Position numbers and translations under genes: made by a program. A stretch of 63,092 nt of DNA, the filler included, from Reclinomonas americana ATCC 50394 (lineage: Eukaryota): NCBI GenBank assembly GCA_048213135.1. It is 26 parts of 26 records of this genome, joined end to end, with 100 filler letters (N's around TTAATTAATTAA, not from the genome) between each part and the next. Parts side by side here need not be neighbours in the genome. Positions count along the whole stretch, not along the records: positions 1,728 to 4,575 come from AFZH01024778.1; positions 4,676 to 5,873 come from AFZH01024779.1; positions 5,974 to 7,615 come from AFZH01024780.1; positions 7,716 to 10,553 come from AFZH01024781.1; positions 10,654 to 12,368 come from AFZH01024782.1; positions 12,469 to 13,933 come from AFZH01024783.1; positions 14,034 to 15,393 come from AFZH01024784.1; positions 15,494 to 18,316 come from AFZH01024785.1; 18 more parts are not named here. The stretch is one strand, 5' to 3'. Below the pieces are notes generated by a model, which was given only the letters and a program-made list of their open reading frames with translations, had not been told where the DNA came from and made no database searches. This document shows, piece by piece, positions 1-63,092 of the stretch; positions within the stretch are counted from its first letter, which is position 1, and each line of letters starts with the position of its first letter.

Positions 1-3
1 CAG

Positions 4-345
4 ATGGCCGCGGGGTTCCTGCGTGACATCGCCGGCGACCGCATCGAGGTCCGCTCGGCCGGATCCATGCCCGCTGACGCCATCAACCCGATCGCGGTCG
101 AGGCGATGGCGGAGCTCGGCATCGACATCACGGCGGAAGCGCCGAAGGTGCTCACGACCGAGGCCGTCCAGGCATCCGATGTCGTGATCACGATGGGGTG
201 CGGCGACGCGTGCCCGTTCTTCCCGGGTAAGCGCTACGAGGACTGGAAGCTCGACGATCCGGCCGGCCAGGGGATCGACGCGGTGCGGCCGATCCGCGAC
301 GACATCCGCAGCCGCATCGAGCAGCTGGTGAGCGAGCTGATCTGA
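4..345 (+). CDS. arsC: Arsenate reductase, LMW-PTP/thioredoxin-coupled type (5' truncated)
   Basis: QMA..., SAGS.P, INP.AVEAM.ELGIDI, VITMGCGDACP and DW.LDDP motifs; high-GC actinobacterial codon usage. Confidence 0.93.
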   Translation: MAAGFLRDIAGDRIEVRSAGSMPADAINPIAVEAMAELGIDITAEAPKVLTTEAVQASDVVITMGCGDACPFFPGKRYEDWKLDDPAGQGIDAVRPIRDDIRSRIEQLVSELI

Positions 346-467
346 CCGGCTGTCGTTCACGAAGATGGGTACCTACATGGGCGGCCAAGAGTAAACGGTG
401 CGCCAACTTGTATTGACATCTTCGCGAGATCCATTGGCGGCAGAGGCGCCGGGTTCGAGACTGGCTC

Positions 468-491
468 CGGGCATGGACGACACCATGCCCG
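468..491 (+). promoter_or_regulatory. Perfect 9-bp inverted repeat upstream of the phosphatase gene
   Basis: CGGGCATGG-acgaca-CCATGCCCG, about 25 nt before the ATG at 516. Confidence 0.35.
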
Positions 492-515
492 CGAAACCAA
501 CGTCTCGGAGATCAA

Positions 516-1627
516 ATGCCCTCGTATCGCAAGCGTGCAGTTGTGCTGACAACTGCGGCCGCATGCCTCCTGTCCCCGCTGGCGGCCGCGCCCGCCGTGG
601 CTGCCGCCGACGCGACCACCGTCAAGACCCTCGTGGTCGGCATCGACGGCGCATCGTTCGACTTCCTCGATGACGCGGACATGGCGAACCTCGACGCACT
701 CAGGGAGCGCGGCATGGTCTCGTCCAGCAACCTGTACGGCACGCCGCTGGCCGGCACCATCTCCGGACCGGGGTGGTCGACCATCGCCACGGGCGTCTGG
801 CCCGACAAGCACAACGTCGTCGACAACAACTTCACGGCACCTCGGTACGACCTCTACCCCGACTACCTGACGCGCATCGAGGCGGCGCAGCCGGAGCGCT
901 CCACGGCGGTCGTGGCGACGTGGTCCCCGATCGCGACCACGGTCTTCGGGTCTGCCGTGGACTCGCGGATCCAGGGCGGCAACGATGTCGGCACGACGGC
1001 CAAGGCGGTCGAGGCGATCGCGGGCGGCGCCGACGACGTGTTCGTGCACCTCGACGAGGTCGACGGCGCAGGGCACAGCACGGGCACGAACGGTGCCGCG
1101 TACGCACAGGCACTCGCGAAGGCGGACGGCGAGATCGGCGAGATCCTCGCCGCGGTCGATGCCCGCCCTGCGGATGAGGAGTGGACCATCGTCGTCACGG
1201 CGGACCACGGCCACACTCCGACCGGTGGTCACGGCGGAAGCAGCCCGGCCGAGCGCAAGGTGTTCGTGATCGCGGCGGGACCCGGCATCGAGCCCGGTGT
1301 GCGCCACGACGTCAAGATCACCGACGTCGCCCCCACCGTCCTCTCCACCGTCGGCATCGCCGCGGATCCGGCCTGGGCGCTCGACGGCACGGCCGTATCG
1401 GACCTCGCGCCCGATGATTTCGACGCGCTGCGCCCCGAGCTGCAGACCCGCGCGGACGAGACCCGCCCCGGAGCGGATGTCCTCGGCTGGACGCACGCGG
1501 CACCGGAGGGGTGGAGCATCGACAACTCCCTCATGCCCTCCGGCGGCGTGAGGGAATGGGCCGGCTGGTCCTTCGCCACCGACGACTTCTGGACCAACGT
1601 CGAACTGGGGCAGCGTCGGGAGACGTC
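516..1627 (+). CDS. Secreted alkaline phosphatase / nucleotide pyrophosphatase superfamily protein (3' truncated)
   Basis: Signal peptide; VVGIDG, TISGPGWSTIATG (nucleophile region), DEVDGAGH and TADHGH metal motifs. Confidence 0.88.
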
Positions 1628-1727
1628 NNNNNNNNNNNNNNNNNNNNNNNNNNNNNNNNNNNNNNNNNNNNTTAATTAATTAANNNNNNNNNNNNNNNNN
1701 NNNNNNNNNNNNNNNNNNNNNNNNNNN
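1628..1727. other. Artificial contig linker (first of 25 in the window)
   Basis: N-run + TTAATTAATTAA (stops in all six frames) + N-run, repeated at every contig junction. Confidence 0.99.
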
Positions 1728-1958
1728 CCTACCCCTTCCTACACACACTCTCTCTCCTCTCTCCTCCTCCTCCCTCCTCTCTCTCTCTCTCTCTCTCCCT
1801 CTATGGGAAAGTAATACACTCACACACGCTTGAACACACTCGCACACACACACGCACACACACATTCACAACCTTCACTCTCCTTCACTTCTCCTCCTTC
1901 CCCCCTCTCCCCTTCCCCCTTTCCCCTTCCTCTCCACCCACTCCCTTCACCCCCCAGG

Positions 1959-2747
1959 CTACTTGAAGGAGCTGAGCGACGCGGAGGTTGCAGCACTGGT
2001 GAGCACATTTTTCAGCGCGGGCCCGCTGATTGCAATTTCGAGACCTCTCACTCACTCTCCATCATTCTCTCACACAGCACGCCCCCGGTCGCGACTCGCT
2101 TCACAGCAGCGCCTCCAAGCGGGAACGGCGGTCGGCTCCGCGACCGCCGCCCTCCTCGTCAGCAGCCAGTGCGGCGGCCATGGGCGCGGCCATGGGACTG
2201 AGCTCGCACGATGGTGCGTCGCCACGCAACGATCACTCGTTGTCGCCACCGCGCTCGCGTGGCGGGAACAGCAGCAGCAGCACGGCGGGTCTGTCCAGCA
2301 CGTTCCGCGGCACTCCGCCATCGTCTGCACGCGATTTGGTACGCCATGTCAAGCCGATATTGGTTGCCAACAATCATGTTCGTGTACTAAGCAGAAGCCG
2401 TCGTTTTTTTTTTGTGGTCGTAGGGTTCTGGCAATGGAGGCGGTCTGCCATCGGTGGAGCGCGACACGTTTACGGAGCTGGTGTCGGACTTCCGACAGCG
2501 CCTAAAGACGGTGATGGAGGAGCGTGAGGATGCCTTCCGCAAGCTCGAGTCGTCCATCTCCTCCACCTCCAAGGAGATTCAGATGTGCCAGGAGCGCAAC
2601 GGCAAGCTGACGCAGCGCATTATCGAGCTCGACAATTGGATCGAGGAGGAGCGGCAAAAGTGGAAGGATCAGCTGGAGGCGGAGAAGAAGAGCCTCAAGC
2701 TCAAGAACCTCACCACGTTCTCCTCGTTTGCGCCGAAGTTCCCGTGA
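1959..2747 (+). CDS. Eukaryotic spliced gene, last exons; C-terminal coiled coil
   Basis: GT-AG introns at about 1999-2077 and 2339-2423; heptad-rich last exon ending ...FAPKFP*. Confidence 0.65.
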
Positions 2748-3448
2748 GTGGCGGCGGGGGTGAGAGTGTGAGTGAGTGAGAGGCATCATGTCGTATTCTT
2801 TGTAAAACTGTGCTTTTTTCTTTTTCCTTTCTCATTCTCGCAGCGCATCATCTTATTCTTTGATGAAGCATCGCTGCCATGCGAAATTGGTTTGTATGTG
2901 CCTGTTCTGTCTCTGCACCAGGGTTAATAGACAGTGGCGACTGCAGGTTCTCTGCCACGGGCTTGAGACAAGGACGGCGTTTTGCCCTTGCCGCACAATC
3001 TACGGTAGATTCACACTGCAGCTGCGGGGTACCTTTTTTGTGCGATCGCGAAAACGAATCTGCAGGCATTCGTCATGTTGTCTTGCCTCGGGCCGTGGTA
3101 TAGAAACGACATCCCTCGCGTGTGCTGCATCATCTCCTCCTGACCGGCAGTTCTTCTTGCAGTTGCATTCTCTTCTCAATTCTTCATGGAGAAGTGCAAA
3201 TGAGATGCCTTTTTCAGCTTGTCACTCTCGCTTTGCGCCTGGCTCCCCTTGACACTTCTTTTCCCCCTGTCCCTCTCGCTGTTCGTTCCTCTCGTGAGCA
3301 CTGTAGACAGCGCTTGCATAAACCAACAGTTCCGCTTGATTATGCGAATCGAATCGCATCAATCGCCAGCCAGATTCGCCTCATCGCATTCTTTCTTTCT
3401 CGTCGTTGAGCCAAGGTTGCCACCTTACAAACAAACAAACAAATCATC

Positions 3449-3743
3449 ATGAACCCTGAGGACTTTGCCCCCCCTGTCGATGGTGCGTCCATTATGCTCA
3501 TGCCTTGCTGTGCGTCCGCCCAGTGACTGACTTTGTCTCTTCTCCATGCAGCGTCGGCTGAGTTCAAGACTGGCTGGGAGAGTGGCCTGCACCCGCGCAC
3601 GGGCGCATGGATGTTCCACATGCCCAGCGTTGCGTCTCTTCCCCCTCCTTTTCTCATGTTCTCTTCTCGCTCACCTCTGCTTCTACGTACAGGAGCAATA
3701 CGCTGAGGGCTTCTTCGCGGCCAAGAGCGCTGCGGGCTGGTAA
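3449..3743 (+). CDS. Three-exon 53-aa small protein
   Basis: Exons 3449-3482, 3552-3628 and 3693-3743 join in frame: MNPEDFAPPVDASAEFKTGWESGLHPRTGAWMFHMPSEQYAEGFFAAKSAAGW*; A-rich context before the ATG. Confidence 0.65.
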
Positions 3744-3981
3744 TCGCTTGCCATGAAGTAGGCACCCTCCTCCGCCTCTCCCACGAGTGTGTTGGAGTGT
3801 ACGTACGGGCTGCGTGCCTTTTGGTGCAAGTCACCGCCACCACCATCTATCTTTTTTCCGTGTTTTTTCGATTGTGTGCGTCCTTTCTATAATCCGCGTT
3901 GTGCGCGGGGACGCCACGTGATGAAGCCGCTGATTGTACTTCTGGGAATTGTGTAACATGCAAACAACAACTAAAAGGGGA

Positions 3982-4400
3982 TTATCTGGCGGGAGGGAGG
4001 GGTGCCAGGTGCATGGATTCGAGCGCGCGCATGGCCTCCTCCATGCTGCACACAAAAGATGAGAAGGTGTGGCAACAACAGCAAAGCAACAAACAACGTA
4101 CGTTGGTCTCTGGGTCGGGTCGTACTGCAGGCAGTGGACCATGAGCTGAATGAAATCGGGCGGCAGCATGGTTCCGCTCTCCTTGTCGGCCAGTTGTCGC
4201 ATGCGCTCGCGTGACACGCTGAGTGCCAGAGTGCCTGCGCGTTTGTTTGCGTAAGTGATCGAGAAGCGACGAGGCTACAATACAAGCGGTGGACGCACCG
4301 ACTGCCAGCTGATGCAGCACCGACATTGGATTGAGATCGGTGAACGGGCGTTGCTGGTGGGCGAGTTCCCACAGTACCACGCCGAAACTCCACACATCGG
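3982..4400 (-). CDS. Protein kinase C-lobe (TKL-like), last exons
   Basis: DVWSFGVVLWEL..QRPF..LNP and CLQYDPTQRPT across GT-AG introns. Confidence 0.85.
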
Positions 4401-4538
4401 CTGCGAGAAAGGGGGCAAGTGAGGCACCGGGCGGTATGGCTCTCGCGCCTGCTTCCGAGTGCAGAATTCCCAGCTCTCCCCTGGCGCTTCCAGCACGTTC
4501 CTTGCCTGTACTCTCTCTCTCTCTGTCCCCGCTCAGCT

Positions 4539-4575
<37 letters not shown>

Positions 4576-4675
4576 NNNNNNNNNNNNNNNNNNNNNNNNN
4601 NNNNNNNNNNNNNNNNNNNTTAATTAATTAANNNNNNNNNNNNNNNNNNNNNNNNNNNNNNNNNNNNNNNNNNNN

Positions 4676-5263
4676 CAGCAGTACCACCACTTTCAGCACC
4701 AGTTGCCTCCACATCCTCCTTCTCAGCAGCAGCAGCAGCAGCACCATCAGCAACATCATCATCTGGCTGTCCATCCGCAGTGGCCGACGTCCGCGCGCAG
4801 TGCCGGATCGCACGGTGGCGAGTCGATGGTCAGTGGCACCTCAAGCGCCTCTCACTCGCAGACCGGCACGCCGCCACTCTCGCCGACGCCGTACGCGATG
4901 GATTCGCTGCAGCACCAGCTTCAACGCACGTCGTTGGCCCCGTCGGCGCACAACGGTAACGGCCACACGCCTCCGCCTCCAGCGCCATTCACGCTGCCTC
5001 CCGCCGTACCGTCAGCAGCCGCTCCACTGGCCTCGCCGGACGATGCCACGGACCTGTTCACCATGACGGGAGATGATTTTAGGTTGGTGGTGGGAGGGTG
5101 CTATCCTTGCACTCGACTCTTACTCACGAAATTGGCTCGTTTTCCACTCAACAGTGCGCTGGACCGTGAGGTGCTGCCGACGTCCGGGAGCCAAACGCGT
5201 CTGAGCGAGATCAAGCATCACCATCGACTGCAAGTGTTTCACCACTTGGCCACGCACGATTGA
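4676..5263 (+). CDS. Low-complexity protein C-terminus ending in an RLxVF motif (possible tristetraprolin-like)
   Basis: Q/H/P/S-rich exon, intron at about 5083-5154, terminal HHRLQVFHHLATHD*. Confidence 0.4.
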   Translation, partial: QQYHHFQHQLPPHPPSQQQQQQHHQQHHHLAVHPQWPTSARSAGSHGGESMVSGTSSASHSQTGTPPLSPTPYAMDSLQHQLQRTSLAPSAHNGNGHTPPPPAPFTLPPAVPSAAAPLASPDDATDLFTMTGDDFRLVVGGCYPCTRLLLTKLARFPLNSALDREVLPTSGSQTRLSEIKHHHRLQVFHHLATHD

Positions 5264-6349
5264 CGCGCGTCTCTTCTGTTGTTGTTGTTGTCGACTGTGC
5301 ATATGTTTGTTTGTTTGTTGTTCAAATATCTTCATTCGTTTACTTTCGTGTGTGTGTTTTTTTCTTTGCGTGTCTGTGTGTGTGTTGCAAGACCGAGCGT
5401 AATGGTTGCTCATACGAGGTGGGGTTGTGGAAAGCAAAGAGGCGAGAGTGTGTTTTGTTTTTGCCCAGAAGCTCGCAGGAGAGTGAATGTGGAATCCACC
5501 CGCCGTGATGAAAAAGGGATAGGGGACAGGGGGAATATAAGGCAAAGGAGGGAGGCGAGGGAAAAAGCGAAGAGTGACTGATATTCAGGGAGTAAAAGTA
5601 GGTGACGACGGACGACCGAAGGGGCGAGAGAGAGAGAGAGAGACAGAGAAAGAAAGAAAGAGAGAGAAAGGACACAAACAAAAAAAAGGGACGCGTGCGA
5701 GGGATAAATCCCAGATGAAGTGAGGAAGTGACAGCAACAGTTGAAAAGAGGCACACAATAAGAGAGACAACGAGACAGCACAAAGGAACAAGTGAGCTAC
5801 TTCTCCCAAGAAGCCGGTCAAGCACGAATCCTGTTTTACGCACATTCTCTCTCTCTTTTTTCTCTATGCTGGCNNNNNNNNNNNNNNNNNNNNNNNNNNN
5901 NNNNNNNNNNNNNNNNNTTAATTAATTAANNNNNNNNNNNNNNNNNNNNNNNNNNNNNNNNNNNNNNNNNNNNGGGGAAGACGGAAGGGGGGCAAGACAG
6001 AAGGGGAAGATGGAAGGGGGAAGATGGAAGGGGGAACATGGAAGAGGAAAGAGGGACGGGGGAAGGAGAGGAAGAAGGAAGTAGAGAAGGCGGGAAAACA
6101 GAACGGGGAAAGACGGAAGAAGGAAGGAATGTGGGGAAGAAACACGAGGGAAGGGGGAAGACGAAAATGGAAAAAGTGGAGCGAGTCAGAGAGTGGTGAA
6201 TGGGACAAGAAGGAAGCAAGGCAACAACGGAACAGCGGAAGACAATGGGAAGAGAGAGGGTCGCAGAAAAGGCACACCTGATGCAAAATCTCCATCCATC
6301 GGCACTGCCACAAATCGTGAACAATCACATCTCAGACATCGCCTCTCTT

Positions 6350-7500
6350 GTGTCAGCGCCACTCACCTCCCAATAACTCCAGTGGTAGCCCCGGCGGAGG
6401 CGGTGGAGGTGGCGGTGGCGGAGGCACGAACATGGATGGCAGGTCGACTGTGCAAGAGAATGAGTGAAATTCCAGGCGGCGAGTCAAGCAAATCACGCAC
6501 CGCCATCCAGCGGTGGCGCATCGGGAAGCAAAAAGGGCGGAGGCGGTGGTACTGTGTGCATCCACTGACAGATGAGCCGCGTTCTTCCATATTTCCCACT
6601 CCTCGTCGCACTCACCTGGCATGGAAGCCATCGACATTGCCGGAGCGATATCATCGCCCAGAACCGGCGGCAAGGCAGCTGCGTGAGGGGGGTGAGTAAT
6701 CCAAAAATAAAAGCAAAACACGCCATCACCAGCTACCGAGAAGCTGCAGACCTGGAGGATTCAAACCTGTGTCGTACATGCACACGCGCTCACTCGACTA
6801 TCAACAATAGGATGCGCGTCATGTCACTCACCAGCGAGATTCAGAATCGGCACACCGGGATTGGCCGCCGCAACCGGAGTCTCCATCATGATAGGAGGCG
6901 GTGGTGGTGGCGGCGGCTGGGGAGGAGTCGGCAGAGTCACGTCCGCGCCCGGCAATAACAACACGGGCACAGCGATCGGCGCCACCGCCTCAACCCGCAA
7001 CGCAGGCACGGCGACCACCTTGGCCGACTTTTCGCTGCCTGCGGTCGACGAGGGCGCACGCTGCGGTAGCCGCACGCCGACCAGCGACGACGAAAACTCC
7101 TCCCACCGCTCGTCGTCCTCCTCGGCCGCCTTTTCGTGAAACGCTCGCATGACACTCATGCCGCGGTAGCGCGCGGCAGTCGTACCGAGCGTCTCGTGCG
7201 TCGTGGCCCCGGTGACCGCGGAGAGCGAGCGCGGTCGCGTGTCACCGCCACCGACCGAGAGGGTGGTGGGCGTGGATGTCGGTGCAGGTGGAGGTGGTTG
7301 CGAAGGTGCTGAATTGTGGGAGTTGGCACGCAGCTGGTCGCCTCCACCCTCATCCTCGTCCTCATCGTCCATGTGCGCCGACAGCGGCGACACATCGTAG
7401 CCCCACACGCGCTCGGCGACAATGTCCTGCGAGAGAATCCAGTTCTGCGGCACTGGCGCCTCGACCGAGGGTGTGGCCGGTCGCTGGGTGCGCGAGGCGA
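6350..7500 (-). CDS. Hypothetical spliced protein fragment (Pro-rich/acidic)
   Basis: Long coding-like ORF 6824-7597 flanked by GT/AG sites; no family motif; boundaries approximate. Confidence 0.5.
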
Positions 7501-8072
7501 ACGACAGGCGGTGTACTGCGTGACGAGGAGAAGGGATGAGCGAAGAAGAGAGAGAGAGAGAGAATAAACAATGTGATCCACACCTGGGGCATGCCACAGT
7601 GGCACACCGGCCTTGNNNNNNNNNNNNNNNNNNNNNNNNNNNNNNNNNNNNNNNNNNNNTTAATTAATTAANNNNNNNNNNNNNNNNNNNNNNNNNNNNN
7701 NNNNNNNNNNNNNNNAGGCGGAGGCGCCATTGGGGATGATGCCTGGGAGGGAGATGGTGTGGAGGAGGACAGCTTGCCAGTGCCACGCATGGCGCGTGGG
7801 CGCACCGGCGTGCCAAGCTCGTCGCTGTGCATGTGTGTGCGTCTGTCAGAGTGCAGAGGAGAGGCGGGGGCGAGAAAGTGAGCAGCGAGAGATCGATGGC
7901 AAACCTCGGCTGTGAGTCGCTCACTGCCGCTGGCGCGGGAGACGACATGGTTTTTGCACGTGCGTGGTGTGCGCTCCCGATCACCCTCCCTTTCGTTGTG
8001 TGAACTGACTGGCAGACTGGGACGTGAAGTTTGTGTGTTAGGGGCACTTTGATGAGACGACAACGTCGCAAT

Positions 8073-9189
8073 TCAATCGTCATGTCTCAATGGCTCGTCG
8101 ACCTCGCCGTCTTGCGTTTCTGTAAGCTCGTCGTCAGCATCTCCATCCTTCTCCTCTTCTTCTTCCTCCTCGTCTTGATCTTCCTCTTCCTCGTCCTCGT
8201 GTTGCGGACCGTCCTCGGCAAGACGCACTTTCGGCCGGTTGGTGTCCTTGAGCTTGCGATCGCGGCGTACGTGTACTCCATGTGCCAGGCGCGCTGCGAC
8301 ATCCGCGTGGGAGACGACAATGTCGCCGATAAGGTCAATGTCGAACGCCTCGGGGTGCATGCGCATGTCGTCCACGGCTGGCGCACCCTCAAACGACTCG
8401 GGGTGCATCATCAAGGCCAGGACGGCTTCGCGCTGCGCCTTGCGATCCGAGCGCATGGAGCGTCCGGAGTTGGAGCGCGGGGCGTTCTTGAGCCGGTCGC
8501 GCAGGGCAGCAGCAGCTTCGGCACCGGTCACGTAACGCCGTTGGCCACCGGAGCTCCCGTCGTCATCGCCCAGTGACGACGAGCTGCGAGAAGAGGATCC
8601 GCGCGACACCGAGGTCGGCACCTGTAGTGTGATGGAGCCTTCGGTGGGTGTGACCGTTCGTGAAGCGGAGCCCGATTGCCGCTGCGAGGTGACGCCTCCT
8701 TTTCCCGTCGAGGTCCAGCTGCCGACAGTATCCAACGCAAAGAAGTGGGTGCTGCCCTGCAGGAAACCACCGTTCTGTGCGCACACGCGGTGCACAATTC
8801 AGCGCACGGCAAGCAGGCTGCAACGACCATGATGTGACACGTACTTGTCGCAAGAGTGGTGGACGTGAGCCATTCGAAAGCGGTGCCGATTCGCTGGAGG
8901 AGACTGACGATGCGCGCTGTCGACCATCGGTCAGCGGTGGAGGCGCTTCAGTGGAGAGCCACAACGATCTGTTGACTGCTGTTCCGGGGTTGGGCTGTGT
9001 AGATTCCGATCCTTCTTCGGGTACTGCAACGTTGGAAGTTACACACATCTGTGAGTACGCAGACTGCAAACGGTGGTGTGCACAAAGTGGGCACCTGGCA
9101 CAGGCACTGGTATGGGTTCGTCGTCCATGTCCTGCAAAATGTGCACTGAATGTGAGCGACTTACCGGTGGACCGCATTCGCATGCTTCA

Positions 9190-9249
<60 letters not shown>

Positions 9250-10553
9250 AGCGATACGCACACTCAGTTCCGCCAATCGTCGAGCCAGTGCTTGCTCGCG
9301 GCCGCCACCGTAGCGCTCAGTGAGCTTGTGATGCAATGGACCCTGCGTTCGCCACGTAAGGGGAGCGCACGCCGAGTACAAACACAACCATACAGTCGAG
9401 AGTGTACCAGTGCTGACACGTGACTGAGGGCGTCGCCACGCGACGATGACATGATCGAGGTCGACATGTCGTCATCGTCGCCGTCCACCGCAGTGGCGTC
9501 GGCGTCCGACACATTCAGCCACGAGTGTTCGAGCAACTCCAGCGCCGACGGCCGTTGCTCTGGATCTTTGCACAACACACTGCTCATGCGCACGCGTTAT
9601 GCACGGACTGTGTGGACAATATTACGTGTAGGCGACAGACCTGCGAAGAAACTGGACGGCATCGGGGGATATCGTCGAGTCCTCGGGAAACTGCGGCTCC
9701 GTGTCGCGAATCTGCTTGGCCAGCGCCAGCGGCGACGGGCGCCATGGACATCGGCCATACAGAAGCGCATACATTGTGACGCCAAAAGCCCACACATCGC
9801 ACGCCGGACCGAGCACTGGTTGGCCTGTTGCGCGGTCATTGGTGAGCGAACTGCGCACAAGTTCAGTGCGCAAAGAGGTGCACGTACCAGACAGAGCCTC
9901 TGGTGCGATAAACATGGGGGTGCCGCAGTCCATGCGAACCGGCTCGTTTGGCGCAATGAAGCGCGCCGATCCAAAGTCACCGATTTTCACCCGCGAGGAT
10001 TCGCTGACGAGGAGATTTTCGGGTTTGATGTCGCGGTGCACAACACACGCCGTGCCATTGTTGTGCAAGTACGCCAGTCCACGAAGCACGTCCTGCGCAC
10101 AACGACGCACACTCGATTCGTCGAGACGCGGGGTCACCGGCAGCGCGACACCATCGTCATCCAGTCGCATCAACGGACCCTTGCCCATCAGCTCCATTAC
10201 CAGGTACACGGTGCCGTCGACCACCTCCAGAACCTCGCACAACTGTCAACAACAACAAGTGAGTACCACAGAACGTGAAGAGCATGCGGAGTAGGGGATC
10301 AACAGTGTGGGAGGTGACGAAACCCGAACAACGGATGAGTGTCGCAGTGAGCGGAGAAGTTGTATCTCGCGCTTCACGTCGTGATGTGTTGTCAGGCCGC
10401 GACTCGCCATGAAACGGTCTCTCTTGCAGACTTTGATTGCCTGCGCCACATGTCAGCAATCATATATGTGTGCATGTGCGTGCGCGTGTTGAAATGGATG
10501 AACGCAACTCGGGACTTGCCAGTGTGTGAATTAACAGCGTACCACACCTCCCC
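8073..10553 (-). CDS. Ser/Thr protein kinase (CaMKK-like) with long C-terminal tail, multi-exon, 5' truncated; allele A
   Basis: AIKV, EIQLLRSLRH, HRDIKPENLL, DFG, GTPMFIAPE, DVWAFGVTMY, KDPEQR. Confidence 0.9.
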
Positions 10554-10723
10554 NNNNNNNNNNNNNNNNNNNNNNNNNNNNNNNNNNNNNNNNNNNNTTA
10601 ATTAATTAANNNNNNNNNNNNNNNNNNNNNNNNNNNNNNNNNNNNNNNNNNNNGCGACGGAATGGTGGCGGCAACTTGGCACCACTCCGCCCGGATGTGA
10701 ACCCGGGCGAAGTGGTTAGCGCG

Positions 10724-11518
10724 TCAAAGCGCGCGAAGGATCGCAGCTTCGACTGGCGAATAGAGGCCGCCCTCGCGGTCGAGGCTCAGTGGCTCGCGCG
10801 GCAGCAGCGGCGGCTGGGCCAGAAAACGCGGCATTGTGCCGCGATGCGGCTGCGCGCAATGCACCAGGAAGGGATGGCAGAGATAGACCGTGCCGGCCTG
10901 CCCGGTCGCCAGCACCTCATCGCGCCCGGCGCTGCCGGCGAAGCCGTCGGCCGCCAGTTCGCGCAGCGATAGTCCCGCTTCTCCTGCCGGCGCGAGCTGG
11001 CGGGCGATATCATGATGCGAGCCCGCCCTTATGCGCGTCGGCGCATCCTCCACGCCGACATCCGAAAACAGGAAGAGCATCAGCAGCGCCCTGCCCTTCG
11101 AGGCGAGGTTGACGCGCCAGTTCATGAAATTGGGATCGTCGAAGCCGAAGCTGACATCAACGTGCCAGCCGGTATCGCCCGGGTCGTCCGCAGAAGGAAA
11201 ACGCACCGGGAAGGTGCCCATGGCCCGGCAGGGCAACCAGCGCCCCGCGCCGACCAACTGGTCGAAGGCAGAATGCAGGCGTGGCGTGTTAGCCGCTGCG
11301 ACGAAGGGCGCGTCCGTGTACATGCCGAGCCGGATCACCGGCCTGGTCCAGCTCGCCGGGTCGCTCGGATCGCAGCCGAGATCGCGCCAGAGGATGGCGC
11401 GAACCTCCTCGGCGAGTGCGGGCGGGAAAGCGCGGTCGAGGCGGACGAAGCCGCGCTCGACGAAATGGGCGATCTGCGCGTCGTCGAGCGCGCGCGCACC
11501 GAATTCAGGATGAGTCAT
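10724..11518 (-). CDS. Phytanoyl-CoA dioxygenase family (Fe/2OG) protein
   Basis: F.ERGFV.L N-terminus, WHVD (HxD), T.I.AGSH, G.AGTVYLCHPFLVH. Confidence 0.88.
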   Translation of the reverse strand: MTHPEFGARALDDAQIAHFVERGFVRLDRAFPPALAEEVRAILWRDLGCDPSDPASWTRPVIRLGMYTDAPFVAAANTPRLHSAFDQLVGAGRWLPCRAMGTFPVRFPSADDPGDTGWHVDVSFGFDDPNFMNWRVNLASKGRALLMLFLFSDVGVEDAPTRIRAGSHHDIARQLAPAGEAGLSLRELAADGFAGSAGRDEVLATGQAGTVYLCHPFLVHCAQPHRGTMPRFLAQPPLLPREPLSLDREGGLYSPVEAAILRAL

Positions 11519-11649
11519 TGATGGACGTCTTTCGAGATCGGCCAGCCGAGACGCCCGCCGCGCGGGCAGGCTGGCAAGGGACCTTCGGACGCAAGGCGCG
11601 TCCGTTTGCGGAGCCGGGGCGCGAAACGCGCGTCAGGCCCGAAGTTAGG

Positions 11650-11682
11650 TCAGGCGAGATCGAAGACGGCGAACATCATCAT
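11650..11682 (-). CDS. Putative leader peptide MMMFAVFDLA
   Basis: 10-codon uORF between a sigma70-like promoter and a hairpin-rich leader of the dioxygenase. Confidence 0.6.
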   Translation of the reverse strand: MMMFAVFDLA

Positions 11683-11691
11683 GGCACCGGC

Positions 11692-11720
11692 AGTATCGCA
11701 GCCGCGCCCTACCCGATCAA
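11692..11720 (-). promoter_or_regulatory. Sigma70-like promoter
   Basis: TTGATC-N17-GATACT on the minus strand, 9 nt before the uORF ATG. Confidence 0.6.
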
Positions 11721-11816
11721 CCCGCGAGCGGGAATCTGAGCCGAAAGGCGCGCTGGCCAAGCCGGCGGCAGCGCTGCAACGATGCGGGCCTTCCCGGATT
11801 CGGGCCCGAAGATTGA

Positions 11817-12368
11817 ATGCGGATCGCCATCCTCTCCGACATCCACGCCAACCGCGAGGCGTTCGAGGCGGTGCTGGCGGCCGTGCGCCGGCTGGAGCCC
11901 GATCGGCTGGTGCTGCTCGGCGACATCGTCGGCTATGGCCCCGAGCCCGGTTTCTGCGTCGATGCGGCGCGCGAGCTCGTCGCGGCCGGCGCGATCGCGA
12001 TCCGCGGCAACCATGACGAAGCCGCGGTGCACGGCTCATCCGGCATGACGCCGAATGCCCATGAGGCGGCGCTCTGGACCAAGGGACAGCTCAACGCCGA
12101 GCAGAGCGCTTTCCTGGATGATCTGCCCCTGACGGTGGAGCTCGACGGCGTGCTCTTCGTCCATGCCAGCGCCCGCGATCCTGCCGCCTGGCACTATGTC
12201 CGCGATCTCCGCAGCGCCGAGGCCTGCCTCGCGGCGACGGACGCCGCGACGATCATCTGCGGCCACACCCATCTGCCGACGATCTTCTACGCCAGGGCCG
12301 GACGCGAGCCGGTGGCGTTCATCCCCTTGCGCAACGTGCCGGCGCCGCTTTCGGCCGTGCACCGGCAT
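11817..12368 (+). CDS. Metallophosphoesterase (3' truncated)
   Basis: SDIHAN, LGDIVGYG, RGNHD, VHAS and GHTH motifs. Confidence 0.92.
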
Positions 12369-12468
12369 NNNNNNNNNNNNNNNNNNNNNNNNNNNNNNNN
12401 NNNNNNNNNNNNTTAATTAATTAANNNNNNNNNNNNNNNNNNNNNNNNNNNNNNNNNNNNNNNNNNNN

Positions 12469-13747
12469 CATTCGAATTTAAAAGTTTTCCGAACACAAAA
12501 AAAAAATCCACAACCCGAAGCAGACCAGCACACGCTACGCCGTCTTCACACGTTTAATAGTGAGTCCTTGCGCCATTTAGCGCCAGCACCGCCGCAATCC
12601 GCTTCGGCATAGATTCCGCGAGTTTTCGCAAGAGACGTTTTGGAATTTTCGCCCACTCGTCGAAAATCGCCGCCTCATGTTCTGCCACCGTTCTCGTCTC
12701 CCGGTCCTTTACACGCTTGCCCACGTACGACCAGAGGTTCTCGATGGGGTTGAGGTCGCAGCTGTTGGGTGGCCACGGCATGGCGACGATGCCTTTGGCC
12801 TCGAGAACTTCCGAAACCAATTTCGCCTTGTGACAGGGGGCATTGTCGTGAAGCAAAATCCACTTCCGCGCTCCAAACACCTCCTCGGCAAAGTCGCTCA
12901 GCTCGGTGTCCACGATCTGGGAGTACAGCAGGGCGTCCATGGTGCCCTCGCTGTTGGCGCGGTATTTCACCAGGGGAGCGGCGGCAGTCGAGCAAAAGCA
13001 ACCCCAGGCCTGCATGCTTTTCGAGTGAAGCGGAACATGCTGAGTCACATGAACGTGCCTCGAGCACCACCCATACCGACACTCTCGCTCCAGGATCCAC
13101 TTCTTCTCGTCGGCGAAGGCCACCTGATGCCACCACGCCCTCGGCTTGTCCTTGTAAGCCTCAGCCCACTCCACCCGCAGTCGTTCATGACGGGGAGTCA
13201 AATCTTGCACCGGATTTTCTTTCTTCCACTTGTTGTCTGCCTCATGCAGTCGCCGCCGCAGAGTGCTGGCGGAGACACGCATCCTCCTCTTGCCCTTGAC
13301 CTTGGCCGCCAGTCCCTCTGCGCTGAGCCCGAAGTGTGACACAGCGGCGTTCACGAGAGCACGATCTTGATCAGGTGTGGTGGCACGCGGACGCCCGCTT
13401 CTTGGCACATTTCCAAGATCAAAGTGTTCTGCTTTCTTCAGCCATGCGCGGACAGTGCTGTGGTGGACGTTGAACCTCCTGGCCGTTGCCATGATGCTGC
13501 CGCCCTTCATGCAGTGCGTGACAACCTCCCATCGCTCCTGGGGGCTGAACTCTCTCTTTCCGCGCGCCATGTCCACAGATATCCGACTCGCGCGCACGGA
13601 AATGACTCACAGCGCGGGAACGGCGTTTTCAGCGTTGTCCGGACAATCCCGCGCGAGCGTTTGCGCGCAAAAAAACAACGTTGACGCATGCACACGCGGA
13701 AAAAAACGTGTAACGGAAAACTTTCGGAATACTTTTGACGCCGAATG
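12469..13747 (-). mobile_element. Tc1/mariner DNA transposon, apparently full length
   Basis: Imperfect TIRs CATTCG-n5-AAAAGTwTTCCGAA at both ends; TA at 13748-13749; intact transposase ORF. Confidence 0.85.
12554..13570 (-). CDS. Tc1-like DD34E transposase
   Basis: HTH + GRPR linker; FADE, HDNAPCH and DLNPIENLW with 34 residues between the second D and E. Confidence 0.95.
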   Translation of the reverse strand: MARGKREFSPQERWEVVTHCMKGGSIMATARRFNVHHSTVRAWLKKAEHFDLGNVPRSGRPRATTPDQDRALVNAAVSHFGLSAEGLAAKVKGKRRMRVSASTLRRRLHEADNKWKKENPVQDLTPRHERLRVEWAEAYKDKPRAWWHQVAFADEKKWILERECRYGWCSRHVHVTQHVPLHSKSMQAWGCFCSTAAAPLVKYRANSEGTMDALLYSQIVDTELSDFAEEVFGARKWILLHDNAPCHKAKLVSEVLEAKGIVAMPWPPNSCDLNPIENLWSYVGKRVKDRETRTVAEHEAAIFDEWAKIPKRLLRKLAESMPKRIAAVLALNGARTHY

Positions 13748-13779
13748 TATATAGAATCTCATCATCGAAGAAACAAACA

Positions 13780-14140
13780 CATGATCAAACCAGAAAAAAA
13801 GATGGAAAGAAGAACAATGAGAACAGGAATGACAGCTTCTGTTATGAAATCCATGCTTTTTGTAAGTGCCAGAATCAAACCAAGAGAATGACTGGTCATG
13901 TGGCGAAGGAGGTTTGTATTGTTGGTCATATGGNNNNNNNNNNNNNNNNNNNNNNNNNNNNNNNNNNNNNNNNNNNNTTAATTAATTAANNNNNNNNNNN
14001 NNNNNNNNNNNNNNNNNNNNNNNNNNNNNNNNNCATGATCCAACCAGAAAAAAGATGGAAAGAAAAACAATGAGGACAGAAATGACAGCTTCTTTTATTC
14101 AACATCTGCATGAAGTCCATGCTCTTTGTAAGTGCCAGCA
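13780..14140 (+). repeat. Dispersed AT-rich repeat shared by two separate contigs (about 13780-13875 and 14034-14140)
   Basis: Near-identical CATGATCmAACCAGAAAAAAGATGGAAAGAA...GACAGCTTCT...TGTAAGTGCCAG. Confidence 0.75.
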
Positions 14141-16112
14141 ATAATAAATGAGATCAACCAAAAAGAAACGTAACAGAGATAACGATTTCTTTTTCGGATT
14201 TCACCGTCACGAAATCAAGATCAGAACGATTCATAAATTCCCTCACAACAAGGCAGCCTCGGCCATTTCGTACTTTTTGGTACTGAAAACGTGATATCTT
14301 GGCTTCAAAGTGTTCACTCAGCGTGGTGATCACCAGGCAACATTGGTGCAGACACACACACGAGAAACCTGCTGCTGCCACAAGACTGGTGCCTGTGTTG
14401 ATGATTTGGATATGGTTGAAATCGGCCATCAACGCGGCTGATGCTTGTTTGTTGGTGAATGAATTTGTGGTCGTTGAAGAGAAAAAATACTCGTCAGTGT
14501 GCGACAGGGCGAAACAAACAAGCTTCAAACCGTTCTGTTTCGTTGTATGCGAAATGCGCACCATCAACTGCAAAGATAGTTTAAAACAGGGGAGTTGGAA
14601 AGGAAACTATACACCAGAATGATGTGGACACGTAAAGAAGCGGAAACGTGCATCGACATGTTTGAAAACACAAAAGTCAAGGAACAGAGCACCGAAGACG
14701 GGAACTGATGCAACAGAGTGACGAGCGAGACGGCAAAGAGCAGCAAACAGGTTCTCAAAAGAAAAATCTACAGCCAGGAAAGAAACCGGACATGAAGCAA
14801 ACCGAACGAAACAATACTGGACGAATGGGTCTCCACACACATCAAATCGTCATGACAACCATAGAATCTTGAAGCGCGTGCATTTTCGCAGAGGATTCTA
14901 ACATCAGAAACGGATGGTAGAAAACACGAGAATGCACCAGGAAAAGACACAATGGCAGCTGCTCATCGACCACGGAAACAAACGACAAGGCCGAAACAGG
15001 ATGCAAGGACTCACACGACAACACTAATTACAATCGATTGCATCACATAAACAGAAAAAGCGCGCAACGACATACACAGCAGCACAAAAATCGACTGTAA
15101 TGAACCGAACAAAAATAGAACCGGCAATATCGGGCGAATGATGGACCAATTCTGCAAGATAAACAACACATTAAGTAGCGCCTACAGCGATGCATATAAC
15201 ACGCAAGAGATCAACATAGGGTCAGGGGCCGTACAGGCACAGCAAGCGACCCTCCAAGCAGACTTCGACAACAAGACGTCCAAGGACTGCGAGCTCGCTC
15301 GGAACCGATCGCGGAGGGCAGGACTCGTGATTTTTTGTTGCGAGACGCAACGGCGGAAGGTCAAGGGCCGAGGGTCGTGGCCCGGGGGTCAAGNNNNNNN
15401 NNNNNNNNNNNNNNNNNNNNNNNNNNNNNNNNNNNNNTTAATTAATTAANNNNNNNNNNNNNNNNNNNNNNNNNNNNNNNNNNNNNNNNNNNNGACGAAA
15501 CACGGTCACTCGCTCACTCGCTCGTGCATGCACGATCACACGCCACCCACACCACTGATGCTTTGCTCGTGCATCAGCGCATCACACAACACAACAGAAG
15601 AAGAAGAAAGAGCGACTCGGGTGCGGGGGACAAATGATGCGACGTTGGACAACGTGTGTGCGTCTCTTCTCCCTCTCCTTGCTGGTATTCATCGCAGAGG
15701 CAGTAGGTGCAGGAGAGTAAGATGCAACGAGCTGATGCATTCATTGCGCCACCACGACAGCCACCACCACAGCCACCCAGTCCGCGACGATCGTGGTTCC
15801 CGAATCAATCGGCATTCACGCCACACTGCAGACCAAGGACGGACGCAAAAGCCACAGAGGAGGAGGAAGAGATGGATGGAGCGGCGCTGTGCCAATCTCC
15901 TTGCACCGCATGAACATCGACTGCGGCCGATGGGAGAGAGAGAAAAGCAAGGAAGGCGACGGAGTAGAAAGTCTGACATCCCGCTCATTGCAGCAGAGGG
16001 GGGGATGTGGGGAAGGGGAAGGGGAGAGAGCTCAAGGAGAAAGTCGAGAGGTTGAGAGTGGGAGGAGGAGGAGGATGGCGAGTGAGGAAAACAAACCAGC
16101 ATGAACAAGCAT

Positions 16113-16153
<41 letters not shown>

Positions 16154-16339
16154 CAATCTTTCTCACTCTCTCTCTCTCACACACACACATGCAGTTGCAA
16201 TCGACGGCGGTTATTGCGAAGGAAGAAAACGACAAGCAGCGTGTCGCAATGCCGCGTGCGGTCTGCATGCAATACGCTCCTGTTTGACGAGCCAGGCATG
16301 ACTGTCCATGGATCGATGGTGAGAAACGGAGAGCGAGGG

Positions 16340-17050
16340 AGGAGAAGGAACAATGCAACAGGGACAACGCACAGAGACGTCCGAGCCTTGCGATGCATGC
16401 ACCGGCGATGGTGGGAGACAGGGAGAGAGACAACTCTCCATTTGAGCAGGATCACGGATCGTGCTGCTGAACAGACGTCGACACAATGAATGAATGAGTG
16501 AGGAGAGCGAGGGAGGGAGAGAAGGAACAATGCAACACGGACAACTCACAGAGACGTCCAAACCTTGCGATGCATGCACCGGCGATGGTGGAGACAGGGA
16601 GAGAGACAACTCTCCATTTGAGCAGGATCCGGATCACGGATCGAGCTGCTGAACAGACACAATGAATGAACGAGTGAGCGAGGAGAGCGAGTGAGGGGGG
16701 AAAAGGAACAATGCAACAGGGACAGCACACAGTAACGTCCGAACCTTGCGATGCATGCACCGGCGATGGTGGAAACAGGGAAAGAGACAACAATCCATTT
16801 GAGCGGGGGATCACGTGCACGGATCGTGCTGCTGAACAGACACAATATATTAATGAATGAATGAGTGAGTGAGCGAGGAGAGAGAGGGAGGGAGAAGGAA
16901 CAATGCAACGGGGACAACTCACAGAGACGTCCGAGCCTTGCGATGCATGCACCGGCGATGGTGGGAGACAGGGAGAGAGGCAACAATCCGTTGGAGCAGG
17001 ATCACGAATCGAGCTGTTGAACAGACACAATGAATGAATGAATGAGCGAG
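16340..17050 (-). repeat. Tandem array of four units of about 180-190 bp, each resembling an exon plus intron
   Basis: Core CCTTGCGATGCATGCACCGGCGATGGTGG recurs four times; each unit has a CAG acceptor and GT donor on the minus strand. Confidence 0.85.
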
Positions 17051-17689
17051 TGAGGCAGACGCGGTTGATTTCCCATGCACACCCCACGGCGCACATACGC
17101 ACGTACCTCCAAAAGATGCCAATGTCGCCACATCCAGCAGGTCATCTTCTTTTCTCCTTCTCCTCCTCCTCCTGAAGGAGAAGACGATATCGATGAGATG
17201 GCACAACAGCAATGACTGAGGGCCGATAACAAAATTCGGTGGAGGCGAATTGGGATCAATAATCGTCCGGATGGAGGAGGTGGAGGCGCGAGTCGCGCTC
17301 CATGAGTGTCTCTTGCATCATCAACCAGAGCGCCTGTGCGAGCAAGAAACCAAACTGATGAGCGAGAGCACGCAGCGTGAGAAGAGAGCTCGAGAAAAAG
17401 AGAGAAACAGGACGATGGGCTGCTGCGGTGTGGAGGTTTCTCTTTTCTTACTCTCTTTAACGACCAGTCTTTCTCTCTCTGTCTCACTCACACCGACACC
17501 GCTTCTTGCGTCAAGTACACGAAGATCGATCTTCCTTCTGTGTTCTGCAAGCCAACGGCTCAAAACGGCAACAACAGCAACCACACACACACGAAAACAT
17601 TCACTCTCGTTGCGCATCGGCAGAATAGAAAACGGGACAAGCGGCGCGCGGACAGCACGGCCGTGAGAACAAAGTGAGTGGAGAGAGAA

Positions 17690-18260
17690 GAGAGAAGAGA
17701 AAGAGAGTAGGGATGACGAATGAGGGAAGGAAGAGTGAATAAAGAAAGGATGGAGAAGGAAATGAGTGGGGAAAGAAAAGGAAAGGGAGTGGCAGGAGAA
17801 GAAAAAGAGAAAGAGGCGAAGAAGGAGCAGAGGGAAAGGAATGGGGGAGGAAAAAGAGAGCGGGAGTGGGAAGAGGAAGAAAGAGAGAAAGGAGCGAAGA
17901 AGGAGCAGAGGGAAAGGAATGGGGGGGAAAAAGGAAAGGGAGTGGCAGGAGAAGAAAAAGAGAAAGAGGCGAAGAAGGAAGGGATGCAGAGGGAAAGGAG
18001 CGCGCGAGGAAGAGGAAGAGAGGGAGCGGCAGGAGAAGAAAAGGGAAAGAAGCAAAGAAGGAAAGGATGCAGAGGGAAAGGAGCGCGCGAGGACGAGGAA
18101 GAAAGCCGAAACGATAGACAGAGAAAGAAGGCAAGAAAATGTGCACGTGAATGGCGGTGATGTGCAACGATAGAGGAAAGAAGAGAGGCGCGTGGTAGGA
18201 GAGCAAGGGAGACAGGTAGAAGAGAGAGAGAAAAAAGGTGGCGTGAGAGAGATAAAGTCG
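17690..18260. repeat. Purine-rich low-complexity tract with about 100-bp tandem units
   Basis: Repeated GGCAGGAGAAGAAAAAGAGAAAGAGGCGAAGAAGGA. Confidence 0.8.
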
Positions 18261-18416
18261 AGAAAGGAAAGGAAGGAGCGTGATCAGCAAACGGCCGATA
18301 ATCACCGCCACACACTNNNNNNNNNNNNNNNNNNNNNNNNNNNNNNNNNNNNNNNNNNNNTTAATTAATTAANNNNNNNNNNNNNNNNNNNNNNNNNNNN
18401 NNNNNNNNNNNNNNNN

Positions 18417-18768
18417 CCGCATTGCGCTTGGCGGTGAGCGCCAGCCGCAGATCCGTCTCGTCGACCCGCAGAAGCGGCTGTCCCGCCTTCACGGACTGTC
18501 CGACATTGACCAGCCGCTCAACCACCTTGCCCGGAACCCGAAAGCCGAGATTGCTCTGGACGCGTGCCGCGATGATGCCCGTGAAGCGCCTGTCGGCGCC
18601 CATGACCGGGCTCGCCGCCGACACGCGGACGATCGGTGGCTCCAATCGAGGATCTACGGCAGCCGAAGGAGCGGGTTTGTGCCCGATCAGCAGAACGGCT
18701 CCGCCGATTCCGGCGGCGGCCACGATGCCCCCGACTGCGAGCAGGGCGAACCGGGATTTCCTTGTCAT
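18417..18768 (-). CDS. Efflux RND transporter periplasmic adaptor subunit (3' truncated)
   Basis: N-terminal TM anchor; GIIAARVQSNLGFRVPGKVVERLVNVGQSVKAGQPL. Confidence 0.92.
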
Positions 18769-18781
18769 GGCGCTTGCCAAA

Positions 18782-18830
18782 TAGATTGCGTATGACATCT
18801 ATGACTGTTATAGAGTTCGAACGCAATCTA
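18782..18830. promoter_or_regulatory. Paired palindromic TetR operator sites between divergent genes
   Basis: TAGATtgcgtatgacATCTA (18782-18801) and TAGAgttcgaacgcaaTCTA (18811-18830); outer 10 bp form a perfect inverted repeat. Confidence 0.75.
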
Positions 18831-18846
18831 ATTTTTGGAGCACAGA

Positions 18847-19416
18847 ATGCGGGTCTCCCGGGAGCAAGCGGCACAGAACAGGGAGCGGGTGATCGAGACG
18901 GCGAGCCGGCTCTTTCGCGAGCATGGCTTCGACGGCATCGGTCTCAAGGACCTGATGGCGGGCGCCGGCCTGACGCAGGGTGGCTTCTACAAGCAGTTCG
19001 CGTCGAAGGACGAACTGGCCGCACTGGCGTCGCGGCAAGCGATCGCCAGTACGGCCGAGCGCTGGTCGTTGGCCGCCGCTTCTCGGCCGGATGACCCGCT
19101 CTCGGCAGTCGCGGAATTCTACCTCAGCCCTGAACATGTCGCGGCACGCGCCGAAGGATGCGCGTTCGTCGCGCTCGCATCCGACGCGGCACGGCAGGGC
19201 CCGGAGGTAAAGGCCGAGTTCGAGGCCGGCATCCGCGCGAACCTCGACATGATCGCAAGCCTGTCCGCGGAAGAAGATCGTGACGCTCTTCTGGCGAAGG
19301 TGTCGATGATGGTCGGAGCCGTCATGCTGTCGCGGACGGTCAACGACGAGACGCTGGCGCGCCAGATCCTGAATGCGGCTGGCTCCCAGATCGCCGCCCA
19401 TGCGAAGCCGTCCTGA
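18847..19416 (+). CDS. TetR/AcrR family transcriptional regulator
   Basis: ASRLFREHGFDGIG..DLM..AGLTQGGFYKQFASKDEL HTH. Confidence 0.95.
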   Translation: MRVSREQAAQNRERVIETASRLFREHGFDGIGLKDLMAGAGLTQGGFYKQFASKDELAALASRQAIASTAERWSLAAASRPDDPLSAVAEFYLSPEHVAARAEGCAFVALASDAARQGPEVKAEFEAGIRANLDMIASLSAEEDRDALLAKVSMMVGAVMLSRTVNDETLARQILNAAGSQIAAHAKPS

Positions 19417-19454
19417 ATGCGGCTGGCTCCCAGATCGCCGCCCATGCGAAGCCG
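19367..19454 (+). repeat. Exact 44-bp tandem duplication at the tetR 3' end
   Basis: 19367-19410 is identical to 19411-19454. Confidence 0.95.
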
Positions 19455-19480
19455 TCCGGCGGCAAGCAGGAGGGCGTGCA

Positions 19481-20347
19481 GTGAGCGCCGCGGAAGCGGC
19501 GCTCGACGGACCGCCGCAGGCTTCCCAAACGGGCCTCGACCCGCTTCGATCCGAGGCCCGCGAAGTCAGCGGCCCTATCGTCCTGCTGCTTGCGGGTTTG
19601 GCCGCCATCGGCACGCTGGCGACGAACATTATCCTCCCGGCTTTTCCACGCATGTCGGCCGAGCTTGGCCTGACGGGCACCCAGCTCGGGCTTCTCCTCA
19701 GCAGCTTCTTTCTCACCTTTGCTCTGGGCCAACTGATCGTCGGCCCGCTCTCGGATCGTTTCGGAAGAAGGACGCTGGTTCTCGGCGGCCTCGCCATCTT
19801 CCTGGCGGGAAGCATGATCGCCGCACATGCTGACAACCTGCTGTGGCTCGTGCTCGGACGTGTCGTCCAGGCCATGGGGGCCTGCGCCTCATCCGTGCTC
19901 GCCCGCGCCATCGCGCGCGATCTGTTCCAGGGCGAGACGCTCGGGCGGGTGCTGTCTCTCACCATGATCGCCGGCGCCGTCGCGCCCGGGTTCTCGCCGC
20001 TTCTCGGCAGCGTCCTCGTCGATCTGTCGGGCTGGCGGGCGAGCTTTCTTTTCGTCGCCCTCTGCGCGGCGGCACTCGCGCTGCTCTACATGCGTCGGGT
20101 CGGTGAGACCCATCCGGTTGACGCCAGGAGCACGCTCGCGCTCGGGAGCGTGACGGCCACCTATCGGTCCCTCCTGGTCGACGGTCGCTTCCTGTTGCCG
20201 GCGCTCTCGGTCAGCATGGTGCTGGGCGGCTTGTTCAGCTTCTTTGCCGCGGCGCCCGGCATCCTGATGGGTCAGCTCGGACTGACGCCGCTTCAAATGA
20301 GTCTATCCTTTGCGGCGACGGTGCTGATCGTGTTTGCGGCCGGGCTC
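19481..20347 (+). CDS. Bcr/CflA-family multidrug MFS transporter (3' truncated)
   Basis: GTG start after AGGAGG; LPAFP, GPLSDRFGRR motif A, GRVVQAMG, ARAIARDLF. Confidence 0.92.
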
Positions 20348-20447
20348 NNNNNNNNNNNNNNNNNNNNNNNNNNNNNNNNNNNNNNNNNNNNTTAATTAAT
20401 TAANNNNNNNNNNNNNNNNNNNNNNNNNNNNNNNNNNNNNNNNNNNN

Positions 20448-22059
20448 TTTCTCGGCTTCGAATCGTGGGAGATTGGTCCTGAGGCTCTCACGTCGTTCGG
20501 TCTGGATGCTCAAGTGTGCAAGATCGCTGCACGTTTTTCTGGTGACGGCAGGACGGAGATTGTTGGTTCGAGGCCGGGACATACATTTGCCATTCGTGAC
20601 TTGGGTGGAGCGGCTGCAGACTCGCTGATTGCGTTCCTCAATCGGCTCGGTGTCAACGCCAGCGAGGATGTGCGTATCAAGCTCTTTGCCAAGTGCAACA
20701 TACGTGGCACTACGTTCTTTGCCGAGGCCCATCCAACTGCCAAGGGCTCGAAATTCGGGTGGACGGTTGAGCAGTGCGCTGCAGAGGCGATTGCACAGAG
20801 TGGGCGAACTCTGGATAGCTTTCGGCAGGAGCTGGCTCGGGCGGAGTCGGGCTCCCGCGTTGGCGGCATCAGCGACTTGACGGACAGACACGAAGAGTCC
20901 AGCGCTCGTCCAGCGTTGGTGTTGCCAGGTGAGGAGTAGCCGCACTTTAGCTTGCTTCTTTCAACCGAGAGATGTTTGTAACAATACTGAACGTGTGTGG
21001 TCGCTCGCAGACTTTGACGTGAACGGCGACGAGGTACAACATGACATGGACGAGGCCGAGGGCGAAGGCCATGCTGTGGACGCGTTTGACCATGGATATG
21101 GCGTGCCTTCCGACGCGAGTCATTCCATTGGCGCGCTCCCGTCCGCCGGTATTGGCGTCGCCGCCAGTCTCGGTAGTCGTCAGGTCGACGACGCTGGTTA
21201 TGGATCTGATCGCCTGTCCACTGTACGGCCCGTCGCCGCCGCTGGTGTGGGAGCCGCTGGTACCAGTCAGCCGCAGCCCGCTGCTCGTGCTCGTCGACGG
21301 CAGCCACAAGCTACAGTGCCGCAGGCACCGTCGCCGCAATTGGGCTTACCATCAGCGGTTCACGACAACGTCCGCGGGCAGGACGACGCCGGCCGGCACA
21401 GTGCTACTGCTGGAACCACGGGCACGGCCGGAGGTGCTGCTGGTCGAGCTGGCAATGTCGGCGGCTTGTACGACGGCGACGTGGCCGAAGGACTCCGAGG
21501 GTGGCATGTTCGGGTCTTCCACGTGCGCTACTTTGTTCAGGTGACGGTTCCGCAAACACTGTTTGCTCGGCTACGAGGGACGACGAGTCGTAATCACAGT
21601 GTTCCTCTGGACGGCGTCTTCCACTACATCTTGGCTTGTGTCGACTTCCTTGACCCGCCGCCGCGGGTTGGCCAGCAGCAGCGTGCGCGGATACCAGACC
21701 ACCTTCCTGGCACCCTCAGCGACGTAAGTGGTGCATTTCGGACTGTCAACGCACTTCCGATTGTCATGCTGGAGAATCTTCGCAAGCCCATGTGTCAGCG
21801 CCCCACCGGCGAAGCGAATTTTGTGCCGGTTCAGCATCTTCTCGGCAATTTGACTGTACAACCACTTTCGCCGCTGTCATCTGCGCCCGCATCGTTGGCG
21901 GACTACAAGCCGGTTCCTGCGCTTCATACTGATGCAGTAGCCGCCGCAGCGGCCGCTGTCGGTGGTTCAAGGGGCAGCGAGGCGGCGCGCCAATCGCAGG
22001 GAGTGCAAGTGGGTGTTGTTCTCGACTACAAGTCGACCATTCCGCTTACGTTCGCATGA
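20448..22059 (+). mobile_element. Spliced ORF, possibly the C-terminal part of a CACTA/CMC-like transposase (5' truncated)
   Basis: Intron 20929-21010 joins two ORFs in frame; pattern VRYFVQV...HYILACVDF...FVPVQHLLG recalls fungal CACTA-type transposase tails; catalytic domain not visible. Confidence 0.35.
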
Positions 22060-22094
22060 CGTGCGAGGAGGACATGTCGGTGCCGGCAGCGGGC

Positions 22095-22138
<44 letters not shown>

Positions 22139-22197
22139 TGTGTGGGAGACAGGAGGCCACCAGTGCCTGCTGCATGCTGCCAGTCGAGTATGTACGG

Positions 22198-22377
22198 CTG
22201 CTGCCTTGTGTGTTTGTTGGGTGAGTGTGCGGGAAGGGGGAGGAGTGGAGTGAGATGTTGTATGCGAGGCGCGACTGCTGCCTTGTGTGTTTGTTGGGCG
22301 AGTGTGCGGGAAGGAGGAGGAGTGGAGAGATGTTGTATGTGCGGCGCGACTGCTGCCTTGTGTGTTTGTTGGGCGAG
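22198..22377. repeat. About 76-bp tandem repeat
   Basis: CTGCTGCCTTGTGTGTTTGTTGGG at about 22198, 22275 and 22350. Confidence 0.85.
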
Positions 22378-22521
22378 NNNNNNNNNNNNNNNNNNNNNNN
22401 NNNNNNNNNNNNNNNNNNNNNTTAATTAATTAANNNNNNNNNNNNNNNNNNNNNNNNNNNNNNNNNNNNNNNNNNNNAAAAAGAGAGAGAGAAGAGGTTG
22501 ACCTTTCTCCTCACACACACA

Positions 22522-22570
<49 letters not shown>

Positions 22571-22900
22571 TCACTCACTCACAGAGAGAGAGAGAGATTA
22601 GGCGCGCCTTATCCAAGAGATAGGCAACTGCAGGCGCGCCTATGCAGTCACCTTTCTCTAACTCACTCACCTCCCCGTCTCTCATTCCCTCACTTACTCA
22701 CGCACTCGCTCGCTCACTCACTCACTCACTCGCTCACTCTCTAACGCACTTACTCACTAACGCACTCACTCAGCACTCACTCACTTTATCACCACAGCAC
22801 ACTCTTGTCTCTCTCTCTCTCTCTCACTCACTCACTCACTCTCCTCTCCCTCCCTCTTCCCTCTTCCCTCTCCCCTCTCTCTCTCTTGTGCCCTTTGCAG

Positions 22901-23990
22901 AAAGTGCAACTGCCGACCTTTGACGAGGCCGAGTTGAGCCGACTGATCACTGTGGACATTAATTGCCCGAGTCTGGTCGAGTACCTTCGCGGTTTTGACA
23001 TTGCACTGCTGGTGCTGCAAAAGAGCTGTTGCGTTGTTGTTGTTTCTCTGCTCTCTTGCTGTCTCTTCTCTGCTCCGCTCACGTTGCCCAGACGCCATTA
23101 CACGCGCGTTTTATGAAATGGCCGAGGATGCCTCGAAGGATGGTGTCAGGTACCTCGAGATCCGCTTCAGCCCGCTGTTGCACACTCGGGAAGGCCTTGC
23201 GCTGTCGCAGATTATGGAGGTATGTGTCCACCGAAGAGGCATTCGCAGTTGAGTCGCTCACACACTGCAGGCTGCGCTCGAGGGACAAGTCATGGCGGAG
23301 AACCACTTGAATATCATTGTGCGAATCATTTTGTGTGGAATGCGGTGCGTTCCGCTCTCCTCTTGTCATGCTTGTCATGGTCTTCCGTTCTTCCTCTCTT
23401 CTCCGTGTCTTCAACTGAATCTATCATGCTTGCAGTCAAATGCCCCCGCGTGTCACCAAGAACCTGGCCGAAATCGCCTGGCGGTACCGCCATCGTGGTG
23501 TTCGTCAGCTTCTCCGCTCCGCTCTCCTTTGCTCTTCACTCACGTGCACGGGGCGCACAGGTGGTGGGCTACGACTTGGCCGGCCCCGAAGACGGTTTCA
23601 GCTCGAAGCAACATCAAGAGGCGTTCGACATTGTTCGCCGCAAGTGCGTCAATTGCACCCTCCACTCGGGCGAGGCCGCCGGTTCGCAGGCAGTGAGAAT
23701 TCGCGCGCGATTGCATATGTGGCTGATTTTGGTTATTGGGGGCAGGATGGGAGTCGATCCTGGACAGCATCCGCTACTGCGGTGCGCAGCGTCTCGGCCA
23801 CGGTGTGCGTCTGGTGGAGAGCGAAGATTTGCTGCAGTATGTCGTGGACCAGCGCATTGTGATCGAGTCCTGCGTCACCAGCAACCTCCAAACCAAGGCC
23901 GTCGAGTCGCTCGACAAGCACCCCATTCGTCGTTTCTTCGACGCCGGCATTATTGTGGTGCCGTGCACCGACAATCCAACCGTGTCCGGA
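22901..23990 (+). CDS. ADA: Adenosine deaminase, internal exons
   Basis: SLVEYLRGFD, DGVRYLEIRFSP, GYDLAGPE, TLHSGEAAG, QRLGHG, ESCVTSN, CTDN across five in-frame GT-AG introns. Confidence 0.93.
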
Positions 23991-24475
23991 GTGTGTCTGT
24001 CATGTTGCGTTGCGAGCACACACAGTGCACTCGGATGCATTTAGTTGTCGCTCCTCTTCTCTTCACTGCCTCTAACGACGCCCATCATTTTCTTTATTCC
24101 CTCTCTTCCCCCTTTCCACTTCCCCCTATCCACTTCCCCCTTTCGCTTCCCCTTTCCACTTTCCCCTTTCCACTTTCCCCTTTCGCTTCCCCCTTTCCAC
24201 TTTCCCCTTTCCACTTTCCCCTTTCCACTTTNNNNNNNNNNNNNNNNNNNNNNNNNNNNNNNNNNNNNNNNNNNNTTAATTAATTAANNNNNNNNNNNNN
24301 NNNNNNNNNNNNNNNNNNNNNNNNNNNNNNNCGCCTCCTCGATTTCGACGTCACCCACTCTTTCCTCCCTGTCCCTTGCCTCCCCCTTTGCCGCCAGTCA
24401 CCCGTGCCTCTCTCTCTCTCTCTCACTCTCTTTCTCCTCCTCCTCCCTTCCCCCTTTCCTTCCCCCCTTTTTCAG

Positions 24476-25138
24476 GTGCTGGAATACCTGATCGTGACCC
24501 TCGGCGTGAACCCGAGCCACGTGAACCTCAAGACCGGCTCCTCGCTGCTCATCGAGGCCATTACGCACGAGAACCTGAAGGGCGTGCGCATTCTGCTGGC
24601 CAACGGCGCCGACCGCGAGTACAAGGACTTTTCGGGCAAGAAGGCACGCGACTACGCCAAGGTGACGAAGATGTTTGGGCATCTGTTCGACAAGTACAGC
24701 TACGTCGACCCCAAGCCGTGCCCGCAAGCTGCGGAGCTGAAGCAGCTGGCCGAGGCGAAGGAGGGCGGCAGCGCTGCGGCCAAGGTCGAAGACAAGAAGA
24801 AGACGACGAAGGAGGAGAAGAAGACCGCGAAGGATGCCAAGGTGGAGGCGAAGAAGGAGGACAAGGAGGAGAAGGAGTCCAAGGACAAGAAGAAGACGAA
24901 GGATGCCAAGGTAGAAGCGAAGAAGGAGGGCAAGAAGAAGGAGGAGTCCAAGGACAAGAAGAAGAAGACGACGAAGGATGTCAAGGTGGAGGCGAAGAAG
25001 GAGGACAAGAAGGAGGCAAAGGAAGAAAAGAAGGAGGAGGAGACGAAGAAGAAGGCGGACGAGAGCAAGTCTGCTACAGGAAAGGGAAAGAAGGAGAAGA
25101 GTGCCAAGAAGAGCAAGGCACAGAAGACGGAGCTCTGA
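24476..25138 (+). CDS. Ankyrin-repeat protein, last exon with K/E-rich repetitive tail
   Basis: TGSSLLIEA...VRILLANGAD....D.SGK.A.DYA; DAKVEAKKE repeats. Confidence 0.8.
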   Translation: MLEYLIVTLGVNPSHVNLKTGSSLLIEAITHENLKGVRILLANGADREYKDFSGKKARDYAKVTKMFGHLFDKYSYVDPKPCPQAAELKQLAEAKEGGSAAAKVEDKKKTTKEEKKTAKDAKVEAKKEDKEEKESKDKKKTKDAKVEAKKEGKKKEESKDKKKKTTKDVKVEAKKEDKKEAKEEKKEEETKKKADESKSATGKGKKEKSAKKSKAQKTEL

Positions 25139-25204
25139 GCAGGGCTGGTCGAATGCATGGCATTTTTATAGGAGAGGTCTCGTTCGTTGCAATCAATCCT
25201 TGTC

Positions 25205-25899
25205 TCACTGCGCCACATGCTTGATGATCCACTCCAGAGCCTCTTTGAGGCCATCGCCAGTCAGGCCACAGATCTGCACCACCGTCCAGTTTGCTCGCTC
25301 CTTCAGCGCCGGCAGCGTGAACTCCTGCGTGAACTCATTCAACGCCATCGCCTCTGGCTGATCGCTCATGTTGGCGCAGACGACAAGTGGTATCGAACTC
25401 ATCGAGGCCTCGTCGAGAGTTTTGCGCAGTTCCTCGCGCGCTTCGCCGAATCGATCCGGCTTCGACGAGTCAACAAAGTACATTAGCGCGCACGTGTCGG
25501 CATAATAGTGCCTCCACAGCGGCCGAATGGGCTCATATCCGCCAATATCCCACAGCATGAGCTTGTTGCCGAGAAACTCCACCTCCTCCACGTTGAAGCC
25601 GCGAGTGGGAATGCACGAGACGGTTTCTCCCAGCTACGAAGACGAGGAATGAGAGTGAGAGAGAGGAGAGAAAGAGAGCGGTGTTTCTGCTAGCACGCAC
25701 ACGAAGTCGGTAGAGCGCGGTTGTCTTGCCCGCACCGTCGATGCCAAGCATGAGGATCTTGTATTCGCCCATCGTGTGTGTGTCACTGAAAACTGCTTGA
25801 CAACGATATAATACTGCGTGTCGAGTGGCGGGACTGGACACAACGTCGAGCAGCGGTGAGCGACCGTGCCGCGCTGAACGAGGCCATTCTGTGCCCCAT
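25205..25899 (-). CDS. Divergent Arf/Arl family small GTPase (3 exons)
   Basis: Spliced MGHRMASFSAARDTHTMGEYKILMLGIDGAGKTT...PTRGFNVE...WDIGGYEPIRPLWRHYY...G.GL.E.LEW. Confidence 0.9.
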
Positions 25900-26149
25900 G
25901 TGCTTTGACTCTTCAACATGGACGACCGTAGGCCGATGGCGGTGTCGTGCGCATGCGGAAGCGCACTCCGTGTTTGTCCTTCGCCATGTTCTCCGCGGCC
26001 GTGGGTCGCTCGTATGCTCTCTGTCGCTCATGCAGTTCTGTTGCCGTTGCTGTTGTCGTTGCTGCTACAGAGACTTTCACGGCGAAGACGGGGGCGGAGT
26101 CCTGTCGACGTCGTCCCTTTCGTTTCTCTTCTATTCGAACACAATCAAT

Positions 26150-26803
26150 CATGCTCCACCTCATGGCACAGCACGCGCGACCTCTCCTCCGCGCCTCCTT
26201 CACCATGGGCACGCTCATGGGCTGCTCCGACGTCCTCGTGCAACGGATCACCTCCACAGACAGCAACTGGCGATGGGACGCACCGCGCACCACTCGCTGG
26301 ATGTGCGCCGGCGCCACCCTGCAAGCCCCCATGTTCTACGCCGGTTACCGCGTGGTCGACGCACGATGGATGATCGCCTCTTCCTCGACCAACTCCGCGC
26401 GACAACTCCTCGCCGTCTCCCTCCGCAAGGCCCTCGTCGTGCAGCTGTGCATCTCTCCCGTCTACCTCGTGCTTCTGTACGGCTACCTGGCCGCCATGGA
26501 GGGCCTGTCGTGGCGCGAGTGCTGCAAGTTGCACCAAACATGAAAGTCCTCTCTCTCTCTCTTTCCTTGTGTGTCTGCTCACCTCCCCACAGAAGCAGTG
26601 TGGATCGCGCTCCGATCGCCTATGCGGCCAGCTGCTGTGTGTGGCCCGTGGCCAACACGGTGCAGTTTGCGCTGGTGCCGTCGCAGTATCGCATTCTGGT
26701 GGCGGCGTTGCTCGGATTGCTGTTTAATTCGTTTTTGAGTTGGTGGAATGTGGTGGCGGTGGTGGGAGAGGTGCAGGAGAGAAGGGTGGCGACGAATGAA
26801 TAA
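26150..26803 (+). CDS. Mpv17/PMP22 family membrane protein
   Basis: T.G.L...SD.LVQ, D..RT.R, VWP.AN.VQF.LVP..YR; one intron at about 26528-26592. Confidence 0.88.
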   Translation, partial: HAPPHGTARATSPPRLLHHGHAHGLLRRPRATDHLHRQQLAMGRTAHHSLDVRRRHPASPHVLRRLPRGRRTMDDRLFLDQLRATTPRRLPPQGPRRAAVHLSRLPRASVRLPGRHGGPVVARVLQVAPNMKVLSLSLSLCVCSPPHRSSVDRAPIAYAASCCVWPVANTVQFALVPSQYRILVAALLGLLFNSFLSWWNVVAVVGEVQERRVATNE

Positions 26804-27244
26804 TGATAGTTTGTACATTTTCGGGTCAAGGGAGGTGGTCAGAAGCCCTTGAGGAAGGCCGTCACGTCATCGCTGAGCTGTGGGTGCAAGAAGATGCGGG
26901 TGAGGGGAAGGGGCGGAGAAGGGGAGGATGGAGAAGGGAAGTGGTGAGTGAGGATGGTTTCTCAGTGGGCACACGTGTGGGCGAGAGTGCGTTGTGTGCA
27001 GACGTGGTGATCGTGGAGCGCGCGTGGCTCTATTTCACTCTTCTGGTTGCTTCCTCTCCTTCTTTGTCTTCTTCTTCCTCTTCTTCATCGGCGTACGAGT
27101 CTATACGCGTTCGTCTCTCTCTCTCTCTCTCTCTTCCCCCTCTCNNNNNNNNNNNNNNNNNNNNNNNNNNNNNNNNNNNNNNNNNNNNTTAATTAATTAA
27201 NNNNNNNNNNNNNNNNNNNNNNNNNNNNNNNNNNNNNNNNNNNN

Positions 27245-28252
27245 ACCGTCAGCGCTGCGCACACTGCAATTGTCTCTCACTCACTGTGTTTCCAATGTCA
27301 CTGCGGCAAGCAGTCTCCGCTGCGCACCTTCGCAAAGCCGCCGACCCACTTGTTCTTGTGCGCGCAGATCGCCCACGAGAAGGTCTGTTCTTTGCGTGTG
27401 TGTGCGTCCACAGTGTGTGGCTGAGAATAGCTCATGTCCGATCACCAAGGGCGCATTCATGTGTTCCCCTCGGCTGCGCGGTGTGAGCGTGCGGGGTTTG
27501 GGCATGTGGGACCAGGCGATGAGGTGACAGTGCCGGGCATAGGCGCTGCGTGTGTCATTGGTGTAGGTGCGTTCGAACACGAGAGCGAGAAGACAGGTGG
27601 TGAGTTGACTCTCCGTTGCAGTCATGGCGGATGCGGCGGCTGCTGATGAGCAAGAGGCGCGACTGTGTGTGTTTGTGGAGGCGGATGAGGTGGGCGTGCG
27701 AGTGCTTGATCGTGAGCAGGCGCGCAGTGTGGAGCTGATCCGCGCGCATCCCGAGTGTCGACTGTTGCGCTCTTCTTCTTCTCCTTCAGTTGTTGTTCCG
27801 CTGCTGAAGTTAGGGAGTGATGCAGAGAGACAGCGCTGTGGATGCACTCGTGGCGACGCAATCCAGTGTGCATCGACACGAGACCCGAGTGCATGGAGGG
27901 CGGGCGGTGGAAAGTCGGAGATATTGGTTGAGTTCACTTCTTTGTGTGGGGCGACGACGCAGCGAGGCTCTGACTGCTCACTCCACTCTACTGTGTGATG
28001 CAGTGCGGGATCAGCATGGCGCCAGGGACTATGTCGCCGAGGGACCGATTCTGGGAGTGGCGATTGCACCGCCGCGTTTTGTGCGCAATTCGCGGTCCAT
28101 TTTCATGCTGCGGCCAGATGGAGGTGCGTTTTTTTGTTGCTGATGACAGTGGGTACGTGCTGCTGACAAGCAATCACGCAGTGGGTGGTCGATCGTTTGA
28201 CGAGGTGGACGGGTACTTTGAGTTGCTACTCGACGCCGACGAGAATGAATGA
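27245..28252 (+). CDS. Hypothetical spliced gene, 3' part
   Basis: Coding-like segments separated by GT-AG introns, ending ...LLDADENE*; exon structure uncertain. Confidence 0.4.
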
Positions 28253-28414
28253 TGCGGTTGTTGTTGTTGTAGTTGTTACACGAGCAGCTCGTTTTCCCGT
28301 CACCATTCATTGTGTGTACACCCCGCCCCCATAGTGTGCATTACGCAAAAGAGGCCAAGCACGCATAAACAAAGTGCAACGAAAAAAAATCTGTCGATTT
28401 TTGTGTTGGTGCTG

Positions 28415-29161
28415 TTACTTGTCGGAAGCCATGCGGTACTTGATGAGAGCGTCCGAGAGCGGCCGCCAGTCTCGTTTCCGTTGTGCGTCCTTCAGGAAGT
28501 TGCCCAGATATGCGTCCTTGAGTGCGGCAAGTTTGCGCTTGCTGGCAGCATTTGGAAACAGTGAACCCTGCGTCGGAACGGATGAGCAAGTCACACAACA
28601 AGAAAAGCAACAACAAAGAAGCATCACCAACCTGGTGTGCCCTAAACAGCTCCGCGCCCAGGACTCCCGACAAAAACCACCCACTGGCCGCCTGACATTC
28701 CGGCGACAACAACTGGTGGTACTTGGCGCAGAACGAGACCACCAGATCGACAAGATCTGCCGGATCAGAAAAATGATGATGAGTGCTACTCTCTTTGTGT
28801 GCGCCCCTCTCTCTCCTCGACTACGCAACTGTGCTCCACCAACAGCTCCATGATGCGCGCCTCCGGCAGCACCTCCAGCTTCTTGGCGACCTCGGCCAAG
28901 TAGAAAATAACTTGCGCCTCCTGGCACTTGCCGAGTTCTGGTCTGTCCTCCAGCGGCGCGGCTGGTGGCTCCTCCAGGGTCGGTCGCAGCACCTTGGCCG
29001 CGTGCTCAAACAACAGTGGCAGATCCGTCGTCTGCAATGATTCTTGCGCCTGGTACGACACGCGCAGAATCTCGCCCAGCGAGTGCTCCAACTGGTAGAT
29101 GCGATGTTGTAGTGTGTCGGCGTCGAGTGGTACACTGGCTTCCGAGGCTTCGATGAGGGCC
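28415..29161 (-). CDS. Hypothetical helical protein, last three exons
   Basis: In-frame joins VEH/NLVDLVV and RAHQ/GSLFP; ends ...YRMASDK*. Confidence 0.7.
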
Positions 29162-30149
29162 TGTGGTGGGTGAGGGGAAGGGGGTGAGATGAGGGGAAGG
29201 GGGTGAGATGAGGGGAAGGGGGTGAGATGAGGAAGGCGAACGGTGGCTACGGTCCTCTCAATATACTGAATCACGATTTTCCTTTCTCCTTGACCCATTT
29301 TCTCCTCATTCCATCTTTGTCTCTCTTTCTCTTCCTTCCCCCGCTCTCTCTCTCTCTCTTCACACACAAACAATGTGAGAGCAACGTGAGTGAGGAGGAT
29401 GCACCCTCACTCTCTGTCACCACGCAGAGTTGAGTGTATCACAGATGGAAGCATCCTTCTTCACACACAAAACATAATTAGGGGAGCGGTCGCATGTAGG
29501 AGTACTTGTCTCCACATTGAGTATTGAAGGAAGGGAGCAATAGGGCAGATGGCAGAAGATAAAAACGGGGAGCCTCTCAGCGCAAGTGCAATCCAGCCCA
29601 TTCTGCTCAGTAACTCACAAGGACAAGAAGATGAAAGCCACACACAGTCTCCCTCGCACGCATGCACGAAATCTTGCGTGGAGGTACAACAGGGAGGAAA
29701 GCACACGTGCAGAGGAGCTCAGTCACACTTAGTACCTCCTGAACAGAGAGGCGTGGAAATGCCCCAGCCACACGTAGACACTCCCGCACACGACGAGAAG
29801 AACGAGACAATCAACATCAACCAAACGGCGAGAAGTGATCAGAGGGAAGAAGAAGTCGTTCTTCCTCTCACACAAAGAGAGCATCGACTGTGGAGAATGC
29901 CAACACGAGTGGAGCAGTCGCATTACGTACTCTCACTCTCCAACATGTGAGAGTTCACGCGGCAGAAACACATCTCTTCTCCCTCCCTCCCTCCTCCCTT
30001 TCCCTCCCTCCCTCCCTCCCTTTCCTCCCTCCTCTTTCCCTCCCTGCCTNNNNNNNNNNNNNNNNNNNNNNNNNNNNNNNNNNNNNNNNNNNNTTAATTA
30101 ATTAANNNNNNNNNNNNNNNNNNNNNNNNNNNNNNNNNNNNNNNNNNNN

Positions 30150-31179
30150 TCGAGGCGGCTGGTGGCAGGTGTCGCGCACCGCCATCGGCGGTGGCCGGTC
30201 GTTCAAGAGGCGCACTCGCCTGCCGTGAGTGTGTGCGGCCCACCGACGACGACCGCGTGGTGGAGGCGGCCGACGCAGATGCCCTCGCGCTGCGCCCACG
30301 CATGGCCGACATGTCGAGCTGTAGCGACGCCGAGACGAGGTACGGCGACGACCGAGAATCGACGGCGGCACGAGCACTGGAGGCGCGCGAGTTGCTGACG
30401 GAGGAGGCGGCCGACGACGAGGCGCTTCGGCTCCGGCGCACTTGCTGTGACGACAGCGAGCGAAGTGGCGGCACATCCGTGGCCACCACCGGCAGTGGCT
30501 GCCTCCGCTGCGCCCACATTTGTGTCGACGTCGGCGGCAGTTCCTCGCTGTCCACGAGCACCACATCCAGTTCATCCATGGACGCGTGGTGGTATCCATG
30601 TTGCTGCTGTTGCTGTTGCTGTTGCTGATGGTGTGCCGTGAGTGGTCTCTCTGTTCCACACACAGACACAGCAGTGGTGGTGAGCGTCACATAGATACAG
30701 CACGTTTCAAAGTGCGACTGACCATCTCTACGCAGTGGCGACAGATGCCGAGTGCCCGACGCGCTCGCCGGACGCGACAACATTGTCAGTGCCGCCGACG
30801 ACGACGCCATTGACGCCATCGACAACGCGCTGCCTGGTCTCTTGCCACCCACCGTCGCCTCACCCATCGCCTGCAATTGCTGCTTCTTCCTCTCGGCCTG
30901 CCGCACCGACCGCGCAGCCTCACGCAACAGCTCCTCCAAACCACGATCACTCGCATCACCGCCCTCATATGACATCGACGACAACGGCGGTCTCTTGCTG
31001 CTGCTCCCATTCGCCACTCCTCCACCATACACTGGCAGTTGCTGCTGCTGCTGCTGTTGCAACATCAACACCGGCTCGGCCGCAGCCCATGCAAACCGCT
31101 CAGCCGCCTCTGCCAGTCGCACCTCCACTGACGGCACTGCGCGTGCACTGCCGCCGCGGCTGCTGTGATGGCGCTCCAT
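30150..31179 (-). CDS. Hypothetical low-complexity protein with RPxTA/RPxSA motifs (3' truncated); allele A
   Basis: Long ORF kept open in both allelic contigs. Confidence 0.65.
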
Positions 31180-31259
31180 ATTATCTCTCGCACGAAACCC
31201 CAAATACAATTTCAACGTTCGCCAGCCAATGCTCGCGCGTCACGGAACTGTCCAACACC

Positions 31260-31412
31260 ATGATTGACGCAGACGCAGTGCGGCACATGCACTGGCTTGC
31301 ATGTTTGCGCTATGACAGTCGTGCAGTGGAGCGCCTGCGCCATGCACGCGTGTTGGTCCGTCGATTGGATCCCGTCGGAGTGGAAGTCGGTGTGTGCATA
31401 TGTGATTAAAGG

Positions 31413-31458
<46 letters not shown>

Positions 31459-32781
31459 AAAGTGTGCTTGACTCCCCTCTCTTTGTGTGCAGTGCGGAAT
31501 CTCATTGTGCATGGAGTCGGAAGTGTCACTTTGATGGACGATGTTGCGTGAAAATGCATCTAACTCTCTTGTCTCTCCCTTGCTCTCTTGCTCTCTTGCT
31601 CTATCACTCACTCTCCGTCTGTCTCTCTTTGCGTGCATGCTCAGGTCAAGTCCGATCGCGCGGAATGCGTCTTATCGGAGTTTAAGGAGATTGCAGCGGC
31701 ACATGCGTGCGAGCTGCACAGTGCACAGTGGGTGCCCATTCGCAGTGCAGCAGAGCTCAAGGTCTTCTTCTTCTCTTACCCCCGTCATCATCCTCACTGC
31801 ATTCCTGACGCTGATCGGATGATATTAATAGTTCGATTCGATTGTGGATTGCCGATCGCTGGCAGGCGACGAGTACTTGGAGGAGGCCGGTGTCACACAG
31901 TGCGCACTGGTGTCGTGTCGGGCCGTTGGACCAGTGGGCGCTCTGGTTGGTCAAATCATGCGTACCTGTTGCTCTCTCTGTCTGTTGTCCTCATGTGCGA
32001 GATGAGCGCAGTGGTGTCCGCGTTTCCGGCGAGCCGACGATGCTTCCCCGGACGCCCTGGTGCACTTGATGGTGGCTGCGGAGGAGCTGAGTGCGTCTCG
32101 TGGTGGGAGTGCGCCGAGTGCAGACGAGCTGCGAGGCAAGGTAGGGCTGGCGATGTGGGATGAGCAACTGGCGGCGGTGGTGCTCGGGGACGATGTGCCG
32201 GCGGCGCCGCCGGTGGCGGCTGTGATCGGTGGAGCTGCGGCGCTGAACGTGCTGCGTGTGCTGCTGGCCGATGTCGATGAGACGCTGCTCGGCGCGCCAT
32301 TGTCGGCATTGTCGTTTGATGTGCTGGCCGGGTGGATTGCCACCGAGCAGCAGGTGAGAGGGAGAGAGTACTCCGTGGCTTGTGTCATGGAGTTTCTCAT
32401 CACGCATGTGCACTCGCAGCGCCGACAACTGCGCGATGCGGTGGTGGCTGTCGGTGGAGCCGGCGCGCTGAGTGGCGAAGTACTCCGACTGTTGGCCGGC
32501 AGCGGCGTGGCCGGTCGCGGTGGCAAGGGGTTCGTTCTGCTTCACGCTCATTCTTTGGTGTGAATGAGCTCACCCATTGTCCGTGTTGTCGTGCAGCGCC
32601 ATTCATGTGTTTGACGACACGCTGGTGCACTGGTCGTCGGCGTCGTTGCATCCGTTGCTGAGTGTGGCCGACATTGGCGATTACAAGTCGCGGGCGTCGG
32701 CGCACGCTCTTTCGCGTATGCACTCCCTCAACGAAGTCACCGTCATCCCGCACACGTCGCCGCTGAGCACTGACTCGCCAG
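31260..32781 (+). CDS. Divergent ubiquitin-activating enzyme E1 (UBA1-like), 3' truncated; allele A
   Basis: Two ThiF-like repeats: RL..ARVLV..L..VGVEVVRNLIVHGVGSVTLMD and V.V.GAGALSGEVLRLLA.SGV...GAIHVFD...DIG.YKS. Confidence 0.75.
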
Positions 32782-32831
32782 GTACGTCGACCATCGTTCG
32801 CATTTTTAGTCCTTCTGAAATCGGCGGCTCA

Positions 32832-32937
<106 letters not shown>

Positions 32938-33037
32938 NNNNNNNNNNNNNNNNNNNNNNNNNNNNNNNNNNNNNNNNNNNNTTAATTAATTAANNNNNNN
33001 NNNNNNNNNNNNNNNNNNNNNNNNNNNNNNNNNNNNN

Positions 33038-33744
33038 ACGCCAAGATCATCGGCGATCCCGAGTTCTGGGCGGCGTTGGGGCGGTCCACGTTCTGGCTGT
33101 TCGCGAACATGATCGTGCAGACCGTGTTCGGTTTCATGACCGCGCTGCTGCTGCAGCGCTCGGGCAGGTGGTCCCGAACGGCTCGCACGTGGATCGTCCT
33201 CCCGTGGGTCATTCCGACGGTCGCCGTCGCTGTGATCTGGCAGTGGATGCTGAACAGCAACTACGGCGTGATCTACAAGGCTTTCGATTCGATCGGGATC
33301 GACATCGGCTCGCCGTTCGGAGACAGCGCCATCGCACTCGTCGCCATCGTGCTGATCAACAGCTGGCACTGGTTCCCCCTCAGCGCCGTCATCATCTACG
33401 GGGCACTGTCCACCGTGCCGCACGAAGTGATCGAAGCCGCTCGGATGGACGGTGCGAACGCGTGGCGGTTGTTCTGGGCGGTCACCTACCCCCTGCTGCA
33501 GCCGGTGCTGTTCTCGATCGCCCTGGTCGGATCGCTCTGGTCGTTCAACATCCTCGACTCGATCTACCTGATCACCGAAGGCGGTCCGGCGGGGTCGACG
33601 ACCACCGTGCCCGTCTACATCTATGACACCGCGTTCAGTGCGTTCCGCTCGAGTCAGGCGGCTGCGGCGAGCGTGCTCACCGTGATCGTCCTCGGTGTCG
33701 CGGCTCTGCTGTTCGTCCGCTTCGGCCGCCCCAAGGAGGACTGA
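33038..33744 (+). CDS. Carbohydrate ABC transporter permease (5' truncated)
   Basis: LPWVIP, EAARMDGA loop, TEGGP. Confidence 0.95.
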
Positions 33745-34574
33745 TGAAGCAATCGCGTGTTCTCAGAAAAGTCCCTCGTGTTCTGGCCATGGTGGTGCTC
33801 ACCGTGGTCGTCCTCGGACCGTTGTACTGGATCGCCACTTCGGCGTTCAAGGGCCGGGAGGAGATCATCCGATCCGTTCCGACCCTGTTCCCCGAGACCT
33901 GGACCCTGAGCAATTTCGAGCGGCTGTTCACGGCGACCGAGTACGGGGTGTTCCTGTCGAACAGCCTGATCATCGCCGTGGCGACGACGCTCGTCACCGT
34001 CGTCGTGTCTCTCTGCGCCGCGTACGGGCTGTACCGCGTCAGGGTCCCGGGCAGCGGGAAGATCGCCGGGGTCGTGCTGCTGTCGTACATGATCCCGGGA
34101 ACGCTCCTCATCGTGCCGCTCTACCGGACTCTGTCCGAACTGCAGCTGATCGATACGTATGTCGGCCTCGTTCTCGTCAATGTGGCGTTCACCGCACCGT
34201 TCTGCACCTGGTTGCTTCGAGGCTTCATCCTCGCCGTACCGGTGGAGATCGACGAGGCGGCTGCGCTGGACGGCGCGGGGCCCGTGCGCACGATGTTGCG
34301 CATCGTGCTCCCTCTCATGGCGCCGGGCATCGCGACGGTCACGGTGTACTCGTTCGTCTTCGCCTGGACGGAATTCGTCTTCGCGTCGCAGTTCATCGTG
34401 AGCGACGCACTGCAGACGCTGCCCATCGGACTCAATGCCATCGTCGGCCAGTACACGGTCGACTGGGGACTCGTCATGGCGGGAACCCTCTTCACCCTGC
34501 TGCCGACCGTGCTGCTCTTCCTGTTCGTGGGAAAGTATTTCGTCGGCGGCCTGATCGCGGGAGCGACCAAATGA
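33744..34574 (+). CDS. Carbohydrate ABC transporter permease
   Basis: EIDEAAALDGA, IVLPLMAPGI, TLPIG; TGATG translational coupling. Confidence 0.95.
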   Translation: MKQSRVLRKVPRVLAMVVLTVVVLGPLYWIATSAFKGREEIIRSVPTLFPETWTLSNFERLFTATEYGVFLSNSLIIAVATTLVTVVVSLCAAYGLYRVRVPGSGKIAGVVLLSYMIPGTLLIVPLYRTLSELQLIDTYVGLVLVNVAFTAPFCTWLLRGFILAVPVEIDEAAALDGAGPVRTMLRIVLPLMAPGIATVTVYSFVFAWTEFVFASQFIVSDALQTLPIGLNAIVGQYTVDWGLVMAGTLFTLLPTVLLFLFVGKYFVGGLIAGATK

Positions 34575-35329
34575 TGATCGACACAACCACCAACCTGACG
34601 ACCTCGTCCTCCGACTACCTGGACGGGGTCACCGAACTCCTCGCCGAGGTGATCTCGAATGAGAAGCCGGCCATCGCTGCTGCAGGTCGGCTCGTCGCCG
34701 ACCGGTTCGAGAACGACGGACTCCTCTACGTGTTCGGCAGCGGACACTCTCACGTGTTCGCCGAGGAGGCCTTCTACCGTGCAGGTGGCGCCGCACGCAT
34801 CTGCCCGGTACTCGTGCCGGAATACATGCTGCACGTCAGTGCGGAGCACAGCACGACGCTCGAGCGCGAGTCCGGGCACGTGTCGCAGATCCTCAGCGCC
34901 TACGAGCTGAACCCGGAACGCGACGTGTTCCTCGTCGTGTCGAACTCCGGAGCGAATGCCCTTCCGGTGGAGATGGCGCAGACAGCCAAGGATCAGGGGG
35001 TGCCCGTGATCGCGATCACCTCGCGCGCCTATGCGAACGCCAGCACCAACCCCGGCCGTCGACTGCACGACGTCGCCGACATCGTCATCGACAACCACTG
35101 CCCGCCCGGCGACGCGACGATCACGATCGCCGATGACCTCCCGAAGGTGGGCCCGGCGTCGAGCTCCATCGGACTCGCGCTGATGAACGCCCTGCTGGTC
35201 GAGGCGCTCGCGCTGCAGGTCGAGCGCGGCGACAACCCGGACGTCTGGGTGAGTGCCGGCATGCCGAACGGGCGAGCGCATAACGTGGAGCTCGCCAATC
35301 GGTTCCGGTCGCGGATCCCTCACATCTGA
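34571..35329 (+). CDS. SIS-domain sugar isomerase-like protein
   Basis: FGSGHSH..AEE.FYRAGG, SNSGAN..PVE.A, IAITS, IDNH.P.GDA; ATGA overlap. Confidence 0.92.
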   Translation: MMIDTTTNLTTSSSDYLDGVTELLAEVISNEKPAIAAAGRLVADRFENDGLLYVFGSGHSHVFAEEAFYRAGGAARICPVLVPEYMLHVSAEHSTTLERESGHVSQILSAYELNPERDVFLVVSNSGANALPVEMAQTAKDQGVPVIAITSRAYANASTNPGRRLHDVADIVIDNHCPPGDATITIADDLPKVGPASSSIGLALMNALLVEALALQVERGDNPDVWVSAGMPNGRAHNVELANRFRSRIPHI

Positions 35330-35372
35330 GGATCCTCCGGCTGACACCCTCGACTAGAAGGCAGGAGCGTCG

Positions 35373-35823
35373 ATGAGCGCGAACTCAGTGGTTCTCGGAA
35401 TCGATCTGGGCACGACGGGTGTCAAGGTCGTCTGCTTGGACCCGCGACTCGGCCGCATCATCGCTGCGGCGAGTACGACCTATCCGTCGTACTCGCCGCA
35501 TGCGGGTGCTCACGAGCAGGAGCCTGCCGAGTGGTGGGCAGCGGTGGTCTCCACTGCTCGACAGGTGATCGCGGACGTGGCGCCGCTGCGGATCGAGGCG
35601 GTCGGTCTCTCCGGCCACATGCACACACTTTTGCTGGTCGACGACGCAGGCGTGCCGGTCAGCCGTGCGCTGACATGGGCGGAACGCCGAGTGGGTCAGG
35701 ACACTGCGCGGTTGGCGGCAGACATCAGATTCTCGGAGCGCGGGTGCAACGAGATGACAGACGTCTTCACGGCGCCGAAGCTCGCCTGGCTCGCTCGCAC
35801 ACAGCCGGACGCGATGGCGCGTG
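35373..35823 (+). CDS. FGGY-family sugar kinase (xylulokinase-like), 3' truncated
   Basis: GIDLGTTGVK, EQEP.EWW, GLSGHMH, FTAPKL.W. Confidence 0.92.
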
Positions 35824-36289
35824 NNNNNNNNNNNNNNNNNNNNNNNNNNNNNNNNNNNNNNNNNNNNTTAATTAATTAANNNNNNNNNNNNNNNNNNNNN
35901 NNNNNNNNNNNNNNNNNNNNNNNAGGCGGAGGCGCCATTGGGGATGATGCCTGGGAAGGTGATGGTGCGGAGGAGGACAGCTTGCCAGTGCCACGCATGG
36001 CGCGTGGGCGCACCGGCGTGCCAAGCTCGTCGCTGTGCATGTGTGTGCGTCTGTCAGAGTGCAGAGGAGAGGCGGGGGGCGAGGAAGTGAGCAGAGTGAG
36101 AGAGAGTGATCGATGGCAAACCTCGGCTGTGAGTCGCTCACTGCCGCTGGCGCGGGAGACGACATGGCTTTTGCACGTGCGTGGTGTGCGCTCCCGATCA
36201 CCCTCCCTTTCGTTGTGTGAACTGACTGGCAGACTGGGACGTGAAGTGTGTGTGTTAGGGGCACTTTGATGAGACGACAACGTCGCAAT

Positions 36290-38711
36290 TCAATCGTCAT
36301 GTCTCAATGGCTCGTCGACCTCGCCGTCTTGCGTTTCTGTAAGCTCGTCGTCAGCTTCTCCATCCTTCTCCTCTTCTTCTTCCTCCTCGTCTTGATCTTC
36401 TTCCTCCTCGTCCTCGTGTTGCGGAGCGTCCTCGGCAAGACGCACTTTCGGCCGGTTGGTGTCCTTGAGCTTGCGATCGCGGCGTACGTGTACTCCATGT
36501 GCCAGGCGCGCTGCGACATCCGCGTGGGAGACGACAATGTCGCCGATAAGGTCAATGTCGAACGCCTCGGGGTGCATGCGCATGTCGTCCACGGCTGGCG
36601 CACCCTCAAACGACTCGGGGTGCATCATCAAGGCCAGGGCGGCTTCGCGCTGCGCCTTGCGATCCGAGCGCATGGAGCGTCCGGAGTTGGAGCGCGGGGC
36701 GTTCTTGAGCCGGTCGCGAAGGGCAGCAGCAGCTTCGGCGCCAGTCACGTAACGCCGTTGGCCACCGGAGCTCCCGTCGTCATCGCCCAGCGACGACGAG
36801 CTGCGAGAAGAGGAGCCGCGCGACACCGAGGTCGGCACCTGTAGCGTGATGGAGCCTTCGGTGGGTGTGACCGTTCGTGAAGCGGAGCCCGATTGCCGCT
36901 GCGAGGTGACGCCTCCTTTTCCCGTCGAGGTCCAGCTGCCGACAGTATCCAACGCGAAGAAGTGGGTGCTGCCCTGCAGGAAACCACCGTTCTGTGCGCA
37001 CACGCGGTGCACATTTCAGCGCACGGCAAGCAGGCTGCAACGACCGTGATGTGACACGTACTTGTCGCAAGAGAGGTGGACGTGAGCCATTCGAAAGCGG
37101 TGCCGATTCGCTGGAGGAGACTGACGATGCGCGCTGTCGACCATCGGTCAGCGGTGGAGGCGCTTCAGTGGAGAGCCACAGCGATCTGTTGACTGCTGTT
37201 CCGGGGTTGGGCTGTGTGGATTCCGATCCTTCTTCGGGTACTGCAACGTTGGAAGTTACACACATCTGTGAGTATGCAGATTGTAAACGGTGGCGTGCAC
37301 CAAGTGGGCACCTGGCACAGGCACTGGTATGGGTTCGTCGTCCATGTCCTGCAAAATGTGCACTGAATGTGAGCGACTTACCGGTGGACCGCATTCGCAT
37401 GCTTCAAGCACAAACACACAAGCAATACGCACACTCAGTTCCGCCAATCGTCGAGCCAGTGCTTGCTCGCGGCCGCCACCGTAGCGCTCAGTGAGCTTGT
37501 GATGCAATGGACCCTGCGTTCGCCAAGTGAGGGGAGCACACGCCGTGTACAAACATAACCATGCAGTCGAGAGCGTACCAGTGCTGACACGTGACTGAGG
37601 GCGTCGCCACGCGACGATGACATGATCGAGGTCGACATGTCGTCATCGTCGCCGTCCACCGCAGTGGCGTCGGCGTCCGACACATTCAGCCACGAGTGTT
37701 CGAGCAACTCCAGCGCCGACGGCCGTTGCTCTGGATCTTTGCACAACACACTGCTCATGCGCACGCGTTATGCACGGACTGTGGACAATATTACGTGTAG
37801 GCGACAGACCTGCGAAGAAACCGGACGGCATCGGGGGATATCGTCGAGTCCTCGGGAAACTGCGGCTCCGTGTCGCGAATCTGCTTGGCCAGCGCCAGCG
37901 GCGACGGGCGCCATGGACATCGGCCATACAGAAGCGCATACATTGTGACGCCAAAAGCCCACACATCGCACGCCGGACCGAGCACTGGTTGACCTGTTGC
38001 GCGGTCATTGGTGAGCGAACTGCGCACAAGTTCAGTGCGCACAGAGGTGCACGTACCAGACAGAGCCTCTGGTGCGATAAACATGGGGGTACCGCAGTCC
38101 ATGCGAACCGGCTCGTTTGGCGCAATGAAGCGCGCCGATCCAAAGTCACCGATTTTCACCCGCGAGGATTCGCTGACGAGGAGATTTTCGGGTTTGATGT
38201 CGCGGTGCACAACGCACGCCGTGCCATTGTTGTGCAAGTACGCCAGTCCACGAAGCACGTCCTGCGCACAACGACGCACACTCGATTCGTCGAGACGCGG
38301 GGTCACCGGCAGCGCGACACCATCGTCATCCAGTCGCATCAACGGACCCTTGCCCATCAGCTCCATTACCAGGTACACGGTGCCGTCGACCACCTCCAGA
38401 ACCTCGCACAACTGTCAACAACAACAAGTGAGACCACAGAACGTGAAGAGTGTGCGGAGCAGGGGATCAACAGCGTGAGAGGTGACGAAACCCGAACAAC
38501 GGATGAGTGTCGCAGTGAGCGGAGAAGTTGTATCTCGCGCTTCACGTCGTGATGTGTTGTCAGGCCGCGACTCGCCATGAAACGGTCTCTCTTGCAGACT
38601 TTGATTGCCTGCGCCACATGTCAGCAATCATATATATGTGTGTGTGTTGAAATGGATGAACGCAACTCGGGACTTGCCAGTGTGTGAATTAACAGCATAC
38701 CACACCTCCCC
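36290..38711 (-). CDS. Ser/Thr protein kinase; allele B of 8073-10553
   Basis: Colinear near-identical copy of contig 7716-10553. Confidence 0.9.
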
Positions 38712-38811
38712 NNNNNNNNNNNNNNNNNNNNNNNNNNNNNNNNNNNNNNNNNNNNTTAATTAATTAANNNNNNNNNNNNNNNNNNNNNNNNNNNNNNNNN
38801 NNNNNNNNNNN

Positions 38812-39838
38812 TGGAGGCAGCTGGTGGCAGGTGTCGCGCACCGCCATCGGCGGTGGCCGGTCGTTCAAGAGGCGCACTCGCCTGCCGTGAGTGTGTGCGG
38901 CCCACCGACGACGACCGCGTGGTGGAGGCGGCCGACGCAGATGCCCTCGCACTGCGCCCACGCATGACCGACATGTCGAGCTGTAGCGACGAAGAGACGA
39001 GGTACGGCGACGATCGAGAATCGACGGCGGCACGAGCACTGGAGGCGCGCGAGTTGCTGACGGAGGAGGCGGCCGATGACGAGGCGCTTCGACTCCGGCG
39101 CACTTGCTGTGACGACAGCGAGCGAAGTGGCGGCACATCCGTGGCCACCACCGGCAGTGGCTGCCTCCGCTGCGCCCACATTTGTGTCGACGTCGGCGGC
39201 AGTTCCTCGCTGTCCACGAGCACCACATCCAGTTCGTCCATGGAAGCGTGGTGGTATCCATGCTGCTGTTGCTGTTGCTGTTGCTGATGGTGCGCCGTGA
39301 GTGGTCTCTCTGTTCCACACACACGCACGGCAGTGGTGGTGAGCGTCACATAGATACAGCACGTTTCAAAGTGCGACTGACCATCTCTACGCAATGGCGA
39401 CAGATGCCGAGTGCCCGACGCGCTCGCCGGACGCGACAACATTGTCATTGCCGCCGACGACGACGCCATTGACGCCATCGACAACGCGCTGCCTGGTCTC
39501 TTGCCACCCACCGTCGCCTCACCCATCGCCTGCAATTGCTGCTTCTTCCTCTCGGCCTGCCGCACCGACCGCGCAGCCTCACGCAACAGCTCCTCCAAAC
39601 CACGATCACTCGCATCACCGCCCTCATATGACATCGACGACAACGGCGGTCTCTTGCTGCTGCTCCCATTCGCCACTCCTCCACCATACACTGGCAGTTG
39701 CTGCTGCTGCTGCTGTTGCAACATCAACACCGGCTCGGCCGCAGCCCATGCAAACCGCTCAGCCGCCTCTGCTAGTCGCACCTCCACTGACGGCACTGCG
39801 CGTGCACTGCCGCCGCGGCTGCTGTGATGGCGCTCCAT
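38812..39838 (-). CDS. Hypothetical protein; allele B of 30150-31179
   Basis: Near-identical ORF. Confidence 0.65.
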
Positions 39839-39917
39839 ATTCTCTCGCACGAAACCCCAAATACAATTTCAACGTTCGCCAGCCAATGCTCGCGTGTCAC
39901 GGAACTGTCCAACACCA

Positions 39918-40086
39918 TGATTGACGCAGACGCAGTGAGGCACATGCACTGGCTTGCATGTTTGCGCTATGACAGTCGTGCAGTGGAGCGCCTGCGCCAT
40001 GCACGCGTGTTGGTCCGTCGATTGGATCCCGTCGGAGTGGAAGTCGGTGTGTGCATATGTGATGAAAGTGTGTGTGTGTGATGAAA

Positions 40087-40117
<31 letters not shown>

Positions 40118-41454
40118 GGAGGAAAAGTGTGCTTGACTCCCCTCTCTTTGTGCAGTGCGGAGTCTCATTGTGCATGGAGTCGGAAGTGTCACTTTGATGG
40201 ACGATGTGCGTGAAAATGCATCTGACTCTCTTGTCTCTCCCTTGCTCTCTTGCTCTCTTGCTCTATCACTCACTCTCTGTCTGTCTCTCTTTGCGTGCAT
40301 GCTCAGGTCAAGTCCGATCGCGCGGAATGCGTCTTATCGGAGTTTAAGGAGATTGCAGCGGCACATGCATGCGAGCTGCACAGTGCACAGTGGGTGCCCA
40401 TTCGCAGTGCAGCAGAGCTCAAGGTCTTCTTCCTCTTCTCTTACCCCCGTCATCATCCGCGCTGCATGTCTCCCTTGCTGACACCGATCGGATGATATTA
40501 ATAGTTCGATTCGATTGTGGATTGCCGATCGCTGGCAGGCGACGAGTACTTGGAGGAGGCCGGTGTCACACAGTGCGCACTGGTGTCGTGTCGAGCCATT
40601 GGACCAGTGGGCGCTCTGGTTAGTCCAATCACGCGTGCGTATTGCTCTCTCTCTGTCTGTTGTCCTCATGTGCGAGATGAGCGCAGTGGTGTCCGCGTTT
40701 CCGGCGAGCCGACGATGCTTCCCCGGACGCCCTGGTGCACTTGATGGTGGCTGCGGAGGAGCTGAGTGCGTCTCGTGGTGGGAGTGCGCCGAGTGCGGAC
40801 GAGCTGCGAGGCAAGGTGGGGCCGGCGATGTGGGATGAGCAACTGGCGGTGGTGGTGCTCGGGGACGATGTGCCGGCGGCGCCGCCGGTGGCGGCTGTGA
40901 TCGGTGGAGCTGCGGCGCTGAACGTGCTGCGTGTGCTGCTGGCCGATGTCGATGAGACGCTGCTTGGCGCGCCATTGTCGGCATTGTCGTTTGATGTGCT
41001 GGCCGGGTGGATTGCCACCGAGGAGCAGGTGAGAGGGAGAGAGTACTCCGTGGCTTGTGTCATGGAGTTTCTCATCACGTATGTGCACTCGCAGCGTCGG
41101 CAACTGCGCGATGCGGTGGTGGCTGTCGGTGGAGCCGGTGCGCTGAGTGGCGAAGTACTCCGATTGTTGGCCGGCAGCGGCGTGGCCGGTCGCGGTGGCA
41201 AGGGGTTCGTTCTGCTCCATTCATTCTTCGGTGTGAATGAGCTCATCTATCGTCCGTGTTGTCGTGCAGCGCCATTCATGTGTTTGACGACACGCTGGTG
41301 CACTGGTCGTCGGCGTCGTTGCATCCGTTGCTGAGTGTGGCCGACATTGGCGATTACAAGTCGCGGGCGTCGGCGCACGCTCTTTCGCGTATGCACTCCC
41401 TCAACGAAGTCACCGTCATCCCGCACACGTCGCCGCTGAGCACTGACTCGCCAG
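39918..41454 (+). CDS. Divergent E1-like enzyme; allele B
   Basis: Near-identical exons to 31260-32781. Confidence 0.75.
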
Positions 41455-41504
41455 GTGCGTCGACCATCATTTGCATAGTTAGTCCTTCTGAAATCTGCGG
41501 CTCA

Positions 41505-41590
<86 letters not shown>

Positions 41591-41691
41591 GNNNNNNNNN
41601 NNNNNNNNNNNNNNNNNNNNNNNNNNNNNNNNNNNTTAATTAATTAANNNNNNNNNNNNNNNNNNNNNNNNNNNNNNNNNNNNNNNNNNNN

Positions 41692-42554
41692 AGTACGCGA
41701 ACGGGAGGATGCATCAAGACACACACGCACACACACACACCTGCGCCAACGAGTACGGCACAGAGCTCGGCAGCAGCACCGCATGCAGCGTGCGCACAAT
41801 GTCGGGCACCACATGCGCATACACATCGCCAGCACGCAAGTGTGCCGTCGCAGCTGTCGCCGCAAACTGCGCACACTGCGCTCGCACGCCCTCATTGTCG
41901 TTGGCCGAGATCAGCGACACGACGTGTTCACACAATGAGTCGGTCTGTGGACTCAGTGCCTGCCCTTGCATTGCTCTATACAAAACACACAGGCGTGAGC
42001 ACGCGAGGTGGCAGATGGAGAGTGGGAGAAGAGGAGGAGGAGGAGGCATGTACCTGCGCTGCACCACAATCTCATACACCACGCGAGCGGTGATGACAGC
42101 GGCCTTGAGTACAGGCACTGATCGGTCGTCATGCAAGACGAAATCCAATGCAGGCAAGGTTGATTCCGCCACTGCAGCGAGTCAATGAGCACACAATGCG
42201 CGCGCACAGAGAGAAGAAGTGTGAGTGTGCGTGTGCGCAACAGTCAGGGCGCAGTCGCACTGCATCGGCAATGAACGACAAGACCCACTTGCGCTGATCG
42301 GCGTTGGACGAGGAGATCATCTCACACACAAGTGGCAACACAGTCGACACTTCATCGTCTCCTCCTTCAGCAACAGTCTTGCCTGCCTGCGCCGCCTGGC
42401 GTCTTCGCAGGCAGAACTCGGTGAGCGCGGCCAAACGCTGTGCAAGCTCCTCGCGTGACGATGCCGGCAACATGGCCTCGTGCAGCAAGTGCGTGGCATG
42501 CTCAATGGCTGCCTGCTGCGAGGCGGCCAGTGGAGCCTCGCTGGCGTCGCTCAT
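41692..42554 (-). CDS. SYMPK: Symplekin/Pta1 N-terminal region (3' truncated)
   Basis: HEAT-like ...RKWVLSFI.DA..., L..L..D....VLK.A..., DNEGVR..C..F. Confidence 0.7.
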
Positions 42555-43452
42555 GCGAAATGAAATGCAATCGAAGTGGGACAAGAGCGACGGGCGCTTC
42601 CCTGTCTGTAGACTGCGAGCTTGCCTGTTGATGTGATGCGTGGATGCGAGAGGAGAGTACATGTGCATGTGTACGCTGAGAAGCGCTGCCTGCATTGCAG
42701 CAACGTCGACGTGAACGTCGATTGTGCAGTGGTGTTGTCTCGCGTCTCACATGTGCACGCGCGCGCTGTGCAGTTGCATGAACACTGGATGCACCCCCGC
42801 GATCTACGGTGCACGGCTGCAGGAAGATGCTTATTATCTATTCGGTGACCCACAAGCCGACGAGTTGTCGAGTGCTTGTGATTCTCGGGAGTGCGCTTCG
42901 TCGTACGCCGTCATGTTCGCATGATCGGGAATGCCACAGCGCCGTATTTTTGTGTGTGGCGATGTACTGCCGGGGTCGCGAGTCGGGACCATTCACGGGC
43001 CGGGCGCAACCAATCGCTCGACTGTCGGTCGGGGACGGGTTGAACCGCGGCTCGGTCTCGTCGCGTGGCCCTGTTGCAGGGATCGCGTGCACACCGTGAC
43101 GGGTGTCTGCGCTAAACGGTGCGAAGAGCAATTATACTGCGGGTGGTGGCTGTGGGAGAAAACGTGCCCGTCGACTTGCATTTGGCGTCGACGCGGCATA
43201 CCTCTCTCAGTTCGTAAAGAAAGTCACAACCTGTACATTAGCTCCCGCCATGCCGGGAAGGCAAGGAGGCACACACGCACACACACACTCAATTCCGCAC
43301 CACCAGATTCTCGTCTCTGCTTCTTCCGCACACATGGCAACAACAGGGATGCATGGTACAACAGCACACACCACGACACACACCAATCTCATAGTTACAT
43401 CGAAAAGCGAAAAAGGGATCAAGGAAAACAGCAGCAGCGACGGACGCCGTCC

Positions 43453-44470
43453 TTACGGTGGCCCGAGATACACCTTGACTTGCCCGTTGGCGCCGCCGAC
43501 CACCAAGAACGGCTTGGTGGCGTGGAAGGTGGCACACAGAATGCCCTCGTCGCCGGCACTGCAGCGCACCGTAAACTCCTTGGCACACGACTGGTCACTC
43601 AGGTTCCAGATGCGCAGCGATGCAGAGCGGTCTACACAGCACACAGTCAGTGAGACATGTACGCACACCGAACCAGAAGGAAAACGCGCTCGACGTACCA
43701 CCCGAGGCGAAAAATGCTCCATCGTACACCATGGCCAGTGCCGACACACCCGTCTCGTGTGCAATCCATTCGGCGGAAATGCGACCTGTCACAGCGTCCA
43801 GCAGTCGCAGCTTTTGGTCCTCGTGAGCCGTGACAACCACTTGCTGCGTGGGATGCGAGACCAGCTGCACATACACATACACATACACACGTAAGCACCA
43901 CGACACACACACACTCTCCGTTGCCGCGAATCAAGCGCGCACCTGGTGTACGGTCGGCACGTTGGCACCCATCGTCGCCACAGTGGTCGTCCACAACACC
44001 TTGTTGTCCTCGCTCTGCACCAACGACACAGAGCCGTCGCCGTGCGCAATGCACACGCGCTTCGGATCCGTCTCCAGCAACACGGCTCGTCGAATCGGGC
44101 CACTCGCCAACGTGACTTCGCGCGGCTGCCCGAGGCCGGCCTCGCTCAATGGATACACACGGACGGAATTCGGCGATACTGATATTAGTTGTGCGGTCAT
44201 GTCGTGGTACTGCAGCGCCAGAATGCCACCACGATGCGAGTCCGCAGTGCGCGGCTTGGTCACATCTGGAGAGCGCAACATAAAGGTGAGGTGAGAGGTA
44301 GGCGGACGGCCCACATGCACAGACACACAAACCAATGGTGGCAGTGGCGCCGAAATTCAGTGGCACCGACCACTGGAGAATGTCGCCGCTCGAGTCGCCC
44401 GAGAACACCCACTGCTGCTCCTCAAATATCGTAATCGCAGTAACAGGTGCCGCGTGTCCACTCAGAAGTG
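43453..44470 (-). CDS. STRN: Striatin-like WD40 protein, C-terminal exons
   Basis: VSHPTQ.VV.TAHED.KLR..D..TG.....IAH...V.ALA, SLRIWNL....C.KEFT, FH..K..L..GGA.G.VKVY match the striatin terminal WD repeats. Confidence 0.8.
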
Positions 44471-46196
44471 NNNNNNNNNNNNNNNNNNNNNNNNNNNNNN
44501 NNNNNNNNNNNNNNTTAATTAATTAANNNNNNNNNNNNNNNNNNNNNNNNNNNNNNNNNNNNNNNNNNNNTTGGTTCGATTTCTCGCAGTGCGATATCGC
44601 CGAGATGGCAAGAAACAAGAAGGGAAAAGAAATATATCGCGGAGGCGGCGTAGTGCAGCAGCGCACCCTCGAACACACAACGTTTAGGGGACGTAATTTG
44701 TATGTAGCGAGTCACACACGCAGCAAGCACGTGAGTGTGGCGACTTTGTTGGAACGATATCGTCGCGATCTCAAGTCTGTTTCTCGCGATCGTCTACTTT
44801 TTCTTCACACATCCACTCTCCTAATCTAGGTGTTCCTCTCTCTGCTCACCGCGCACTAGAACAAGCCGATCGCTTGGTCTCCACTGCCAGCGCTGCGGCG
44901 TGGACCTGAGAGCGAGGAGAAAGTGTGGCCATGGTGCGCGCAGTCGCGATCGGACATGTCGTCAACTTATACCCCCCGGAGAAGTGAAGGCATGTACCCG
45001 TTGATCGCCACACATGTAGTGGAGCCTGCGGCAGCACTAAAACTCACTAGTACTCTTCTTCTTCGCGGTCGCAGCGGTCGGTGTGCGTTGTCATCGCGTG
45101 CGTTGGCGAGTTGAGAGATTTCGAAGTGATTCTCTTGCAAACTGCTCGCTTCCCGTTTCCACTTCATCATGCTCTCCTGCGGAGCGCGTGTGGGCAACCG
45201 CCGCGCGTCGTCAAAAGGTCACCGGGTATATTCATCGCCAGCTGCAAGTGGCCTTTCACCGAGCACAACAACAACATTCTCATTCCCCGCTTTTCAAAAA
45301 TTTCCTTTTCAGTTGTCTCCCCTGGGTCTCCGTCGGCTGCCTTCCCTCCACAGCAGTGTGCCTCCGCGTGCAGGCACTCAACTGTCGCGTGCTCAACTTG
45401 GCAGGAGTCCCACCTGCCACGTGCAGCACCTCGCTGCGGGGCTGCCAGATTCCGTTTGCTCGTCTTTCGGTCGCAGATCGTCTCACCGATATCAACGCTC
45501 CATCGCCCCCTTCCAATCATCAAGCAGCGGTGGTGCCCACATGTGGAGCGTATTGGCACGACAGGCACCTTACCGCCCCGCGCTGTTTTTGGCCCCCACA
45601 TGAAGTGATCGTTATCCACCTTTTTTCCAGTTGCCTGTGAAAGTCGCTGATGATCTTGCGCACACACGATGACTCAGTCATCGCCGAGCTCGTGCACTTT
45701 ACTCGTTGTGGCAGAGCGCTCGTCATTCACATCACGCGAGGAGGCGGTGGCGAAGAGAGAGAGGAAAAGAGAAACAGGCGGGAGAGAGGAGGTACCACAA
45801 CCGAGCGTTCGGGTTCGAAAACGGGAGGCACACAGGCAAGGGTCATCATCGCGCACGTTTTTTCTTCTCACACCGTTATTGCGGGGACGCTGTTCATCGC
45901 CACTCATCGTCACTTTCACCATCGCACAGGGCGCCTCCGCCTGTACCACCTCCGTTGCACAGAGTGACCCCCGCCACTTGCATTATCGCAGTGCGCGCGA
46001 GCCTCATTTTCCTTATTTTTTCGCCGTCGTGTGTGCGCGAAGACCATCGATCGATCGTCGTCAACAAAAGGTGCGATCGACACACTCACACACACACATA
46101 CCCGTGTGTGTGTTTCTCTTCTTCGTGAGTGAGTGTTCTCAGAGTGTGTGTGTGTGTGTCTTGTGTGTCACAGCGTGTGGGAGTGCGTGTGTTCGA

Positions 46197-47337
46197 ATGG
46201 GTCGGCGACGCGAAGGCCAGCTCCGTCTGCGCGACTATGCCCGCTTCACAGAGGAAGCGCGTCTCATGTTAATGGAAGAGTTTGCTGTCAACGCGGTGAG
46301 CACACACATATCTCTCTTGCGCAGTTCGTATTCGTCAGACAGTTTCTCTGGTAACAACACACACTCTCTCTCCTCCCTCTCTCTCTTGCATTTGTGTGTG
46401 TGTGTCTCGTCGTTCCTCGTGTGGTGGAACGCACAGTGAGGCACGTGTTGTGCACACTCGTGTTGTGCGTTGGGCAATCATTTTTTGTGTGAACGCATGT
46501 GCGCATGTGTGTGCGCATGTGTGGTGTGTGTGTGTGCGAGAGAGAGAGTGTTCCTCTTTCACTCTCTTCCTGTATTTTTTCGTGAGACGAGCACATTGCG
46601 CGTGTGTGTCTGTGTGTGTGTGCGCGCATGCATCGACGGGGTCAGCGGAGTGCATTACCTTTCTCAGACATGCATTTACTCCTGTATGTCGTCGCGTACT
46701 TGTTGCCTCCCGGTATGTCCGTGAATGTCGTGGAACACAACCTTTTTCCCACGCAAGGAGAGGCACATTGCGCAGAATGCGTGTGTGGCGCGAGAGAGGC
46801 GTGATAGAAGACGGGATTGCAATGAGTTGGGCGTTGACCCAAGAGGCAGTGAGGCCGTTTTCAGTGCATTTTGGAACCCCACCTGTCTGGCGATTCAGAT
46901 GTTGTTTTTGACTTGACCATTTTTTCCCTCTCGCGCGCTTCCTCTTGTTGCATTCACGCTGTCTTATACTGATGGTTTTGTGTGCCCTCTCGCTGCATGC
47001 ACAGTACCCTGATCGGCGGCGGAAGAGACAGTTGGCAGAACGTGTGGGCCGTTCGCTGAAGAGTGTCAATCGTTCCGTTCCGGTGTCGTCTGTTGATTGC
47101 CATGCGCGTCTTCTCATTCCTTGCCTTAGTCTGGTTCGAAAATCAACGGAAGAAACAGCGGCGATTAGGCGTGCTGCTGGTGCCCCCGCCGCCCGGCGGC
47201 GGTCACCGAGGCGACGACGACGACGACGATGATGACGACAGCCTCGGCGACGATTTCGATGGCGATGCGCATGCACTCGACCCTTCTTCAATGGGCAGCG
47301 GCATGTCGTATCAGGGCTTTCCGACGCACGTGGGCCT
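46197..47337 (+). CDS. Non-TALE homeodomain protein (3' truncated)
   Basis: Exons 46197-46295, 47005-47071 and 47130 onward give RFTEEARLMLMEEFAVNAYPDRRRKRQLAERVGRSLKSVNLWFENQRKKQRR with exact homeodomain spacing. Confidence 0.88.
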
Positions 47338-47459
47338 NNNNNNNNNNNNNNNNNNNNNNNNNNNNNNNNNNNNNNNNNNNNTTAATTAATTAANNNNNNN
47401 NNNNNNNNNNNNNNNNNNNNNNNNNNNNNNNNNNNNNGGAAGGGGGAAGGGCAAAAAAG

Positions 47460-48218
47460 CAAACGACGCAACAAAGTCTCCACATCGGTGCCGAGGCCAT
47501 TCAGCGCGATGAACGTCCGGTCGTTGATTCGGAAGATGCGCTCATTGTCGCACGCCAGGGTCTGCTGCCGGAGACCGAAGCGGCGATCGCTGTGCACGAG
47601 AAGCGAGGGGAGAGTGAGTGAGTGGACAGAAGGAGAGAGTGCATTAGAGAGGGCGAATGAACGAGGAAGAGCAGTGGTGAGAGAGGGACACGCAGAGCCA
47701 GGCTGAGAGAGAGAGAAGAAAAGAGAAAGAGAGAGAGAGAGATGTGAACAATGCTTTTGACCAAAAAAGTTGCATGCTCTGTCTCCACTAAGACCCACTC
47801 CCCTCTCACGTGACAGCAGACAACGCGCACACTGCTCAGCGACGACGATGTGTGCGACGAGACAAGACAACTATCTCTAACTCACACGCGCATGCACTGC
47901 TCAACAGTCCTTGTTTCTCTTCCTCCCTCTTTCCTCCCTCTCTTGCACACACACAAACAAACAAACAGCACCATCACCAGCTGGAGCCTTTCACACAGAC
48001 AACATCACGCACAGAGACTGTTGTCTCTCACTCACTCAGTCACACAGAATGCACACACACACTCTCTCTCTTTCTCACCTGGCAATGGCCACACAGTCCT
48101 TGCCAACCATGGCCACTATGCATCAACACACACAGAGAGAGGAAAGCGGTCAGCATGCGACAATGAGATCCTTCCTCACACAGACACACACACCTGAGCA
48201 GCCGCCATTGTATGTCAT
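47460..48218 (-). CDS. PSMB3: 20S proteasome subunit beta type-3, 5' exons
   Basis: [26 protein letters not shown].RQQT...IF.INDRTFIALNGLGTDVETL. Confidence 0.92.
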
Positions 48219-48534
48219 AATGTTCTGCACGACGAGCACGAGGCATCAGTCAGTCACTCACATGTGCGTATGTGTGCGTGCTCAGTGCAAGAGTGGAGAG
48301 AGAGATGAGAGAGACAACCAACTTGAAGAAGAGGCAATGGCGCGCAAGCTTTTTTTTTTGGCGCGCCATGTCACACAAACACACACACGCGCGTGCACAC
48401 ACAGAGACACACATGCAAGTGTGTATGTGAAGAAGGACGCAACGTCGCCCATGATTACTCTCTTGCTACACCACCACACGCGAATTGGAAAAAGATTGAA
48501 TTTTTACAGTCGCCTTTTCGCCGTTCCCGCTCCA

Positions 48535-50150
48535 TCAATCCAGCTCGGCCTCATCCTTCTCGCCCTCCTCGGCCACTCTCCTCTTCTCGATCTCGCGCTG
48601 TCGAATAATCTCACGCGCTTCGTCCTTTTCCTCAGTCGACACGGCCTCACCGTCCTGCACGTCACACACAGTAAGCCACCCATGCGTTGCGTCAGTTACC
48701 ATATGCATCCAAACGCAACGAGTCCCGCCAGGTTGATCCAGTCGTCCACGTCGCGCAGGAGAGCGGCGAGCACTTGTATCCGTGGCAACTCGGGCTCGTT
48801 CTCTTGCAGGTACAGCTCGGTCAGTGATTCGTGTGCAGCAAAGGCGGCCAGCTCCTCCGGACCGCTGAGGACGTTTCCGCTGAGACGCACACAGCGCAGC
48901 GACGGCGGCTCGTTGCCGACCGGCTCGATGCGACTGATGCGGTTCTGCGAGGCGTCAATCTCCTCCAGCGATGTGAGGGTGGTGAGGTCTTGTAGTGTGG
49001 TGAGGAAGTTGCGAGTGACCACCAGCGTCTTGAGTGCCGGCGCCTGAATACCCATGAGCTCCGTCATAAAGTTGTTGTGCAGATCCAGCGTGATGAGCGA
49101 CGGCATCACACCGCCGCTGTCGAACTGCTCGAGGAGATTGCTGGCCAGCAGCAGCGTGGCCAGGCTCGGTGCCACTGTCTGCGCCACGCCGTCGCCCACG
49201 AGTGCCACTCGTGAAATCGCATTCTCCGTGACCGACAAGTACTGCAAGTGCGGCAGGGCCAGCAGCAGCGGCGAGATGTCCCGAATGGCGTTGCGGTCGG
49301 CGCGTAGTGAGCGCAAATTCTCCAACTGTGCCAGCGGCGAGACGTCGGTGATCTTGTTGTCGCACACATCCACGTGCTGCAGCGACGCGCGGAACACGCG
49401 AATCGGATCCACGTCCAGCAGACTCTTGGCCTGCAAGGGGGGAGAGGCAAGAATGAGCTCTCTTCCACCAACCAGGAATGCCGGAGAGAAAACCCAGACA
49501 CGCAACGCTGAGCGTGCATACAGTGTAGCTGTAGCGCATCTCGGCACCCGGCAGCGCGGCAATGGCCGACAAGGCCGTAGTCACCACCCCATCGGTGCAC
49601 GGCTTGCAGTTGCGCGGACGGTCGAGCGCGGCGTGGCGCTGCATGGCGGTGACCAGTGGGTCGCCCTCCGCGTCCGCAGAGGTGCGCACAGGCTGCGCAC
49701 ACGCATGCAGCATCCACTGGTTCGCCGCCTCGTCCTTGTAGATCTTGAACAGCAAGAATGCTGTGCGATTATGACGTTAGCCGCGCGATGACACGCTCCC
49801 AGCACCGATTCGACTGTACCTCCAAACACCGACGCATCCACCTGCCACTGGTGCGTCACCGCGCCCGTCGAGTCCGCCACCGTGTTCTGCACTCGTCCCA
49901 ATCCACCGCCCGACGTGCTGCCACACACACTAGCACATCAGCGCACGAAGCCCTGCAATCTTCCACGACTGACAGGCATACACACCTCTTGAGCAACACA
50001 TAGAGAGCCGTGGTCGCCGGCATCTTGTCGAGGCCCACAGTCAATCGAATCGTGACACTGCCGGGATTGGCCGCCACCGGCGCCGCCGGCGGCGCATCGT
50101 CACCCGCCTCTTGTCCCTCACTGGCCTCGGTGGGTGCCACACTACCACGC
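48535..50150 (-). CDS. LRRC23: Leucine-rich repeat protein, LRRC23-like (axonemal)
   Basis: Y....LSAKSL.D...LQHVDV.DNKITDVSPL..L..L..LRADRN.I, LPHLQY.S...N.I, terminal LDGE....EE..EA. Confidence 0.65.
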
Positions 50151-50290
50151 AACACAAAATCAGCACCTGTCTCCCCGCCCTCCCCCCCCCNNNNNNNNNN
50201 NNNNNNNNNNNNNNNNNNNNNNNNNNNNNNNNNNTTAATTAATTAANNNNNNNNNNNNNNNNNNNNNNNNNNNNNNNNNNNNNNNNNNNN

Positions 50291-51116
50291 CACCGCCGGC
50301 CGCAGTATGAACAAGACAATCCTGAACTGCGTGAGGAACTTTGTGGCGTTGCCGAAAGGTCTTCATACGAGACTTGACGCCCACAGCATCCTGCTGTCGG
50401 TGAGTCCTTGTAACTTATATGTTTGTTGTGCCGCGTCTTCTAATTAGTGCGTGCATCAATGCATCCATGTGTCTGTCGGTGTCGACGAACAGTTCGATGG
50501 AGAGGTCTGGGATGCGCGTTCTTGCGAAAAAATCATGACTACGGCGCTTGATGGCCAGTACCGATGTGTGGTGGATGGCACCGGTGAGTCGCTAATGCTG
50601 ATGCTGCTGGTCTTGTCGTTGCTGCCGTGATGGTATAGTGCATTGTTGCTGAGAAACTTTTCTTTGACTTGTCAGTGCACGAGAATCCCGGTGGATCGTT
50701 CCGCGTCTGGCGGCAGGACTGCCCTGCTCACATGCGACCACACCGTCAGATACTGCTGGTCCACCACATACTGGTCTATCGCAAATTCACCACCGTATGG
50801 GCTGAACAAGACGCGGTGTTCCCGTGGGGCCAATTCTACAATGACGATTCGGTCAACAGTCCGTATGGCTTCCTGCGGCGCCACGGACTGAAAGACTTTG
50901 ACATCGACGACGATGCGGTACTTCATACTCGTTGCATCGGTCATGTATATGTGTGTTCTTTTTTCACTGACCGTTATACTCCTCCCCCAGTTGCTGGCAC
51001 TATGCAAACAGCTGGATGAATCGGACGGTCGACTGGGCCTGAGCAAGGGTGATCTGGCTCTCAATCCGAATTTGACAGATTCCGAATCCAGCGCTAGCAG
51101 CGGTCGCGATCTGTAG
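50291..51116 (+). CDS. Hypothetical spliced gene, last exons
   Basis: GTGAGT donors at about 50400 and 50584; ends ...SSGRDL*. Confidence 0.55.
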
Positions 51117-51399
51117 AGGTCTACAGCTGCCAGATCCATACGACAACTCAAGTTCCCCATCTACAACTCTTTCTGCGATACAATTCAGTAAATCAGATGC
51201 ATGCGAGACACTTATAAAAGCATTTGCTTGCCACTTGGTGAGCAATGGCAGATAATAATAGAAACTTCACTAGTACTGATCCATACACAACAATGAGCAT
51301 CTAGATCTCTACCAATGATCGCCGACAAGCCTCGTGTGCTTTCCTTCTACAACTAAAACTGTTTTAAGTGTGTTGTCGACGTTGAGAATAAAGCCCTAT

Positions 51400-52030
51400 T
51401 CAGGACACACAGCCTCCATCGAGGTCACAGGGAGCACCACCAGCTCAACTTTGACCTGATCGCTGCGCCGACCTTCTGCTTGATGGCCTTGACCAACGAC
51501 TCGTGCTTGGTCTTCTTGCCGTTGACAGCGGACTTGACCGAGTCTTCGTTGCAATTGGCGAAGGGGCACGTCAACTCCACCACCTGGACCGAGCAGATCT
51601 CACCAGTCCTCTCTCTGGTATGAACCAAATGGATGAGGTCCGGCTTGAGCCTGGCCAAGTTGGCGTGGTTGGCAACGTTCACCGCCGCGGGCAGCAAGTC
51701 GACGTCGACACACTCGCGCAACAGCTGGCACGCCACACCGTCCACCTTGGGGCGCCGCACCAGAGTCGCTTGAAGGACGTCAAGCACATTGTCGTGACGC
51801 GTCGTCAACAAGCCCTTCAGCTTTTCACAGCCGTTGAGCAAGTGACCGAGCGACTCCGACTCCTTGCCACAAAGTGGGCACAGCGAGGCAGGGCCACCCG
51901 GGTTGCTGACCACCGCCTTGTTGTTGAGCATGACGGAGTTGGTCCGCATCTTGCACAGGAAGCGCTGATCCTTCTCGCTGATGACGTTGCCCTGAGCCAC
52001 CACGTCATGGGTTCCAACAGCAGCCTTCTG
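51400..52030 (-). mobile_element. Degenerate 5'-truncated RLE-type (R2/R4/NeSL-like) non-LTR retrotransposon 3' end
   Basis: CPLC-x-ESLGHLLNGC zinc knuckle, RHD, KPDL...VELTCPF, KKTK; apparent frameshifts near 51995 and 51460. Confidence 0.85.
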
Positions 52031-53460
52031 CAGAGAGTCGACAAAGGCCAGCCCACAATATGACGCTTGGAGCAGAAGTGTAACATCGCAGGCAAAAAGC
52101 GAGAGGCAAACGGAAACACAACACCACCGTCAGCCAGCCGTCCGACCACCATGGCCAGCGGAGGCTGACCAGCACACTGACACCCAACTTCAGAGCGTGC
52201 CCGAGAGCAACACCCATCAGATTGGAGCGAACAGCGCGACGATCGCGAGGAGCGCTTCGGATCAGTGGCCACTTGGAAGCGAGTACCTGCAACAGGAGCA
52301 ACCGCAGCAGCACCAGCCGGAGGAGCAACAGGAGACAACAACACAGAGAAATACCGCTGTGGCGAGTGGCAACTGGCAGCTGTTGGCGACTGACGTCTGT
52401 GACCTCCTCGTTCGTTTGTCGCAGCGGTCGGCAACGGCGAAAAATCGTCAACACGACCATTACTTCTCTCACATACCGTACTCTCTTTCGACGGTTTGGC
52501 GTCGCTTTGGATCCGCCGGGGTGCCCCGGTGCACGTGTCGGTGCATGCAGCGTCGGAGAAGCACCATTGATGCCACAGCACCATGTGCATCTCGCGGAGG
52601 CAGCGCGAGTCTGTGTCAGCTTCAGTAATGCATCTCCTGCACGGCTGCCAGAGCCACGCGCGCACATTCCAGCTCGCAGTACTAGTGCGCGAGGTCACCT
52701 GTCAGTGACAACAGTGCCACTCCAATCACCGCCCAGTGCGGCTGATGGTGCGATCGACGACACTGCTGCAGTGTGTCGCTCCAAGCGCCACAACTCGCCA
52801 CCGCTGGCAAGAGACCACACTCACCACGCGCTGGCAGTCGAGAGTGAAGACAATGGCGAGCACAAGTTGCAACTCTCTCACACACATCTCACACACCATC
52901 GACAATGCGCACGACATAGGGAACAACACGTGCAGCAGTCTTTCACTGCGCACTGACGTCCTCCTGCGGCAAACCTCATGCAAGAAAAGAGGAGTGAGAG
53001 ATAAGAGGAAAAAGAAAAAAGCAAATTTTCGTGTCATTGTNNNNNNNNNNNNNNNNNNNNNNNNNNNNNNNNNNNNNNNNNNNNTTAATTAATTAANNNN
53101 NNNNNNNNNNNNNNNNNNNNNNNNNNNNNNNNNNNNNNNNGACGGAGGAAGAGTGGGTTCGTCCTGCGACGTCCACTGCCGCACAGGCAGACGACGAGGC
53201 TTCGAGCGCACTCTGTGCACAAGGTGTAGAGGAGTACAGTCTCGCTGCATTCTGCGACACGCCGCAAGCAAGCGAAACAAAAATCCCGACGTTGAGTTAT
53301 CGACGTTGACGTTTGCACCACGGCCGGAGCTCGAAAAAAAGCTCGTCTGCGCACCACCTCCTCCACATACCTCTCTCCCCTCACGCTACAAAGCTTCCGA
53401 TCCGCGCTGCTCACTTTGTCGCCTCCAATCAGTCACAGGACAAATTCTCTAACGACAAAG

Positions 53461-55888
53461 ATGCGCGGTGGCAGAGGAGGCTCCTCGAGTCGTGGCGCCA
53501 AGACGCGCGGAGGCAGTCGCGGAGGTCGCGGTGGAGGACGCCGTGGCCGCGGCCGCGGCGGTTTCGCGTACGGAGACTTTGCTGCGCGCGATATGCAGCG
53601 AAAAGACCCGTTTGAGCAGCACGACGACGACGAGCAGGCCAGTTCCGAGGAGGACTCGCGCGGACCACGCATGTCAGAGAAGCGGATGCGGCAAGTGGAA
53701 CAGGAAATTCGTCAAGTTGCGTCTCTTGTGTGTGCGTGTGCGTGTGCATGTGAATGTGCACGTGACACTCACACACACGCACCTCGCCCTGCGCGTGTAG
53801 TATGGTCATGTGGGATCGCTGGAGTTTGACGGGTTGCCTCCGGGATTCATTGATGAGGAGCTTGACAGTGATCTGGAGGAGTTTGGAGGCACCAAGCGAG
53901 CATCGCCTTCCGCTGAAGATGATCGTCGCGTGGAGGACTTCCTCGCCAGCAGCAGCGATGATGATGACGATGATGATGATGAGAGTAGTGTGGAGGCGCA
54001 AGTGACTGGCAAGCGACGTGCACGCAGCGATGACGACGATGAAGAGGAGGATGAGCTGGAGGCACGAGCGCGACACGTTCGCATGTTGTCAGCGGTCGCG
54101 CGTGACAGCGATGGTGCACCTCCGCGCAAGGCACTGAAGATTGGCGAGGTGACGGAGAAAGGCGGGCGGACTGCGGAGTCGCAGTTTGCGCTGGGCTCGG
54201 GCGGCAAGGTCACGCTGCGCGATCTCGTGGGCTCGTTGCAGAGCAAGGACGAGTTTGGCAACGTGCAGAAGCAGATGGAGCGCCTGACGCAGGTCAAGGT
54301 GCGTCTGTGTGTTTGTGGCGATGAGGGTGGAGGGCCGACACTCAGTTTGTGTGTGTGCAGGGCGTCGTGGCACCGCCACTGGCCAAGACCACGCAGGAGA
54401 AGCTGACGCGCAAGGTGGCGTACGAGCACATGAAGGACACGGTGACAGAGGACTGGCAGCAGATTGTGACGCAGAATCGTGATGTGCGTCGTGCTATCCC
54501 TTTGCGCGCGCACACATACATATATAGATAGCTGATCAAGCGCGCGCGCACACACACAGGCTGAGCATTTGCGATTCCCGCTGAACGATCCCGGGCGTAG
54601 CTCGGTTACTCATGCTTCGTTGGTCAGCGAGCACAAGGTTTGCTCGAGCACGTGTGTCGATCTCTTTTTCTGCAACTCACCTGCGCCAATGACAGCCGCT
54701 GACAAACATGGAGCGTGAGGTGTCGGACATGCTCAAGCAGAGTGGCATCACCGAGCCGAAGCTCGTCAACTTTGAGGAGGCGAAGCTGGCCGAGATGGAT
54801 CCAGCAGAGGTCTTGCGCGCGCTACTTTTTTGGCTTGATTCTTTCCCCCTCCCCTGCTGACACAGCTCGCAGGCCGAGAAGCGACGCGCCGAGTTGGCAC
54901 AGATGCGCAGCTTGCTCTTCTTCCACGAGCGCAAGATGAAGCGTTTGGCGCGAATCAAGAGCAAAAAGTACCGCAAACTGCGCAAGAAGGAGAATGTCAA
55001 GCTGTCGCTGGAGGAGCTGCAGCAGATTGATCCGGAGCTGGCACGTCAAGAGGCCGAAAAGATGGAACTTGGTCGGGCCAAGGTGGGGAGGGGAAGGGGG
55101 GAGGGAGGAGAGGAGAGGAGGAAACGGGAGACGAGAGAGGGCAGGAGTGTGGAGAGGAGAGGGGAGGGAGGAGAGGGGAGGAGATAGGAGGAGACGGGAG
55201 ACGAGAGAGGGCAGGAGTGTGGAGACGAAAGTGTGGAGAGGAGAGGGGAGGAGAGGAGGGAGAGAGAAACCTGCGCGGGAGGGGGAAGGCGAAGAGGGGA
55301 GCGGAGAAGGGAGAAAGAACTTGCGGAGCCTAGCGCCTCGTTCCTACTCGCTTGTTCTTCCTCTCGTTTCGCTACCCCTCACTCACATTCATACCGTCCA
55401 TCACAGGAACGCATGACTCAGCGGCACAAGAACACCTCCAAGTGGGTCCGACACGCGCTCTCGCTGAATGGTGCCGCCGGCAAGGAGGTACTGTCGTTCA
55501 ACGCTTTTTTTTTTAGTCGTTGCTGTCACTTACGCGTTGCGGTTCGGTCGGCAAGGTGCAAAAAGCCATTTCGGAGCAGCTTCGCATTGGTGACGAGCTG
55601 CGAAAGAAGGTGCAGTCCATGGACGACGATGATTCTGGCGACGAGAAGGACGGCAGCAGTGACGACAGCGATGCATCGACGGATGACCTCGGCATGGCGG
55701 AGATGGATTCCTCTGAACGCGCCAAGGCCATGCTGTGGAAACTGAAGAGCAAACAGGAGCCTGATATGCCGCAAAAGGTCTCCCCTTGCGAAGCATCTTC
55801 CCCTCACCATCTCATTGCTGACTAGTTGCGTGCTGCTGCTGCAGGGTCTGCTCGGCATGAAATTCATGCGCGATGCCGCCGAAAAGAA
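53461..55888 (+). CDS. UTP14: U3 snoRNA-associated protein 14 (3' truncated)
   Basis: PL.K..QEKL.RKVAYE, W..IV.QNR.AEHL.FPL, ELA.MRSLLF..E.K.KR..RIKSKKYRK, ERMT.RHKNTSKW, GL.GMKFM. Confidence 0.95.
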
Positions 55889-56140
55889 NNNNNNNNNNNN
55901 NNNNNNNNNNNNNNNNNNNNNNNNNNNNNNNNTTAATTAATTAANNNNNNNNNNNNNNNNNNNNNNNNNNNNNNNNNNNNNNNNNNNNTCTCTTTCTTCC
56001 TAACTCGTGTGTGCAATGTGCAGAAGAGTGGTGGGGCGACTGGCCAAGGACGTGCGTGTGTCTGTTGGTGGGCTGCTGGAGAATGTGTACATGATTGTGC
56101 GGACGATGCAAGAGTTTGCGCCGGCGTCAGTGTAATCGTC

Positions 56141-58258
56141 TCATGATGATGATGATGATGGTGAGGTGGGGAGCCATTCGTCGATCTGTGCCAGAATGGA
56201 ACCGTCGGCGGCACACCCCGCGAACTGCATGCCGACGCGCATTGCCCATTGCATCACCACGCTGTCGTCGAGCTCCAGGAACCATGTCCATGAGAAGTGG
56301 GGCTTGCGCACTGCTGGTGGGGTCAGTGTCTACTGCTGTGCGAGGGGAGGGGAAGGGCAGGCCGCGCAACTACCGCAGGTGCCGATCTCGCCGTACTTGC
56401 TCTCCAGTGCAGCCTTCTCGTCGTGGTATGCGCGCTCGGCGACCTCGCGATCGCGAGTGCCGAATGCGCGCCACATGAGCTCCGTGTCGGTGAAGACGCC
56501 CAGACGGGGAGCACCGAGTTTGAGCGACGTGCTGATGGCGGGTGTGGCTGACATGCGCCACGCAGGATGCAGTGGCGAGTGCGGCAGACACACCCAGTGG
56601 GAAAAGTCGACAAAGTGTGTCATTGGTGCGTCTCCCTGCACGTTCCAGTCGCCGCTGACGTCGTCGGCCAGAGCCTCCAAGTCAGCAAGTTCTGCACCCT
56701 CTGGCCGCTTGAGGGACAGCGGCAGTTGTTCCGACGTCACGCCCCACTTGTTGAGAACGTGACGCAGCTCGCGACAGTGACCGCGCGCCAGCTGCTGCAG
56801 GCGAGCCACCGAGTAGTCTTTCGTGTCGGAGCGAAGAAGCGAAGCTCAGTGAGAAACACACGCGCACTCGCGATCGCACAGCCACCGACGCAACAGACGA
56901 CTTCGTCGTGACACGACACGAGCCGCGACTGCCTCTGCCGCAGCGACAGCACACATCGGTCGCCCTTGTAGCCGGTGGCCGGATTGGCGCAATCTTCGCG
57001 GAACCGCAACCCCGTGTCGACAATGGCATAGAACTGCACCGTGGACCAGGCGGCACCCTCTAGTTCGGCCAGTCGCTGCATCAGCCGCTGGTACGCCAGC
57101 TCCTTCAGTGCCTGTGTGTGCAAGTGAGGCGAAGGAGAGGAGGAGGAGGAAGAGGAGGTCAAAATAACACTGAACGTCGGCCAGGTTCAGGAAGCCGCAC
57201 GCCTTGCGCTCAATGTCCGACTGCAGCACCGTCGTTCCGCAGCCCTTGACATCAATCATGCCGGCTTGCACGTTGCTGTCGTCGTCGAACCAGTACTTGT
57301 CATCGACAAAATACGTACACGCACGCCCGCCGCCCTTCATGCGCAGCGCCGACTTGGTGCGGCTGCGATCGACCACCTCGTCGACACTGCCGCTCGAACC
57401 CAAGTCCAACAAGTCGTGCATGTCGCCACCAGGAGACATGCGGCGCACCTGGCGGCGCACTGTCAGCGAACATGCAAACACACACCACTTGTCAACGAAC
57501 AACTCACCTGCCCGGCCGACAAGTACGCCGTCTGCTCAATCACCCAGGCATCAATCGCCGCCTCGTCCAGCTCCGCCAGCTGCTCGGCAAAGTCTCGCCG
57601 AAGCAGGGCATAGTCGGCCGCCAGCACACGCGCATGTCGGAGCCTGGCAAAGCCGTCTTCCAAGGCGTCGAAATCGAGAGCACCAACATCCTTGTGCATC
57701 TCTGCTGCTGCATTGTGCTTCCAGTAGTACCCGTGGCCGAGCCAGCTCTGCCGATCTGCCTCATCGTTGCCGGTCTGCCACAGGGAATCGTCGACCACCT
57801 CACACGGAGTGGGCGGCGGAAGCAAGGCCGGCTGCATGCACAAGTGAACGTATGCGCGGACAGGAGAGTATGTATACGAGTAACAACGCAACAGTGTAGT
57901 GCTGCTCCCGTGCAGCCAGGTCGCTGAGCGTGAGATGATCCGACACGGCCAGTCGACGAGTGTAGTTGTGCGTGGACAGCACTCGACAGATGGCGTCGGC
58001 GCTCTCCAAGAGACTCTCCTCGCTCAGCACATGCGTCGGGTCGGCCGCGGGCAGAGTGCTCCACTCGGATGCCAGTGTGCTGCCGAGCTGTCCGCGAGCG
58101 TGCATGTGTCGCAGCGCATGTACCATCATGCGCACCTCCTCCACATGACGGCCGTGCGGGAATGCAGACGGCAGAGTGTATTGTTCCTGAGAGGCGATGA
58201 TGAGACGGGAGAGAGAGAGAGGGAAAGAACAAGCGTGTTGCCTGTGCGTGCTCACCAT
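56141..58258 (-). CDS. SelO-like (pseudokinase/AMPylase-fold) protein, complete multi-exon gene; allele A
   Basis: RVLAADYALLRRDF, GGGRA, IDVKGCG, G.L.LADALKE, NVQ...VDF; six GT-AG introns restore the frame. Confidence 0.6.
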
Positions 58259-58395
58259 CCGACGTCGAAGAGTATATGCTCATCGCGGACAACGGCGGAC
58301 TTCAATTCGGTCCACACCTTCGTACCGTGGGTGTCGTGCGGCGGATAAACACAACTCCCGAGTTTACATTACATTTCTTTAAAAAAGCGCTCACT

Positions 58396-58684
58396 TCACC
58401 ACACGTTGAACGCCAGCAGAGCCAACCCTAGCGTGGCAAAGATGTCCAGAAGCTGCGCCACCCAGTACAGGCCCATCAGCGCCCACACCGAGGGGCCCTT
58501 GCTGGGCTTGCTTCCGCGGCGACACAGACGCAGACCGAGACCGATGGACACGAACGAAAACGTTGAGAACCACTCCGCAACAACGAACGTGAACCCGCGC
58601 ACATTGTCACGCATGCTCGACGGCACTGCCGTGTTGAACACAATGGCGATGATCACAAAACCGAGTACGAACTTGGGGAATCTG
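58396..58684 (-). CDS. YeiH / putative sulfate exporter family membrane protein, last exon; allele A
   Basis: FPKFVLGF, W.....FVSIGL, LY..AQ..DI..TL.LA.LAF. Confidence 0.75.
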
Positions 58685-58980
58685 TGATGATGGGCGGAAA
58701 CGCGTGAGAACGAGCGGCGACAACGCTAGCCGNNNNNNNNNNNNNNNNNNNNNNNNNNNNNNNNNNNNNNNNNNNNTTAATTAATTAANNNNNNNNNNNN
58801 NNNNNNNNNNNNNNNNNNNNNNNNNNNNNNNNTTTCTTCCTAACTCGTGTGTGCAATGTGCAGAAGAGTGGTGGGGCGACTGGCCAAGGACGTGCGTGTG
58901 TCTGTTGGTGGGCTGCTGGAGAATGTGTACATGATTGTGCGGACGATGCAAGAGTTTGCGCCGGCGTCAGTGTAATCGTC

Positions 58981-61105
58981 TCATGGTGATGGTGATGATG
59001 ATGGTGAGGTGGGGAGCCATTCGTCGATCTGTGCCAGAATGGAACCGTCGGCGGCGCACCCCGCGAACTGCATGCCGACGCGCATTGCCCATTGCATCAC
59101 CACGCTGTCGTCGAGCTCCAAGAACCATGTCCATGAGAAGTGGGGCTTGCGCACTGCTGGTGGGGTCAGTGTCCACTGCTGTGCGAGGGGAGGGGAAGGG
59201 CAGGCCGCGCAACTACCGCAGGTGCCGATCTCGCCGTACTTGCTCTCCAGTGCAGCCTTCTCGGCGTGGTATGCGCGCTCGGCGACCTCGCGATCGCGAG
59301 TGCCGAATGCGCGCCACATGAGCTCCGTGTCGGTGAAGACGCCCAGACGGGGAGCACCGAGTTTGAGCGACGTGCTGATGGCGGGTGTGGCCGACATGCG
59401 CCACGCAGGATGCAGTGGCGAGTGCGGCAGACACACCCAGTGGGAAAAGTCGACAAAGTGCGTCATTGGTGCGTCTCCCTGCACGTTCCAGTCGCCGCTG
59501 ACGTCGTCGGCCAGCGCCTCCAGGTCAGCGAGTTCCGCACCCTCTGGCCGCTTGAGGGACAGCGGCAGTTGTTCCGACGTCACGCCCCACTTGTTGAGAA
59601 CGTGACGCAGCTCGCGACAGTGACCGCGCGCCAGTTGCTGCAGGCGAGCCACCGAGTAGTCTTTCGTGTCGGAGCGAAGAAGCGAAGCTCAGTAAGAAAC
59701 ACACGCGCACTCGCGATCGCACAGCCACCGACGCAACAGACGACTTCGTCGTGACACGACACGAGCCGCGACTGCCTCTGCCGCAGCGACAGCACACATC
59801 GGTCGCCCTTGTAGCCGGTGGCCGGATTGGCGCAATCTTCGCGGAACCGCAACCCCGTGTCGACAATGGCATAGAACTGCACCGTGGACCAGGCGGCACC
59901 CTCCAGTTCGGCCAGTCGCTGCATCAGCCGCTGGTACGCCAGCTCCTTCAGTGCCTGTGTGTGCAAGTGAGGCGAAGGAGAGGAGGAGGAGGAGGAGGAG
60001 GTGACGAGGTCAAAATAACACTGAACGTCGGCCAGGTTCAGGAAGCCGCACGCCTTGCGCTCAATGTCCGACTGCAGCACCGTCGTTCCGCAGCCCTTGA
60101 CATCAATCATGCCGGCTTGCACGTTGCTGTCGTCGTCGAACCAGTACTTGTCATCGACAAAATACGTACACGCACGCCCGCCGCCCTTCATGCGCAGCGC
60201 CGACTTGGTGCGGCTGCGATCGACCACCTCGTCGACACTGCCGCTCGCACCCAAGTCCAACAAGTCGTGCATGTCGCCACCAGGAGACATGCGTCGCACC
60301 TGGCGGCGCACTGTCAGCGAACATGCAAACACACACCACTTGTAAACGAACAAGTCACCTGCCCGGCCGACAAGTACGCCGTCTGCTCAATCACCCAGGC
60401 ATCAATCGCCGCCTCGTCCAGCTCCGCCAGCTGCTCGGCAAAGTCTCGCCGAAGCAGGGCATAGTCGGCCGCCAGCACACGCGCATGTCGGAGCCTGGCA
60501 AAGCCGTCTTCCAAGGCGTCGAAATCGAGAGCACCAACATCCTTGTGCATCTCTGCTGCTGCATTGTGCTTCCAGTAGTACCCGTGGCCGAGCCAGCTCT
60601 GCCGATCTGCCTCATCGTTGCCGGTCTGCCACAGGGAATCGTCGACCACCTCACACGGAGTGGGCGGCGGAAGCAAGGCCGGCTGCATGCACAAGTGAGC
60701 GTACGCGCGGACAGGAGAGTATGATTACGAGTAACAACGCAACAGTGTAGTGCTGCTCCCGTGCAGCCAGGTCACTGAGCGTGAGATGATCCGACACGGC
60801 CAGTCGACGAGTGTAGTTGTGCGTAGACAGCACTCGACAGATGGCGTCGGCGCTCTCCAAGAGACTCTCCTCGCTCAGCACATGCGTCGGGTCGGCCACG
60901 GGCAGAGTGCTCCACTCGGCTGCCAGTGTACTGTCGAGCTGTCCGCGAGCGTGCATGTGTCGCAGCGCATGTACCATCATGCGCACCTCCTCCACATGAC
61001 GGCCGTGCGGGAATGCAGACGGCACAGTGTATTGTTCCTGAGAGGCGATGTTGAGAGGGGAGAGAGAGGGAAAGAACAAGCGTGTTGCCTGTGCGTGCTC
61101 ACCAT
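58981..61105 (-). CDS. SelO-like protein; allele B
   Basis: Near-identical to 56141-58258. Confidence 0.6.
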
Positions 61106-61238
61106 CCGACGTCGAAGAGTATTATATGCTCACAACGGCGGACTTAAATTCCGTCCACACCTTCGTGCCGTGGGTGGCGTGCGGCGGATAAACACAACTC
61201 CCGAGTTTACATTACATTTCTTTAAAAGAGCGCTCACT

Positions 61239-61527
61239 TCACCACACGTTGAACGCCAGCAGAGCCAACCCAAGCGTGGCAAAGATGTCCAGAAGCTGCG
61301 CCACCCAGTACAGGCCCATCAGCGCCCACACCGAGGGGCCCTTGCTGGGCTTGCTTCCGCGACGACACAGACGCAGACCGAGACCGATGGACACGAACGA
61401 AAACGTTGAGAACCACTCCGCAACAACGAACGTGAACCCGCGCACATTGTCACGCATGCTCGACGGCACCGCCGTGTTGAACACAATGGCGATGATCACA
61501 AAACCGAGTACGAACTTGGGGAATCTG
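61239..61527 (-). CDS. YeiH-family membrane protein, last exon; allele B
   Basis: Same translation as 58396-58684. Confidence 0.75.
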
Positions 61528-62011
61528 TGATAATGGGCGGAAACGCGTGAGAACGAGCGGCGACAACGCTAGCAGNNNNNNNNNNNNNNNNNNNNNNNNN
61601 NNNNNNNNNNNNNNNNNNNTTAATTAATTAANNNNNNNNNNNNNNNNNNNNNNNNNNNNNNNNNNNNNNNNNNNNGGAAGGAGAAGGGGGGAAGGAGAAG
61701 GGGGGAAGGAAAGGGGAAGGAAAGGGAAGGAAAGGGGAAGGAAAGGGAAGGAAAAGGGGAAAGGAAAAGGGGAAAGGAAAAGGGGAAAGGAGTAATGAAC
61801 AAGGACGAGGAAAGAGAAAAAGAAAGGGATGAGGAAGGGGAAGCAGAGGGAGGGAAAAAGGGAAGGAATGAAAGAAGGAGGAGGAAGGAGTAGGGAAAAT
61901 GAGAAAAGGAGGGGAAAAAAGAGATGACGAAGGGGAAGGAGAAGAGGAGAAGGAAGACAGGGGGAGACACAAAGAGACAGTGCGAGAAGCAGAGAAAAAA
62001 GGGGAAGCCAC

Positions 62012-62315
62012 TCACGATATCGAGAAATTGGTAGCATTCGCGCCTCCGGTGATTGCGTATGTGAAGCTGGTGTCGATGGGATCTGGGTCGGTGGCCGACA
62101 AGGTGCCAACCACAACCCCCGCAACCGAGGGCGCAATGTAGGTCGCAGGCGTGAGCGTAATGTTGGTAGGGGCGCTGTTGGTGGCTGGTCCGCAGCAGAC
62201 GACGCCGCCGGGAGAGAAGCCGGTGTTGCGGGCGCCGGCGGCGCTCTGCTGGGCGTAGTCGATGCGACCGCGGGAGGCGCCAAAGCAGCTGGTGGCGGTG
62301 GCTCCACGAGCACTG
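62012..62315 (-). CDS. Pro/Ala-rich exon of an unknown gene
   Basis: Coding-like segment between a polypyrimidine-CAG acceptor and a GTGAGT donor. Confidence 0.45.
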
Positions 62316-62399
62316 CGTTGAGGGAGAAGGGGTAAGGGAGGAGAGGGGGGGGGGGAAGGGGGAAGAGGGGGGAATGGAGAAGAGGGGGTTTAGAAAGAA

Positions 62400-63092
62400 A
62401 AGAAAGAGAGACTGAGACAGAATGAGAAAGAGAGACTGAGAGTGAGGGAGAGACTGCGAGAGAGAAAGAGAGAGATTAAGAAAGAGAGAGATTGAGAAAG
62501 AGAGAGATTGAGAAAGAGAGAGATTGAGAGAAAGAGACTGAGAGAGAGGCAGAGACTGAGAGAGAGGCAGAGACTGAGAGAGGGAGAGACTGAGTGAGGG
62601 AGAGACTGAGTGAGGGAGAGACTGAGTGAGGGAGAGACTGAGTGAGGGAGAGACTGAGTGAGGGAGAGGCTGAGAGAGAGAGAGAGAGACTGTGAGAGAG
62701 ACTGAGAGCGAGAGAAACTGAGAGTGACTGAGAGCGACTGAGAAAGAATGGGAGAATGAGAGAGACTCTGAGAGAGACTCAGAGAGAGAGACTGAGAGCG
62801 AGAGAGACTGAGAGAGCGCAGAGAGAGCGAGAGAGACAGAGAGAAAGAGACTGAAGACTGGAAGACACCACAGACAGAGACAGAGTGAGAGAGAGAGAGA
62901 GACAGAGAAAGAGACTGAGAATGAGACTGAGAGCGAGAGAAAGAGAGAGACTGAGAGTGACTGAGAGAGAGAGAGAGACTGAGAGAGAGACAGAGAGAGA
63001 GAGAGAGAGACTGAGAGAGTGAGAAAGAGAGAGACTGAGAGAGAGACTGAGAAAGAGACTGAGAAAGAGACTGAGAAAAAGACTGAGCGAGA
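62400..63092. repeat. GA/GAGACT minisatellite
   Basis: Units such as GAGAGACTGAGTGAGG and GAGAGAGATTGAGAAAA. Confidence 0.9.

Follow-up and report, generated by a model that had tools for sequence, protein, structure and literature searches.

A frequent GTTGCG class of predicted 5′ splice sites in Reclinomonas americana, probably read in a U1 register moved by one nucleotide

Introduction

Pairing of U1 with the 5′ splice site in shifted and in bulged registers has been experimentally established in human cells, according to the sections of PMC4856993 that deal with registers. The shifted (+1) register, proven with suppressor U1s, serves a very small minority of human sites (Roca and Krainer 2009, via PMC4856993), bulge +2/+3 sites amount to 68 predicted and 54 curated of 201,541 5′ splice sites (Roca et al. 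2012; Tan et al. 2016, PMC4856993), and all validated noncanonical human registers together make up 1.5% (PMC4856993). The donors of Mamiellales are GTGCG(T/C) (PMC2483917) and those of Thecamonas show a preference for C at +4 (bioRxiv 10.1101/2022.06.08.495308). Both are described as keeping a standard U1 despite a GTGCG preference, and for Mastigamoeba balamuthi, in which GUGCGC donors are preferred, a co-evolved variant U1 with G at position 5 (ACGUAC) is reported (bioRxiv 10.1101/2022.06.08.495308). The relevant passages of PMC2483917 and of this preprint report no shifted donor class for Mamiellales or Thecamonas, and the preprint, in the text of which bulge, shifted, register, GUUG and GTTG were not found, reports no GUUGCG class.

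Here we analyse a window of 63,092 nt from Reclinomonas americana ATCC 50394 (GCA_048213135.1), in which a first-pass annotation had proposed a recurrent donor class GTTGCG, with related forms, that carries its conserved G at +6 instead of +5. No description of a GTTGCG donor class was found in titles and abstracts, among the matches listed, of the literature on introns with GTTGCG or GUUGCG, noncanonical protist donors and Mastigamoeba introns.

Composition of the window and prediction of introns

The window, along which all positions are counted, consists of 26 contigs of 1.2–2.85 kb joined by N44-TTAATTAATTAA-N44 linkers and is not one locus. Four contigs are bacterial-like and three contig pairs are ~97% identical within the window; the eukaryotic sample amounts to ~50 kb, and the GTTGCG donors in it represent 10 independent loci. 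The host sequence of the eukaryotic contigs is GC-rich and intron-rich. Among related genomic loci the best is 76% identical, and the closest few lie on contigs of ~2.3–3.7 kb, are presumed intron-free from length alone and offered no intron starts for comparison.

Introns were predicted with a donor-blind gene finder that required GT/GC...AG and used no donor profile. This gave 100 predicted introns, 81 of them unique-locus introns when each of the three duplicate contig pairs is represented by its first member. The finder's donors were correct in five of seven testable cases (four of five in a deaminase gene, one of one in an Arf gene, none of one in a kinase gene) and wrong in the other two. 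Overall, the predicted exon/intron map holds up: a comparison of the ~97% copies gives 80 changes in 5912 nt of exon, together with one 3-nt indel, and 74 changes in 1625 nt of intron, together with 15 indels. A later version of the finder had an acceptor term, and nine of the 10 GTTGCG introns had already been chosen without it, the exception being that at 31543. Over rounds 1–3, self-training of a donor mixture increased the number of GTTGCG donors to 13 of 79, but this procedure is circular and was therefore not used for the claim of enrichment.

GTTGCG at predicted intron starts

Over the whole window GTTGCG shows no enrichment (54 matches vs 59.08 +/- 6.95 in shuffles). At the starts of predicted introns it is the top hexamer, opening 10 of the 81 unique-locus introns, and these 10 donors come from just 22 sense-strand occurrences among 2071 GT sites in total (Fisher one-sided p = 2.1e-9). 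The second hexamer, GTGCGT, opens seven of the 81, from 27 occurrences (p = 5e-5). GTTGCG is absent both from 18 decoy introns predicted on strands or regions that were not kept and from seven predicted on bacterial-like contigs, and an unsupervised two-profile split of the round 0 donors, which had been chosen without a donor model, parts AG/GTG[CT]GT from GTTG[CT]G[CT]. These counts support GTTGCG(T/C) as a real and frequent class among predicted donors, making up ~12% of them or about one intron in eight, in agreement with the earlier proposal of a major class.

All 13 coordinates listed in the first-pass annotation carry the motif on the strand given there. Eight of its ten GTTGCG donors (3629, 23028, 28829, 31543, 48719, 53716, 56370 and 57892) were chosen by the donor-blind finder, and two were left ambiguous, 49506 with GTATGC at 49521 and 56894 with GTGCGC at 56867; two GTTGCG donors beyond its list were found at 42241 and 48443, both on the minus strand. 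Its related forms at 47072 and 57175 were likewise chosen, and that at 10323 was missed in favour of 10332 but is backed by kinase homology. Its derivation of every such donor from an ordinary one by insertion of a T fits GTGCG and GTTCG, which account for nine and four of the 81 unique-locus donors; the other two parent forms that it named, GTCCG and GTCAGT, are absent from these donors.

An apparent class could also be produced by chance GTT-GCG (Val-Ala) codon pairs that both gene models mistook for donors. Twelve of the 22 sense-strand occurrences are indeed non-donors, the finder erred at two of seven testable donors, and several host genes are without homologs. We nevertheless regard such an artefact as very improbable, given the p value obtained with a donor-blind method, the lack of GTTGCG among decoys, the verification of 23028 by homologs and the tendency of indels between copies to fall in predicted introns. 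Moreover, four of the 15 sites checked (3629, 28829, 42241 and the GTTCAGT site at 57175) offer no other in-phase GT.

All 10 donor-blind GTTGCG introns have GT...AG ends and restore the frame on removal, and all 10 have a branch-site-like YTNAY upstream of a YAG acceptor, a feature partly favoured by the finder's acceptor term. Their branch-like motifs, CAG ends and lengths are like those of other introns, and we predict that they are U2-type GT-AG introns. U12-type introns, for which the 5′ end consensus is [AG]TATCCTT, were considered and rejected, as all donors begin GTTGCG, GTTTCG, GTTCCG or GTTCAG. An introner-like family was also rejected: blastn-short among the 81 unique-locus introns returned GT/CT microsatellite matches only, and the GTTGCG introns share the donor alone.

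Position of the cleavage site

Verification of a GTTGCG junction at the level of residues comes from 23028 only. In this adenosine-deaminase-family gene, the flanking exons of which match Pfam A_deaminase, the finder placed a 64-nt intron (23028..23091, plus strand; donor GTTGCGT, phase 1). The spliced product VLQKS-YAITRA aligns without gaps to all 23 junction-spanning homologs (28 aligned), 21 of which have the Tyr of the split codon. Where an organism name is given, the homologs come from Pelomyxa, Stereomyxa and Anaeramoeba, and the gene id of one further homolog is one that we take to be Mastigamoeba's.

A second indication comes from a duplicated site in a ThiF/E1-like gene (weak Pfam hit), where the finder predicted a 102-nt intron (31543..31644, plus strand; donor GTTGCGT, phase 0) with an in-frame stop 6 nt into it. 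The ~97% identical contig holds an allelic or paralogous copy of this intron with the ordinary donor GTGCGT and a length of 101 nt (40206..40306, plus strand). The two copies read GTTGCGTGA and GTGCGTGAA, respectively, and are separated by a single T indel at 31544, which falls within a run of two Ts and may reflect an error of assembly. The comparison shows GTTGCG and GTGCG interchanging at this one predicted donor site, and cutting at the GT would yield the same mRNA from both copies.

GC-AG introns occur in most eukaryotes, and every GTTGCG site has an in-phase GC at +4, so that the introns might instead be cut 3 nt downstream (GTT/GCGT), with GTT exonic and no G displaced. At 23028, however, a GC donor would add a residue that is absent from 23 of 23 spanning homologs, so this cut fits none of them and a GC-AG start was not found there. 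A GC start at 31543 would leave the two copies coding for different proteins, and the copy at 40206 has a plain GTGCG donor. Such a cut would also leave unexplained why a constant exonic GTT stands in two different phases, and the forms GTTTCG, GTTCCG and GTTCAGT lack a GC at that position. We therefore give this alternative scarcely any weight.

Since they have no GC at +4, cleavage in GTTTCGT (10323), GTTCCGT (47072) and GTTCAGT (57175) must be at the GT. These donors have [CA]GT at +5 to +7, whereas ordinary donors have [CA]GT at +4 to +6. The donor GTTTCGT (GTTCGT plus T) opens an 81-nt, phase 0 intron in a protein kinase gene (10243..10323, minus strand; second copy donor at 38491) that was identified through kinase homology. 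The upstream exon ends ...RHSSVV(R), aligning to ...RHPNII of DAPK3, and corresponds to positions 28–62 of the Pkinase profile, and the next exon starts near position 63. The finder's own choice of 10332 would remove VVR from the kinase; the in-phase alternatives at −9 and −6 cut into the VVR codons, and those at +54 and +57 are only 24–27 nt from the acceptor. Alignments of the downstream exon to PDB begin at residue 7–12 and so do not pin the junction.

GTTCCGT opens a 58-nt, phase 1 intron chosen by the donor-blind finder in a homeobox-like gene (47072..47129, plus strand), the upstream exon of which weakly matches Homeobox_KN (profile 10–31 of 40, E 0.013). The VN-L-WF spacing of the joined exons agrees with helix 3 of the homeodomain consensus. 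GTTCAGT opens a 64-nt, phase 0 intron (57112..57175, minus strand) for which the finder chose the same donor in both copies (second copy 59955-60026, 72 nt); the 8-nt indel between the copies shows it to be non-coding. Taken over the class, the evidence supports predicted cleavage at the first G: homologs show it at 23028, the GTGCG copy implies it for 31543, and kinase homology supports it at 10323.

Further GTTGCG introns

The remaining GTTGCG introns differ in how tightly the surrounding sequence constrains the donor. At 3629 the finder predicted a 64-nt, phase 0 intron (3629..3692, plus strand; GTTGCGT) with a CTCAC branch-like motif and a CAG end, in a small 53-codon gene with a weak score (8.3); in the stretch that runs from −45 nt to a point 20 nt short of the acceptor, the in-phase alternatives include no GT, only GC. 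Also chosen by the finder with no other in-phase GT available were a 73-nt, phase 1 intron in a gene without an assigned family (28757..28829, minus strand; GTTGCGT), where read-through meets a stop at +41, and a 70-nt, phase 1 intron outside the first list (42172..42241, minus strand; GTTGCGC). A symplekin-like identity guessed for the latter gene was rejected, no PDB relative having been found.

In a leucine-rich-repeat gene the finder chose a 65-nt, phase 0 intron (48655..48719, minus strand; GTTGCGT) with a read-through stop at +21 and one other in-phase GT at −30. The name LRRC23 given to this gene earlier holds as far as a leucine-rich-repeat protein, and the evidence goes no further than that. 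Upstream, a candidate 76-nt intron (49431..49506, minus strand; GTTGCGT) is ambiguous with GTATGCA 15 nt upstream: the finder chose 49521, and 49506 was chosen by the self-trained round alone. Searches with the leucine-rich-repeat exons produced no homolog that decides between 49506 and 49521; a representative search gave giant repeat proteins only, and a length-limited search gave matches of at most 39% identity, with none above 34% where more than half of the query was covered, so that neither 48719 nor 49506 is pinned by a homolog.

An 85-nt, phase 0 intron in a Utp14 gene (53716..53800, plus strand; GTTGCGT) was placed by the finder in the unconserved N-terminal part, with Pfam Utp14 on the downstream exons. 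An uncertain candidate of 219 nt, also outside the first list (48225..48443, minus strand; GTTGCGT), was placed by the finder after a 3-codon first exon and has many in-phase alternatives. We take its gene to be proteasome-beta-like, by likeness to PSMB3. Here an internal ATG may be the true start, in which case the intron may lie in the 5′ UTR or not exist at all.

Two introns in an orphan gene were chosen by the finder in both copies with an identical donor: a 60-nt, phase 1 intron (56311..56370, minus strand; GTTGCGC; second copy 59154-59213) and a 61-nt, phase 0 intron (57832..57892, minus strand; GTTGCGT; second copy 60683-60743) whose intron body differs between copies. The label SelO-like that had been attached here found no backing, with neither a Pfam hit nor a homolog. 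Between them lies a candidate 77-nt intron with acceptor AAG (56818..56894, minus strand; GTTGCGT; second copy 59661-59737), which is ambiguous with GTGCGCG 27 nt downstream; the finder chose 56867 and the self-trained round 56894. The first 30 nt from this donor are identical in the two copies, including the 27 nt between the candidate donors. The duplicates of the donors at 56370, 56894, 57175 and 57892 thus stand at 59213, 59737, 60026 and 60743.

Base preferences and a candidate pairing register

Only T serves as the extra base: GTTGCG is a predicted donor at 10 of 22 occurrences vs 0/50 for GT[ACG]GCG (GTAGCG 0/1, GTCGCG 0/17, GTGGCG 0/32; p = 1.2e-6). Position +7 of the 10 GTTGCG donors is T in eight and C in two, mirroring the T vs C at +6 of GTGCG donors. 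These preferences support a description of the class as GTGCG(T/C), the most frequent of the ordinary donors, with a T added and with the G and the next T/C both displaced by one position. Among predicted donors with T at +3, 13 of 31 have G at +6 only, compared with 69 of 386 non-donor GTT sites (p = 0.003). GTTGAG is a donor at none of seven occurrences and GTGAG at seven of 40, a difference that is not significant (p = 0.57). T at +3 also fits the ordinary register, since homologs verify GTTCGT at 23500 and GTTCGC at 23682 in the deaminase gene. A further difference lies upstream, where −1 is G in none of the 10 GTTGCG donors vs 12 of 18 GT[GA][CA]G donors (p = 0.0009).

On balance we judge it probable that GTTGCG(T/C) is a genuine and frequent U2-type 5′ splice-site class, with a U1 pairing register moved by one nucleotide as the most likely explanation. 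The intron would begin at the first G, and the core GCG plus T/C that occupies +3 to +6 of GTGCGT would lie one nucleotide deeper, behind the extra T. The 5′ end of U1 would pair in a register moved by one nucleotide, with +3U replacing +2U on U1 A7, +6G replacing +5G on U1 C4 and +1G possibly sitting on C9, and the cleavage point would still be fixed later at the GU by U6, U5 and Prp8. If C9 is taken by +1G, absence of a −1 G is to be expected; because −1 G is absent from all 10 donors and T at +3 is strict, a wholly shifted register (+1G on C9, +3U on A7) would fit better than a simple bulge.

Whatever we say of snRNA pairing at these donors we infer. In a duplex model with an assumed U1 that carries a G5, the pairs formed by the 15 shifted-class sites are +3:A7, +4:U6, +5:G5, +6:C4 and +7:A3, and the mean is −4.7 kcal/mol; with standard U1 the mean is −0.8 kcal/mol, which is almost no pairing in any register. 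A G5 U1 would permit the moved register through the stable helix that it would form with UGCGU at +3 to +7. No snRNA gene was found in the window at Rfam gathering scores, and E values up to 1 gave six weak hits, none of them an snRNA. We tentatively suggest, as a possibility rather than an expectation, that a tenth or more of introns could be routinely spliced with the 5′ splice site read one nucleotide out of the usual register, enabled by a U1 with 5′ ACG (G at position 5) and by a U6 whose ACAGAGA pairing may stand one nucleotide out of step with the cleaved GU.

The near-absence of pairing to standard U1 could also be taken to mean that a separate system reads GUUGCG contiguously with neither bulge nor shift, through a second U1 variant complementary to GUUGCGU or mainly through U6, U5, Prp8 or a protein. 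U1 5′ ends are described as altered in Entamoeba and Mastigamoeba, and the −1 preference is sharply unlike between the donor classes. We think this unlikely, as GTTGCG introns have the same branch-like motifs, CAG ends and lengths as other introns and one T indel turns one class into the other at 31543/40206. That same pair would suit a reading in which there is no adapted class, GTGCG donors with a duplicated T simply being weak but tolerated sites, since little U1 pairing is needed where an intron is short and its branch and 3′ signals are strong; the introns are indeed short and their branch-like motifs strong. This too we doubt. A frequency of 10/81, which equals or exceeds the 7/81 of GTGCGT, would be hard to reach by damage alone; at three sites the donor is kept unchanged in both copies despite 4–5% divergence of intron bodies; and the −1 bias would not be expected from random duplication of a T. 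A register moved by one nucleotide thus remains our preferred explanation.

Discussion

Few intron positions are as strongly conserved as the G at +5, and the 5′ splice-site signal normally keeps a fixed place relative to the cut. An organism in which about one intron in eight carries this signal one base deeper would be a natural test of the sliding of U1 and U6 registers under an exact cut, and would also test whether changes at the U1 5′ end open new registers. If our reading is true, the flexibility of U1/U6 register that is marginal in mammals would be a mainstream mode of splice-site recognition here, and a gene finder that had learned one donor profile alone would get about a tenth of the introns in such a genome wrong.

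As far as the published descriptions that bear on these features extend, the ordinary donors of the window resemble those of Mastigamoeba balamuthi (Roy and Bowser, bioRxiv 10.1101/2022.06.08.495308) in their GTGCG core, C at +4 and GC-rich, intron-rich genome, but differ at +6, which here is mostly T and not C. They are also like those of Mamiellales such as Ostreococcus (Irimia and Roy 2008, PMC2483917) in the ordinary donor GTGCGT and in ACTGAC or CTCAC branch-like motifs. With human bulge +2/+3 sites the GTTGCG class shares a GU-U followed by the normal downstream consensus, in which one of two adjacent U would bulge out; unlike at those sites, the absence of −1 G here argues for a full shift over a bulge. 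The closest likeness is to the human shifted (+1) register, in which the GU is cut normally, the intron-side partners lie one nucleotide downstream, with +6 G and +7 U in the roles of +5 and +6, −1 G is dispensable and +1G is able to pair with U1 C9. The class described here differs in its abundance (~12% of predicted donors), in its motif (UGCGU, not UAAGU) and in being known from sequence alone. The comparison suggests that what is new is the putative shifted register as a frequent class, known until now as a human rarity.

Donor-blind census of predicted introns

All 13 intron starts listed in the first-pass annotation (ten GTTGCG sites and the related forms GTTTCG, GTTCCG and GTTCAGT) carry the reported motif on the reported strand; sites are named here by the window coordinate of the donor's first G. 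GTTGCG is not enriched as a word in the window (54 occurrences vs 59.08 +/- 6.95 in shuffles), so any signal must lie in the placement of its copies. We wrote a gene finder, trained on the window itself, that combines three-periodic Markov coding scores with semi-Markov introns beginning with GT or GC and ending with AG, and that contains no donor profile. The first version predicted 95 introns, 11 with a GTTGCG start; a second version, with acceptor, branch-motif and length terms added and a donor term still absent, predicted 100, 12 with this start. Counting each duplicated contig pair once gave 81 unique-locus donors, among which GTTGCG was the commonest hexamer (n=10). Of its 22 sense-strand occurrences, 10 served as donors (one-sided Fisher test against the 2071 GT sites that predicted genes contain, p 2.1e-9), with GTGCGT second (7 of 27, p 5e-5); GTTCGT was a donor in 3/9.

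An origin of the GTTGCG donors purely in faulty gene models is very unlikely given this enrichment, the verified junction at 23028, and the absence of GTTGCG among predicted introns on discarded strands or regions (0/18) and in bacterial-like contigs (0/7). The finder recovered eight of the ten GTTGCG sites proposed earlier. At the other two, 49506 (-) and 56894 (-), it preferred GTATGC 15 nt upstream and GTGCGC 27 nt downstream, respectively, both in frame, and these assignments are ambiguous. It also predicted two GTTGCG donors beyond that list, at 42241 (-) and 48443 (-), the latter doubtful because it is preceded by a three-codon first exon.

Composition of the window and reliability of the gene models

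Positions 1-63092 comprise 26 contigs of 1.2-2.85 kb separated by 25 identical linkers, N44-TTAATTAATTAA-N44 (the first two at 1628-1727 and 4576-4675); the window is thus several loci rather than one, and genes on either side of a linker have no genomic adjacency. From 24332 on, contigs are in order of decreasing length, with one exception. Four contigs, at 65-69% G+C, appear to be bacterial contaminants in the assembly: 18417-20347 and 33038-35823 encode bacterial-type domains (TetR_N, the ABC permease domain BPD_transp_1 and SIS_2), 10654-12368 yields nothing beyond a PhyH match below threshold, and a domain search of 1-1627 gave no match. The remaining 22 contigs have 46-61% G+C and contain short introns. 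Elsewhere, a 350-codon open frame at 12557-13606 (-) probably represents a Tc1/mariner-like element, given its DDE_3 and Tc3-type HTH transposase domains, a one-exon frame at 24476-25138 (+) has a weak ankyrin match and, after it, a long repetitive tail rich in Lys and Glu, degenerate tandem repeats (units 74-89% identical) occupy 16328-17054, 17742-18102 and 62392-63092, and several contig ends carry GT and CT microsatellites.

Sequence identity is ~97% in three pairs of contigs (7716-10553 and 35924-38711; 30152-32916 and 38814-41589; 55993-58730 and 58833-61573), which could represent alleles, haplotigs or duplicates of very recent origin. Between these copies, predicted exons differ at 80/5912 positions (1.35%) with one indel of 3 nt, and predicted introns at 74/1625 positions (4.6%) with 15 indels whose lengths are for the most part not divisible by three. 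This concentration of differences in predicted introns indicates that the exon/intron map is broadly right. Other predicted donors, too, seem free to change from one copy to the other: GTACACT at 9407 (-) corresponds to GTACGCT at 37578 (-), and GTTGGTC at 31946 (+) to GTTAGTC at 40619 (+). The seven-exon gene at 56141-58681 (-), with a second copy at 58981-61524 (-), had been labelled SelO-like, a label that finds no support: no exon has a Pfam match, its 148-residue exon has no homolog, and it is an orphan with a hydrophobic-rich first predicted exon.

Where homologs or profiles allowed a test, finder donors were right in five of seven cases. In the adenosine-deaminase gene the finder placed four of five correctly (23333 was wrong, the true donor being GTGCGT at 23345), the Arf-family donor 25700 was right and joins profile positions 35 and 36 directly, and the single testable donor of the kinase gene was wrong.

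Position of the cut

A rival explanation is that these are GC-AG introns cut 3 nt downstream of the GT. We aligned the two alternative products of the 23028 (+) junction with 28 homologs from a 750-residue adenosine-deaminase family, 23 of which span the junction. A cut at the G of GTTGCG yields ...VLQKS-YAITRAF..., which is gapless against 23/23 spanning homologs and whose split-codon Tyr is common to 21 of them; a GC cut adds a residue absent from all 23. Cleavage at GT, as first proposed, therefore holds at 23028, where the GC-AG explanation is excluded; elsewhere it is unparsimonious. The named homologs are from Anaeramoeba, Stereomyxa and Pelomyxa (63-71% identity), and one further match at 64%, carrying a gene id only, may be from Mastigamoeba. 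The protein search for this family found no identical protein in the collection.

Other sites bear on the cut in different ways. Site 31543 (+) reads GTTGCGTGA and its second copy at 40206 reads GTGCGTGAA, the sole local difference being one T, and identical mRNA from the two copies requires a cut at GT in each; this T is one of two in a row, a context that leaves room for an assembly error. At 10323 (-; GTTTCGT), the end of the upstream exon, ...RHSSVV(R), aligns with ...RHPNII of DAPK3; this exon covers Pkinase profile positions 28-62 and the next begins near 63. The finder's alternative donor 9 nt upstream would remove the aligned VV(R) residues, and the downstream in-phase GT sites lie only 24-27 nt from the acceptor. 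No other in-phase GT was found at 3629 (+), 28829 (-), 42241 (-) or 57175 (-). Of the ten independent loci, spread over about 50 kb, one (23028) has its GTTGCG junction placed exactly to the residue by alignment.

Anatomy of the shifted donors

The shifted class resembles ordinary donors such as GTGCG with one extra T, so that G stands at +6 instead of +5. The base after GTTGCG at the ten donor-blind sites is T in eight and C in two, paralleling GTGCGT vs GTGCGC, and GTTTCGT, GTTCCGT and GTTCAGT have at +5 to +7 the CGT or AGT that ordinary donors have at +4 to +6. Only T occurs as the extra base: GTTGCG was a donor in 10/22 occurrences vs 0/1 for GTAGCG, 0/17 for GTCGCG and 0/32 for GTGGCG (p 1.2e-6). 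Among 31 predicted donors with +3 T, G is at +5 in nine, at +6 only in 13 and at neither in nine, vs 112, 69 and 205 of 386 non-donor GTT sites (+6 only, p 0.003). The homolog-verified donors GTTCGT at 23500 and GTTCGC at 23682 indicate that +3 T is also compatible with the normal register.

The last exon base is G at 0/10 GTTGCG donors vs 12/18 GT[GA][CA]G donors (p 0.0009). Unique-locus GTGAG donors are preceded by G in 7/7 cases. Fitted without supervision, a mixture of two profiles divided the donor-blind donors into AG|GTG[CT]GT (weight 0.58) and not-G|GTTG[CT]G[CT] (weight 0.42); this is the round 0 result, later rounds being circular through feedback into the finder and left out. Tolerated damage to GTGCG donors can explain isolated instances, for example the allelic pair 31543/40206, but accounts poorly for a class that is as common as the commonest ordinary hexamer and has its own -1 preference.

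GTTGCG introns measure 60-102 nt, apart from one of 219 nt, and are like the remaining introns in this respect as well as in their CAG ends and branch-like motifs. We rejected an origin as mobile-intron copies, as they share no sequence beyond the donor. The 65-nt GTTGCGT intron at 48655-48719 (-) contains ACGCAAC, a perfect reverse complement of its donor heptamer, 27 nt into the intron, and its predicted fold pairs the two (MFE -19.8 kcal/mol); this hairpin could be chance or donor-masking.

A possible shifted U1 register

The donor pattern suggests that the U1:5' splice-site helix may be moved by one nucleotide with the cut still at GU. In a fully shifted register, +3U would pair with U1 A7 and +1G would occupy C9; the strict need for +3 T and the missing -1G would thus both fit a full shift better than a bulge. 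Duplexes with two assumed U1 5' ends were modelled for window donors, 15 of the shifted class and 22 ordinary. With the standard end, shifted donors averaged -0.8 kcal/mol (essentially unpaired) and ordinary ones -5.8 kcal/mol; with a G5 variant the means were -4.7 and -8.8 kcal/mol. In the latter model shifted donors pair +3:A7, +4:U6, +5:G5, +6:C4 and +7:A3, often with +1:C9, so a G5-type U1, an assumed 5' end here, would explain the GCG dominance of the class. Less probably, these donors are read by a distinct system, for instance one with a second type of U1 or with little U1 input. An Rfam search of the window returned no family at its threshold and, at E up to 1, six weak matches, none to an snRNA.

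Comparison with known systems

An Archamoebae preprint (bioRxiv 10.1101/2022.06.08.495308) describes a preference for GUGCGC donors in Mastigamoeba balamuthi, the same ordinary GTGCG core as in the window, and a candidate U1 with the 5' end ACGUAC, whose G replaces the U of other U1s and pairs with +4C. It also reports that Mamiellales and Thecamonas prefer +4C but have standard U1; a term search of its text for a shifted class found nothing. GTGCG(T/C) donors are likewise described from Ostreococcus and other Mamiellales in PMC2483917. For human cells, PMC4856993 reports both a fully shifted and a bulged-U +2/+3 register, proven by suppressor U1s. Of 201,541 human 5' splice sites, 68 are predicted to use the bulge +2/+3 register and 54 are curated as such, and validated noncanonical registers of every kind amount to 1.5%. 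The literature searched, judged by title and abstract, described no GUUGCG or other +1-displaced donor as a major class. GTGCG(T/C) donors and moved registers are thus already known, but the latter are rare in human cells, whereas GTTGCG is the commonest predicted donor hexamer here; what seems new is a +1-displaced donor as a major class.
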